The notes under the pieces were generated by a model, which worked only from the letters and a program-made list of their open reading frames with translations, was not told where the DNA came from and did no database searches. 64,000 nt of DNA, from assembly GCA_030295235.1 (NCBI GenBank), contig AP026130.1, forward strand, positions 806,001 to 870,000, given 5' to 3'. Of the stretch, positions 1 to 64,000 are shown one piece after another (positions within the stretch are counted from its first letter, which is position 1; each line of letters starts with the position of its first letter). This stretch comes from Fistulifera solaris. Taxonomy: Eukaryota. Both the position numbers and the translations under genes were made by a program.

Positions 1-472
1 TTTGTCCTTCCGAAATGGTGAAAGTCGGCAAGGTGATGGATACGCTCAAAGAAAAACATCCCGAACTGTACCAGAAGGTGGTCCCCGTCTTTGTTTCAGT
101 GGATCCAGCTCGTGATTCGTTAACAGCATTAAGAGCTTACGCACAAGATTTTCATCCCGATTACGTCTTTTTTAACGGGTGCGCCAACTCAGGTGCAGCA
201 AATGGCCAAGCTATTTCGTGTTTACGTGAGTAAAGCGGATGAAACAGAAGATGGCGACTATTTGGTAGATCACTCCATTGTTATCTATTTTCATAATGAT
301 AAGGGGGATCTGGAGGATTGCTTCACTCAGTCAATGCGTCATACCGATGTCACGGAGAAGATTGTAAGTTGGATTTGCTTGCTGTGTTTATCAAGACAGC
401 TTTGTGTCTCATTTGCTCGCTATTGCTCAGGTCGAACTCATGACGGCGAAGAAACTGCCCGCTGTATCATAA
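1..472 (+). CDS. SCO1: SCO1/SenC family cytochrome c oxidase copper chaperone, 5'-truncated
   Basis: CPSEM..., VFVSVDPARD and DYLVDHSI motifs; +1 frameshift in T run 168-173; intron 364-430 (gtaagt...ctcag); last exon VELMTAKKLPAVS*. Confidence 0.85.
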
Positions 473-532
473 TCTTTTGCTGGGGCCGTCAGATAGTGCA
501 TGCTACCCTGTGGTTGCTCGCTGCAATTGGTT

Positions 533-1801
533 TCATACGTCGTTGCTATCGACTTCCCTTTCTTCTCGTAGTATTTCTTCGTAGGAATCCGAACTATTTT
601 GCCGCTTCGATCTTCGTAGTTCTACTTTCGATTTCTCTAATCTATTAATGCGTGGCCCTGTTGATTCTGTCGAAGATTCGTACGGATCTGCAATCTCCTC
701 TCCGGATTCGCTTGCTTCTACTTGTTCATAGCGACCTGCACTTTCTTGTTTCTTTTCTAGATGGAAAACCAGTTTGTACATTAAAACTCCTCCAAAGATG
801 ATGAGGCACGCCACTATTCTTCGGGGGGTTATTCTGTCACCAAAAATAATGACTCCCAGGAAGATTGTGAAAATCTCCTTCAAAACCCCTCCGATCATAA
901 GAATGATGGCGCTGGCATGCATGATTAAATAGAACTCACAGAGGATCATAACAATCGCCAAAAATGCTCCAAGTCCTCCCAGCGCCAAAGACGACATGAT
1001 GAATTCTCCAGAACGGTTTGCCAGTTGAGTCCACGGTCGTTCAATGATGATGGAGAGCATCAACAAACTCCAAAACATACTGGGTGCCAGCATACGCATC
1101 GTCGCTATTGTTGTTTTGATGGGAGGTTCCATGGTTTGTAACTTGAGCTGTACGAGTGTCCACCGCGCTCCGCTCAGCATACTCGCGGTAATACAGAGTA
1201 AGAAACCGGCCCACTGAAATTCTTTGTGACTTTCGTCACTCTCGTCACTTTCGGTGACGGTCAGTAATTCTCCGGCGACGATCACCATCACCACACCTAT
1301 CAAAGGCCAAGTAATTTTCTCAATACCGAATGCATAGGCCCACCCCAGCACAAAGACGGGCGTCGATGCCTTGGCCATCGTATAGATTGTTAAGGAAATC
1401 GAAACCATCGCCAGATTCGAAAAACCAACGTCCCCGGACGTCACCATTCCGCAGGGAATACTGATCAAGGCCCAGTCCCTCCAAGTCATGGTCGTGACCC
1501 GTTCACCGCCCAGCGATTTGAAGCAACGACACGCCACGACACTAAAGATCCATTGCATCAAAAAGTGAACGGTTGTCATCAGTAATGGACAAGGAAACGC
1601 TCGTTCGTCCTTTCCGAACACTTTTTTGTTGTAAATGGAGAGTAATGATGAAAATAAAAACCAGCCGGCCATCTGTGAAAGAAAGTGAGAATCAAAAATG
1701 CAGGATGGAAGCGATGTGACGGCGGAAGTCGAATAACGTACCGCCGGCAAATAGGTGCAGTGTTGCTCGTACATAGAATGAAGAGGTATAGACGGCGGCA
1801 T
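533..1801 (-). CDS. SLC35/TPT-family nucleotide-sugar transporter (SLC35C2-like)
   Basis: Multi-TM protein: WFLFSSLLSIYNK, FPCPLLMTTVHF, DVGFSN, KASTPVFVL, SGARWTLVQ, GVLKE; in-frame 69-nt intron 1673-1741; start uncertain. Confidence 0.8.
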   Translation of the reverse strand: MPPSIPLHSMYEQHCTYLPAVRYSTSAVTSLPSCIFDSHFLSQMAGWFLFSSLLSIYNKKVFGKDERAFPCPLLMTTVHFLMQWIFSVVACRCFKSLGGERVTTMTWRDWALISIPCGMVTSGDVGFSNLAMVSISLTIYTMAKASTPVFVLGWAYAFGIEKITWPLIGVVMVIVAGELLTVTESDESDESHKEFQWAGFLLCITASMLSGARWTLVQLKLQTMEPPIKTTIATMRMLAPSMFWSLLMLSIIIERPWTQLANRSGEFIMSSLALGGLGAFLAIVMILCEFYLIMHASAIILMIGGVLKEIFTIFLGVIIFGDRITPRRIVACLIIFGGVLMYKLVFHLEKKQESAGRYEQVEASESGEEIADPYESSTESTGPRINRLEKSKVELRRSKRQNSSDSYEEILREEREVDSNDV

Positions 1802-2217
1802 TGCAGACTAAAGTATGGGGGTCTAGAGAAACAGAAGATAATGAAAAATTGATTAGCTGGTCTGGATAAGCGAAGAATGATTACAACAAAGACTCTATTA
1901 TAAACGGATGAAGAAACATGCATGCTTTGACAACAAAAAGTCATCGTGTTGTTGCGGAAAGACCTAACGGATGTGACAGGGTCTCTGGTATACCTGGTAA
2001 GTTGTACCCAACTGGTACTTGATCTTTTTAAAGTGTGACCGACTGGTACTAAACGAGTTAGTAATAGTGCGTCACATAAGAGTCCAACCGAAAGTTTACT
2101 AGGTGCTCATTATGGCGTTGCGACACAGTGTGACATGTGACAAATATTTACTCCGTATTACTTCGTAAAAACTAAGGACATCAGTTAGATTTCAAGGGCA
2201 AATAACATGGCTGAAAT

Positions 2218-5200
2218 CTAGTCGATCAGTAACCATGTGTTTCGCACTTCAACACAAGTCTGTCTTAGAAGCCCGGAAGGATGGTTCATTGCAGCTCCAA
2301 GAATGGATACCACGGGACCTTTGACTTCTTTCACTATACGATGAATTCCCGCTAAATTGGCCACTGTTTGTATCGTTTGAAGAGCAAGTAGCTTGCACGA
2401 CAAAGATCCGAATTCATCCGCTTTAACAAATGCTCGCATCGCACCCACGACAATCTGATATTCCAGTCCGTTGACACTGCTGGATGCGAACGATAGCAGT
2501 TTCACAATCGCAGCGAGCGTCACTTTCATCACGGTCGGTGCATGGGGACCCGATTGATCGATCATGTCAACTGACAGTCCCCGAACGAGAACACGAGCAA
2601 AAACTTGAATTTGTGGGGAAAGGATTGTTCGAAGGTCGGCAAGACATAATAAGTTTCCCACCGCTGCAAGCTCTCCAGCGGCAAGATCAGATGTTTCTTG
2701 GAAGTGAGCGTAGAGGTGTTTCGACGCCAAATGAATGAGCCGTTGCTTCCAAAGTCGCGCGGGCTTATCTGTGTTGAAAATAGAACCAAGTGATGAAGCT
2801 GCTGCTACGCGGATAGTGAGCGCCATGTCCGTGTATGGAATTTTCCTCAGATCAAGTTCGTCGGTGCTTGCTGAAGGAGCGCAAAAATACCATCGCACGC
2901 AACACTCAAAATTAACTGGAGCACTCGGTCCGCCGTCTTGGATGACAAGCCGCCCTTGAGTGCAGCGGCTGATCCAAGGACTCCAAGAAAAGATATACAA
3001 TCGCAAACCTCCGCTGTTAGAACCCTAACGTCCTCTTGTCTCAACTCCGACCCTTCTCGAAATGCGGTGATAAAAGTTTCGATTTTCTTCCCAACTGTTT
3101 CGATTATCAGTGTTTGTATGGGGCAACTTGTTGAATCAGGAGAAAACTTCCAGGCCACGCAATGAAGGCATTGGGCTGCATAGGATCGAGCGTTCGCTGG
3201 ATACTGTTTTGACAAAGCAAATTCTGCTAGGTCAAATCGCATTTCCCATAGTTTAGTTTCCGCGCTGGAGCTTAAACGTAATCCGTCGTGACAAAGAGCG
3301 GAAGATAAGAATACTGTCCCGATCACATTCTTCAAAATTTCTTTGATTTCAGTAGCTTGTATAGTCGATGGATAAGTAGATTGAATCAAGGCTTCCAAGT
3401 GTTCGGCGTCAGCTACACGCTTGTATGCAGTAGCTAAAAATGATGCGATTGGAAGAACCTTGTTCAATCCTGTCTCCAAGTCCTCTGTGCACGCCAAGTC
3501 TTTGCTATAGCAAACGGCGAGCTTATCCAGTAGCTCGACGGCGGTACATCCCGGTGTGTCGAGCTTCTGAAATGCACGAGCACTGAACGAGCCGTTCTCG
3601 AGAAAGATTAAAGAAAGAAGCTTTGCACATTGCTCCACTTCAACAAGCTTCTCTTCGCCGAGAGCATCCATCAGTTTGCCTGCCACACGCTGGACAATAG
3701 ACGCAGCCGAGGACAAACTCGACGTAGTGGCTAGGCCGAGTGCATATTGATCGTTTCTCTCATTAGTCCTTGGCAGACAAGATGATGATACGAGTCGCGA
3801 CAACGCTTCCTTCTTAAAAAATAAAGGTGTCGACATGCTTTGTATAGCTTCCGTGTCACTCAAAGCTTTACCGAGCATTCGTCCGGTTACCTCGGCGCAG
3901 GCCTGAGGGTAGCTCAATGGACCAGCTATCTCTCCATCATCACATACTACTTGAAGGAGAGACTGAAGATAACTATCAATTCGTTCCGAGTGATCTTCAA
4001 GAGAACCGGGCGGCGAATTGACGACAATTGATTCGATTGTGCGTATAGCAGCAATGCGTACTCCAGTCCATGATTCATCCGGTGGAAGCGCGTTAAATAG
4101 CGAAAAGACTTTATCTAGAGCAGTGGCGCTATACGGAGCCAGGGGGTGTGGTACAATAGCTACTCCTTGTCCTTTTGCCTTTTCCAATGCTACTACGGTC
4201 GAAGAAAAGAACGCTCCAACTCCGTACAATGAGCTAGCGACGTCAGCTTCTTCGCTTGGGGCAAAATCCAATTGTTGTAAAAGTAATTCCAAGAAATCTT
4301 CCAGCGTTTGACGAAGGGTTTGAGGCCCTCCGCAAGAACATAGACACGCTGCGTATGCAATGGCAACTCTTTTCTGTGAAGAGGATTCCATTTTCGAGAC
4401 CATTGTCTTTAGGGTGTCTCCCACGAAAGCAGACCAGTGATCACGAGAAACTCGTTCCGCATGAGCAGCGACCCTCGAGATCAAGTCGCGGCAGTGGTCC
4501 GCCAGGATGCGGTTCGTATCTTGCAATTCTTTGCCACCAGCGGCGAGTGACGTCTGATCATGAACGATTACGAGAGCATCGGAAAGATCCCGCAACTGTT
4601 TTGGTGCTAAAAGCCCGATCCGGCTAATATCGCTTCCACTATCAAACAGTATAGACTCGAGGTCTTCTATTCCCTCACGGAGCTCTTTCGTCGTGGGCGG
4701 TCCATCTCCTGGAGGTGGTACGAGTACTTCCAGGACAAGGCCTAGGCTTAATCGAATCATGCTATCCTCTCCGGCTTGGACAAGTGCCTCGTCATAGTCA
4801 AAATTTCGTAGAATAGACAGCAACGCGCCTCGTAGACCTTCCCGCGTAATCCCATGCGTATCGTTTGGCGGTGGTGTGAATTGAATCGGGTAATATGGTG
4901 CCACCACCTCAAAAATTTCGTCGATCGGCATTGTGCTAACAAGTGGACGGAATGCCACAAGCATTGTGCTCAAAACTTGCAGTAATTGCATAAGACAACG
5001 TGGGTCCGATTCGCCTTGCAAGCAGCGGGCAGCGAAAGTGGCAAAGCGCTGCACTTCTTGTTGTGTTGCGGAAGTGAGTTGAGAGGACGATGACTGACGG
5101 TATTGTTCGGCAATTGAGTCAATAGCAGCACTTAAGAGCTGAAAACAGAGTGACCGGCGAGTTCTGGGAAGTACAGATAGACCCGAAATAATGTTTGGTT

Positions 5201-5873
5201 TGTATTGATCCCATTCGTTGTCCTCGGACACAGCACACCGTCGTTGAATTGAATTCAATGTACATTGTAAACGATTTTGCACGAATTCATCAAACGAGTC
5301 CACATTCGGATCCATAGGTAAACGAAAAGAGCATTCAATCCTTCCATTGCCTCGTCACGTATTCGTTCATCGCGATCTTCCTCCGGATCTGGCTCCACCG
5401 GACCGCAGTGCTCTTGATAAAAGTTTCCCAGGAGTCGTGTGGTTGCCAACGACAATGGCATGCGCTGACAGGATTCCAGCGCTCCACGTAAGCACGCCAG
5501 TGCCACCAGGCGCGCACTCAAACTTCCCGAAAAGGCCGGACCTAATTGTTGGATTAGAAGTGCTAGCGACTCTTCGTGAGACGACTTTGTCGATAAACGG
5601 ATACCCTCCTCCGTCACGACGCGCGTTCCTTTCAAAATGGAGCGAAAGAAATTTCTCGATTCTTCACGATGGGCATTCGCACTTGTAGAAGATGCCAAGC
5701 ATGCATCCTTTGAAGTGTATGAGGCGGGGTTTTGAGACAAATTGGAGAATATCTGATGATTCGTAGGAGCTTTCGATTCGAATGCAATTACGTACCTTCC
5801 AAATGCGAAAGAGCTCTTCGGTCGTGCCCGATAGCGCCGTCGACATTTGTGTAGCTTCACTCACGACCGACAT
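2218..5873 (-). CDS. MMS19: MMS19 (CIA Fe-S targeting, HEAT-repeat protein)
   Basis: GESDPRCL and YYPIQFTPPPNDTHGITREGL match the MMS19 N-domain; C-terminal HPSGLLRQTCVEVRNTW; intron 5708-5795; homopolymer frameshifts near 5327 and 2885 join three ORFs. Confidence 0.8.
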
Positions 5874-6013
5874 GATAATTAGCTATATTTAAGGATGGTT
5901 TGAGCTACGATTGCGAATGAATTTATTTTATTTATTTATCAATCTGCCGCTTCATTGTTGGTGGCAAAAGCAGATGCGCCGCCGCACAATGAAATACGGA
6001 GTAGTGATTGCGA

Positions 6014-6500
6014 TCATACAGAAATTCTGTGGTCGTAGCTCCAGAAATTCTGGACCATCTGCAAACATACAAAAATTCTGTGACAGTCGTTCCAGAAATT
6101 CGGGAATGAATGAATCTGAATTACTGGTACGGTACCAGGTACTTGTATGGGGCAAACAGAGATCTTGTGGTCGTTCCAGAAATTCTGGAATCGGTGCTTT
6201 GGGTCATACAGAGATTCTGTGGTCGTTCCAGAAATTCTGGACTCGGTGCTTTGGGTCATACAGAGATTCTGTGGTTATTCCAGAAATTCTGGACTCGGTG
6301 CTTTGGGTCATACAGAGATTCTGTGGTCGTTCCAGAAATTCTGGAATCGGTGCTTTGCGGGTCAAACAGAGATTCTGTCGTCGTTCCAGAAATTCTGGAA
6401 TCGGTTCTTTGGGTCATACAGAGATTCTGTAATTTATTATTTGGGTCAAACAGAGATTCTGTGGTCGTTCCAGAAAATCCCCGGAATTGGTGTTTGGGTA
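6014..6500. repeat. 52-bp palindromic minisatellite array A
   Basis: Unit cagagattctgtggtcgttccagaaattctggactcggtgctttgggtcata starts at 6157, 6209, 6261, 6313, 6367, 6419 (truncated) and 6451; degenerate copies at 6014-6105. Confidence 0.95.
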
Positions 6501-6567
6501 AAAACAGCGATTAATCTGTTGAAATGCCTTTCAAAATTTTCATTTCAAAATTAACTACCACCTTTTA

Positions 6568-6612
6568 AAAGTGTAGACGACTTTTGCCACGACTGCATTT
6601 CAGTCAAGAGTC
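6568..6612. repeat. Partial copy of the ~210-bp hairpin repeat family
   Basis: aagtgtagacgacttttgccacgactgcatttcagtcaagagt resembles 48641-48683. Confidence 0.75.
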
Positions 6613-6707
6613 ATCGATTTTGCTTCCAACATTATTTTCGCACCCGCAGTCACAACGAGAAGCGACAATGATACAACTAATTTGCACTTTTTATATCATG
6701 AGGAACA

Positions 6708-7838
6708 ATGAAGCGATGCACAGCACGTGAGACCACTTTGTTAGCACTGGGTCTGGGAGTTGTTCTCGTTTCTTTCGCGCAGCTTCATCTGGGTTTGCAA
6801 ACACCTCCGTTTCCTCCCTCGACACTTCTTCATTCGACGTCGCAATCTTACAAAATGAGTTACTCCAGGGCGGAGATTATTCCCCAAAATATTTCTGCTC
6901 ATGGAGGAGGACTTGTACACATAGGAAAGACTGGCGGAAGCACTCTTTCATTACTCTTACGAAACGGCTGTCACTCGTTTATGAGACATCCGTGTTACAA
7001 TATTTCAAACGAATCCCCGGCGAGCCGACTCATTGAAAAATACTATCATGTTCCCGATTTTGGGTTGCTACGAGAATCCCAGCATGATTTTTATGTCATT
7101 ACGGCTCGTGATCCCTTGGATCGAGCGGTTTCGGCCTTTGTCTACGACCATATTCGCAATCGAGACGCACGGAACGAAACCATGGATCCGATGCAACGCG
7201 AGCGCTATGAGGCAGCTTATGTCTGTTTTCCTACATTGGAGGTGTTTGCGGCCTATTTGAAAGGAAATTCGTCGGATTTTCATTATCCGTATCATCGGAA
7301 GGAAGTGCACCCAGAATCCTGCCGCGATTTGGCGCGAGCGGCCTTTCATGGGCATGTTCGAATTTACAGTCACTTGTATTTTAGTTTGGAAAGGATCCGG
7401 TCTTTTATTCCGGGAATAAAGAACCGTGTATTCTTCCTCATTCGCCAAGAAAGACTTTGGGATGACTGGATTCAAACGAATCGTATTTTGCAGGACACGT
7501 ACGGGTTGTCGTCGCAGGATTCCTCGTATGATGTCCCAGTCGAAGCAAGGGAAGACCGTCGCAATTCGACCAACTTGGAAATCAACAATCGACTACCTGT
7601 GGGCAAGACCCTGTCGTCACTTGCAACACAGTCCCTTTGTCGGGCCCTTGAGACGGAGTACACTGTTTTCTTTTGGTTTTTGCTGATTGCAAATAATATT
7701 GACAACGAAGAATTTATGTTCAGTTTGAACAAGGCCAAAGAATCGTGCGGGCGCTATTTGAATATGGATGAAATGATAAGAAAGGAGTCTATAAGCATAC
7801 GAGAAGTCTTCGAACACGGGGTTCGTGTCAGGAAGTAG
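6708..7838 (+). CDS. Type II membrane (Golgi-type) sulfotransferase-like protein
   Basis: N-terminal TM; VHIGKTGGST (5'-PSB-like) and RDPLDRAVSAF (3'-PB-like) motifs. Confidence 0.7.
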   Translation: MKRCTARETTLLALGLGVVLVSFAQLHLGLQTPPFPPSTLLHSTSQSYKMSYSRAEIIPQNISAHGGGLVHIGKTGGSTLSLLLRNGCHSFMRHPCYNISNESPASRLIEKYYHVPDFGLLRESQHDFYVITARDPLDRAVSAFVYDHIRNRDARNETMDPMQRERYEAAYVCFPTLEVFAAYLKGNSSDFHYPYHRKEVHPESCRDLARAAFHGHVRIYSHLYFSLERIRSFIPGIKNRVFFLIRQERLWDDWIQTNRILQDTYGLSSQDSSYDVPVEAREDRRNSTNLEINNRLPVGKTLSSLATQSLCRALETEYTVFFWFLLIANNIDNEEFMFSLNKAKESCGRYLNMDEMIRKESISIREVFEHGVRVRK

Positions 7839-7928
7839 CGAATCAAGAAATTACCTGCAAATTTTGGTGTTATTCAAACACAATGTACACATATTTACAA
7901 GCGAATTTGCAGTTATTGACTATGCAAT

Positions 7929-10900
7929 TCATTGGTTCGGCGGCTTGTCTAGCTGAGTGGACCCAAGTTTCTGTAATTCGGTTCGAATACCCTCGATGTT
8001 TGCCAAGGCGAGGAGCAAGCCTTGTCTTCGGTTGAACGACGCAGCGAAAGACGAGACCATTAAACCATATCGAGCCATTTTATCTGACAAAATAGGGTCC
8101 TGAGACGATTTTGCCATTTCGAGACAGATTTCAGCAATGATTGAATCGCCACAACGTCCCAAACGTCCGAGAAATATATTAACTTCAGATCCGAACTTGG
8201 ACACGGCTCGATTAATCACATAAGCTCCGATCTCGTTAAATCGGATGTCGTTAATTGGTGCCTTGCTGGTCAATTCAAGAAGGACTGACATAGCTTCCAC
8301 GACTTCACCGTAGTAAGGCTGCTTTTCAACATATTGGCGAGCAGCCCCAAAGGGGCGTAATAGTTTCAGTTGCAATATCTCTTTAGCTTGCACGGAATAT
8401 CCTCCGTATTTCAAAACAAAAAGCAACGGATACAGAACAAGAAATGCCTCGCTAGGTCCAGAATCTATGATCGGAACGACTCTTTTCAAAATACTTCGAC
8501 AGATAGACTGGGCTTGTCTCCGATTACCCAACATTTCATGATAATATGCACACAGAGAAAAGCTGGCTGCCCCCGTGTCAAAACCGTATGCTTTCCGCAA
8601 GAGTGTTGTGTGCTTGATTGGCTTGTACATTGTCCTGATAACACTCTGCGCCGCGACGGCTTTTTCCAGGTCGCCTATACGAGCAAAGAGAATCATTTGA
8701 AGGAACAATGAATGTATATGGTGCACCCTTCTGCCGTGTCTTCGCGTTTCTTCGAGAAGCCTGTACAGCATTGCCTGCTCGTAGCACCGTTTCGAATCTT
8801 GCTCAATTTTGCCGTCCGAAAAAGCCCGCGAAAGTCCCATGTACGCGGGAAAGATAATGGATCGGTCCTTAATATCCTGTGCGTTTCTTGCCCTGTCCAT
8901 CACGCGGATAGCATTTGCAAAGGTGATGTAGCTGTTGTGTCGTAAATCGCAAGCCTCTTGGCTCATGCCTAAGCCAACACTAAGTCGAATAATATCGGCA
9001 ATGTCTTCCGCGGCCAGTACTGAAAGAATGTCCGATGAAAACCCACAGTTCTCTTCAAGATCAGTGTTTTGCCAACCGAACATTCCAAGTGAACTTTCAA
9101 ATACCTTGATGGATTCAATGGCTTCTGGGGTCTCTTCTACAAGCGATCCGATCGACAAAGCGACTTTTGCGGCATTGTGCGTAGACCCCGACGATTTCCA
9201 GTGTACAAAAAGTTTAAGCCAATCTTGGAGTGAGGAATCAGCTGATAACCGCAATTCCATATTTTCAGCAGTTTTTCGGTGTACGTCTCTTTGGCGAGAT
9301 CCTAGCATCAATCCAAGAATAGTGGTGCGCCACGTCGATTTGAAGAATGAGAACGTTGTCGAGTCAGAGTTGGCGTCGAAGTCGGCTTGTTTTCCTTTCA
9401 AAACATTGTCTTTGACGTCATGTAAGACTAAAATCCCCTCTAGAACAGCAACCTTGAGTGAGCTCGCCACCTTTTTGCGTACATCTTTCTCCTGTGAATC
9501 TGCTCCGGCCATCAAAACTCTGACAAGGTCGCCAAGTGCAAATTTGTCTCCCAGGACAGCTGCAATGTTCAGCGTTGAGCGAACTTCTACGTCAAGGGCG
9601 TCCACCCGGTGCAAGATAATGTCAGACGTTAACTTTTGTTTTGTATCACCGCGTGCGCTCTCATCGTTCGCTGTTGCATCGACCATCAGGGTTAAAACGT
9701 TCATCGCAAATTGCGGCATGCCTCCCGATTCTAACATTACTTCATGCAGCAGATCAGGAGAAACAAGGTCAACTTTGATGCCTAGCTTCTTGGAAATAAG
9801 AAGACGAATTTCGTCCTCCGTCAGCGGCCCCAAATGAATTTCGAGAAATCTGCCACTGAAAGCGAAATGGTTTTCCATAATTTCCCAGAAATAGTCGCCT
9901 ACTCGAAACATGCTTTTCTCGACTGGTGAAGTGCCGATCAGAATAACATTGTTTGCATAATCCAAAATCCTCTTCAAAATAACCCATGTTAGTTCGTCAG
10001 TGAAATGTACATCATCGATAGCGATGACCACGAGTCCCACATCTTCAATGCAGCGTAAAAAGGCATTGGCGAGAAATGCCGCAACTGCCTTCTTGGGTGG
10101 ACTTTTCCTGGTGGCCAGATCAGCATTTGATTCGAGTAAATATCTAGTCGCGAACTTGACTAGATCAGGCGGAGCTTGGATGTCGCGACCGACACCACGA
10201 ATAGACTCAATCAACTTTGACTGAGAATCTTCAGGTTCATGAGCATCAGACGACTGAGACTCACTATCATCTTCTACGATATTATTGGACGAACTGTCAT
10301 TTGAAGAAAGAGCATATAACCTCATGATTCTTGCGAAAATAGTTTGGAACGTTGCAAAATGGACCAGCATTTCACTATCGAGACAAATGTGATTGATGAA
10401 AACAACTCCTCCGTACTTCTGAGCGTTCAACTCCAATTGTTGTCGAATTGATTCAAGAGTATGGACCAGGAAGCTGGTCTTTCCCATACCAGAAACTCCG
10501 TCCGCGAGAATAAACTTGGATTCAGATTGAGGCGAAATCATTGTATCGTGTGCCAGTTGAACCACCTCGCGGATTTCTTTTTCCCTCCCGACAAAGTTCG
10601 GCTCAAAAGTCCCCCAAGTTCGTTCGGACACACTCATTGGAACGAATATAGGCACAGGTTCGCTATATCCTTTGGCTTTGATTGCTGGCAAAGCCTCGAA
10701 GGCGTACGAGCGTGAAGCCACTTGACGAACTCGGTTATCGACAAGCACCCCTGGGTTATCAGGTGAGTGCATCAAGCGCGCCGCTAAATTGACGCTAGGT
10801 CCCATGACGGCGTACTCGTGTCTCATCGAACCACCCACGGCGCCGCAATAAACGTCACCAAAAGTAGCTCCAATCTTTGCCTTAACACCGAATTTGACTT

Positions 10901-13900
10901 CTAGCGCTTTTTGTATCAGCATTGTGGCTGGTAGAGCCCGCTCTGTAACAAGATTGGGGAATGTGGACCCACGGAGACCAAAAGTAGCTATCATAATAAA
11001 TCCCTTATCATCCACGATGAACTGACGCAAGTGGCCGCTGTAGTGCTTCAATTTGTTGGTGACTAAGTTCATAACATCATTGAGAAGATGAATCACCTCG
11101 GTGTCTTGCTCTAGATCTCCTGATAGATTAATTGGCAAATGCAACTCTATGAACATCACATACACACTGCGTAGTTCAGCCTCCTCCTTCTGCTTGTCAT
11201 TGACAGAACCACCTAGTCCAGCGCTTTCAAAATCATTTGCTGCGGCAATATCATTAGAAACAACGACGGGATGGACATATAATGACATCAAACGCCGGTA
11301 CTCAATCAGGTCGTCGGCTTCTAAACCATCCACCTCTTCAGTCACACCGCGAGACTTTGCATTGCGGACCTTTGTACTGTATCTTGATGTGTCGAAGAAA
11401 CTTCCTGACCGATCTGCAACCAGTAAGGCGTTTTCCGGGTCTAACTTCTGGCGTCCGCATTGTTGGCTTATTATACTTATAAATTCCTCGGAGCCAACGG
11501 CTTCACCAAGCTTGGCTCTATCACAGGCTGTTGTTGCTTGGTCAATGGCATCACCAATGTATAGGTATTCGCGTCTATTGCGATTATCCCCAACATGTAT
11601 TCCATTCATCTGCCCAAATCCTAGACCCAAGTGAATATTTAGGCAATCGACTGTTGACCCTATCAATTCTTGGGCACTAACCAAGGATAAGACAGGAAAA
11701 TCAGTACACTCTGAGATCAATGATGCTGCACATGCTGATGCTTCGGCTATACATTGCTCCTTTGACCTTTTATCAGTAACTCTCCACTCTGCAAAAGAGC
11801 GTCACCTGCAAACTTCTGAATATCACCGGAATACTGATAGATCATTTCTACAATTTTTTGAAAGTAAGAGTTGATCACTTTCGACAGTTTTTCGGGGTCA
11901 AGCACCGTACTAAGCTTTGTAAATCCGGAGATGTCGACAAACATCAATGCACCTTCAAATGTAGCAATTGCTGGAAGTACTCCCCCGTCGTCATCCTCAC
12001 TGCTCGATTGTGCGGACCATGACATTGAAGAAGAAAATGAAGATCGTCGTGAAGGGCGGTTGTTTGCGCCTAAGAAGTCATCCAATGAAGAACAGCTATT
12101 TTCTCCAGAGTCTGGTGTAGAAACTGACACTGACGCTGACTCGCCAGACGCCGAGTCGAGGGAATCTGAAGATATCCGTCTTACCAAACGCCTTCTTGGT
12201 CCTCTGTCTTCTGATCGGTTTTGATCACTGAATGAAGAGTCGATGCTGTCGGCATCACTCGAACTTGCTGCACTATCCGCATTCGAGGACACGTCGGCCA
12301 TTCCATTTATCCTTCTCCGGTTTGGTCGAGAAGCTTCGAACTTGGATTTCGCCTCCTTTTTAGCAATTGATCCCTTATTTCTTGCCCCAAATGGCTGATT
12401 ACGCATGCAGGAATATTGCTTGCAAGATTGTTGATTGAAGCCAAAATGTGCGCTCGTCTCACGAATTTCTCACCTTCCTTGTTGAAAGCGATCATCGTGC
12501 CGACTTTCTGCAACTCCGTTCTGAGGTTGGCTAGCATTGATAGATCCAAACCCTCCCCGCCTCCAAATGGCATTTCTGGCACTGCTGATGTTGGTGGTGC
12601 CGATTCTTGCACAGGGACACGCGGAGGTTTTTCACTCGACCTTCCTAAGGCAATTGGCATAGATGACATCAAGTCATCATATTCGTCATCACTCATATCG
12701 TCTTCGCTGTCGCCATCGGACGATCCGTACGATATTCCTTCACTGCTGTCTGTGTATTCACTATCGTCACTGGAATCAGAATAGTCGTTGCAGTCTTCCA
12801 ATAACTGATCAAGATTCATTGGATTGGCCGGTAGATTGGGTGTTTGAAGATATTCATTAGGAAGAAAAGCATCGTCGTCAGCATTAAATTCATCCTCTTC
12901 TTCAGTTCCTTCCTCAGGATCACTATCACTATCACTATCCTCCTCGTCATCATCTGCATCCACGCCCTCAGTTTTAATTTCTACAAATGAGGACACTGAC
13001 GCGTTCGCTTGTTCGTCGATTTCTTTCATCATCCGCTTGCTTTCATTCTTCGTTTCCGGTGCATTTAATTTCGCCTCACATATATCCGTAGCAGATGTTT
13101 CTACAAGTTCGCTTGTAAAATTCTCGCCGCCATCGTTGTCGACGCCCGACGACAATTCATCCTCGTCGCTTTCAAAACTCTCCTCCAATTCACTGGAGTC
13201 ATCAGACCGATTGGAATCTGTCTCAGCTATACTTTCGTGGTCCAAATCTCGGCTTGCCGGGTTGTCACCGTGATTTGTTTCTTTGTCATAGCTGCCTTCA
13301 GCTGTTTGCATATCTTCAAAATCACCAAGATCCTTACTTTGTTGCGAACAGGGAGTCCATTTTCACCCAGCCCGTCTTCTTTCAAGTCATCGCTGTGCTG
13401 AAGCGGTTGGGTTTGAGGTTGATTTGTGAAGCTAGGCATTTCGCCAGAATTAATTTCGATGCCGCCTGTCTGAGTTGCAATCTGAGAATAGCTATTACCA
13501 GGCTTGTTTTCTGAAACAACGCTTCTTGAAGACGAGTCGTTGAGATCAACCATTGTTTGATTTTCAACAAAAGTTACCGTCGTCTGCGCCGTTACTACAC
13601 TTTCGTCGTCGACACCCTCGCCAATTCTTCGAGCTGTATCCTTTTCAACTGACTGTATTTTTGGTGGGCTATGTGTAATCAGACTTTGTAGTCTCGTGAT
13701 GACTGCTCGTGCTTCCTGAGACGCTTCTGATGAATCTACTTTGCGAGGAGCGGCGGCAACATTTTTGGAACCGTTGTGGAGAGACGGCTTATCACCTATC
13801 CGTTGCAAAGAGCCCTCAAATCATCCACATTACTACTCCCTGTTGTACGACTTTGAGTAGCCTCACCTACAGAGATCGCTTGTATGCCATTCATCGGTTG

Positions 13901-14167
13901 ATCCTTCTTTAACACATCGAACGCCGGCACCTCACCGACTGACGTTTCGGATCGCCACAGTGAGCCGTTCTCGCTTGCCATCAAATCAACACCGAGTAAA
14001 TTTCCGTACTTCGGAAGCCCATCCAGAAGACTCTCCTCTACAAAATAGCGATCGTAATCTAGCGTTGAGATGCTGCGACCAGTCGTTTCGTCGACGCTGC
14101 TGGAATTGGCGTGGCTTTCACTGTGGTCGACATCGTCGTCTCCATTGAAGTTTCCGATAGTATCCAT
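7929..14167 (-). CDS. Soluble adenylyl cyclase (ADCY10-like): long acidic N-terminus, two class III cyclase domains, P-loop STAND NTPase, helical C-terminus; about 2080 aa
   Basis: FVDISGFTKLS, GDIQKFAGDA, QFIVDDKG, HEYAVMGPSVNLAARLM, FVGREKE, GVSGMGKT, IAIDDVHFTD; five ORFs joined by single-base frameshifts near 13808, 13352, 12358 and 11794. Confidence 0.85.
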
Positions 14168-14616
14168 TTCAGAATCTACCGCCAGCAAATACCGCGCTTG
14201 ACGAAGAAACTTGTATTCGACTAACCGCAGCTGATGTAGGTGTTCTTTTCAAAGTGAAATGGCCTCAAGCTCAAGCTCCCTACGCTTCATTTGCGGATGA
14301 ATATTTCATGCCATGCATTTCTATCATTCGACATCGCTTCATCATTCGGTCTTTTGGAAGCAAATGAGGCCAAAAGAAACACTATACAAGAATTAGTAGG
14401 TTTGATTACCGTGCCATTGTGCCCAAATGCGCGAATCTTTCAAAAATGGGGTATGGACGAAAAAGTAGAAACTGGCACATTCACCGCTGACGTAGGCGTT
14501 CTTTGTCCTCAAAAGACATAAGACCACCACACACCACATACCTACCTTTTTCTGCAAATGACTTCCTAGAAATGGGGACTCGAGACTCGAGACCTCAAAT
14601 GGCTCGACTAACGTTA

Positions 14617-17600
14617 CTACAAGTACATCGTCATAATCGCTACCCTTATTCTATAGTCTCTAGGTAGATAGCATCTTTTCGAGATCCGCCGTCTCACAGT
14701 TCTCTGGCGCTTCGATTTTATATCGCGTCGCTGTCCTTCCTTGATAGTCCTTCTTGGTTTCACCGGATCTTTCGCACAACTTTTCGAATACAGGTCTCCA
14801 AAAGCATGTTCACGGCGATTTTCGAAGACATCCGCAATCAACGAGTTGATAAGCTGTAAAGAATGTGTGGGGACGTCCTGAGAGATAGCTAGGTCCTTCA
14901 ACAAATACGTCATTCGAAGTATGGGGCCCCGGTCAGCACCATCAACCCAACAACCACGAATCAGCGATAATGGTTTCATGATATAAACGTCCTCGTTCAT
15001 TCCAGAGGATAGAGGGTGTTTTCGCCAATAAAAGAAATGGTCCCCATAGAATAAATTAACCTCGTCATCTTCCGACTGTTCATCCGATACTCTAGATCGC
15101 AACAACTCGGCAAGCTCACCACTCCTTCGTATGATCCTCTCAACACAAAACATTATTTGTTCATCATTGAAAACACTGCTATCCTCTGATCTTTGCTTGC
15201 GTAAAAGTTGGAAAATGTCAACAACCAAGGCATTTACGTGATGTCCTTGTGAAATGAGATACTCCAGTTGTAAGAAGTGGGCATCGTTACCAGCACTTCC
15301 TGCAACGTGCAGTACCTTCTCAAACTTAAGATACGTTTCCCAAACTCTTTCCACGCACAAAGAGAACAGCTCACTCGTATCTTCCTCATCAACAATATCA
15401 ATAACGTTCCGCCACGATTGCAGACAATGTACAAATGTGGATGTCTCAATGAACACTTTTCTTTCGCATCCAGGTATGACCGATTGCCCGAATCGATCAC
15501 AGAGCTCCTCTAGTTGTTCAAAGCATGTATCCGCAGCAGAGCGCATGTTCTCAACAACCGACGGATCGCGAAATTCACTACGGTCCCCCGTGAGAATTTT
15601 CGACTGTTTTTGTACATATGTAGCCAGAAGAGCATCGATCATTCTACCATCGGGCATCAAATCGGCATGCAGCTTTCCGGCCTGAGTCAAATCGTGCAAC
15701 AGCTTCGACAAGACAGCAGAGGCATCGTCATGGCCGGAATGGAGCCAAGCTGCGACGATAGGGTGAAATGTAAGCAAACGTGCGCCGGACTTTATCGGAT
15801 CTTGCAAAAGTTTTTCTGCTACATCTAAAGCTTTTTGAAAGCCTGCATAGCTCCTTGTCCTGATATGCGCCTGGATCAAGGCCTCGTAGGTCTCAATCGT
15901 GGCCATACCTTTGCCCTCGATTTCTTGCACCCATTTCTCGACTGGAATCACCTGACTGTCATTGAATGACGGAACCAGCCTATCGTATCTATCAAATTGA
16001 ACGTATCTACCATACGGCCGAACCACCTGGGTTAGAGGACCGCCGCTCCACCGTAAGGGTGCGTTGTATTCACTTGGGCCAGGGGCTAGTGATTGCTCAC
16101 CAGAACCTTCTTCATCCAACACTTCCATCCGGCTTAAGCACTTACGTAAAAATTCCAAGTCCAGATCGTCTTTTTTCAAATATGACGACGACGAAAGAAG
16201 AGAAAGAAAGCTCTCACGATCAGGTTCAAAGCCGTCAAATGTCCTATTGTAGCGCCCCGCTTTGCCGCCTTGCTGGGCCCAGACCTGAATCAAGCTGTTT
16301 ATTACCAACGTATTCGGCTTGGGCAGAACTCTCCCTTGATCATCCGGTGTCCCATTTTCCATAGCAAGAACAATGTTTTCCGCCGCTTTTGCCACCGACG
16401 CCATATCGTTTCCTTCAAGACACTTCAAGTAGTACGCATAGATATCCGCATCAGGGCGAAGACCTTTGGTCCGCCACAAAACATTCAAAACGGCTTCCGC
16501 TGTTGGCTGGACACCTCTCTTACGACGCGAGAAAAGCACGCCTTGATAGGCTTGCGCCAGTTGATACAAGATCGCTTTCCCAGTCTGAAGAGTTCGTTCG
16601 GTGCCTTCCTCTTTGTTCAATGGCAGCATCGTCACATGAGGACTATTATCATCCGCGTGCGTTGTCCGATTCTTTTCATTCATAGCTTCCACCCAATTAT
16701 AAGCAGCTTTTCTGGCAGCATTGAGGCGAACGTAGGGAATAAAATTGTATCCCGTAGGCAGGTGGAGGGCTGACTGATCTACGTCCAATTGAGACGACGT
16801 TGGTGATGTCGTCAGGGATTCCAGCAACGCTTTGTACGGACTTTGTCGCTTTGATGGATTCAAAGTTGTCACGATGTATCTTTCTTCGTTGCTTTCTTCG
16901 TCAACGTCTAAAGCATTCTCAATTGCATCATCACCGACAAGTAAATCATCGTCCTCAAGACCAACCAAGTCCGAATTCACCGACTCAGTTGCTTGGTCTT
17001 TCTTATCAATAACAAAGTCCTCTAGTGCTAATGATGAAAATCTGTGCGCAAGGTCTTGTTGCGTCATCGAATTGGAGCCCGGATCTTCCTCGCAAAGCAA
17101 CGGATCTCCCGACGAATGAAAATGATCGAGTGCCCGGGCCGCAGCGGCATGCGTCGCCAGTTTCTTTGTCTTGTAATATACTTCGGGTGAATCCGCAACG
17201 AGTTCGATTTTGTCCTTCGCGTGGCGCAACGTTCCCGAAAGAAACAATTGTTTCGTCACCGGACACACAAACACGGCCGTCCAGACAATGACACCCCCTA
17301 TGGTCAGAGACGAAGCATGAAAGTTGCTGGTCACTGATACAATTCCATGTTCTTGTAAGTAATATTGATTAAGTCTTGCCAAAGGGCTATTTTCTCGTAG
17401 TTGCTCTAAGGGGATAGAATCCTTTTGATCTGTATCATGCCGCGTTCCATCCGATGCTGAGGAAAAGGAGCGAAGAAAGGAGCGCCGTTGACCGTTGAAC
17501 ACAAATGATCGAATAGGCTGTGAAGTATTCGGGTAATTTGCCAAAACCACGTTACGGGTCGTCGCACAGGACCTGAGGAAGGATGAGTGGGATAGCGTTC

Positions 17601-17658
17601 TATGCAGAAACAAGATCGATCTCTTTCTACTCTGCCCCCGCAGGGCTTGGGCACTCAT
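14617..17658 (-). CDS. Putative mitochondrial RNA-binding protein: dsRBD-like domain plus degenerate PPR-like repeats
   Basis: R/S-rich presequence (RRSFLRSFSS); PLARLNQY...WTAVFVCP...KTKKLATHAAAARAL; repeats PDADIYAYYLKC, PNTLVINSLIQVWA, PDRESFLSLL, TIETYEALIQAH. Confidence 0.6.
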   Translation of the reverse strand: MSAQALRGQSRKRSILFLHRTLSHSSFLRSCATTRNVVLANYPNTSQPIRSFVFNGQRRSFLRSFSSASDGTRHDTDQKDSIPLEQLRENSPLARLNQYYLQEHGIVSVTSNFHASSLTIGGVIVWTAVFVCPVTKQLFLSGTLRHAKDKIELVADSPEVYYKTKKLATHAAAARALDHFHSSGDPLLCEEDPGSNSMTQQDLAHRFSSLALEDFVIDKKDQATESVNSDLVGLEDDDLLVGDDAIENALDVDEESNEERYIVTTLNPSKRQSPYKALLESLTTSPTSSQLDVDQSALHLPTGYNFIPYVRLNAARKAAYNWVEAMNEKNRTTHADDNSPHVTMLPLNKEEGTERTLQTGKAILYQLAQAYQGVLFSRRKRGVQPTAEAVLNVLWRTKGLRPDADIYAYYLKCLEGNDMASVAKAAENIVLAMENGTPDDQGRVLPKPNTLVINSLIQVWAQQGGKAGRYNRTFDGFEPDRESFLSLLSSSSYLKKDDLDLEFLRKCLSRMEVLDEEGSGEQSLAPGPSEYNAPLRWSGGPLTQVVRPYGRYVQFDRYDRLVPSFNDSQVIPVEKWVQEIEGKGMATIETYEALIQAHIRTRSYAGFQKALDVAEKLLQDPIKSGARLLTFHPIVAAWLHSGHDDASAVLSKLLHDLTQAGKLHADLMPDGRMIDALLATYVQKQSKILTGDRSEFRDPSVVENMRSAADTCFEQLEELCDRFGQSVIPGCERKVFIETSTFVHCLQSWRNVIDIVDEEDTSELFSLCVERVWETYLKFEKVLHVAGSAGNDAHFLQLEYLISQGHHVNALVVDIFQLLRKQRSEDSSVFNDEQIMFCVERIIRRSGELAELLRSRVSDEQSEDDEVNLFYGDHFFYWRKHPLSSGMNEDVYIMKPLSLIRGCWVDGADRGPILRMTYLLKDLAISQDVPTHSLQLINSLIADVFENRREHAFGDLYSKSCAKDPVKPRRTIKEGQRRDIKSKRQRTVRRRISKRCYLPRDYRIRVAIMTMYL

Positions 17659-17960
17659 TTCGTTCGGTCGTAAAATGCCACGTTATAAGTTTCATTTAGC
17701 AAGGAATTAGCATGAGTAAGGACTGTATTCATGTATTGTTTTCGTCCAATTTACTACGAAGAATGCTATAGGTCCGTTAGTTTTTTATCCTTTGCGTCGA
17801 ATGTTTTCCATCTCGTGAATTTTTCGTGGTTGTGCCTGCTACCCATCTCCGCACAACGCACGTGCTTATGGCGTCATCACATACCCAGATTATCTGGGAG
17901 TGTGGTGTTTTCATGTTCCCAGCAATTCTGGGTGAGTGTTTCAACCACGTATTGATTCGT

Positions 17961-18441
17961 GACTCATGACTGAAATGCAGTCATGGTTTTCTAAAACTAA
18001 CACTTTGGGTCCATAGTAAATACGGAAACAACGCTTCGCAAGTCTTTTCGACGTATAACATAATGACGTGTAATGAAAACGCTGCTAAAGATTATTGCTT
18101 GGCGACAAAAACAAATTGAGCTCAAGATACATTGCTGAACGAACTAGTTGTAGGTAGCATTGACGCTCGAAAGAACATTTTTTTACTGAAGCGCAGTCGT
18201 GGCGAAATACGGACAACACTTTGGTCTATAGTAATACGGAAGACAACGTTTCGCAAGGCTTTTCGACGTGAAATACAATAACATGTAAATTAAACGCTGA
18301 CAAATACTATTGTATTGCAACAACGAGAAATGAAACTCAATTTGAACGAATGAATTGTAGGCAGGATTGACGCTCGAAAGAATACAGATTCATGACTGAA
18401 ATGCAGTCGTGGATAAATGATCTTACACTTTGGAGTATAGT
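17961..18441. repeat. Tandem ~210-215-bp repeat (about 2.2 copies) with GACTG-aaatg-CAGTC hairpin
   Basis: actgaa(at/gc)gcagtc at ~17969, 18185 and 18395, each followed by acactttgg...atagt; shared ttcgcaag and ttgacgctcgaaagaa blocks. Confidence 0.9.
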
Positions 18442-18606
18442 CAATAAATTTTTATTTATTTAGAATCAGACAGAAATTCTGAATTGCTACTCCGTAGTTC
18501 TGCGCGAAGAACAACAACAAAAAAAAAAAAACAATAAGATCTACCGCTTGGTAGGATCTCTAGATATCAGTAACTCGAACGTTGTTGTTTGCATCAATTC
18601 CCTCTG

Positions 18607-19590
18607 ATGTCGACACTGCTGCTGGGGTCAGATTTTGCTCGGTCACTTTTGGGCTGCACGGGGGTTGCCGTAAAAATTTCGTGCCGACAGGAACGTCGAT
18701 CATTCCTTCGAGCGTCACGGCGTTCATTGTCCTCCTCTCCCTTTCATTTCAGCGTCGTGGAAACGCCTCACTATTCCTCGACCATCGTTTTTCTGCACGG
18801 TCTACTGGGGAACGGGAAGAATCTACGTACTTTTGCGCGTGAATATTGCCGCCAACAACAAGCAAGAGGGATTTTGGTCGATTTACCCGGACATGGCTCT
18901 TCCAAACACTGTCTGGCAGCCACGACGAGTATACCCAACTGTCTTTCGGGACTACACCGAACATTGCAAGCGGCTGGCATCGATGATGATGTTTCGTGGT
19001 CACTGGTGGGACATTCGATGGGAGGACGGATTGCCCTGCAGTACGCTTATCACGCGGGCTCATTTCCGCAGCCCCAACGGCTTGTTTTATTAGATACTGT
19101 ACCAGGAGGATTGAACGCTTCGGTGATGCATGTCATGGCAGTCGCGGAACAATTTTTATCTGCTGTTTCACAAACCAGCACGACGAGGAAGGAACTCGTC
19201 CACCAGTTAACACAGGAGCACGGAATCGATCTTGCCACAGCGCAATGGCTGGGGGGTTCCTATGATACACAAACGCGAGAATTTTCGTTTTCCTTGAAGG
19301 GCGCCAAGAATTTAGTGCAATGCTTTTTTGAACGAAACAATCCAACGGGCTCCTTCGTCGAAACGATCGAAAATGTTTTGAGGCACAATGCCAAAATCGA
19401 GCGCATCGATATTGTTCGCGGAGGAAAGAATCCTTCTTGGAACTCGGTCCAGGATCAAGTATTGCAATTGGAAGCACTGGAACGAGTTCCACCGAGCCAG
19501 TCGCAGTTACGAGTGCACCTTCTCCCAAAGGCCGGTCACTGGGTTCACATGGACGATCTTCCTGGCTTGATCCAAGCTTTATGTTCGTAA
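18607..19590 (+). CDS. Alpha/beta hydrolase, ABHD11-like, probably mitochondrial
   Basis: FLHGLLGNGKN, DLPGHG, GHSMGG nucleophile elbow, AGHWVHMD. Confidence 0.85.
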   Translation: MSTLLLGSDFARSLLGCTGVAVKISCRQERRSFLRASRRSLSSSPFHFSVVETPHYSSTIVFLHGLLGNGKNLRTFAREYCRQQQARGILVDLPGHGSSKHCLAATTSIPNCLSGLHRTLQAAGIDDDVSWSLVGHSMGGRIALQYAYHAGSFPQPQRLVLLDTVPGGLNASVMHVMAVAEQFLSAVSQTSTTRKELVHQLTQEHGIDLATAQWLGGSYDTQTREFSFSLKGAKNLVQCFFERNNPTGSFVETIENVLRHNAKIERIDIVRGGKNPSWNSVQDQVLQLEALERVPPSQSQLRVHLLPKAGHWVHMDDLPGLIQALCS

Positions 19591-19858
19591 CAAACCCTTT
19601 TTTTGTTGAATCTGATAGGAGCCATGTACACTAGATCCTTGTTTCTTTCAACATAATGTAGCTAGCTTTGAAGTGCGGAATGAACAGTATGCTAAGACGA
19701 TTGCTTACTCCTCTTGTGTCGTAACTTAATTGGCGTTCATACAATCTCAGCAACTACGTCGACTGAATGCCCTTTCTCAAAAAAATAACTAGCCTTCTTC
19801 GAGACGATTGCTACGGATTCTTCTATTAGTTTGATCACATTGTACTATAAGATTGAAT

Positions 19859-20314
19859 TTACGCGACCAAAGTACTGGCAGTCGCCGACTCGTACTTCCA
19901 GTTGGACGGAAGCTTACGGGTGGTTCGGTAGTAACGCGCCAAACGGTGAATACGGCTTTCGATGAGAATCAATCGGAACTTGCTGTCCTTATCCTTGCGA
20001 TTGCGCTCCAAATGCTTGCGCACTTGCACGGCCTTCTTGATCAACATGTACAAGTCCTCGGGAATTTCGGGCGCCAATCCGTTGGCCTTGAGGATGCGCA
20101 CAATCTTTTGACCCGTGACGGACTTGACCTGAGCGATACCGTTGGAATCACGGAGAAGAACACCAATTTGACTGGGGGTAAGACCCTTCTTGGCCAACTT
20201 GCAGACGTGCTCTTCGACATCCGCGGCGGAAGTCTTGAGCCACGAAGGAGGAGAGCGCTTGTACGGAAGGGCTCGTCGGGAGATACCCTTTCCTGGTGCA
20301 TGCATACGACCCAT
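19859..20314 (-). CDS. RPS13: 40S ribosomal protein S13 (uS15)
   Basis: Canonical 151-aa sequence [12 protein letters not shown]...ATASTLVA; probable 5'UTR intron 20321-20492. Confidence 0.98.
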
Positions 20315-20778
20315 GATTTACTACAAAAAAAAGAAAGAATGAAAAGAATACCGTGAGAGCTGAATTTGTGAACGAAGGTGATGATAAATAAGGAACGTTT
20401 GAGCGGCCCCCGTCAAATGCCGCCAGACTATGGTCGCTTCTAGATAATCCGTTCACTCAACACTACAATTAATATTTCTTCCTTCGACTTACAGTTGATT
20501 TATTTACTGCTGAAAAAAGAAAACAAGAACGACAATAACAAAGAGTCAATTACAGTGCTCGATGTGCTTTGAATTGCAAGAGACGGCTGGAGTGTTTGCA
20601 TTTACCCCTTTACTAAAAAAAACTTGACGGACGAAAACAGACCATAGTACTTGTTTCGTACAAAAACCACGTAGACTGCCGCCCGTTGCTTTTCCTCCAT
20701 CGCGCTATTTCTCATCGGTCTCGTTGTATTGCAGAGCCCAGTGGAATCAATCAAGCAAACTAACAACAAACTTTCGAA

Positions 20779-21735
20779 ATGTAAGGAAACGAATATCGTT
20801 GCAGAGAAATAAAAGGCGTGTAGATAGTTCTGGACGAAGGAGGAGAATGTAGTTTGATGCTCGTAGTGTTTTTCTGGACGACAAAAAGTCTCGCTCTTGG
20901 TTGTATTATTATTTCTGGCGTCTCTCTCACACAACACGTCCCTCTTTCAACAGGCCTCGTGGACCGAAAAAGCACTTAAAGCGCTTGAATGCGCCCAAAC
21001 ACTGGAACTTGGCCAAGATGGGGGTGTTTTCGCCCCCCGACCTTCGGCGGGTCCCCACAAGCTCCGTGAATGTGTGCCCCTCGCTATCATCCTTCGGGAA
21101 CGTCTCAAGTACGCCTTGACCGGCAAGGAATGCAGTCAGATCTGTATGGAACGCAATGTCAAGATCGACGGCAAAGTCCGAACGGACTGCAACTTCCCTT
21201 GCGGTTTCATGGACGTCATCGAGTTGGAGAAGGCCGGTGACCTGTTCCGTGTCATGTTCGACACCAAGGGCCGATTTGTTATGCATAAAATCAAAAGGAC
21301 GAAGCCCAATACAAGCTCTGCCGTGTCAACAACGTCATGGTCACCGCCAAGAAGATCCCGGTTGCCGTGACTCACGATGGACGCACCATTCGATACCCCG
21401 ACCCGGATGTCAAGGTCAACGACACCGTCAAGGTCAATATTGCCACCGGAAAAATGTCCGACATCCTCAAGTTCGAACTCGGTGCCATGGTTACCATCAC
21501 CAAGGGACGTAACACGGGTCGCGTGGGTCAAATTATGCACGTGGAACACCACGACAACTCGTTCGACATTGTCTCGGTGAAGGACTCCAAGGGCCACACA
21601 TTCGCCACTCGTTTGTCCAACGTCTTTGTCATTGGATCGGGATCCACCCCACAAGTGACCCTTCCCAAAGGACGTGGTATCAAGAAGACCATTATTGAGG
21701 AGCGTGCGGAAGCCCAAGCGGCCGGACGTCTTTAA
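20779..21735 (+). CDS. RPS4: 40S ribosomal protein S4 (eS4)
   Basis: [18 protein letters not shown]...[12 protein letters not shown]...[12 protein letters not shown]; intron 20781-20953 splits the start codon (AT|G); frameshifts at G run ~21020 and A run ~21295. Confidence 0.95.
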
Positions 21736-22129
21736 GTAGGTTGTGACCGCCATTGATAAGAATAAAGTAACAGTTAGCTTGATGACTACAGATATTAATA
21801 GTATTTTTTTAAAAAAGTTAGGTAATAATTAGGTGAATATCTCATTTGGATGGAGGGCGTTTGCGACTTTAATCACAGAAGCGAAAAGCTTTCCTTTGCG
21901 TTCGGGACAGGCATCTAGTTGAGTCGGGAGAAAAAGTAATCGACAATGAAATAATGCTTTATAGTACTTTTACAACACGTCACACAGGTACCGGAAGTGT
22001 ATAGGACGGCGGGGACGCTGCGACGCTGCTGCTAATTTTCTGGATCGCGACATCGTCACCATGAGATTCTCCGTCAGAAATAATAATCGTAGCAATCAAC
22101 AAAGCTTTTGTGCAAGAAATAAAACTATT

Positions 22130-23990
22130 ATGGTCGCTCCTACGGCAGAAAAGAAAACGCCCAAAGGGCGCAAATCGCTGAAAGTCGACATTAAGACGGC
22201 GGATACCGGAAATGAATCGTCCACATCCTCGACGGCGGGGACACCGCGCTCCGCCCCATCGCCGGCGCAAGATTTACATCCATATGCCCGCGGAGCGGTC
22301 ATTGAAGTTTGGTATATTCCAAAAAAGACGGGAGAAGAAGAAGAATGGTGGTGGACCGAATCATCGTCCGATGATGAAGACGAATTAACGTCCCGCTCGA
22401 CCAAATCACTGCGACTGTGTGACATTATTGATCGCGCGCCCGTACCCAATAAACCCGACGAGTGGAAGTATTACGTCCATTATCGCGACTTTAACCGTCG
22501 GATGGACGAATGGATTAATACCGATCGGATTGTATCTCCGCCGTCGATTGGGAACGCCAAGGCCAAACTGTTGAAGAAAGAAGAAGAAAAGAAACACAAA
22601 AAAAGGAAACAACCTGCGGAAGAAGTACTGGATGTTTTGGGACCCCGACAAAGTCGACGTCGGTCGGTGGGACAAATCGAGAATGAAGAAGCATCGCGAA
22701 CACGGTTGTCCAGGAAAAAGTCCATGGATGATGATGCTACCATCGTGGCGTCCAATACGGCCGATGACGACGAAGAAGATCTAGAGCGAGGACGCGGGGC
22801 CAAGACCAAATCGAGTGGAGTGCAACAAGCCGTATCGAATGGCGAAACCAACAATACCAACAAAAGGAGATTGTGGCCTTGTCGGCAGAAGCTGTCACAA
22901 CTCACACGGTCGATGGTCACGTGGTAGCCACGTTCAATGCGGTGGAGTTGGATGAACACGAAGGACTGGACGAACAAAGTTTGCGCGAGCATGAGGAAGT
23001 TACGAAAGTAAAGAATGTTGCCTTTCTCGAGTTGGGACAATTTCAAATGGAAACCTGGTATTTTTCGCCGCTTCCTAAAGAACTGTTGGGACCTTCGGGT
23101 TTTCTAGAAGTGCTGTACGTCTGTGAATTCACATTGCGCATGTTTTCGCGAAAATCAGAGCTGTTGCGTTTCCAGAAACGTCTGCCGACCGAAAATCGTC
23201 ATCCTCCTGGAGATGAAATCTATCGCAAGGGTAATCTTTCCATGTTTGAAGTCGATGCTCAACAAGAAGAAATCTACTGTCAGAACTTGAGTTACATCGC
23301 CAAGCTCTTCCTGGATCACAAAACACTTTACTTCTCGGTGTCGCCGTTTCTGTTTTACGTGCTCTGCGAAGTGGACGAACGTGGCTATCACCCAGTGGGG
23401 TATTTCAGCAAAGAGAAGTACAGTGACGTCGGCTATAATTTGGCCTGCATTTTGACTTTTCCGTCCCATCAGCGCAAAGGTTACGGCCGTTTCTTGATTG
23501 CCTTTTCGTACGAGCTCTCCAAGAAAGAAGAAAAAGTGGGATCACCCGAAAAGCCAATGTCCGATCTTGGTCAACAGGCATACAAGCCGTATTGGACATC
23601 TACCATCATTGATTTTCTTTTGAACCAATCGGATGAGTCGGAGTTGAGCATAATGGTATGTACGACATGGATGCAAGTTATGTCATCATCGAGAATATCA
23701 CTAACTGTGTTATTTCATGTTAGGATATATCGAAAAGGACTTCCATTATGGCGGAAGACATAGTATTCACGTTGAACCAACTAGGTCTACTCAAATTCAT
23801 CAACGGAGTTTACTTCATTACGGCTGAAAAAACTTTACTAATGAATCTGGCAAAGAAATATCCCGTCAAGGAACCAAGGGTAGATTCATCGCGGCTGCAC
23901 TGGACTCCGTTTCTTACTGATATCAAACGGGACAAATTCAGCATTCACTCCAAGAAATCAAGCGTCTCCGAAGAGGGAAAGGCGAAGTAA
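22130..23990 (+). CDS. MYST-family histone acetyltransferase (Esa1/MOF-like) with chromo-barrel/Tudor-knot
   Basis: YYVHYRDFNRRMDEWI; TWYFSPLP, LFLDHKTLY, NLACILT, QRKGYG, GSPEKPMSDLG; frameshift ~22863; intron 23656-23723. Confidence 0.92.
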
Positions 23991-24010
23991 TGCACTTTTC
24001 TTAACTATAG

Positions 24011-27000
24011 TCATTGAGTAGAAAGGTCGCCATTAGCCTTCACTCGGGCTGCAAGCTCGTCTACGACTGTGCTCCTTCGAAGGCGTTGACGTTCCGGTAG
24101 CTGGCACCCTTCGTTGCGCTCGTTTGAAGCATCATCCAAATTGCCAATAAGGGATTGCGATAAAACGAACTCCCCACTACTCCGTCGATGTCGTAATAGC
24201 ATCGATCACAGACGCGGACAGGAACCGTAAGTCCAATCGACGGAAGCGGCACTCGATTCTGAGCACATTGATCACAAACTAAAGTCCCGCAACTACGACA
24301 GTTGTGTTTATCTCGTGCTTCCTGGGCTTCATTGTTGAAAGTACTCGCCCATGTAAATCGACTAGCGCAACATGAACTAAAAACAGGTTGAGTGACCTCT
24401 CTCCTCTTTTACAAACCAAAATAGATTAGGAAACGTACCATGTGTCATCCTCGTCATACGCTGTCCAACGAGGAGGAGCTTCCTGTGCTCGACGAACAGT
24501 GCGAACCTCCATCAGCGCTTCATAATAGTTTTTGCATTTATGGTCCGAGAGCATGTTCCCCGCTAGACTAACTCTGCGCAATTCTCGGAAATCTCGTGGT
24601 ACATAGACTGCTTTATAAACCCCTCTATGCGCATAAATGTGGGCAATTTTCCCAGGGACGAACATCCGAGGCAACGGACTTTCCTCTAATATGACCGGCT
24701 CTTGATCGTCTTTTTCATTCTGGCATGAATCGTTACATGCCGAAGTGCTCTTGGCGGACGTGCTTTCGCCAGCTATATCCTGATCGAGCGCGTCATTGAA
24801 TTCCTCATCGTCACTTTCTTCTAGAAGCTTTTCGTCTGGGTCATAGTATTCATCGTCATCGATAACAAGACTACGAGGAGCCGATCGAGAATCCAAGCCA
24901 CCCATGTAATCCACCGCTAAGGCAACGGGTACATCATTCGCGTCGGTTTTCCAATCCGGGGATGTTCTCGTGTTTACATCCCACCCTTGACTTTCCCATG
25001 TGGTGATGTCTTCATTCGTGTTTCCTTCAAATATTTGATCCTCTTTGACTAATATGTCTTTAACAGATAGCAGCCTCTGCTTGCTAGCTATGATCTGACT
25101 TTTGCAGTATCTTTTCAGTTGCTTTGAAGAAGCAGAAAGCGTAAATCCTTCACGCCATCTGGAAAGAGAGTTGCCTTTGGTAAGGGCGCGATTCAATCAA
25201 GATCAGAAACAAAATAAAAGCAAAGTCACTTACCTAGGCGCCCATACTGACTTAGCTCGATCTGTAATCGCCAGAATATCATCAGGCAAATGTTCTTTAA
25301 CCCAGGTTTCCCTGATATGTAAAAGAAACTTTAACAGTTCTCTACAGCTCACTAGGGTTAGTCGCGGAACCGCGTCGTCGTGCAGAACTGCTGTTGTTAC
25401 GAACGAGCCTACAAAGTCCGACAGTTTGACGTCAATACAAGGCGGCGTTCCATACGCATATACCCTCAGTATGCTCTGTTCGGCTGAACTTTTATTGATT
25501 TCAACGGAGGAAGAAGAAGAAAAGTGTTCCGGTAACTCCTTCTTAAGATTTCTCAACACAAGAATACCCAACAGAGTCGCTACTGCTCCGCCGAGTGAAT
25601 GTCCCGTGAGTCGAATACGAAAACCTCTTTTTGCGAAATCAACCAGCGCGTCAATGTGCTCCCGGTGCAGATTGATCGCAGCGTTCGCCATACCACAAAC
25701 GGCCAACCCTTGACCCTCATGCACTTCTGTCCAGTCGTCGTTATTCTGCTGTGCTGCTGATTCCGTTGCCGATCCAACATAAAGATCTGGAAAAGGAAGA
25801 GGAGCTTGACGAATATCAGTGACAACATCCTGTATTGAAGATGTTCCGCGTATGGATAAACAAGCAATTTTGTGTTGATCGTGGACGAAAAGAGCCGAGG
25901 CAGGCAAATCATACCCCAACTCCGAGTCTTGCAAATGCAAATGAGCGTAGACCAGACGCCAACCTTGTTGCGCTGCGAGAAGCTGCATGTCCACCTCTTT
26001 TCCGCATAGATGAAATTAAGTGCTATAGGAGCATAAAAAATAAGAGACTTGAAACCAACAAACATTCCGTGTGAGTCAATTTTTTTTACTGCTAACAGCG
26101 GACCGACATACCTCTAGTGTTGCATCTGGTAGCCTGTCGCATACCGCTCTAGGTTCCTCCGACTCGCCATCACTTGCGTCTCCGCAAATCCCATCTTTCT
26201 GTCTAACATTTCCGTGTCCTGTTTGAGTGATCGCGGGCTTTTCAATCTGACTCTGTTCTCCTTCTCCGTTATCTTCTTCTGCACGAATAGCATGAATTTT
26301 ATGCTCATGATCTGGGTTGAGCCCTCTCATCGCTCGATGCTGTGCCAGCGCGTAGAAAATAGCTGCACTGAGCTCATGCACGCTTAACGGCCAGGAATTC
26401 CGATTGATGTTGAGCGTCTTTTGCAAAAGATCAGCCGCCGCCAGGAACTCTTTGCGCAACATGATTGTATATATCCCATTCAATCCATACTTCCGCAAGA
26501 CATCAGCAGTCTCTACGGCAACAGCGGCTTGAGCCCCCAGCGGTATCTTCTTTGCCATTGTAATTGCCGCTTCCGCTATCCGAACTGCCACTTCTTCCAA
26601 GCTGTCAACCCCCGTATCAAAGTAGGGTCTTAAATTCCCTTCTTTATGATCACGACACCGCGCAAGTCTCCATGCCACCCTTTCTGCCAAATTGTGCTCC
26701 AATAACTGTATTTTGCAATCATCACAAACTCGTTCCGGTACATCCGGATGGTATCCCAAATGAGGCAGCCGATGACTGCACGAGCTATGCGCGTGACAGA
26801 AGCTCTTGCCGCACAGCCGACAGTGGTGGCGTAACCGCGTGGGTCCAAACGTTTTGTTACATGAAAAACAGCTCTCGGCTTTTTTGCCACGGCGGCCTTC
26901 GCATAGGGGTTGGCACCAATGTACGAGCGCGATGAAAATCAGCATCTTCTTTCGTGAAATCATCCTCCATGGGTGAATCGAGTAATGCGTCCACTGTCTC

Positions 27001-27582
27001 CTCTTCCGGCAAATACGTCCTCCATTCTTTTACCAGCTGTCGTTCGATCCATACCAAACTGCTAAAAGGGGGAAGTTCCGGAGCTTCCACATTAGGTCGA
27101 AAATATCCCGTGGCATTATTGCCCAATTCACTGTATTGCCGTTTCCACCGCCCTTTACAATACGCGAACCGGGCGGTGCGATGAATGCGACTCATCGTCG
27201 AAGTCAAGAGCTCTCGCGCGGCCATGGGGATGACTTCTTTCGAAATTTCTTTCCATGACGGAGCCGGAGCACTGATTGTGCCGCTGAAATTGGTATTTAC
27301 ATTACGCACTGAGTCGAGCCTAGCGTCGACATGACAATCGTTCTCGGTTCGGTTCGATGATGCGGATGGATAAATCTCACGATGTAATGTTACTTCATCA
27401 GTTCGTTCTGTGTCATCTTTTTCGAGATCATAATTGTCACATTCTTCGAACCAGGATTGGGGCACAGGAAGAAGATCATCATCGTTTTCCTCGATCGATT
27501 CGACGCTCTCGGTATCGCTGGCAATCGTGTCCTGATTTAAATAAGACGGCCGAGTCTCTCGCGCTGCAATGACCGATGTCAT
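24011..27582 (-). CDS. FYVE - class 3 lipase - FYVE protein
   Basis: RHHCRLCG...RVCDDC; SIRGT, GHSLGG, YAYGTPP, DDAVPRL; KHNCRSCG...RVCDRC; introns 26048-26111, 25159-25233, 24377-24438; frameshifts ~26882, ~26000, ~24173. Confidence 0.82.
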
Positions 27583-28089
27583 TATTTGCTTTGTCTTTGA
27601 AAAACAACTAGTCTTCGAAATCGAATAGAAATAACCAGCAGGAGAAGGACTACTTCGATAACAAAGTGATTTTCTTTACGGATCATGGCCGTCACTTCAA
27701 GAAAAAAGGAACCAGAATAACACGAGAAACGCGCGACGTATCTGTTCCCAAATATTTTAGAGTTAGAGTTTCATGACTCTTCCCAGTCACATGTCATCCA
27801 TCATAGGATAACAGCTTGTGATAAGAGAAGAGAGTGAGCAAACATCGATGAGGACATAACAGTCCAGTTGTCATTCATCTAGCTAAGATCATCGAGTTGT
27901 TTTTAGTCCGTGGAACTGTGTCGCTGATGGAAAACATTAAATATTGGTACACTCATGACTAATAACTGGAAACATCCAGTCAGAAAATAACTGGGTTGAA
28001 GTAAACAATACTTCATACTTTTTCTGTGACAAAGTACTTGGCACTCACGAGTTCGTTGTATGATGAAAAAGATCCATCATTTGATGATC

Positions 28090-30070
28090 TCACTCATAAA
28101 GATATCCGGAACCAAAATTTCTTATTCTTTTGTGCTGCTTCGGCAGAACCAGAAGTAGCTTCAGTTTGATTCGGACGGCTCTTCTTTTCGGTGATTCATC
28201 CGCAGAGGTCTCTGCTTTCGCTCTGGATTTCTTGGCAGCGACTTTCTTCGGAGAAGTTTCTGCGCTCTTCTTGGGGGGATTCACCAGGGATTACGGATGT
28301 GGTCTTGGATTGCTTCGCTCCATTCACTGACTCGGAAGAAGCAGCTGCTTCTGTTATCTTCTCCGCTGCTTTCTTCGGAGTAACCTCCTTGCTTTTCTTG
28401 GGACGACTCTTATTAGGTGATTCACTGGTAGGTGCCTCTGAGATTGCCTTAGATTTGTCCGCTGACTTTGTCGTCGTTGAAGCAGATTTCCTTGCTGTCG
28501 TTTTCGGAGCAGCCTTCTCTGATGCTTTAGCCTTAGATTGTTTCGCTCCGTCCGCTGACTCCGCGGAAGCAGACTCTGCGTTCTTCTTCACCACTTTCTT
28601 CTTGGGCGATTCACCAGCAGGAGTCTCTACTTTCGAATTTTCCGCTGACTCGGACGAGGCGGACGTAGCTGCTGTTTTCTTCGCCACTGTTTTCTTCGGA
28701 GCAGCCTCCTTGTTCTTCCCCGGAATAACATTTATGGGCGCTTTTTCAGCAGGTGTCTCTGCTGCTGCCTTTGTCTGCTCCACTTCCGCGGAAGCAGATT
28801 CTGATTTCTTTGCCACGGCTTTCTTCGGAGCAGCCTCTTTGTTCTTCTCCTCGTCGACCTTTTTCGCAGTAACAGCTTTAGTAGTGGTCTTTACCTTTTT
28901 GGACGGTGGGTTAGCTTCGCCCTCTGTTTGTGTACTCGTTTTCGTAGAGTTCTTCGAGCCTACTGGCCGTCCCCGTTTCTTCGGCTCGCCGGCTGCTTTC
29001 ACTTTATCCGCAGGCTTAGCGGGTTCGTCTAAAACATTCTCCTTGCTTACATCACTCATGGCAGCAGCCGAGGGAGCAGGTTTGGCGGTCGTCGGTACCT
29101 TGGTTGGCGAAGGGGCCAGTGTCTTTTCTGCGGTTAGAATGGGAGCTGGTTTTGGGGTTGTTGAGGTCTTTGTCGACGAAGAAGTGGGGGTCTTCTTAGT
29201 TAGCGAAGATACTGATGATTTTTTCGCCATTTCTGAAGCAGCTGTAGCTTTCGCTGTAGATGTCTTCGTTTGTGTCGTGGACGGCTTTTCGACTGCAACA
29301 AGTTGTGTCGAAGGAGGCGTTGAATCAAACGACTTAGACACAATCATCTTGGACAAGTCAAGGTCTTGCGTGTGATCAAATCGAGTAGCTTCATCGACTC
29401 TTTCGGCATGCGTCCAAATGCGAATGACCTTCACTCGGTCACTGATCCCCTCAATCGCTCCATAGGGCGCTACACTATCCGAAAGAACAGCCACCAAATC
29501 GGCGGCAGCCGGAGGGTCCCCGAAAGGTAGATGCCACAGCATTGACATGATCCCAGACTCCATCACTGTAGCCGGCTATCGGTAGGTTTTCTTTGCCGAG
29601 ACGATTTTCCTCACTTTTGGTTGCGATCGCTGTAGAAACACTGATCCGGGGCACTTTGGAAATATCGCTGGGAACTTTGGCCCCTTCGAGCAAGACTAGC
29701 AAGTCGTAACCGCCACCGAAGCAGAGAAAGACACTGCTCTTTGTTCTCTTTCGCATAGACGCATGCCGGCGTGCTAGTTTCAAAATCCAGTCCGGTGCGC
29801 AATCCGTCAACAACGATCTCCCAAATTCCGCCACCGACTTGAAATCCATGTCGGACGGTTTTTTGACAATAGTGATGACGGAGAGATCTGTGTTGCATTC
29901 GGGATAGGTTTTCGAGTTTACGAGCTTCACTTCTATTCGAATAGAAGGAAAAGGATTGGGCATGAATGGAGGATGCGGGAAATGATATCCTGGATTGGGT
30001 GGCATGAAGCCTGGCAATGGTGGTTGCCCATAATTCGTCGGCAATGAAGGGGAGAGACCTTGGCGATCCA
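28090..30070 (-). CDS. Unknown protein with a long K/A/S/T-rich histone-H1-like tail
   Basis: Repeated KNKEAAPKK.VAKK, GESPKK, TPKK; KKRGRP AT-hook-like motif; N-terminal globular segment; frameshifts ~29570 and ~28275; ends uncertain. Confidence 0.6.
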
Positions 30071-30464
30071 TATTGTAAATAGACGCAGCAACTGTTTTAT
30101 TTGGTCGGTAACAGAATTGCCTATTTGCTTCTTCACGCAATTTTGTGTCAACGAGGGAACGCAAAGCGAAGCGTGTCAAGAAATAATAGCCAAAATGAGG
30201 TTGCGTTTTGCTTGCTGCTTGCTTCTTGCGGCCTCATCGTTTTTTGTCCCCTAAATAAACACCCCCAAGAATCATCTATCATCTCTTACAACGCACTTTC
30301 ACTTAAAGAACTACTTCCTAAGTAAAACCTCATACTATAATAATAAGTAGGACACACTTGTTAAGTGCACGAAGGAAAAAATCTCGTCGTCTGTTTTCAC
30401 CTCACTCAAGGCTAAAAATAATCATCTTCTCGTTTCCCGCGCATCCACGCAACCGAAAAAGCTT

Positions 30465-30508
30465 GATGATGAGTGTTGAGTGATGAGTGATGAGTGATGA
30501 GTGATGAG
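30465..30508. repeat. 7-bp microsatellite (TGATGAG)n
   Basis: gatgatgagtgttgagtgatgagtgatgagtgatgagtgatgag. Confidence 0.9.
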
Positions 30509-30594
30509 GCATTTTTTCTGTCAAAAAATAGCGCGGATCAAAGCACAACCAATCAAACCAACTAGAACCAGCGCAACCATATTTAGAGAGCTAA

Positions 30595-31677
30595 ATGATT
30601 GAGAAACTTTTATATATACTCCTTTTGTCTGTTTTACAAATCCAGCAAGGAAACGCGTTCATATCGATTGATGTCCACAATTGGTCCCCATCGATCCAAC
30701 AACACGACATCAATAAAGAACACGGGCGAAGATGCCGACATCATCTATCGAAACAAAGCTTAAAAAGTGAACAAGCCAGTGATTCCATAGATTCCAGAGA
30801 ACATTTACTCTCTCTGGATCCAGATTCGAAAGAAGCCCAGCAAATTGTCCTCGACGATTTACAACAAAGTGAGGAAACACTATCCAAATTGCGGAAGCTG
30901 AGTTACTTGGTCACAGAATGGAACAATCGAATCAATCTTGTGAGTCGACAGGATTGTTCCACGTCGACTGTATTTGGTCGCCATGTGCTTCCTTCGGCTG
31001 CTGTCACTCAATTGAAGGGCGACGATGGGGAACCTTTCTTACGTCGAGCCAAAAGAGTGGTGGATGTGGGGACAGGTGGAGGATTTCCAGGACTACCATT
31101 GGCAATATTGTATCCAGAAACCAGTTTTCTGTTATTGGACAGTGTGGGCAAAAAACTGACAGCGTGTGCGGATATGGCCGAACGTCTGGGTTTACGAAAC
31201 GTTAAGACACACCACGGGAGGTCGGAGGAGCTGATCGACAGCAAGTTTGATATCGTGACAGGACGTAGCGTAACGTCGGTTCCACAATTCTGCGCGTGGG
31301 TACAGCATCTGCTGACGGATGATGGTCACCTACTGTATTGGATTGGAGGTGGAGATATTCCCCCGAACGCGTTAGAGGTAGTCCAGCAAGATGTTCCTCT
31401 TTCGGAGCTGGTGCCAGTGCTGCAGTCGTCCGACAAGCGGATTCTAGTTTTTCCAGCCACGGCGGTTCGGAAAATTGCCAAAGAAAGTGGGTTACTACCC
31501 ACGCGAAAGGTGACAAAGAACTCAACATCCAACAAAACGAAAAACAAGCCGCAGCGGACACCAAAGACGAAAGGCGAGTGGCGTAAGAAATCGAGCGACG
31601 AACCGAAGCAGCGAAGTTATGAATCTTTCAAGCGATATTCATCATCCCCGCGAAATAGTTCAAGTAATGGTGATTAA
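30595..31677 (+). CDS. rsmG: 16S rRNA m7G methyltransferase RsmG/GidB, probably plastid-targeted
   Basis: EWNNRINLVS, VDVGTGGGFPGLPLAI, LLDSVGKK, FDIVTGRSV; signal peptide ending GNA|F. Confidence 0.88.
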   Translation: MIEKLLYILLLSVLQIQQGNAFISIDVHNWSPSIQQHDINKEHGRRCRHHLSKQSLKSEQASDSIDSREHLLSLDPDSKEAQQIVLDDLQQSEETLSKLRKLSYLVTEWNNRINLVSRQDCSTSTVFGRHVLPSAAVTQLKGDDGEPFLRRAKRVVDVGTGGGFPGLPLAILYPETSFLLLDSVGKKLTACADMAERLGLRNVKTHHGRSEELIDSKFDIVTGRSVTSVPQFCAWVQHLLTDDGHLLYWIGGGDIPPNALEVVQQDVPLSELVPVLQSSDKRILVFPATAVRKIAKESGLLPTRKVTKNSTSNKTKNKPQRTPKTKGEWRKKSSDEPKQRSYESFKRYSSSPRNSSSNGD

Positions 31678-31982
31678 TAAAACATAAATGTATATGAAAA
31701 CGTGTACTGTTATTAGTTTTAATTAACGTAATGAAGCTGAAATCGCATGAAAGGTGCCTGTTTTGAGAAAGCACCAATTGGTCATCTGCTGTTGAGTCGA
31801 CCCAAAATAACGCAATAGTTCGTTGTTAGCCTAAATGGTTTCGAATCAATAACGCCTGCGTGTAAATCCAAGCTCGTGAAAGCGATATAATCGGTGAAGT
31901 TAAAGCACGTGATGCTTTCGATCATGAAATCATTGAAACCAAACACCATCACAACTGGTCAGCCCTATCGATCCAATTTCCA

Positions 31983-32812
31983 TTACACAAATTCCAAAGA
32001 AGGGTCCTTGTAGCCGTAGTCGGATGTGGCCAAAGGTACATGACCACGATCATTGAAGTGAAAGCATAAGTCCAGAGGAAAAGAAGGACACGTACAAAAT
32101 GTCCCACCATGGAAACGGTCCATCGACATAGAGAGGAATAAGCGCCATCGGGGTTGTCCGCTACTTGCCACGCGGTGAATATACTGAAACACACCGCCAG
32201 CACGACACAGAAAAGGAGCCCACGCGATCCCTGAAACATTTTTATCGGTGATGTCCCCTCTCGTATGATAGTGTTGATATCCTCAACCTCGAGTTCTGTG
32301 AATGTATTTTCCTTGTTGGAAGACTCTGGATACAAAGGATTGCTAGGTTCATTGGATCCGTGGTCATTCGATACTCCTGATGGGTTATTGATACCCTTCT
32401 CTCCCTGACTTGTACTATGAGTATCTTGATTTTTGGACTCGGCAGTTTCATCTTTAGTAGTGGGGTTCATTTTAGCCTCCGATGCAGCAATATCCGAATT
32501 ATTTCCCTTTGATTCGAGTGTCGATGTCTCATCCATTTTCAGATTATTGTTGTTTGACAAATGGTTCTCCACCAAAATACGCCTATCAGATCCTGAAACC
32601 GTGTGTAAATGAGAGTCGTGTGTTGAAATAGGACTTGTAGCTTCTGCCTTGGCGCGCAAAAGATGAGGAAGAGATTCACCCAAACGATGCGCGTCTACAT
32701 ACGCTGCGAAACGAATGGCAAGGAGCGACAGTAGAAGCGTCTTTGAAATGGCTTGGTAATAAACGCGACAATGGAGCTTGATGTTGTTCTGTAACATCCT
32801 TTTTACTGTCAT
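31983..32812 (-). CDS. Membrane protein of unknown function, NPDG-LCRW family paralog 1
   Basis: N-terminal hydrophobic segment, low-complexity N/S/E domain, TM then QVADNPDGAYSSLCRW; correcting a frameshift at ~32080 gives C-terminus ...DYGYKDPSLEFV*. Confidence 0.65.
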
Positions 32813-33275
32813 GGTTGATTTGATGTAAAGGAAATGCCGACCTTGAATGGTTTGTTGTTGCGTATCTTGCGGAAAAAATGTGTCAAAGTTTCTTTTTTGA
32901 TTTTTGGGCCGCCGGATGTGAACGCCTGCAAGCCAAGCCCCGTCTATTTCTCCGGCTGGCCTGCGCGATTTTTCGTTTCCTACTTAATGTATACTCATTT
33001 ACTATAAACTTGAATGTAGTGTCTCCAACGCCTTGAAGTTGAATCACGCAGAGACACTTCCGTATTTCTCCGAACGCGAACCACACATTGGGACACGGTG
33101 ACGCGGGAATGTAACTCCGAGCGAACGAGAATGCCTCAAAATAGTAGACCGGACGCCGAAAAAATACATAGGTTGACGTTAAGAACCCCTCGAGCTCCAA
33201 CCAAAAAGGCAAGAGAACTCTCGTCCTTTTCATTACAAAACAACACAACGGTCATAATACTACAAAGCAGGCACC

Positions 33276-34343
33276 ATGGTGCGATATTCTCTCGCCTTCT
33301 CTCTGATCGCATCATGCTTTACAACTGCCTTGCAATGTTCCGCTGTGAAGGCCATTTCGTCGTCAACTTCCATGTCAGCCTTGCCGGAAGTCGGCGAACT
33401 GTTTGAAGAAACGGGCTTTTATCAGTCCATCCGATTGTTTGACGAGCCGCCGCTCTTCACCAAACAAAGTGCCTTTCAACGTATTGAAGTCGTGCGTAGT
33501 CCGTATTACGGCAAAGTGTTAGTATTAGATGGAGTACTGCAATTAACAGAGAAGGATGCAAATGCTTACAATGAAATGATGGCCCACTTGCCCATGTTTC
33601 AACATCGATCACCGCAGCGTGTTTTGGTCATTGGTGGAGGTGACGGTTACGTATTATCGGAAGTGCTCAAGCACGAGTCTGTTCTTTCGGTAGATCACGT
33701 TGACTTGGATGTCGAAGTCATTGAAACATGCCGGAAGTTCTTTTCGTGGGGCGATGCTTGGAAGGACCCTCGCGTGACCTTGCACATTGCCGATGGAGCG
33801 GAGTTTGTCAGAAATGCCCCCACTGGATACTATGATGTGATTGTACAAGATTCATCCGATCCATGGGGATGGGATGAAAGCGGTAATATGGTGGAGTTAC
33901 CCTCGAAGGTTCTTTATGCGAGAGAACATTTTGAGAATTTGCATCGAATACTGGGCCAAGATGGCATTTTGAACATCCAAGCAGAGACGTTGCAAATTCC
34001 CTCTGATTTCGCTGGTGCCACGGAATGGAGGCAAACACTGTTGGATGTTGGATTCAGTTCCTCTCGGTATGGATCCATTCTCATCAGTTCCTATCCCACA
34101 GGCCAGATTGGATTCCTCATGTCCGAAAAGAAACCGGACTTATCCACATCACCAAGAGATATTCAACAACGGTTTGCTGCACTGAAAATGGTTGGAAAGT
34201 CCACATCCTACTATCATCCTAGATTGCAAGTCGGTGCATTTGATCTGCCCTACTGGGCCGAGCAACAAATGTACGGTGACGAAACGATCAAGTCCGTGTG
34301 TGACAATCCGAGTCACCCACACGATGAAATTGCCGACCAGTAA
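33276..34343 (+). CDS. Spermidine-synthase-family polyamine aminopropyltransferase with N-terminal signal peptide
   Basis: LVLDGVLQLTEKD, YNEMMAHLP, VLVIGGGDG, DVIVQDSSDP, YPTGQIGF, AFDLP. Confidence 0.9.
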   Translation: MVRYSLAFSLIASCFTTALQCSAVKAISSSTSMSALPEVGELFEETGFYQSIRLFDEPPLFTKQSAFQRIEVVRSPYYGKVLVLDGVLQLTEKDANAYNEMMAHLPMFQHRSPQRVLVIGGGDGYVLSEVLKHESVLSVDHVDLDVEVIETCRKFFSWGDAWKDPRVTLHIADGAEFVRNAPTGYYDVIVQDSSDPWGWDESGNMVELPSKVLYAREHFENLHRILGQDGILNIQAETLQIPSDFAGATEWRQTLLDVGFSSSRYGSILISSYPTGQIGFLMSEKKPDLSTSPRDIQQRFAALKMVGKSTSYYHPRLQVGAFDLPYWAEQQMYGDETIKSVCDNPSHPHDEIADQ

Positions 34344-34482
34344 TGACTCATAATGAAGAAATCTTTTCTTACACTTTTTACACAAACTGAGTGCACTTTT
34401 GCTATAGAATATTATTCTGATAACGCTACATCGCAGCAAGGATGTCACATGTGAGTAAGCTTGACGAATAAACATTCAATTT

Positions 34483-35299
34483 TTATAATTCAATACCAAA
34501 CAGCTTGAAGACTTGATTGGCAATCAGGAAGTACGACATAAGGCCACTGACATCCACAAAACTGGTCATCGCGGGAGCAGCAATTACCGAGGGGTCCAAG
34601 CCCAAAGCGACACAAGCAAACGGAATAATGGATCCCAATGTCGCCGCAATCGCCGACACGAGAGGAATGGTCAATGCTATTACTGTAGATACATGTTTCG
34701 ATATTCCCATACCAAAATGTGCCACAGGACCCACCCACATGCCGAGAATCGTCCCCGCCATGAGACCCGACAGGGCTTCTTTCGTAATGACGACGGGTGC
34801 ATTCCTTACGGAAATAGATCCAGCCGACAATGCCGAAAGGACGGTCCCGACGGTTTGTCCTCCGGTGTTTCCTCCATGACCCGCCAGGAGAGGAACAAAA
34901 TACGCCAGTTCGATTTGACGCTCCAACGTATGCTCAAAGCCATTCATTATCACGGCCGTGAAGGATAACGAGACGAGGAAAATACTCAACCACCCGACAC
35001 GCTTGAAAGCAATGGCGTAAAATGGTTTTTTTCAAATAGGTAGCGATATCTTCCATCGATTCGTCTCCTCCTCCTCCGTGTGCTCCGTGGGATGGAGTCG
35101 ATGTTCGTTTGTTTCCCTTGAGTTGGCTTTTGAGAATGTTGATTTCCTGTTTTTGTCGATTTATGGTTTCTTTGAGTTCCCGAAGAACGGATGCATCATT
35201 CTTTGTCATGATTATTGACTCGATATTCTTGAGAGCCAAAGATGGATGGTGGGAAACGAGAAACGCCAAAGCGGAAAGGATCTTGACGAATCGCAGCAT
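34483..35299 (-). CDS. MgtE-family divalent cation transporter (single membrane domain) with signal peptide and coiled coil
   Basis: R.GWL, VPLLAGHGGNTGGQ, DPSVIAAPAMTSFVDVSG; frameshift in T run ~35026-35032. Confidence 0.82.
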
Positions 35300-35644
35300 G
35301 CGACGAAAAATGTGCTATACGGATACGGAAACGTGGCAACCGTTTGACTTGACGACGCAGGTGAACTTTCAGATAGCTGTTGCGAAGTGCTTATAGAGAT
35401 AAAGAATCGACTCAAACGAAGAGGATGCCGATCGGAGTTATTTTGTTTTTGTTGTTGCTGTTCAACTTTCGTCGTTTTTCAACTTTTCGATCCGGCGTCA
35501 CGTACGTCACCAAACGTGAATCACCGATCACGATTCAGTGCAATCGGTTTACGAACTAAAGTGACAGCGTAGCAGAATACTTTAGAAAAACAAATCATTT
35601 GTTTACTAAACAAAGAATAAACAAATGATTCATTCATTCATTTA

Positions 35645-36793
35645 TTATGCGAGCGATAAATCGTGGTCATAATCATCAAAACCGTCGGTGGACACCAACG
35701 TGTGCGTATGATGCGCCTTACTGCGACTCCCACAACAACACAAACAAGGATAACACAGCATCCGAAAGAAGGCGACCGACCATCGACACAATCGAGCACA
35801 CAATCCGTCGGGATTTTCCACCATTTGTTGCGCGACCAGGATCAAGAGTGTCACGCCCACGACGGCAAAGACCAATGTCGCGATGCGAACGTACGGATCT
35901 TCGACAAACTCTTCGGCCTCTTTCTCCAATGCGTGATTCTTCGAGTCGGATACTTCTTGCGGTGCAGTGGTCGGACTGGCCGTGGCGTGATGCGAAAATG
36001 TATCATCCTTGCCCCACATGTCATACTCGTCGGGTTTCGAGCTGTCTCTACCACCGAAAGTAGGTCGTTCGGTGCGGGGATGTTTTTTCTTTATGGGTGA
36101 TTGCGTGGGACTTTGCGATGGAGACGGAGTTCGGTGTTTTCTTTGTATGGGTGATTGCGTGGGACTGTGTGACGGAGGCGGTGTTTCCAGAACTTGAGTC
36201 ATTGTTGGCGCCGGAGAAGGACGCGGTGTTTCGGCAATCCATGCTTTTGTGGGTCTCAATGTAGGAGCAGCCGTTTCTATCACAATGGATTGTATGGGCG
36301 CCGGTGAGGGAGGAGACGTTTCCAGTACATTTTGTTGTGTCGGGGCTTGGGTCGGTGGAGATGTTTCAGCTACTACAAGTGACTCCGTGGGCGGCGGCGT
36401 GGACTCGAACGTTTCATCAATCCATGACTTCGTGGGTGCCGGTGTGGGAGGCACCGGTGCTTCCACGGGTTCGGGAGTTGGGGGATACTCTTCTATGATC
36501 AAATCATCACCGAAAAAAGAATCATCTTCTTCAACTAAATTGTCGTCTGCGGCGTTGAATTCGTCCTCTTCCAGCCATTTTTCCGGATCATCCTCTTTAT
36601 AAATGGTTTCCGGATCTTCGTCTTCTTCATTCGCGTAAGATAGTTCTTCACTTTCCGGGTCTAACGGTGTATCTAAAACGGGCTGCAATTGCCGTCGATT
36701 GTGACTGATCCGCCTCCGATCGGAATATGCAGAAATGACATTACTCGAAACCAAAGCGATCAGAAATGTTATTAACGCTTGCAATCGCTTCAT
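35645..36793 (-). CDS. Membrane protein, NPDG-LCRW family paralog 2 (acidic and P/T/S-rich ectodomain)
   Basis: Signal peptide, RRQL, D/E tract, ET.PP.P.PT repeats, TM, QMVENPDGLCARLCRW, CYPCLCCC. Confidence 0.75.
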   Translation of the reverse strand: MKRLQALITFLIALVSSNVISAYSDRRRISHNRRQLQPVLDTPLDPESEELSYANEEDEDPETIYKEDDPEKWLEEDEFNAADDNLVEEDDSFFGDDLIIEEYPPTPEPVEAPVPPTPAPTKSWIDETFESTPPPTESLVVAETSPPTQAPTQQNVLETSPPSPAPIQSIVIETAAPTLRPTKAWIAETPRPSPAPTMTQVLETPPPSHSPTQSPIQRKHRTPSPSQSPTQSPIKKKHPRTERPTFGGRDSSKPDEYDMWGKDDTFSHHATASPTTAPQEVSDSKNHALEKEAEEFVEDPYVRIATLVFAVVGVTLLILVAQQMVENPDGLCARLCRWSVAFFRMLCYPCLCCCGSRSKAHHTHTLVSTDGFDDYDHDLSLA

Positions 36794-37087
36794 TGTTATA
36801 TTACTTTGGAGATAGTTAATGGGAAGGAGCACAAGAAAATGATTATATTTGTTGGGTCGACATTTGCATCTGTGATGACTTTGGCCATGGTCGTTTTGGC
36901 AACCGTGTTTTTTTTTTCGTCCGTGGTTTTGGCCGGACGGGAAAAAACTCGAACGACGCGTGCCAGCCTTGTACTGCTAAAGACACAGTATCACAATCAA
37001 TGACTGTGATCATGGAGGTGACGTCATAAATGACAATTAGAACGAATGAGTGCATAGCTCGCATGAGTAAACGTAGCTAGAGTTTTC

Positions 37088-37578
37088 TGGAGACGGTGTT
37101 TGGGATAATAACGAAAGAAAATGCGCGCTCCAGAAATTTTGTAAACTGTATTTTGGATGATAACGAAAGAAAGTGCACGTTCCAGATATTCTGGATAGGT
37201 TACTTCTGTCACACAGAAATTCTGTGGTGGTCCAGAAATTCTGGACCACTTTTTCCGATCTCACCGAAATGCTGTGCGCGTTCCAAATAATCTAGAGACG
37301 GTGTTTGGGATAATATTGAAAGAAAGTGCACGTTCCAGATATTCTGGAAAAGTGACTTCTGTCATACAGAAATTCTGTTGTGGTCCAGATATTCTGGACC
37401 AGTTTTTCCGTCTTACCGAAATGCTGTGCTCGTTCCAAAAATTCTGGAAACGAGAAAGGACGTTAAAATTTACGCCAAAAACAAGTTCCTGGCATCGGTC
37501 GAATGGCAGAATTTTAACGTCGTTTCCCGTGTTTGGGATAATAGCTACAGAAAGGGCGTGATCCAGAAATTCTGGAAA
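37088..37578. repeat. ~51-bp palindromic minisatellite array B with 153-bp higher-order unit
   Basis: cca(g/a)a(a/t)a(t)t core at 37130, 37182, 37232, 37283, 37335, 37385, 37435; near-identical blocks 153 bp apart; isolated copy at ~37563. Confidence 0.9.
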
Positions 37579-37785
37579 GGTTTAGTTTATAGTGATGAGA
37601 CATGTATTTCGGAGTATTAGAAAAAATAAGGAATACGCCTTCTCCAAATTTTATTTATTTATTTTTTGCTTGTTTATATCATAAAAAAGCCTCATTTATG
37701 TCAACCGAGTAAATGCTTAGCAACATACTGACTAAAAGGACGCGATCCTAAAGATTCTTGTCATCAGAGCTTTGATTTATCATCT

Positions 37786-38729
37786 TTAGTTCCCAGTAGT
37801 CATCAATTTGAATTGCTTCAATACGACATTGCTATCTTTCAAGAACATCTTGACTTTAGGGTTCGCTTCCTCGATCATATGGGCTTGCTCCAAAAGACAA
37901 AATTGCTCGAAATACTTGTGCAGCCGACCATTCACAATCTTCTCCAAAATCTCGGGCGGCTTGTCCGAGTCACCCATTTGATTGCGCAAGATGTCTTTTT
38001 CTTTGGTAAGCTCGTCCTGGGGAATATCATCACTACTCAAATAGGTGGGACGCGCTGCCACCACATGCATCGCCAAACGCTTGCCAATTTCTTGTAGCTT
38101 TTCCCGCGATACGCTTCCGGGCTGACGGGGTGCGACTTCAACCACCGCCGCCGCGAAACCCGCATCTTTCCCATCGACGCGGTTGTGAACATAGCCAACA
38201 AATATTCCTTCCGCTTCGGTTGCTTCGAATTTGAAGGCCTGTTTGACAGAAATATTTTCTCGAATGGCCACGACCGCTTCGTCCAGCAATCGCTGGACAC
38301 TGTCGGCTTGGAACGATTCTTCATGACCCAGTGTTCCCGAGGCCACTTTGGTCACGAGTTCGACAAACCGAGCGGAAAGGGCCGCAAAATCGGTTTCACA
38401 CGCCACTTGCACCAACGATGCGGATTTTCCATCGGAAGCTACTTGCAGTCCAATCAATCCTTGTGTCGTCTCTCTGCCTTGTACTTTCGAAGTGGCTTTG
38501 GCGGCGCCATGCTCGCGCAACCAATCCAGGGCCGACTGCACGGCGCCGTCGGTACTTTGCAAGGCCTTTTGCATTCCACAATCGGAGCACCCGTTAAAGA
38601 CCGTAACTCTTTCAGTGCTTCCATCGAGAAACCAGCCGAAAAGTTACAGCGCTGTTGAAATCGATGCAGCGATTTCGTTCGCGATGCGCAGCGCAAGAGG
38701 ATGGACGAAAATCGTTGTGTGGTGGACAT
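37786..38729 (-). CDS. tsf: Translation elongation factor Ts, mitochondrial-type
   Basis: LKELRSLTGAPIVECK(K)AL, CETDFAA, IRENI, LAMHVVAARP, KPPEILEKIVNGRL; presequence; frameshift ~38568. Confidence 0.9.
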
Positions 38730-38925
38730 TATGTTCTTTGTGTGAAGTTCGACAAAAAGGCAGCAAATATCGAGTTATGCTTGTTGTGGCTTGGTGTTTC
38801 GTAATTGGCTGTTATTGCCTTGTAATAAAAAAGCGAATGAGAGGACGATGCGTGATGACGACGAATGGATTTTTGCGGCTCTCGCTCTCGCGCCTTTGCC
38901 TCTAGGTCGTGACTAAACTTCAGTC

Positions 38926-41032
38926 ATGGAAAAGGAATCTACACTATTGAGTTATAGTCTAGAGAAAACGGATACCAACGGCGAAATGTTTGATAGTAAA
39001 TTTCCGTTGATGAATGACACTATGGTAGAAGCTTCTCCAGTCGATCGCTTAGAGGGGGGAACTTTCTTCAAACGACAAAAACGACCATCATTGCCTTCAC
39101 AACAAACTTCAAGTAATACATTCACAACAAGATTTCACAAGCCAGCGTCGATTCATCGAGTTGCACGCTAAGCAAACGTCTGTCGCAACCGAAATGGGGG
39201 AAGCGTGGAAGAATGCCGTCCATTCGGACCCTTCGGTCAAGGAGCTTCCCAACGATGTAATGCAAATACCTGACGAAGAATTGGCGTTTTATTATCATTC
39301 GGATACCGATCACGGCGACGACAACATTTGGGGATTGCTCAGTGGCGTGGGTGGCAACATTTACGAATGGTGAGTTTTCTTTCGAGTGCCCTTCATGCTC
39401 AACGGCGAGTGATGTTTGAAACAAATGCTTGATAGTAATTCCATAGCATGCCATGTGTGTGCCATGCCGAAAAGTTGGAAAATGTTTGTGACGCTTTCGT
39501 TTGTTCGATCCGCCTATTTGATTTGACATTGATGAAAGTCTTACATGCTAGTCTTTTGTGGCAGGTACGATTTTGCAGTATTTGGTCTGTTAGCACCCGA
39601 AATCGGGTCAGCCTTCTTCCCAGAATCGTCCAAGAAGTTGCAATTAATCAGCTCATTCGGTGTTTATCTTGCTGCTTTCTTAATGAGACCCGCTGGAGCT
39701 ATCTTGTTCGGTGAAATGGGAGACCGCATTGTCGGTCGAAGGCACGCTCTCATCTTTTCGATTCTATTGATCACCATTCCTTCCATATTAATGGGTTGTT
39801 TGCCCACTTACGAGACGTGGGGTGCTTTTGCGGCTTTTCTGCTCATCATATTGCGTATGCTCCAAGGCTTGAGTGTTGGTGGACAGCTAGCGGGGAGCTA
39901 TGTTTTGAGTATTGAGCAGAGCTCCGCGAACACGAGAGGGTTTCGCGGAAGTATTTGCGACGCTAGTTCGGTAAGTTTGACAGTTGACGACCCATCACTT
40001 GCTACAATTGTCACCTCACATTTTGTGTCAGGTGGGAGGGTTTCTTTGGCTTCGGCGGTCACCACTGTAACGCGATCCGTATTGACAGAGGATCAAGTGA
40101 ATCGATGGGGTTGGCGAGTGCCGTTCTTGTTTTCTCTTTTACTTGCCCCTCTACTATACGCGACTGTCAGTAGAGCCGAAGAATCGAAACTGTGGTCCGA
40201 ACGAATTGAACAGAAAAGTACAGAGACGAAAGTCCCGGAAAAGGAACAGACAGCTGCTCCTGCTGTAGTAGACTTATTCAGCTCGCCTTTTCGTCGGAGA
40301 CAGCTGGCAGGAATGATTGGCGTCCTGAGCGCTGTCACCAGCTCATTTTACACTATCTTTCTTTGGACTCCTGTCTATTTGTCCGAACTCAGGGGCATTA
40401 TGAACGAGCAATCGGCTGACTTAATCAACTTCTTCGTGGTGTCCCTATACATATGCTTCCTTCTCGCTGCTGGAAAGCTTTCCGACAAATTTCCCCATCG
40501 CATGGATCTTATTCGAATTGGTCTTCCAGCTTTAATCGTCACTGCGCCTACTATGTTCGGTGTATTCGAAAGCGAAAGCTGGGTCGGATATGTTTTGGCG
40601 CAGCTTCAATTCTGTTTCTGCTTGTCACTGATACAAGGCTCCATGGCTGCTTGGGAGGTCGAGCTGTGGATGTCGGACCCGACTCTATCTTTTACCGGTG
40701 TTGCGATTGGACATAACATTGCCGCGACACTATTTGGTGGAACCATGCCTCTTGTAGCAACGTTTCTTTATTACGTCGGCGAGGATGTTCTAGATGCAAG
40801 TTCCGACGATGTGGTATGGCCCAGGATCCTTCCTGGTCTTTATATATCCGTTTTGGGCTGCATTTCCTTCTACTGCATCAGTTATGTTGTACGTCATCCT
40901 CATGATTTGCGAGGTGATTCGAAACTTCAAGAAGCTGTCAAGAGAAAAATGGACGAAGCGCAAAAACAAAAGAACGACCCGCAAGAGCGATCCTGCTCGA
41001 ATAAAAACAATTATCTTCCTCCTATCATTTGA
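38926..41032 (+). CDS. MFS transporter, MHS (ProP-like) family
   Basis: GNIYEW|YDFAVFG across intron 39370-39564; FLMRPAG, GDRIVGRR, LRMLQGLSVGG, WGWRVPF; second intron 39971-40031; frameshifts in exon 1 and ~40046. Confidence 0.88.
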
Positions 41033-41225
41033 GCATGTTTCGCTCACGCCAATGCATCCATGACGACATGGAGAGCTTTTGCAAGTTGAGTATTGCCATG
41101 CACCGAAACTCTTCCTCGCAAGCGCGAATCGACGACCTCAATTCATAATTCAAATATCATATAGAAATGGCAGCTAACCCCTTGAAATGGTCCCCTAACT
41201 AATTAGTGAGATTTTCAAATACCAA

Positions 41226-42986
41226 CTACGCATTATTTTCGGTAGGTGGAGGGTCTGCAGAAGCAAATGGACCCTGAGTTGGCCAGCCATTACCTTCAGA
41301 ATACATATTCTCGAGCTCATTTGCGGGGTCAAAAAGCTGAGCGAAGTCCAAGTCCATATCATCTGCATTTGCACCCGAGTCCATCATACTCCAGTTAATG
41401 CTGTCCAATTCAATAGTCGTCGGAGTCTGTGGAGCGTCCGCAGAAACGAGAGGAGGTGGTGGATGCAATCCTTGCGACAAACGACCGGCCACCGTCGCAC
41501 TTTCTGCCACCATACCCGCCGCAGCTAAAGAGCTCGCCTGACGATCTCTTTCGGAGAGGTCCTCCGGTGGACGATAAAGACCAGGCATCGCCGACAAAGC
41601 CGAAGTGGATCTCGACTGAGGCGCAGAACTTCCCATCAGCATCGACAAACCCGTCGGCGGTGCAATATTAGAACTTCGTTGGCTAGTAGACATTGATCGA
41701 AAATCCGTGTGCAAATCAGCAGGTGGCTCACTTATGGACGCAGGTCTGTCGAAATCGGTTAGAAGTGAAAATAATCGAAGACAATAAATAACAAACTCGG
41801 CACTGACCTTCCAAGTAGCGATGGCATTCTCGTCGGTGCACTTTGAGATAACACTGGGCCATCCAAGGAAAAACTACCGGGACTAGACTCAGGATTCAAA
41901 AGAGGGGATGAGATGGAACCACTTCGCCCCCGCATTTGAGGCGAGGCACCCTTTGCTTTGTTCGCTTCATTTGTAAACATCGATCAGGATGATCGCGATG
42001 AAACAGTTCGTGTCGGTAAGCTCCGGCGTCTTGTCCCTTTGTTATCCTTCGAAATCCATACCTGCAAAATAAGACATGATGTGAGGCCAATAATTTGAAC
42101 CACCAAACAACACATGTCGAAAACAAGTAACTGTTAAATCTTACAGATTGAGCTGCCTCTGAAATGATGTCAGTTTGGTATGTCGAAAGTATCGCTGCAG
42201 AATATCATTCACAAAACGCTCCGGATCGCGAACAACAAAGCCATCACCGCTGGGCAAAAATGCTACCACGCTTTGATCTTCTTTGTTGAGCATGTCCATG
42301 AGCTTACGCGGAAAAGGATTAGAGCCAGAACTACCCAGAGCTGGAGACGAGGTCGCTGAGTGGGTCGGAGAATCTTGGTATGTGCTGGCAGAAGAGGATG
42401 CTCGACGGAGTCTTCGAGTCACCGGAGAATTTTCCACTAAAGAGCCCTCGCTGTTTCTACTTCTCAAAAGAGTCGCATTCGGCAAGACTCCGGTGATCGG
42501 GTTGACAGCAATTACACCAGCAGCACCGCTACCTGCTGGAAGCATAACAGCCCCCTGTGTTGGAACGGAAGTCGCCGCTGGCTGCATTGGTTGCTCAGAC
42601 GGTTTCCCTTCGTCATTATGATTGTTGGCCATTTCAAAATTTTTCCTCAGTGAAGATTGCTGTCTTGCCTTTTCCTGAGCGGCACGAAAGCCCGCCAAGT
42701 ACATAGCTCGTAGTTGCGCCTCTCTATCCGCATCACCCGCTGGAACGGTCCCAGATGTCACTCTCGATTCCGACTGAATGGAAGCGAGTGCGGCATCCAT
42801 GGAATCGCGTAGAGCCGAGAAATCCATCGTGTCATTCGGCGATGACGCTAAATTGTCGTTGTCATCCACAGACTGATCCGAGCTTGACCTTGCTGTTGGG
42901 TCTGGTACAGAAAATTGCCCGGTCACAGGTGTGGTTGCATCATTGTTGCCATTGCTGTAAGTAGTGCTCGTTTGTTGATGATTCAT
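41226..42986 (-). CDS. Heat shock factor-type transcription factor
   Basis: FPRKLMDML...[22 protein letters not shown]...YRHELFHRD; introns 42062-42144 and 41746-41807; frameshift ~41953. Confidence 0.92.
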
Positions 42987-43856
42987 TTTGCCTTTTCAGC
43001 GCACTTGGATGCGACAAAAGAGACCGTAGCTTTGATTGCAGAAAAATCAATTTCGTAGATTGATGATTAGCGTTTATTGTGCTTGAGAATAGAATCACCG
43101 AATTCGAAGAAGCAAGCGAGGAGCAGTCTTTGTTTATTGCGCCGTAACGCCGGAAAAATCCACCCGATGAAAGCTTCTTTTGCTATACGTCTTCTTGACA
43201 CCACAAATCGACGTCTTTGAAGAGCAACCTCGTCTTTGTTGATACGAATTCACTTGACAGGACTGATGGACTTGACGCTGAAAGATGTCATCGTTGTTAA
43301 CGCACAACAAAACAAAAAACCCGCATCGCTCCGTAGCCGCCGTACAAATTGCTACGGCGTAATTGGTTCAACCAAGCGGACGACAAACGACAAAGGGTGA
43401 AAGGTGCGTTTAGTTTTTTCGCTACAATTTGGGCCTTAGTGGAAGCGCCGCCACACGCCGGCCTATTGACTGTAATCAAATATGTACTTATTTTCCGTTG
43501 GTACACTGAAAATGGCGGGAATCGGAAAGACTGGCGTGACTTTTGTCCGTTGTGCGGTCATTTTTACGAAAATGTCATCATAATCGTACACTAGTCTACG
43601 GCGAATAGTATTTTGTCTTTTGTCCATTCCGTCCGCATGAAAAACTAAAAGCTGACGACATGTTAGTGAATGAATCATCATCCTCAATCACCGTCACGAG
43701 TACTTTACTCGATACCACTCTACTAAACAGAGCCCATCCGTCGGCCGCCCATCGGCGTTTTCACCGTTTGTTTCTCTCATTCGAAGAACCCACGCAACTG
43801 CTTGGTGTGAGAGTCAATTCATTTGCTCATTAAAGTTCATTGAAACGTACATCATC

Positions 43857-44378
43857 ATGTCTGAGGAAGAAGTCGCCGCCGCCGCCCCCCGAGGTTGTCG
43901 AAGAAGTCGAATTGAGCGTCTTGGATGCTCTCAAGCAGGTAAGAAAAATATGATACAGTGACTCCCGTCAGGGGGGATGACCTGCTATCGTTTACTCATA
44001 TACATCATCATTTTCCTTCAATAGGTCCTTCAAAAGTCCATGATCCATGGTGGATTGAAGAAGGGTCTTCACGAGTGCGCCAAAGCCCTCGACCGTCGTG
44101 CCGCCCGTCTCTGCTGCTTGGCCAAGGACTGCGAAAACGACGAGTACAAGAAGTTGATCAAGGCTTTGTGTGCCGAGGGCGAAGTCCACGTTATTATGGT
44201 GGAAAGTGGCAAAGATTTGGGTGCTTATTGCGGTCTTGCCAAGCTCAACGAAGATGGCACTATCAAGAAGGCTGTGCGAACGTCGTGCGCCGTTGTCACC
44301 GATTTCGGTGAGGAGACACGCGCCTTGAGTGTTCTTTTGGACTTCTTGCAAAAGCACGCCGACGGTGCTGAGATCTAA
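43857..44378 (+). CDS. RPS12: 40S ribosomal protein S12 (eS12)
   Basis: ALKQ|VLQKSMIHGGLKKGLHECAKALD; intron 43939-44024; extra C in run ~43885-43890. Confidence 0.95.
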
Positions 44379-44521
44379 AAAATGTAATGATAGATGCACT
44401 ACGTTTATCTTTTCATAGCAAGTTTTTACTTCAATTGTTTGGTTCAAATATCTCAAAATCCAGTCCAAGGTTAATAGTCTATAAGTTCAAATCTAGTAAC
44501 CAAGGATTGATTGGTAATACG

Positions 44522-47500
44522 TTAGATTCCAACTTCACTAGTCCCGTTAAACGGGTAAGCTGCAGCAGAATGTCGCGGGGGATCCGACGCTTGGAAAGGA
44601 CCTGGCTGTGAAATCGAAATCGGCAATTCGTACCCGTTTCTTCGGAGCGACAAGTGAACATACGAAGACAAGCTTCCTGGCCGAGTTGGAATACCTACAA
44701 GCTCTAATTCCGCGTTTTCGGGGAGTAGCCCCTCCGTTCTACCACTGATGATCCAGTCGCTGGCATCACTGGCAACTTTATAACGTACGTCCTGTCCATT
44801 CAATCCAGCAACATCAACAATGCACTTGATTTGCACAGGTCGGCCAACTATACCTTGTGTAACCGAGGGCATTAAGTTGACTGAAACTGGGGGCATCTCA
44901 GCTAAGGGTAATGGCATCTTTGGACAAGCTTGGCGAAGTGTATGGGATTCTTCAAACGCTACTCCCTCCTCATTATCGAAGACCAGTACAACCGTAGCTT
45001 TCACAGTATTCGGCACATCACCAGTCACGCGACATTCAAAGTTCAGCATGATCGTTTCACCGCAGTACACATCTGTACTGGCCAAAGTTTCGTTCAAATC
45101 CGCAGTGAGTTTGAGATAAGCAGGTAACTCGATTTTCCATTCTCTGACCAAAAACGATTTCGGGGCATGACATTCAAAAGCAGCATGAAGCACGAGCCGA
45201 TCCGATCTGTACGGGATAACAGTAATATCTTTTATGACAAAGCCAGTCTGACCGAGCGCTGGAACCGATAATTCCAGTTGCGCCTCAAATTCTTCACCTT
45301 GATCACGGCAAAATTGTGTGTTTGTTTGTACCTTCAACACTCCGCCACCCCCGTTATCCGCGCATTGCACCTTGATTGGAATGGAAACAATGCTATCCGC
45401 TGATGTAGAATTTAGATCGATCTCCAGAGCAGATAGCAACGTATCATCGTCTTGTTTCCCAACGAAAATCCCCGGGGATCCCACAAGCTGAGCTTTGCCT
45501 TGTATGATGGTGTCCTTTCCGCTGCTAAACTTCAGTAACAAATTCTGTGTGTGCCCAGGAATCAGGTAATTTGGTGCAACCGTTAGCATTTGAGAATGCT
45601 CGCAGGGAATGACATCGACGCGAATGGTGGGCTGTTTTCTTTTCTTCGGACTATACACAAACTTGACGTTGTTCCAACTCATTGAGATGGCTGATAAAAT
45701 GAACTGCCCTGACTGATTCGGAACCCATTTGTACTGATACTCGTTCCTCCCAGGCTTAACAGTGACGTCGCTTAGCTGCAGCTCGCTGAACACTTCCGTT
45801 TCTTTCACTTCGATGTTGTCTTCCATAGCTGCAACGTAAGATCGAAAAGGAACAAGCGAAATCGAAAGTGACCCAACTTTCACATCCTCTGGCAATTGAC
45901 TCGTCACAATGATTTTAACAGTAACCGTATCGCCGATTGTGTAAACTCGTTTAAAGAGCTTGCGCTCCGTACCATTTGCAGCACTCAATTCAAATTCATC
46001 CAGCGATACGATCGTCTGGAAGAGTGGTGCGCCCGACAATGTTGTTGTAGTGTCACATCCTGATATAACCGCAAGCAAATCTCTGAACACAACATCTCTG
46101 GCTTTAGGAGGTGCATGCGGGGCACCGAAACAGCAGACAAGGGTTTCGAGATATTTCGTGCCTGGTTCAAACTGACGTTGTAATTGGCAAAGGCGAAATA
46201 GTAAGAAGAAATAACAACTCTTCCAATCCTCGCATTCTTGGGCCACCTTAAACAATTCTTGTGCAGCAGTTCTTAAGCGATTCTGCTTAATGGCGATGTC
46301 GATTGCTTCTATGCGTAAGCAAGATGCAAGACGCTTCTTTCCCGAAGCTTCTTGATTTGCAGCCAGTAATTTAGTTAGACTCATGTACATCCACTCAAAC
46401 CCTTCTTTAGTCGAAAGGGCATCCGCGACAACATTTGCATTGTTGCGTAAGCTCGCTTCTTCAGGATCTTCGCGAGAACTGTTGGTGGGTTCGCTCCACG
46501 GTGCCCATTCAGCATCTGCCTTCAAATCGCTCGGAAAATCTTGTCCGCCAAGATTAGGTGTCACAGGAATCTCCATCAATTTGCCCATTTTTAACAATCT
46601 CAATCGAGTAAAACCCATCAGTTCACAAAGCGTTGCTGAGAATGCTTTGTCCTCAAAATTTGGCTTTTCCGTGTACGAGTATGTCGCCTCCTTTACGACC
46701 CAACCAAATTCCAGACCCCATTTGTTGACTTCAATCAATTGCTTAGTGTCATTTCCCGCCCGACCTTCTTGTACTTGCCACATCTTACGGGCAAAACCTA
46801 AACAGCGCTGCAGAACTGCATTCGCGTCTTTCACCGCGAACAAGTGGGTTGTTTCTCGCATGAGCAAGTAATACTCCAGTTCGTACGCGACCTCAGCAAT
46901 GCTAGCCGCTGCACAAATATGTTGTCGAAAAGCAAAAGGATCACCCCGTAGTGCGATTGGCAGAGACATATAGTTTGTCGTTAATCCTCGTTTCGCACTC
47001 TGTTTGTCCCAATCCGGGAGCATGGCACGCAACTCTTCATATTGTACCAATGCATCCGCATACAATTGACACTGCTCATACGAAAAAGCCATACTCTCTT
47101 TCACCAAAAAATACTGACGATGATCGGCCGATACTTTCTTCAATACCTCTTCATAATTGCGACACTTGTCGTGTAAATTATCGACAATGGTAGCCCCCAG
47201 TGCCGAAAGAAAACTTTCCCATTCCAGGAGCGGCGGTGTCTCCTCTCGCGCCAACGCCGCCAGCGCACACACTCGGGCACTGGGAAAATCGGCGTGCATC
47301 TTGCGCAACAAATCTCGTTCGAGTTTGGTTTTTTGACGAATGGGTGAATCGGTTGCCACAATGACGTCGAGTTCATCGTCCGAACTGTTGTTGCCACCAC
47401 CACCCAATTCTTCGGCACTGCCGGCCGTTCCGCTGATGCGGTGGCGTGCGGCCGCGACGCGACTGGCAAAGGCGGCGACGCGGGATTTGGCGCCGGACGA

Positions 47501-48133
47501 TGTGCTTTCACCGACCGAAGATGTATTGGAAATGGTGCTGGCATCGTCCGAGATGGACTGATAATTGGGGACCACGACAATGAGAAAGTTCGGTGGCGTT
47601 TCGTTGTTTTTAAATTCAGGGTTAGCTTGTAATTGACTGACAAAGATTTGAATCGAAGGTTTCACTTTGAGCCGATAATGCTCGAGACTGTGACATTCCG
47701 CCAGATATACATAAGTCATGGGATTCTGATGCCATTCCGATGCATCTTCCGCTCGATCGACCATGAGAATACCTCCATGACTCACGGTCGGCTGCAGCGA
47801 AAATTCGGGGATGGTAATGGACTCTCCGGTACGGATGTTCTTGTAGGGTATATCTTTCAGCGTGTTTTTATCATCGCGTAACAAGATCTTGGTGATCTTT
47901 TGATAAAGCTCTAAATGGCGCGATGCATCGGCGGCTCGGGGTGATTGAATTCTTCCCGAAGCAGCAGAAGTTGGATCGAGAAAATGAACAGATACTCTGG
48001 ATCGGGGTACATCATTGTCAGTGTCCGTTGATGATTCATTGTTGAGATAGGCAAAGCCGCGATTCAGATGTTCAAGAAATAAGTTGTCTTGATCAAAGTA
48101 AGTAGCCGACGCGGTAGGTGGATCTGCGGGCAT
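44522..48133 (-). CDS. TRAPP II subunit TRAPPC10/Trs130-like
   Basis: YFLVKESMAFSYEQCQLYADALVQYEEL motif; beta-rich C-terminal half; 1203 aa. Confidence 0.7.
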   Translation of the reverse strand: MPADPPTASATYFDQDNLFLEHLNRGFAYLNNESSTDTDNDVPRSRVSVHFLDPTSAASGRIQSPRAADASRHLELYQKITKILLRDDKNTLKDIPYKNIRTGESITIPEFSLQPTVSHGGILMVDRAEDASEWHQNPMTYVYLAECHSLEHYRLKVKPSIQIFVSQLQANPEFKNNETPPNFLIVVVPNYQSISDDASTISNTSSVGESTSSGAKSRVAAFASRVAAARHRISGTAGSAEELGGGGNNSSDDELDVIVATDSPIRQKTKLERDLLRKMHADFPSARVCALAALAREETPPLLEWESFLSALGATIVDNLHDKCRNYEEVLKKVSADHRQYFLVKESMAFSYEQCQLYADALVQYEELRAMLPDWDKQSAKRGLTTNYMSLPIALRGDPFAFRQHICAAASIAEVAYELEYYLLMRETTHLFAVKDANAVLQRCLGFARKMWQVQEGRAGNDTKQLIEVNKWGLEFGWVVKEATYSYTEKPNFEDKAFSATLCELMGFTRLRLLKMGKLMEIPVTPNLGGQDFPSDLKADAEWAPWSEPTNSSREDPEEASLRNNANVVADALSTKEGFEWMYMSLTKLLAANQEASGKKRLASCLRIEAIDIAIKQNRLRTAAQELFKVAQECEDWKSCYFFLLFRLCQLQRQFEPGTKYLETLVCCFGAPHAPPKARDVVFRDLLAVISGCDTTTTLSGAPLFQTIVSLDEFELSAANGTERKLFKRVYTIGDTVTVKIIVTSQLPEDVKVGSLSISLVPFRSYVAAMEDNIEVKETEVFSELQLSDVTVKPGRNEYQYKWVPNQSGQFILSAISMSWNNVKFVYSPKKRKQPTIRVDVIPCEHSQMLTVAPNYLIPGHTQNLLLKFSSGKDTIIQGKAQLVGSPGIFVGKQDDDTLLSALEIDLNSTSADSIVSIPIKVQCADNGGGGVLKVQTNTQFCRDQGEEFEAQLELSVPALGQTGFVIKDITVIPYRSDRLVLHAAFECHAPKSFLVREWKIELPAYLKLTADLNETLASTDVYCGETIMLNFECRVTGDVPNTVKATVVLVFDNEEGVAFEESHTLRQACPKMPLPLAEMPPVSVNLMPSVTQGIVGRPVQIKCIVDVAGLNGQDVRYKVASDASDWIISGRTEGLLPENAELELVGIPTRPGSLSSYVHLSLRRNGYELPISISQPGPFQASDPPRHSAAAYPFNGTSEVGI

Positions 48134-48629
48134 ATTGGTTAGTCAGTTCTTAGTAGTGAGACGAAAGACGATGAAAGAATAATCACATGTCTCCGTTTCA
48201 AGCGTCAAAGTGTCGGCGTATCATGGTCGCAATAGAAGTCGCCGACGAACGGTTGCAACTTTCGTGCGGTGACATGTCGCAGTGGGCTCTCAAGCTAGGT
48301 CTATGTAAACGGCCGCCACGATGACAAACAGAAAACACACAACGTAAAAGACGAGACGCGCAGAGCATAGAATGCATACCCAACTCACAATCCTTACTAT
48401 CTCGAGCATCAATACTTCCATTACAGGTTTTTAGGGGTTCCGTATAATCGGACCGCGACTGCAAAAAATATTCCGGCCCAGATTGATACGTAACCCTCGC
48501 TCGTTCTCCCAACCTGATAAGCTAAAAGAATTGTCTTCAACCCAAGTCAACTTCCTTCACCATGCAATACACGCCTCAATAATAATTCATTATGTCGAAA
48601 AGCATAGGATATCGTGACTAAGTTATGCA

Positions 48630-48894
48630 CTATAGACCCAAAGTGTTGTCCGTTTTCACCACGACTGCATTTCAGTCAAGAGTGATGAATCGTTTCCGAG
48701 CCAGACTGCTACCTAATCTTCGTTCGTTCTGCAAGCTTTGTAAAGCTAATTTTGTCTTCATGCCAAGACAAAGCATTCGCTAAGACCGTATCGATCCGTG
48801 ACGTCGAATGTGTTGGGGATCGCTGACTTCCGTATCTACTATATACCCAAAGTGTTGTCCGTTTCTCACCACGACTGCATTTCAGTCATGAATC
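48630..48894. repeat. ~210-bp hairpin repeat family, inverted relative to the 17961-18441 array
   Basis: tata(g/t)acccaaagtgttgtccgtt(t/tc)tcaccacgactgcatttcagtca occurs twice, about 210 bp apart. Confidence 0.9.
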
Positions 48895-49324
48895 AAGGCT
48901 ACGTATAATAACCTTCACTCGTTCTCCTTATTTGCAAACACATTATACATTTGTCTGTACCAGATATCACAAATAGACTTACTTCAACAACAAAAGCATA
49001 ACCCCTCTTGTGTCATGATGTCGAAAAAGGCTTGGGTTTGGGTTGTGAATTATTTTTGTAAAGCAGCAAATATCGCAGTGAGAGCCATGTACACTGACGT
49101 AGAAAGTGTTGTCATTATTTTTACGCGGCGCTGACAATAAAAGAAAAACAAACACGAACGCGGAAAACAGAAAGGTCGAAACATTCAATACAATGTAAAT
49201 AGCCTTCATTATAAAATAACCAGCAGTTGCCATTCTACAGGAGGAATAACATAAGAATCGAGGGCTATACGTCTCAGCTACAAATTTCAGTTCAATTGGA
49301 AAGCTTCCGCACCATCAGACGACC

Positions 49325-50113
49325 ATGGCGGCGGACCATTTAGATACACGCGAAAAATCCAAAGAGCTAGAAACACTCTATGCTACTGTCCTCGTGTTCG
49401 GTGCACTGACAGCATTGATTTTTACATTCTTCATACGACCCATGTTTCGTCATATTCCCGCCACTACTGCGTCGAACGCCGATACTACCAACACGACGAC
49501 GCCCCGCGCCCCAACCAACAACTCCTTCGGAACGATCGTGAGCCAGAAATTAATGGCTTGTCGACCCAGTCACGTCTCCTCCCAAGGTGATCCTTCTTCG
49601 TTACTGAATACCGAAAGCTGGATGATTTCGTGGCAACATTGTCGTGTCTCGCAAGTGACGTCCGACGAGGTAACGCGCAAGGAACGGGCCCGTCTCCTGT
49701 CACGGCTGTTACACGACCATCCGCCTCTCAAAGGGAGCACGGTGATTCTCGGGGTTCCTTCCAACGATATCGAATGCCTTTTATTGAAACGGGCGGTGTA
49801 TTTGTTGGCCACCTATTACAATTTAGTTCTCTTGGTTGCGACAGAACACGAGGATCGTACCACATTGCTGTTGCGACTGCGAGGAGAAAACATTGTGACG
49901 GCAGATGTTTTACCGGATCATCGTGTCGTACGGACAGGGAGTCCTTCAGGACGAGTGGCATTTTGTCGACAAGTCCAACGTGTGGATTGGGTCTCGGATT
50001 TTGAGAAAGAAGTACAAGATCAGTTAGTACGATTTGGTTATAGGGTTGTGTTGTACGGGACCGAACCAGCGGTGGAGGGCGTATCGAAGCTTGGACAAGT
50101 TCTGCGATCATAG
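49325..50113 (+). CDS. PEX22-like peroxisomal membrane protein (tentative)
   Basis: N-terminal TM; HRVVRTGSPSGRVAFCRQV...DW resembles the plant-type PEX22 C-terminal motif. Confidence 0.45.
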   Translation: MAADHLDTREKSKELETLYATVLVFGALTALIFTFFIRPMFRHIPATTASNADTTNTTTPRAPTNNSFGTIVSQKLMACRPSHVSSQGDPSSLLNTESWMISWQHCRVSQVTSDEVTRKERARLLSRLLHDHPPLKGSTVILGVPSNDIECLLLKRAVYLLATYYNLVLLVATEHEDRTTLLLRLRGENIVTADVLPDHRVVRTGSPSGRVAFCRQVQRVDWVSDFEKEVQDQLVRFGYRVVLYGTEPAVEGVSKLGQVLRS

Positions 50114-50354
50114 AGTAGCTGGAGATTGGGAATAAACTCGTTTTAATGCTAAGTTAACCATAAAATACCGTTACAGCAATCGCTCATGTGACTCGCAGGG
50201 TTACATCAATCTCAACTTTCACTATCGCTTCCAGCACGAAGAGAAGCGCAGCTTGCTGCCTAAAGCTATAAACTATTAAAGCTCATTAATCTCTCAAAGT
50301 ATGATTAAATGCCATGCCGTTCGTCAAAGATCAGAAAAGTGGTAGCTAATAGAG

Positions 50355-51155
50355 TTACTCCTCTTTCGGCTCCGTTTGTTCTTCCGAAGTGGAAAGTCCA
50401 GCTAATGCTGCAGCGGCTTCATCGGCAACACCTTCCGCATCCTCAGCGTCTTTTCCTCCCAACAATTTCTCCATTTCACTCTGGCACTCGAGAAATTTGT
50501 CGCGAAACTCATTGGCTATGTCCGAGTCGCCAAAACGAATCGCGAAAATGGTTTCCTTGAGTTCTCCTTCCGCAAAATCAAAGGCCGACCAAACCCAAGA
50601 TCGATCACTGCCCACATTGGGCTCCAATTTGATTTTGGGGTCTACTACATGGTTGGCAATCACCTTCATTGTCTTTTCTTGACGCATCAACAATCGGATT
50701 TTTTGATGCTCCCGATGTTTCAACAATCGCACTTCACCAATGCCTCGTTCGCGCCACGTCTTGTTGCCCGTACCTTGGTCAAGCAAAGTTTCGCCGTAAA
50801 TGAAGAGCTTGGAACGCTTCGTATAAAGTACTTCCTGCAATGTTTGTCAGAGCGAATGTGAAGGATGAGTCGAGCGACGCTTCGAAATTAACTCCATATC
50901 ACAACAAAAATAAGCTTACCTCCTCTTCTTCACCAGATTTGACTTCTACTTCCTCGAGCTTTACCTGAAATCAATCACAAAATATACGGAACAGTGTTTG
51001 AGAAAAGGAATTCATTATTGAATAGCATGGACGGGGAAACCACTCACCACCGGCTCGAACGTTGCGGTACTCTCTTCCTCCTTGGCGGGGACATCATCAC
51101 CTTCTTCCTCTTCTCCTTCCGCAGGAACTGTCTTTGGTTCGTCTTCTGCACTCAT
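50355..51155 (-). CDS. RANBP1: Ran-binding protein 1
   Basis: FEPVVKLEEVEVKSGEEEEEVL, WRERGIGEV, RLLMRQEKTMKVIANH, SDRSWVW; introns 50965-51047 and 50835-50919. Confidence 0.95.
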
Positions 51156-51407
51156 GATTGTTGTATTGGTTGTTGATATTGTCGTTGACAAAAAGGGTTA
51201 TATCCACAGCGATGATGGGCGGGCCGCCTTCCTTGTTTATGTGGCTCATCGTGATCGGCGCCGTCGATACCTATTATTAGCGCATTTTCGCTGGACGTGA
51301 AAAATCTACGAAAACGTTCGTACGGCGTATGCGTGTCAGGTCATGCCTGTAGGGAATCCGGAATTTTGAAGAATTGTTTTTCTATTTCAATAGAAAAACT
51401 CACGTCT

Positions 51408-51742
51408 CGGCACGTGCACAGAAAAAAGTGGGGGTGTGCTTTTTTGACGTGTCCAGAGAATGTGGGAATTGGGAATGTGCTTTTTTCACGTGTCCAGAGA
51501 ATGTGGGAATGTGCTTTTTCATGTGTCCAGAGAATGAGGGAATGTGCTTTTTTCACTTGTCCAGAGAATGTGGGAATGTGCTTTTTCATGTGTCCAGAAA
51601 ATGTGGGAGTGTGCTTTTTCACGTGTCCAGAAAATGTGGGGGTGTGGGTTTTCACGTGTCCAGAAAATGTGGGGATGTGTTTTTCACTTGTCCAGAAAAT
51701 GTGGGGATGTGCTTTTTCACGTGTCCAGAAAATGTGGGCGTG
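51408..51742. repeat. 33-bp tandem array C (ttttcacgtgtccagaaaatgtggg..tgtgc), about 9-10 copies
   Basis: ccaga cores at 51453, 51494, 51527, 51561, 51594, 51627, 51660, 51692, 51725. Confidence 0.95.
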
Positions 51743-51838
51743 TGCGGCTTCGTCCGCAGACTGTAATCTGTGATCTTTCAAAAAATCGAAGAGCTTATTA
51801 CTCGGAGCAGTACTATTATACTAACATACAATGGTACC

Positions 51839-53095
51839 ATGGCTGTGCGAGGCATTGCCAATCCTACAGGAACTTCTTGTCACGTCGGTAGCGCTCTCCT
51901 AATGCTCAAATATTGCCTGGAGCCACTCGCGTCCCAAATTGGGGCCGACGCCGCCGAAAATGCTGTGACGGATGACGTTGTTCACGTCGTGGGGCAGTTT
52001 ATTCGGCATCACGATACGAATGTGAAGCTGTTGTTCGATACGTTACGCAGCGGAATAGGTATTGAAGCGAAAGATCTGGGCGATGTCATTACGACTTTTA
52101 TGAAATTGATCAACTATTTTTGTCAGCTCACGAAGGAAGACGACGACGACGAACACCGCGACACAAAATCCACCCTATCATCGATATGGAATCAATGTTG
52201 CAACGCAGGAAAGGTCCATTCGGTACTGCTGGGAAACGTCAAAGGAGACGTCGGATGCTCTGGTGCATTACTTCGTAAGGAAACGAAACCTAGGTCTATG
52301 CCAGTTCCATTCCTAGTACATGTGTCAAGTCGGAAACAACTTTCACTCGTCGATGTGATCCGCGATACTCTTCAACCAAAAGTGGTCAAGGACTATGTTT
52401 GGGAAAATCAAAGCAATTCGTGTCTAGACGTACAGACATCGAGGACATTAGTTATCGACAATCTGCCTCCGGTGTGGCTTCTTCATCTCGATTGGTTTGC
52501 ATCATCACCCGACGGAGAACATGACTTTGGCACACTTTGCGTACCATCCAAATTCATGACACATGAAATACTCGACACCAATGATACCAGTAGTTACTAT
52601 GAACTCATTGGCGGAGTATTATTGTCTCAAGCCCATGATGAGGAAATTATTGACGAACGCGATCGGCGACACTATATTCCACTCATACGCAAAAACAACG
52701 TTTGGTATATGCTGGACGACGATGAAGAACCGCAAGAAGTGTCTGAAGAGCGCTGTCTCGAATTATTTGGCGGCGTCTCGCACGGTGAAGAATCGCTGTT
52801 TCGAGACAATGGCGAAACGGTCTCGGTCCGTGGATACTTGTTGGTGTTCCGTGACCCATCGCAATGTGAAAAACTGTGTTTCCTTCCCGACCAACTCCGA
52901 AATCCGTCCTGTATTGATTGGACCCTTCCGAATACATTAGTGGGACGTCGATTGCGCGTCGAATGGGCCAAAGGAAAACGTTATGAGGGAGTTGTCACCT
53001 CCTACAATGAGACGACGGGCAAACATCAGATTCGGTACGACGATGGCGACGTTAAAGAGTACGTCCTTCGGAAAAAGACAATCGAATGGCTTTAA
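51839..53095 (+). CDS. Divergent USP-type ubiquitin hydrolase with C-terminal Tudor-like domain
   Basis: Cys box GIANPTGTSCH; His box HYIPLIR...WYMLDD; LVGRRLRVEW...YEGVVTSY...HQIRYDDGD. Confidence 0.65.
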   Translation: MAVRGIANPTGTSCHVGSALLMLKYCLEPLASQIGADAAENAVTDDVVHVVGQFIRHHDTNVKLLFDTLRSGIGIEAKDLGDVITTFMKLINYFCQLTKEDDDDEHRDTKSTLSSIWNQCCNAGKVHSVLLGNVKGDVGCSGALLRKETKPRSMPVPFLVHVSSRKQLSLVDVIRDTLQPKVVKDYVWENQSNSCLDVQTSRTLVIDNLPPVWLLHLDWFASSPDGEHDFGTLCVPSKFMTHEILDTNDTSSYYELIGGVLLSQAHDEEIIDERDRRHYIPLIRKNNVWYMLDDDEEPQEVSEERCLELFGGVSHGEESLFRDNGETVSVRGYLLVFRDPSQCEKLCFLPDQLRNPSCIDWTLPNTLVGRRLRVEWAKGKRYEGVVTSYNETTGKHQIRYDDGDVKEYVLRKKTIEWL

Positions 53096-53132
53096 CAGCT
53101 TTGTGTTATATGAAATCAATTAATATCAGGGA

Positions 53133-53880
53133 TCATTCTTTCTGTGCAAGCTCGACAGGTAGTATTCCGGCACCCGTAATCTTCACGGCCGCGGATGGTC
53201 GTCCCGATGAACTTCCACAATCTTCAATTTTCTTGACGACATCCCATCCTTCTTGCAAGCTACCAAACACGACATGACGTCCATCTAAATGCGGAGTACG
53301 TGCCGTGGTGATGAAGAATTGTGTCGTGTTGGTGTTGCGACCCGCGTTGGCCATGGACAATACGCCCGGTCCTACGTGTTCCAGGATAAAGTTCTCGTCA
53401 TCGAACCTCATGCTGCTCGAAGTGGGCACAATTTGTCCACCTTGGATCATGAATCCCTTGTAATTGCGTATCAGATGTTACTCAAAATGCAAATAAGGAT
53501 GACATCCATACAATTAGTTTAAAACTTACCGGAATAATCCGATGAAATTGAGTTCCGGCATAACCTTGATGACAATATTTTTGAAAATTAGCCACTGTTT
53601 TGGGAACAAGATCACCATAGAGTCCGAGAACAATGCGTCCCGCCGGCTGGTTGTCAATCGATACATCGAAATACGCTTGCGACGTGACTTGTGCGAGTGG
53701 GGCCACCGGTCCCGCATTCGTTTCCTCATACCGCCACGATTTATCATTCAAATAATTCGCTACTACAGCAAATGTGGTGCCGACTGTCGCAAAGGTGGCG
53801 AACTTCCACAGCAACGAGCTTGTTTTCGGGTTGCTCGACGAAAACGATCGTGCGGTGGTCGCGCCGAAGGACGGGCTCAT
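53133..53880 (-). CDS. Cyclophilin-type peptidyl-prolyl isomerase with presequence and TM segment
   Basis: YFDVSI, VPKTVANF, FHRIIP|GFMIQGG, SMANAGRNTN, LDGRHVVFG; intron 53457-53529. Confidence 0.9.
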
Positions 53881-54032
53881 TCGTAAGTAAATTGCTCGTT
53901 GCGTCCTTATCATTTTACCGTCGAGTACCAGTACTTTGTCTTTACACAAGAAAGGCTATGGACTGTTTGATCTTGTTGACAATAATCACCGCGTGATACT
54001 ACGATGATCGAGGTCTCCGTAAAATTTTCTGG

Positions 54033-54299
54033 AATGAAATACAACTGGTCCAGAATTTCTGGACCACCCCAGAATTTCTGTATCAATGAAATGCAACTGG
54101 TCCAGAATTTCTGGACCACCCCAGAATTTCTGTATCAATGAAATGCAACTGGTCCAGAATTTCTGGACCACCCCAGAATTTCTGTATCAATGAAATACAA
54201 CTGGTCCAGAATTTCTGGACCAGCCCAAAATTTCTGTATCAATGAAATGCAACTAAAACACACCGTATTCAGATTTTCTGGAAATTACACAGAATTTCT
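54033..54299. repeat. 52-bp palindromic minisatellite array D (reverse orientation to A and B)
   Basis: cagaatttctggaccaccccagaatttctgtatcaatgaaatgcaactggtc at 54051, 54103, 54155, 54207. Confidence 0.95.
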
Positions 54300-54528
54300 T
54301 TATAGCCACATGGAGTGAACGGATTATGAGGAGTCTCGGAAGGATGAAAAGCTCATTACCTAAAGGCATTCTCCTCCACCGAAGTCAAAAATTGTTTTTT
54401 CTTTTCTTTTTTGCGCCAAACGAGAAAACATCGGATTGCCATCTTCTCTTCCAGGAATGAAACAGAGAAAACAAAAGACAGTGAAATAGTTGAGTCTCAA
54501 AAGAAGAAAGAAAGGAGTGAAACAGCCA

Positions 54529-57176
54529 TGCCGGGACATCATCACCGCGCGGGCGGTTTGCGTCAGAGCAACAAAAAGAACAAACGGACCAAAGCTTCCA
54601 AACGCAGCGTCGCTCGTGCGGCCGGAGGAAAAGTCATGGGCAGGACGAGTGCTTTGCATGGTATTGCGCAACAAAGCAAAGCCGATCGACGCAATCATCT
54701 GCAACAACGACGAGATGCCAAGCGCACCGAGCTTTTGCGCAAACGTCGGGGAGTCGATGGTCAACCGGCTCCTCCCCGGGTCGTCGGTATCATTGCCTTG
54801 GGAAAAGAACCATCGGTGATTGAGGAACGAGTCCGCGATGTGTTGATCAAAGATGCGGACAAAATTGTTCGACCGCATTATGCGGAACAAGCCACCGTGT
54901 CGTGTCGATATGAAGTGCACAAGAAGCAGGGAAATTTGACGGTTCTGACGTGTGGAACGGCGTTTGCACATTACGGCGAAGGTGATAACGCTGCGGTCTT
55001 AGCTGCTCTCGACTTGGCGCGAGTTTGTGATTTGATGGTTTTTGTCTTGGATGGGAATGCTACGAAGCTGGAGACTGACATTTCAGAGATTCATATTGGA
55101 AGTAGTCACATGGATACTTCTTCCCAAAAGGGATCGTCTGTTGCGGCAAACGAATGGGATCATTTGATTAGCGAACGTGGTGACCGTATTTTGACAGCAC
55201 TGAAAGCTCAGGGACTTCCATCGTTACTTACTCTGTTACTGAACACGGAGATTGCCTTGGACGATGCCATGACAATGCAAAGCACAAAAAGTCTACGTAG
55301 ACTCAAAGTCAAACGAAATCTTGAACTCAAAGATATGCCAGTCGCTTTGCAACGACCGAATTTGGAACCGGAAATGACAAAGTCATCGAGATTGACTTGG
55401 ATCAGAAGAGCAAGGACGAAATGATGGACGAAGATGTCGAGACGTTTTCTGTGACGGACAAAATAAAAACGCAGTCCATCGCTAACTTTGTTCGCGCGGT
55501 ATGTTCCATGTCCGCCTCACCGTCCAAGTGGGTCGAAGCATCTCCACGGCCCTATGTGCTCTCCGATTCTTACAAATACGACCATGCCACCAAGGAGCTC
55601 CACCTGACTGGATTCGTTCGTGGACCGATTCCATTGAATGTAAATGCCTTGTTCCACATTCCTGGAGTTGGAACACATCTGTGCAAAATTATAAAAGAAG
55701 ATGCGGCGCCGTTATCGCGGAGGAAAGAGACTAGTAAACCTACCATAGAGTCTGATCCAGATTTACAGGAAAGTCTTGATATGTTTGCTTCTCCCGACGC
55801 TTTGGAAGGTGAACAGAATCTTATTGGTTTCGATGAGGAGGAAGAAGATATGGAAAATGAGACTGATGGTGACCGATTTGCTCGACCTGCTGGTTGGTCG
55901 GATTACCAATCTGCTTGGTTAGACGCCGTGGACGAAGACGCTGCTAGTGAGCACGAAGATAATGGCGAGCTAGCGGACGAGTTAAATGCCAAGTTTAATG
56001 AATCATCGAAGCAAGCGGACATGGATTTAGAAGATTCAAATATTATTTCACCAGAAGAACGACACATGCTGCACGAACAGCGTAGAAAAGAAAACACGGA
56101 GCATCAGGAATTCCCGGATGAGGTTCAAGTTGACGAAAATGTGAACGCTCGAGACCGCTTTGCCAGATACCGATCCTTGAAAATTTTCCGCAAATCACCT
56201 TGGGATCCGAAGGAGAATCTTCCTGATGATTACGCTTCAATTTTTCACATATCAAATTTCAAAACAACGCAGCGCTCAGTCATGAACTACATGAAAGACG
56301 TTGCCAAGGAAGCCGATTTTACCGAATCGAAATTTTGGGGATCCTCTTTGAAAGATTCACAAATGACCGATGATGAAAGCGAAGACGATGATCTTCTGCA
56401 AGGCCATGTACCGAGCGGTTCTTACATTACTTTGACCATGGACAATGTCGAGCCAGACGCTTTTGAGAACGTTTCCTCGGGTTCGCTGCTAGTAGCAGTA
56501 GGTCTTTTGGAACACGAAAATAAGGTGTCAGTATTGCATATGGGACTAACGAAGAATGCCGAAGTTGAGGGCCCAGAAAATCTTCCAATAAAGAGCAAAG
56601 ATACGCTCATTATTCGTTGTGGTTGGAGGACCTGGAAAGCTCGGCCAATTTTCAGTCAGCACAACTTGAATTGTGACAAGCACAAGTTTGAGCGCTATGC
56701 TCCTCCGGCCGGAGCTTTCTTTGCCGCCAGTGTGTTCGGCCCTGTTACTTATTCACCTTGTCCTGTGCTAGTTTTTCGCGAAGACAACTTTGACGAGGTG
56801 TCTCCGGATGCTGCCAGACAACAACTCGTCGCCTCGGGAAGTGTGATCGGCGCCGATGCCGAGCGCATTGTTGTAAAACGAGTCATTCTGACCGGTTACC
56901 CCGTGAGAGTCCACAAGCGCTTCGCTACCGTCAAATACATGTTCTACAACCCAGAAGACGTGAAGTGGTTCAAACCGGCCTCGTTGTACACCAAACATGG
57001 TCTTCAGGGAAATATTTTAGAAAGCGTTGGTGACCACGGGACAATGAAATGTCTATTCAATGCACCTATTAAGCAGCACGACACCGTGTGCTTGCCTCTT
57101 TAAAAGAGTATTCCCTAAGTTTGCGGAGTGCGACGCTGCAAAGAGTCATGGAGCCCCTGTGCTAAAGATTTGGTAA
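54529..57176 (+). CDS. TSR1: Pre-rRNA processing protein TSR1
   Basis: HHRAGGLRQSNK, EFPDEV, ARDRFARYRSL, WDPKENLP, LLEHENKVSV, KRVILTGYP, ESVGDHGTMKCLF; frameshifts ~55330 and ~57102. Confidence 0.92.
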
Positions 57177-57201
57177 GCTATGGTCAAATATAAGCATTAA
57201 C

Positions 57202-58604
57202 TTAGGTTGTCGAAGTTATTTCTTCCTTATTCCCAACCGTTGTATCAAAATCGTTGAAAAATTCTTCCACCATGTTCTCGTCCGAAACAATTAAAAGAGT
57301 AGCCAACCGAGAGACGGTCAGCTTCAGCGATGTCACAAAATACTCTTTCTCTGTTTGCGAGGCGGTCTCAAAAATCCATGAATTTTCCAAAGTTTTAATT
57401 TGTACACATCTCTCTCGTTTCGCGAATGGAAACAACTTGCGATCTATGGATGTCACATTCAGGATCCGTTTGATATCTAAAAGATCGATCGAATCCAGCA
57501 TGTCGTTGTGCTGTACAGAACTCCAACTCGTTCGATGGTGCTTCTTACACCAAACGAGTCGGGGAGCAAGCATGTTACTATGAAGAAATTGACCCCGCTC
57601 GATCCATAACGACACAGCCTGGGATTCCCGTCTTGTAGAGTCATGAAGAACAAAGGTATGTCTTGCGTTCAAAAAGGTTTGAACGGCCCATTTAGCATTA
57701 TGAACCAATCTCTCGCACATTTCAGGTACCGAATCAACCTGAGTGGCTTTCAAGGTGCTTGTTACAGTCGTCCTGTTTTTGGCGAAATCTTCGGGGTCAC
57801 TATCATAATCGTTAACGTCACGTCTATAACGCACGACCGCTGGTGACTGCTGGTTGTTGTTTTCATTCAAAATGCGGTCGCAGTCCAAAGAAGTCAGCCA
57901 GTTATTCGGCTTGACTGGTTTATTTGTTGCAGTAAAGTTGTCATTCTGTACAGCGGAAAACGAGCGTGTCTTCTTCAAAAGATCCCTTCTTTACCGTCTG
58001 ATTCATCAAAAGGATAGAGTTTGTGTCGCAATGACTCCAGCCTTTGATTCCGAGCCGAAACGTTCAATCTTCTGTGGCGAATCGTTGACTGACCATGATT
58101 TCGTTTTGTCGTGTTCGGTGGGGAATCATTACAACCCGATTTGTTTTCGGTGTTAGAGACAAAGTCAAACTGCTGCCAAGCACCACACAGCGCATCGAGG
58201 TTCACAGTCAAGCCCCATAACGAATCAATGCGATTATCATGCAAAGCGGTTTCTTGACACCAGTTCAAACTATCCTTCCCTTCCACATTCGAGTCTATGG
58301 GCACACCACCACATAAAGTCATTCGTTGCGACGAATCTCGTAACGGACTTTCTGAATCGAAGTCCGCGTTGGTGGGAAACAGGTCGTCGTCCAGCAGAGC
58401 TGTATCACTGCGATAGACTAGACAATTTTTGCAAGACGCAGGACTGTGCAAGGTCACTTCCGCCCCATCGTCACTCATGAATATGGTGGTGGTGGAAGTG
58501 GGTGACACTTTCGGAGAGGCTTTTGAACTGTCTGTGCCGAGGAGGGGAGTACCAGCAGCATTGCCACGGGATGACGATGGTCGTCGTCGTCTACTCAACC
58601 GCAT
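57202..58604 (-). CDS. Hypothetical protein with C-terminal PH-like domain
   Basis: SIDLLDIKRI...FPFAK...IFETASQTEKEYFVTSLK pattern; two ORFs joined by a frameshift near 57980-58000. Confidence 0.5.
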
Positions 58605-59101
58605 CGTGATGAGCAAATACTACAGAAGAACTTTGTCATCAACAACTTTGAAAGAGACGATCATGAACAGAAACGTCTCTTCTTTCCTTTGTGAAGCTCA
58701 TGATGCTTGACATCAAGAAAAACATACAGAACGCCCCCTGCGAGAATGGCTGTTTCAAGTTTCAAAACAGGTTATTAATTTATTCAGCATGAATATTGAA
58801 TAAACACACAAGACTACTTTGTGTCATGGATTGAAACTGGAACTATCAAACAAATGTACTTCGAACATCGTTCCTTTGTGACTTTTGAAATATAGTATGG
58901 AGCACAAAGTGGTGAACGGTGCTTTCACGTGCTGAATACTTTATCGGGACTCGAAAAGAAATTAATCACGTTGCCACCAGAATTCTCTTTTCTTCTTCGA
59001 CACAAACGCACGATGATGCAGGACGGCAAATAAATTGGAAGGAACTTGCGACGACGACAACAACATCATACCCTTCCAGAAGCTAAAAGTGCGAGACGAA
59101 C

Positions 59102-60354
59102 ATGAAGAAGAACTTTATCGAGAAACTGGTACAGAATCGATTTCAATCCAAGGCAAAAATTCGTCGCATCTTAGACGAGGCCAAATCGTCCAGCGCTCAG
59201 AAACCTCTGCCTCGCTATATTACGGGCACTCGCAATGGAGTATTTTATCGCATCAAAGTTCCTCCCCCGAAAAGTATATTGCCCGATATTCCCAAGCTAC
59301 CGTCGTCTCGGCCGGCCCCTAAAAGTTTCAAGCAAGTGAAAGCAGAGCCCGAGGTGAAAAACGAGCAAGTGAGCGATGTCATTGCCCAGTTGAGTTTATG
59401 GCTCAAAAGAATTGGTCCGTTTTACTCTTCAATTGTGGCTCGGTCTGTACTCTGATAGGATACACACGGTCCGATGTCTTGGAGCTGCGAATGTTCGCCA
59501 TTGCGGGCACTTTGAGTGGTCTCATTTACAGTATTGTGGAAATTCGAAAATTTCCCCCCATGGTATGGGGCTGTCTGTTTGCGGGAATCAACGGATACAA
59601 AATCTTTGAAATTTTGAGAGAACGCAATGCGAGCGTGCATCTTTCGGCGAGCCAGGAAGAAGTTTATGTCAAGCACTTTCTTCCGCATGGTGTCACCCCG
59701 AAACAATTTGAAGCCATCGATCAGGCGGCCACGACCATGAAATTCAAAGAAGGAGAAATCATTGTCAAACAAGGCGAAAAGCATCGCTATGTCTATTTGG
59801 TTGTAACAGGAAGTACAAAAGCTAGTGCATTAGGGCGGTATATGACAGCCGCTTCGGTGAAGCCGGAGCATCATGAAAAGGAGGGTGGGGCCAGTGGGGC
59901 ATGGATTGGTGAAATGGCCATGTTGGAGTTTTTGTGGAGGAAACAAGGGGGCGGTAAAGACGAGGATTCTGCGGAACAATCTGAACAGCTGGATTCTGAC
60001 GATAGGAAACTGCCGAAGCCGGCTCCACTGAAATCGGATCGCAATATGTTCACCATCATTGCCAAAGAGGACTGTACTCTTCTTCGATGGACTTTTGACG
60101 AAATGGAACATCTAATGGAGCGCTCAACCGACATGAGATCCGCTTTGACAAGGGCGATGGCATCTGCCATTGTTGGCAAAGTAATAAACTTTACGGTTAG
60201 TCGTTCGCGGCGCCATCCATGGTCAGCATGGTTGGGTGACTGGAACAATACGGATGGAGCTAGAGTGTTTGTGGACGAGTCGGATTCATCGGCGGACGAA
60301 GATGCATCACCAACAGAGCAACTACCATCTCCCGTTATTAAGAAATTCGCTTGA
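59102..60354 (+). CDS. Popeye-domain (POPDC-like) membrane protein with cyclic-nucleotide-binding fold
   Basis: Three TMs with DVLELR and WGCLFAGIN; EEVYVKHFLPHGVTPKQF; IVKQGE, YLVVTG, WIGEM; frameshift ~59390; start uncertain. Confidence 0.72.
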
Positions 60355-60393
60355 TCTACTGTTTAAATTTTTATTTCTCTTACAAATGTACAA

Positions 60394-62243
60394 TTAGTTC
60401 CTTTGACAACACTCACACGCCACGCTGACATCAAAATCAGCCCATTTTCCTTCACGTTGGATTCGAAGCGTCTCTCGCAAATCTACAATCTCTTTGGAGC
60501 AGCACTTGGTTCCCTTAAGTTCCAGGCATTTGATAAGACCAACCAGCGCCCAAGGATTTTTCGGATGTAACTTTAAATCATCACGGAATACACTTTCGGA
60601 CTCGTCGACATGACCTTGTTCTAAAAGCAAACCGCCAAGGGCATGGCGTATCGGCTGCATTTTCCCCCAAGGTTCGTCGTAGTTCAACTTGTCTTGCATG
60701 TCCACTGCTTTTCTCAACAGGTCGAACGCCATTTCGTAATTCCCTTCTCGGTAAGCTATTTCACCGCGTAGCATGACGGAATCCACAGCCAAAAGGTCTT
60801 TAACTGTATTATTGTGTAGAATGCGAAACTCAGCGTCGGGGTCCTTACGTAGTTCGTCAAAATGGTCTGCCTCGGATTTCGCCTCCTCCACGGAACCCAA
60901 AGCAGCCAAAGCAAGACCGCGTGCAAAGCGGATAGAGGCTGCCCGAAACAGCATCAGCCGCGGATCTTTCGGCAGTTCTACCTCGAGCAGTTCTCTCCAA
61001 CGACCGAATCGAATCATGACATGAATTTCCAAAGCAGAATACGTTTCCAGGTACGACGTAAGATATGGAAATTCCCCGAACATCTCTTCATTTACCAATA
61101 CATTCAATTCTTTCGCCACCTCCATGCCTTTCCCCTCCATTCCTCCAAGAATAGCTCCGTAGACGGCCATATGATAATCATGAACGACGTATCCAAAATA
61201 GAAGCTCTCTTTGCCAGCAGTGGAAGGACTGATTTTCATAGCAAACTGGTCGGCCTGGATTGCGAGACAATTGTATTCGACACAGGACTCATAGTCTCCC
61301 ACCAAAACATCAATGTGCGTTGGCATATGTATCAGGTGCCCAGCATGGGGAAATCCGCTCGCAAATGACTACAAGCTTCCAAAGCCAAAGCAGGATGAGC
61401 CGACATCTCCGACAGATGAACGTACATATGACACAAGCCAGCGTGCTGTGGGTGAATTGTAAGAGCCCGCTCTAGTACGGCGCGGACTTCCACAGTATCC
61501 GGACTGTAGGGCTTGCCAGATGGAAATTCATAGAGGTTCCATGCATTTAACACCATCAACGATTCCGCCAGACAATATGCTATCTCGGGGTCCTCCGGAT
61601 ACTTCTCGTACACTTTTCTCATTGCATTCGCATAGGGTCGTCCTACAATGTCTTCACTCAGACCCGAGTCAACACCCGGAACACATGTTAGTACACGAAT
61701 GGCGGTCAGTAGTTGCGCTTCTGCATCCGAAACCAACGTCGGTCGCTCATCATCGTCATCGCGATTACTCTTTTCTTCTTCCTTATTTGACGTCCCTGTC
61801 TTCTTTCCCTTTTTTCCTTTGCCTTTCTTTCCACCTCCGCTACTCTTCCCTCGGTGCAACTTTCGTAATTCTTCAATCTTTTCCACCGCTAACCTACTGT
61901 GGCGATCTGCAACTTGTTGACTGGGAAAAATGCACAACAAATCATGCTGAGTGATGTCTTCCAAATGATTGGTTGACTCGTAATAGGCTTCGCCTTTGAA
62001 ATTATAATTCGGAGAGTGACATAGGGCGATAAAGCCATGCGCCAGAACACAGTAGGGACTCAAAGCCAAACAAGACAAGAACGCTTTGGATGCCATCTCG
62101 TGTTGATAGCTCAACATCAATCGCAATCCCAAATCAAAAAATGCCCGCGCTTCTGCATTATGATCGATATTGGAAACATTCCGTCGCTGATACGTTCCTA
62201 AATTGAAAGCCTCTCGCGCTTCTTGATGAATGGGCGAGAGCAT
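60394..62243 (-). CDS. TPR-repeat protein of the bacterial/fungal 'HL.HMP.HI' type
   Basis: AFFDLGL..YQHE, HAGLCHMYVHLSEMS, GHLIHMPTHI, YDEPWGKMQPIRHALG, HPKNPWAL; frameshift ~61348. Confidence 0.75.
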
Positions 62244-62861
62244 GTTGTCTCCTTCCAGTTGCTGATGTTGCGACGGTTCTACGCCCTGTTGGATTTGCGA
62301 TTATAGATAAGAAACATAGCCCCAACTTTCCTTTTGATCCAAATGAGTCAGTCATACAAATCTTACCTGATAATGCCAAATCGGCAATTTGTGCTCCGGA
62401 ATACGATTCGTATATTCCGAAGAGACTTCTTCGATCATCTTTTGATTATTTCTGTGATTGTTGTTCGACTGACGTACGACTGCGTTTTTCAACACGACGC
62501 TTTGATTCCTCTTAGACGAGTCCTCTTTTGAACCAATCGATCGCACTTGTCAATTTTTTAATAATGAGAAGTGCTTGCAAAAAAGACGCAAATGATTGAA
62601 CGACAACATGATGCGCAACAAAACGCAAAAGCTTTTGTTAACCTTATGGCCGAGGCATTTATTCGCGAACGCGCGTGAAGCGAAAGATACCAGGACAGAT
62701 GAGCAGACGAAAGTGAGTCCCGTTCTCTCTGGACTGGATAAATAGCGCTGCGCAGCAGAGCGCAATAAAAAACACGCAAATAGTGCAAGCGTTATTGGAA
62801 AAGTTGCAACAGTTTCAAAGGCTTCCAGCATTATTACTAACATCTTTTGCCCATAAGACAC

Positions 62862-64000
62862 ATGACAAGCGAGGAAACGAGTCCAACAAAGAGGATTCTT
62901 CGCCGGCGGCGGCACTCCCCCTCCAAACGGTTCAGTCCGTGGCGACAGCCGAAAGATGCACGCGATCCAGAATCCGCCGCCTCGCTGAGTTGGTCGTCGA
63001 GCCGTCCTCATCCGGCGACGAATCATCCTCCCACGAAATCAACCAAACAAAAGTCGACGCGCAAACTGTTTCAAGAATTCATCTTGGTACAAATCCCCCC
63101 TCAATGTCACGGCTGATTTGGGTGTCGCTATTCGGAGGACCCGCCAGAAACGCATCAAGGGATTGTTGAAAGCCTTTCCGCAGCTGAATCAGCAAAAGTC
63201 CACCACCGACGATCCGCCGATGGAGGATGGGGTCAAGGGGGATTTGACGCAAGACAAGAGTGAAGAAGAAAGTAAGGCGCAAAACAAGAAGAAGAAGAAA
63301 AAGAGGAATCAACCGCAGCCGGGGGATTTTGGAAACATTGTGGATTATTTGGAAGCCAAGTATGTGCAAGGTGTCATGGTCGACGATTCCGGATCCGAGG
63401 ACGATAATGAGGAAGGTCAGGGGTCGGTCTATTCCGAGACGAGTTTTCTCGACGATACCGATTTGCAGCGAACCGTCGCCGAGCAGGTCCTGGCGCAAAC
63501 GACAACGACCAAGCTAGAACTCCGTGATGATGGCGAATTCTTTGTCAATGTTGGTGAGCTGGAGATTGAAGAAACCGATTTAACCAAAGATGAATATGAT
63601 CCACTACAAGATACCAAGACGAAGTCTCCCAAACGAAAACGCAAGGACGCGGAGATAGACAAGGAAGAAAACGCAAAGAAGAAAAAAGAAAGTCAAGCCT
63701 GAACTTGCGGACAAGAAAGGAAAAGCGGTGCCTACATCTACCAAGAGCGCCAAAGCTAGTACTTCCGAGGAGTCGCAGAAGCCCGACACGGCAAAGACAG
63801 GGTCATCGAAGGATACTCAGAAGAAGAGCAAAGAGTGCAAGAAAATCTACGAAAATCTGTACCAAAAACTGGTCGAAATGATCAAGAAAGCCTCACCGGA
63901 AGAATTGCCGAAACGAAAAACCAAAGATAAGGTCTCCATCAAATGCCCCGATGATAAGAAACCAGGAGACACTGTTATTTTCGCCAACCCCCATGTGCGC
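62862..64000 (+). CDS. HPC2/ubinuclein-like HIRA-complex subunit (HUN domain), 3'-truncated
   Basis: IVDYLEAKY, Y.ETSFLDDTDL, FFVNVGELE; frameshifts ~63098 and ~63685. Confidence 0.7.

Follow-up and report, generated by a model that had tools for sequence, protein, structure and literature searches.

A 52-bp palindromic minisatellite dispersed through the hybrid genome of Fistulifera solaris looks like mobile repeat DNA and is partly carried by Helitron2-type elements

The question raised by this locus is whether arrays of a short palindrome, found at several places within 64,000 nt of the Fistulifera solaris genome, are binding sites kept by the host or copies of a repeat that moves. The window is the whole stretch analysed, positions 806,001 to 870,000 of contig AP026130.1, and all coordinates are counted from its first nucleotide. 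A preliminary description had read the arrays as phased sites for a dimeric protein, belonging either to a non-autonomous mobile element or to a promoter or chromatin platform. Its array coordinates and motif were confirmed by Tandem Repeats Finder (TRF) and by a motif scan, in which the window contained 55 strand-matches to an 11-mer at ≤1 mismatch versus 2.1 expected, and 0 of 100 shuffles reached 55. The features of the window are as follows.

6012..6500, plus strand: array A, about eight monomers of a 52-bp minisatellite, no element ends
6227..6241, plus strand: strong 7-1-7 palindrome, an example from array A (further strong palindromes of array A at 6040, 6091, 6175, 6279, 6331 and 6385)
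18469..18483, no strand assigned: isolated degenerate copy of the palindrome
37080..37580, plus strand: array B, a 153-bp higher-order repeat in about two copies plus eroded units
37459..37521, no strand assigned: small inverted-repeat element of a separate repeat family, sitting in array B
51435..51745, plus strand: array C, a 33-bp minisatellite with a half-site of the palindrome and a portion of the linker in common with the 52-mer
54027..54299, minus strand: array D, near-identical 52-bp monomers in 4.3 copies with eroded ends, the monomer lying on the minus strand

Each monomer of array A runs from strong palindrome through linker and weak palindrome to a short linker, and TRF reported a period of 52 at 6148-6430 (5.4 copies, 92%). 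The same period was found in array D at 54033-54254 (4.3 copies, 97%), and array B was reported as a three-monomer higher-order repeat of 153 bp at 37151-37439 (89%), the unit comprising three diverged monomers (50+50+53). By inspection, array C is probably a deletion derivative of the 52-mer; it was 80-86% identical to 33-bp arrays beside HLE2-type transposon ends at L092, L093, L098, L104, L105 and L111. Pieces resembling the small element in array B were present at L123, L076, L153 and L048. All arrays were intergenic, with A and C between divergent ORFs. A coding reading was rejected, the ORF over array A being a by-product of the repeat, as was a CRISPR-like reading, the units being homologous throughout. 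Contigs of four sequencing runs, one of which may be the source of the assembly itself, had a summed depth of ~775-1,030 at arrays B and D, versus ~7-47 in unique bins of two runs. A contig of run X2 spanned 37373-37896 in array B with no differing letters and a single gap, and among the joints listed for the contigs of the four runs none was a clean skip across an array.

The linkers had been described as different spacers, amid which motif and spacing were conserved. They proved to be homologous, with 25/37 identical positions between A and B1, 25-26/38 between A and D and 26/37 between B1 and D, scores that 0 of 200 shuffles reached; only the comparisons of the B3 linker with B1 and with D were no better than shuffles. 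Judged from these alignments, the spacers have diverged from a single ancestral linker, and because of this common ancestor the period would mostly reflect descent, being retained mainly since units get copied whole. Arrays were indeed more alike within than between loci, both by TRF and by linker comparison. The reported period of 50-52 bp agreed with TRF in A and D but was not fixed genome-wide: among 687 pairs of neighbouring strong palindromes ≤130 bp apart, 477 lay at 50-55 bp (278 at 52) and 89 at 100-110 bp. Similarly, a strong-to-weak palindrome spacing of about 20 and 32 bp was exact for A (20+32), but minus-strand D had 19+33. Higher-order repeats in the 52-bp family measured 153, about 204-215 and about 311-315 bp. 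Unit lengths fell within 1 bp in 49% of cases versus 37% under the stricter neutral indel model; at half the indel rate 58% were expected and the excess was gone, so unit-length conservation was at most modestly above neutral. All arrays probably make up a single non-coding minisatellite family, scattered through the genome, whose ancestral 52-bp monomer has given rise to different monomer types and to the higher-order repeats.

The strong palindrome is 15 bp long (7-1-7, TCCAGAA-A-TTCTGGA), and it is more conserved than its linker. Over 140 monomer types, pairwise identity was 0.75 in the palindrome versus 0.53 in the linker (bootstrap difference 0.18-0.25). Types were clustered on columns other than the linker, since clustering on linker columns lowers linker identity, and an ungapped linker-seeded test was left out as confounded by indels. 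Within loci, variation was lower in the palindrome than in the linker at 36 of 38. With its flanks the palindrome is predicted to fold at -9.2 kcal/mol. Compensatory change was weak, with 271 one-sided versus 46 two-sided changes, 20 of the latter complementary; of the flanking pairs the first alone exceeded shuffles (0.70 vs 0.63, relatedness uncontrolled). The slower change of the palindrome would suggest a sequence-specific constraint on the repeat's own copying, through hairpin formation or a binding protein, rather than on neighbouring host genes.

Host selection for phased sites of a dimeric protein that organises promoters or chromatin, possibly heat-shock factor as in Caenorhabditis Helitrons, would also account for a conserved palindrome. 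The intergenic position of the arrays (A and C between divergent ORFs), spacings of 20, 32-33 and 52 bp near helical multiples and unit lengths somewhat tighter than under the stricter model are consistent with such a platform. However, the window has a colinear homoeolog, 81-90% identical, from which all four arrays (A, B, C and D) were absent. Because arrays are missing at the same promoters there, a conserved promoter platform is disfavoured, and with it the second half of the original proposal. The excess in unit-length conservation vanishes at the lower indel rate, and arrays are carried as transposon cargo, as described below. A heat-shock-element array was rejected, three contiguous inverted nGAAn units occurring 0 times in A, B and D. 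We consider the platform improbable. The arrays, copies of a 52-base tandem repeat dispersed across the genome of this hybrid diatom, have the look of mobile repeat DNA and not of a conserved platform for gene control.

A large family had been suspected, and the genome contained 2,545 exact palindrome matches (reversed control 0). At 5 matches per locus, a figure taken from the first 100 matches on C1, this extrapolates to roughly 500 loci. An Rfam search with L071 gave 0 matches, and literature searches found no published description of this diatom satellite. At 14 loci the array adjoined ends of a non-autonomous Helitron2 (HLE2)-type family, with two ends at 7 loci and one end at 7; L103, L117, L118 and L121, where an end lay inside or between arrays, were kept outside this set. 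The family's 5' end is TCCGAAAAGTT, with a TC start, and its 3' end combines an inverted repeat with a hairpin. The terminal inverted repeat, GAAAAGTT at the 5' end with its complement ~25 nt inside the 3' end, is short and asymmetric (8 bp perfect, 9/11), and HELIANO looks for longer ones of 11-18 nt. The 3' stem-loop has 5-7 bp stems with predicted folds at -3.8 and -4.8 kcal/mol; 14 3'-end variants kept the stem with a variable loop, and the 3' ends read CACAA, rarely TACAA or AACAA. A 12-letter 5'-end pattern gave 39 matches versus 33 in the control, and most of the 20 new ones fetched were due to chance.

Six complete elements of 3.7-5.7 kb had identical ends and a TSD of 0 bp (6/6), and five of them aligned at 93.8-99.5% in blocks crossing the array, for example 97.8% over 2,970 nt. 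A purine preceded 22 of 23 5' ends (17 A, 5 G) and T followed 29 of 29 3' ends; element and target both offer T, so the insertion boundary can be read one base either side. At a paralogous empty site of L072 the intact A|T junction of another repeat was restored, and the element was absent from the homoeologous sites of L071, L073 and L115, which were too diverged for base-exact junctions. The array ran antiparallel to the element at 14/14 end-bearing loci. These results show that a subset of the arrays is the central cargo of recently moved HLE2-type elements, which inserted, array included, into purine|T sites without duplication. The mobile-element half of the preliminary proposal is supported, since near-identical non-autonomous elements elsewhere carry this monomer as their central cargo.

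A candidate autonomous partner of 8.2 kb (G000:C36) had the ends of the non-autonomous family, was absent at its homoeolog and carried no array. Its ORF pieces, 10 of 34 listed being scanned, matched DUF6570, Helitron_like_N, PIF1 (twice), Pif1_2B and UvrD_C_2 in this order, each below the curated cut-off. The RepHel gene was frameshifted and was the sole RepHel copy found. Full-length relatives of 1,839-1,942 aa had PF14214, PF05970 and PF20209 (best 56% identity, E 4e-73). Genome profile searches with PF14214 and PF05970 gave no matches; these were false negatives, because the decayed gene was found through PF20209. Together, domain matches and ends show that a DUF6570-Rep-PIF1 element with the family's ends, now decayed, exists in the genome. 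Neither the 10 scanned ORF pieces nor the full-length relatives, as listed by Pfam, showed an AP-endonuclease domain after the helicase, and a Helentron proper was rejected for this reason.

The HLE2-type assignment is by ends, hairpin, lack of TSD and the partner's domains. The end-bearing elements in G000 had the asymmetric terminal inverted repeats, 3' stem-loop, lack of TSD and DUF6570 Rep-helicase partner of HLE2/Helitron2, with purine|T instead of the usual T|T insertion site. Of the HLE1 (canonical Helitron) features, 5' TC and an A|T target were present, but the 3' end was CACAA rather than CTRR. A MITE or cut-and-paste element was rejected, as terminal inverted repeats at both extremities with a TSD were not found. 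We class the 52-bp repeat as a HINE-like central repeat; the window arrays A, B, C and D had no ends flanking them as in a HINE-type element. In this scheme RepHel acting in trans would nick the element end and peel off and circularise one strand, which would then be pasted at R|T.

How the window arrays arose is a separate matter. No 5' or 3' HLE2-type end was found within the window, and of 37 motif-picked arrays, among them those of the window, 0 had a recognisable end nearby; these covered 34 of 40 loci, and of 40 further loci 20 were examined. An all-against-all flank BLAST of the motif-picked arrays found no shared ends, merely other small repeats, and the flanks of the window arrays matched nothing among the fetched loci. 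The window arrays are lineage-specific and without element ends, and their junctions were not clean insertions, with homoeolog-only sequence on the order of 100-250 bp unaligned at each. Since intergenic stretches of comparable size fail to align at array-free places too, element ends could have eroded. There is roughly an even chance that truncated or end-eroded transposition products, together with unequal exchange within each locus, gave rise to A, B, D and other short arrays that lack ends.

Alternatively, the minisatellite may spread by itself, its arrays reaching new intergenic sites through break repair, ectopic gene conversion or extrachromosomal circles, while the HLE2 family only captured one array and amplified it to ~14 loci, irrelevant to the window. 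The end-less motif-picked arrays, the host sequence left unaligned at each of the four window junctions and the count of 14 known end-bearing loci among several hundred are consistent with this. Furthermore, neither the autonomous element nor the 1.57-kb derivative family carries an array, and at L103, L117 and L121 element ends lie within arrays, so the repeat may predate its capture. In contrast, two units of array A matched the cargo of L070, L071 and L072 at 92% identity over 96-99 nt, loci come in a gradient of two ends, one end and none as in oysters (PMC11136912), and array-free gaps allow for eroded ends. Self-spreading is a real possibility, though we lean against it.

By eye, the half-site of the palindrome looks like the terminal repeat of the element. 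This resemblance, with the folding and conservation of the palindrome, might suggest that a minimal substrate for rolling-circle transposition is the end-less 52-bp unit itself, its hairpin nicked, or ending strand displacement, by the diatom HLE2 RepHel, so that arrays would be circularised and reinserted without ends. Arrays ended directly after the palindrome in 19/45 cases versus 7.8 expected; however, alignment bias at a conserved block is a sufficient account of this, and starts were not enriched (10 vs 7.8). The weak compensatory change and the unclean window junctions also argue against the idea, which we regard as unlikely. Bacterial REP/BIME repeats work with an HUH transposase, and the unit would, if true, be their eukaryotic counterpart and explain hundreds of lineage-specific end-less arrays that keep the palindrome.

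Our preferred reading, which we hold with fair confidence, is a dispersed minisatellite behaving as mobile repeat DNA, part of it carried by HLE2-type elements. Without a novel mechanism, it is an ordinary transposon-associated minisatellite. The analysis nevertheless links a formerly unclassified diatom repeat to a named group of transposons and defines ends, target site and transposase partner; the homoeologous control at every locus makes the effect of an array on its neighbouring gene and the spread of end-less arrays directly testable. In animals it is still unsettled how tandem repeats borne by Helitrons turn into standalone satellites. In the diatom most arrays are standalone, and the palindrome shows measurable constraint.

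Among known systems, Caenorhabditis Helitrons carry tandem heat-shock elements (PMC6927752). There too a rolling-circle transposon spreads arrays of a short GAA/TTC-rich dyad, but the diatom arrays have no canonical three-pentamer HSE. Helitron2/HLE2 includes FoHeli1/2 of Fusarium oxysporum and the Phytophthora proto-Helentron (PMC11417382, PMC5148889, PMC4067079), and, by description, the diatom family shares their asymmetric terminal inverted repeats, 3' stem-loop and DUF6570-Rep-PIF1 transposase. FoHeli1/2 are a precedent for combining a TC start with asymmetric repeats, and the proto-Helentron for combining an HLE2-type protein with an A|T target. In contrast, the diatom 3' end is CACAA, and minisatellite cargo is not mentioned in the accessible parts of the FoHeli and proto-Helentron descriptions. 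Further close parallels are two groups of non-autonomous Helentrons whose centre holds tandem repeats, Cg_HINE of Crassostrea gigas and DINE-1/HINE of Drosophila (PMC7492417, PMC4067079, PMC11136912). As far as these are described there, they are likewise non-coding, with an inverted repeat that is terminal at the 5' side and subterminal at the 3' side, a 3' hairpin, no TSD and, in the centre, a satellite-like array of fixed orientation; elements with related ends carry different arrays (in the diatom a 52-bp array, a 33-bp array or none), and arrays occur within elements, with one end or standalone. The diatom elements differ in their purine|T rather than T|T target, in a shorter inverted repeat (8 bp perfect, 9/11) and in a partner without an endonuclease domain seen. 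Oysters show the gradient from two-ended through one-ended to standalone arrays (PMC11136912), and standalone arrays, 5-10% in the oyster account, are the large majority in the diatom (37/37 sampled).

The arrays A, B and D lie at the positions proposed for them in the preliminary description, and inspection of the sequence found these to be correct. The surrounding DNA was gene-dense in an ORF survey of the window, in which the 11-mer core occurred 55 times at no more than one mismatch compared to 2.1 expected. For the host's RPS13, diatoms figured among the top named matches. The arrays and other features were located as follows (percentages from TRF).

6148-6430, within array A (6012-6500): period 52, 92%
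about 37080-37580: array B, 153-bp repeat of three monomers, 89%
37459-37521: inverted-repeat mini-element of ~63 bp within array B, with relatives in loci L123, L076, L153 and L048
42141-42986, minus strand: ORF with an end that resembles a heat-shock-factor DNA-binding domain
51435-51745: array C, related, 33-bp unit
54033-54254, within array D (54027-54299): period 52, 97%
48620-48890, 17950-18440 and 6585-6610: second dispersed repeat family, marked by the core CACGACTGCATTTCAGTCA and by a tandem duplication of roughly 220 bp, with raised depth in sequencing runs X1 and X2

The 52-bp unit holds two palindromes: a strong one of the form 7-1-7 (TCCAGAAATTCTGGA) and, after 17 bp of linker, a weak one that is followed by a second linker of 5 bp. 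The palindromes are spaced 20+32 in array A and 19+33 in array D. In the whole genome (51.7 Mb), the palindrome matched exactly at 2,545 places and the reversed control at none; the first 100 matches listed represented 20 loci, or by extrapolation about 500 in the genome. The arrays had been thought to keep their period despite different spacers. The linkers were instead homologous, with 25-26 of 37-38 bases shared in each pairing of A, D and B1, a monomer type of array B, which was more than in all 200 shuffles; the linker of a further array B monomer type, B3, was alone not beyond 200 shuffles when compared with B1 or D. Among adjacent strong palindromes at most 130 bp apart, 477/687 were spaced 50-55 bp, a count dominated by young copies. 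Of 213 monomer types, 49% measured 51-53 bp. A neutral length model using the indel:substitution ratio of local non-ORF DNA (165 and 1,006 events over 5,762 aligned bases) gave 37% (32-43%), and halving that ratio gave 58%. Since the linkers are homologous and the observed spread in unit length sits between these two neutral expectations, the 52-bp period was mostly inherited, with unit length kept at most modestly better than the neutral model predicts.

The suggestion that the palindrome is more conserved than the linker held up. Pairwise identity was 0.75 in the palindrome and 0.53 in the linker (bootstrap difference 0.18-0.25) among 140 monomer types clustered on columns other than those compared. 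Within loci, variation was lower in the palindrome in 36 of 38 arrays (0.034 versus 0.060 with CpG columns removed), with some bias staying in these tests as the arrays were mostly picked by the motif itself. Compensatory change was weak, with 271 one-sided and 46 two-sided changes, 20 of the latter complementary.

A second colinear copy of the whole window, the homoeolog, was found on contig C12 (762665-825700), with long blocks about 80-90% identical. No monomers and no 33-bp cores were found in 70 kb searched there, and alignments showed that arrays A, B, C and D were all missing while the neighbouring promoter sequence was retained. This was the main evidence against the arrays being a conserved promoter platform, a role that had also been proposed. 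The array junctions were not clean: roughly 100-250 bp present in the homoeolog alone stayed unaligned, and unaligned gaps of similar size were also present at array-less intergenic sites. With two homoeologs compared, gain of the arrays in one lineage is a simpler reading than loss. The contig pairs identified were C3/C4, C11/C12, C19/C20, C32/C33 and C36/C37, and a 16-letter variant of the motif gave 16 matches on the first-named contigs and 4 on their partners, hinting at a subgenome-biased spread of the repeat. No canonical heat-shock elements were found in arrays A, B and D, unlike Caenorhabditis Helitrons, which carry such elements according to excerpts of PMC6927752.

Long arrays with common flanks, reached by a BLAST search from array A, proved to be non-autonomous elements of the Helitron2 type (HLE2). 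Each opens with TCCGAAAAGTT at its 5′ end, followed by a module of 680 bp and then the array; the 3′ end combines the inverted repeat with a GC hairpin and closes on CACAA. Six copies were complete (3.7-5.7 kb), none with a target duplication. Five of the six aligned at 93.8-99.5% identity in blocks crossing the array, so the array travels as element cargo. A purine preceded 22/23 5′ ends and a T followed 29/29 3′ ends, and a paralogous empty site showed an unbroken A|T. The 3′-end pattern had 25 matches in the genome and none in the control. Such ends adjoined 14 52-bp arrays, four ambiguous loci left out; seven had both ends (one truncated), seven the 3′ end only, and the array orientation relative to the element was uniform in all 14. 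Identical ends also surrounded 33-bp arrays, or no array. Another non-autonomous HLE2 family, of 1.57 kb, had six copies (L114, L115, L119, L120, L122 and L123) that were 98.5-99.2% identical and all located between A and T. L108 and L144 had a common ~425-bp tandem repeat close to a variant HLE2 3′ end, and the HLE2 copy L072 sat inside a member of the CACGACTGCATTTCAGTCA-core family.

Through a weak DUF6570 match, a decayed autonomous HLE2 of 8.2 kb with the same ends was located on contig C36 (about 68919-77128; L146:1920 to L147:1129). It was absent at its own homoeolog and contained no array. Its frameshifted ORF pieces matched, in this order, DUF6570, an HLE2 marker (excerpts of PMC11417382), Helitron_like_N, PIF1, Pif1_2B and UvrD_C_2, each match scoring under its curated cut-off. 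Intact relatives were 1,839-1,942 aa long with the three main domains present, and a genome search for further copies of this Rep-helicase transposase (RepHel) found none besides the C36 element. A deletion derivative (84-92% identity) lay within L118, and the 1.57-kb family keeps a homologous relic of the DUF6570 region of the C36 element.

Among motif-picked arrays of at least 150 bp (34 of 40 loci, window included), 0/37 had element ends nearby. The flanks of the window arrays matched nothing among the loci compared, and at three loci element ends sat inside arrays. These results, together with the array-less autonomous element, indicate that HLE2 carries the repeat family in part and that the window copies are standalone. 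The earlier proposal of a non-autonomous mobile element is supported by the end-bearing arrays elsewhere. Identity to element cargo was 92% for array A and up to 84% for array D; array B was 72-84% identical to the end-bearing loci examined, the best being the ambiguous L103. There is an even chance that the window arrays are truncated or eroded rolling-circle products. It is quite possible, though short of even, that they were pasted by recombination or repair and that a transposon captured the repeat later; other routes of spread are left with little probability. Arrays ended just past the palindrome in 19/45 cases compared to 7.8 expected, an excess that alignment bias can account for. A bolder reading, in which RepHel acts on the palindromic unit directly as its substrate, is improbable.

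The sequence comparisons show that the elements have ends in common and a defined target site, that the cargo is copied with them, that the arrays are specific to one lineage and that the palindrome changes more slowly. As outlined in part of PMC5148889, Helitron RepHel nicks and displaces one strand, makes a circle and inserts it without duplication. Local unequal exchange would give higher-order repeats and homogenised loci, and the palindrome may be retained as an aid to the repeat's own copying or for protein binding.

The feature is real: an HLE2-associated minisatellite with end-less, subgenome-specific arrays in the window. The nearest systems, described in excerpts of PMC7492417 and PMC4067079, likewise have repeats at their centre: Cg_HINE of oyster and DINE-1/HINE of Drosophila. 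Standalone arrays make up 5-10% in oysters, as quoted from PMC11136912, whereas they are the majority in Fistulifera solaris. A purine|T target together with asymmetric repeats combines features of HLE1 and of HLE2, a mixture for which FoHeli1/2 and proto-Helentron are precedents. Diatom rolling-circle repeats are known at class level (bioRxiv 10.1101/2025.04.19.649686). An abstract-level literature search gave no account of this repeat family, and the HELIANO species tables may hold diatom HLE2s. What is new is a repeat family tied to HLE2 ends and a DUF6570-type transposase; the kind, HINE-like central repeats, is already known.
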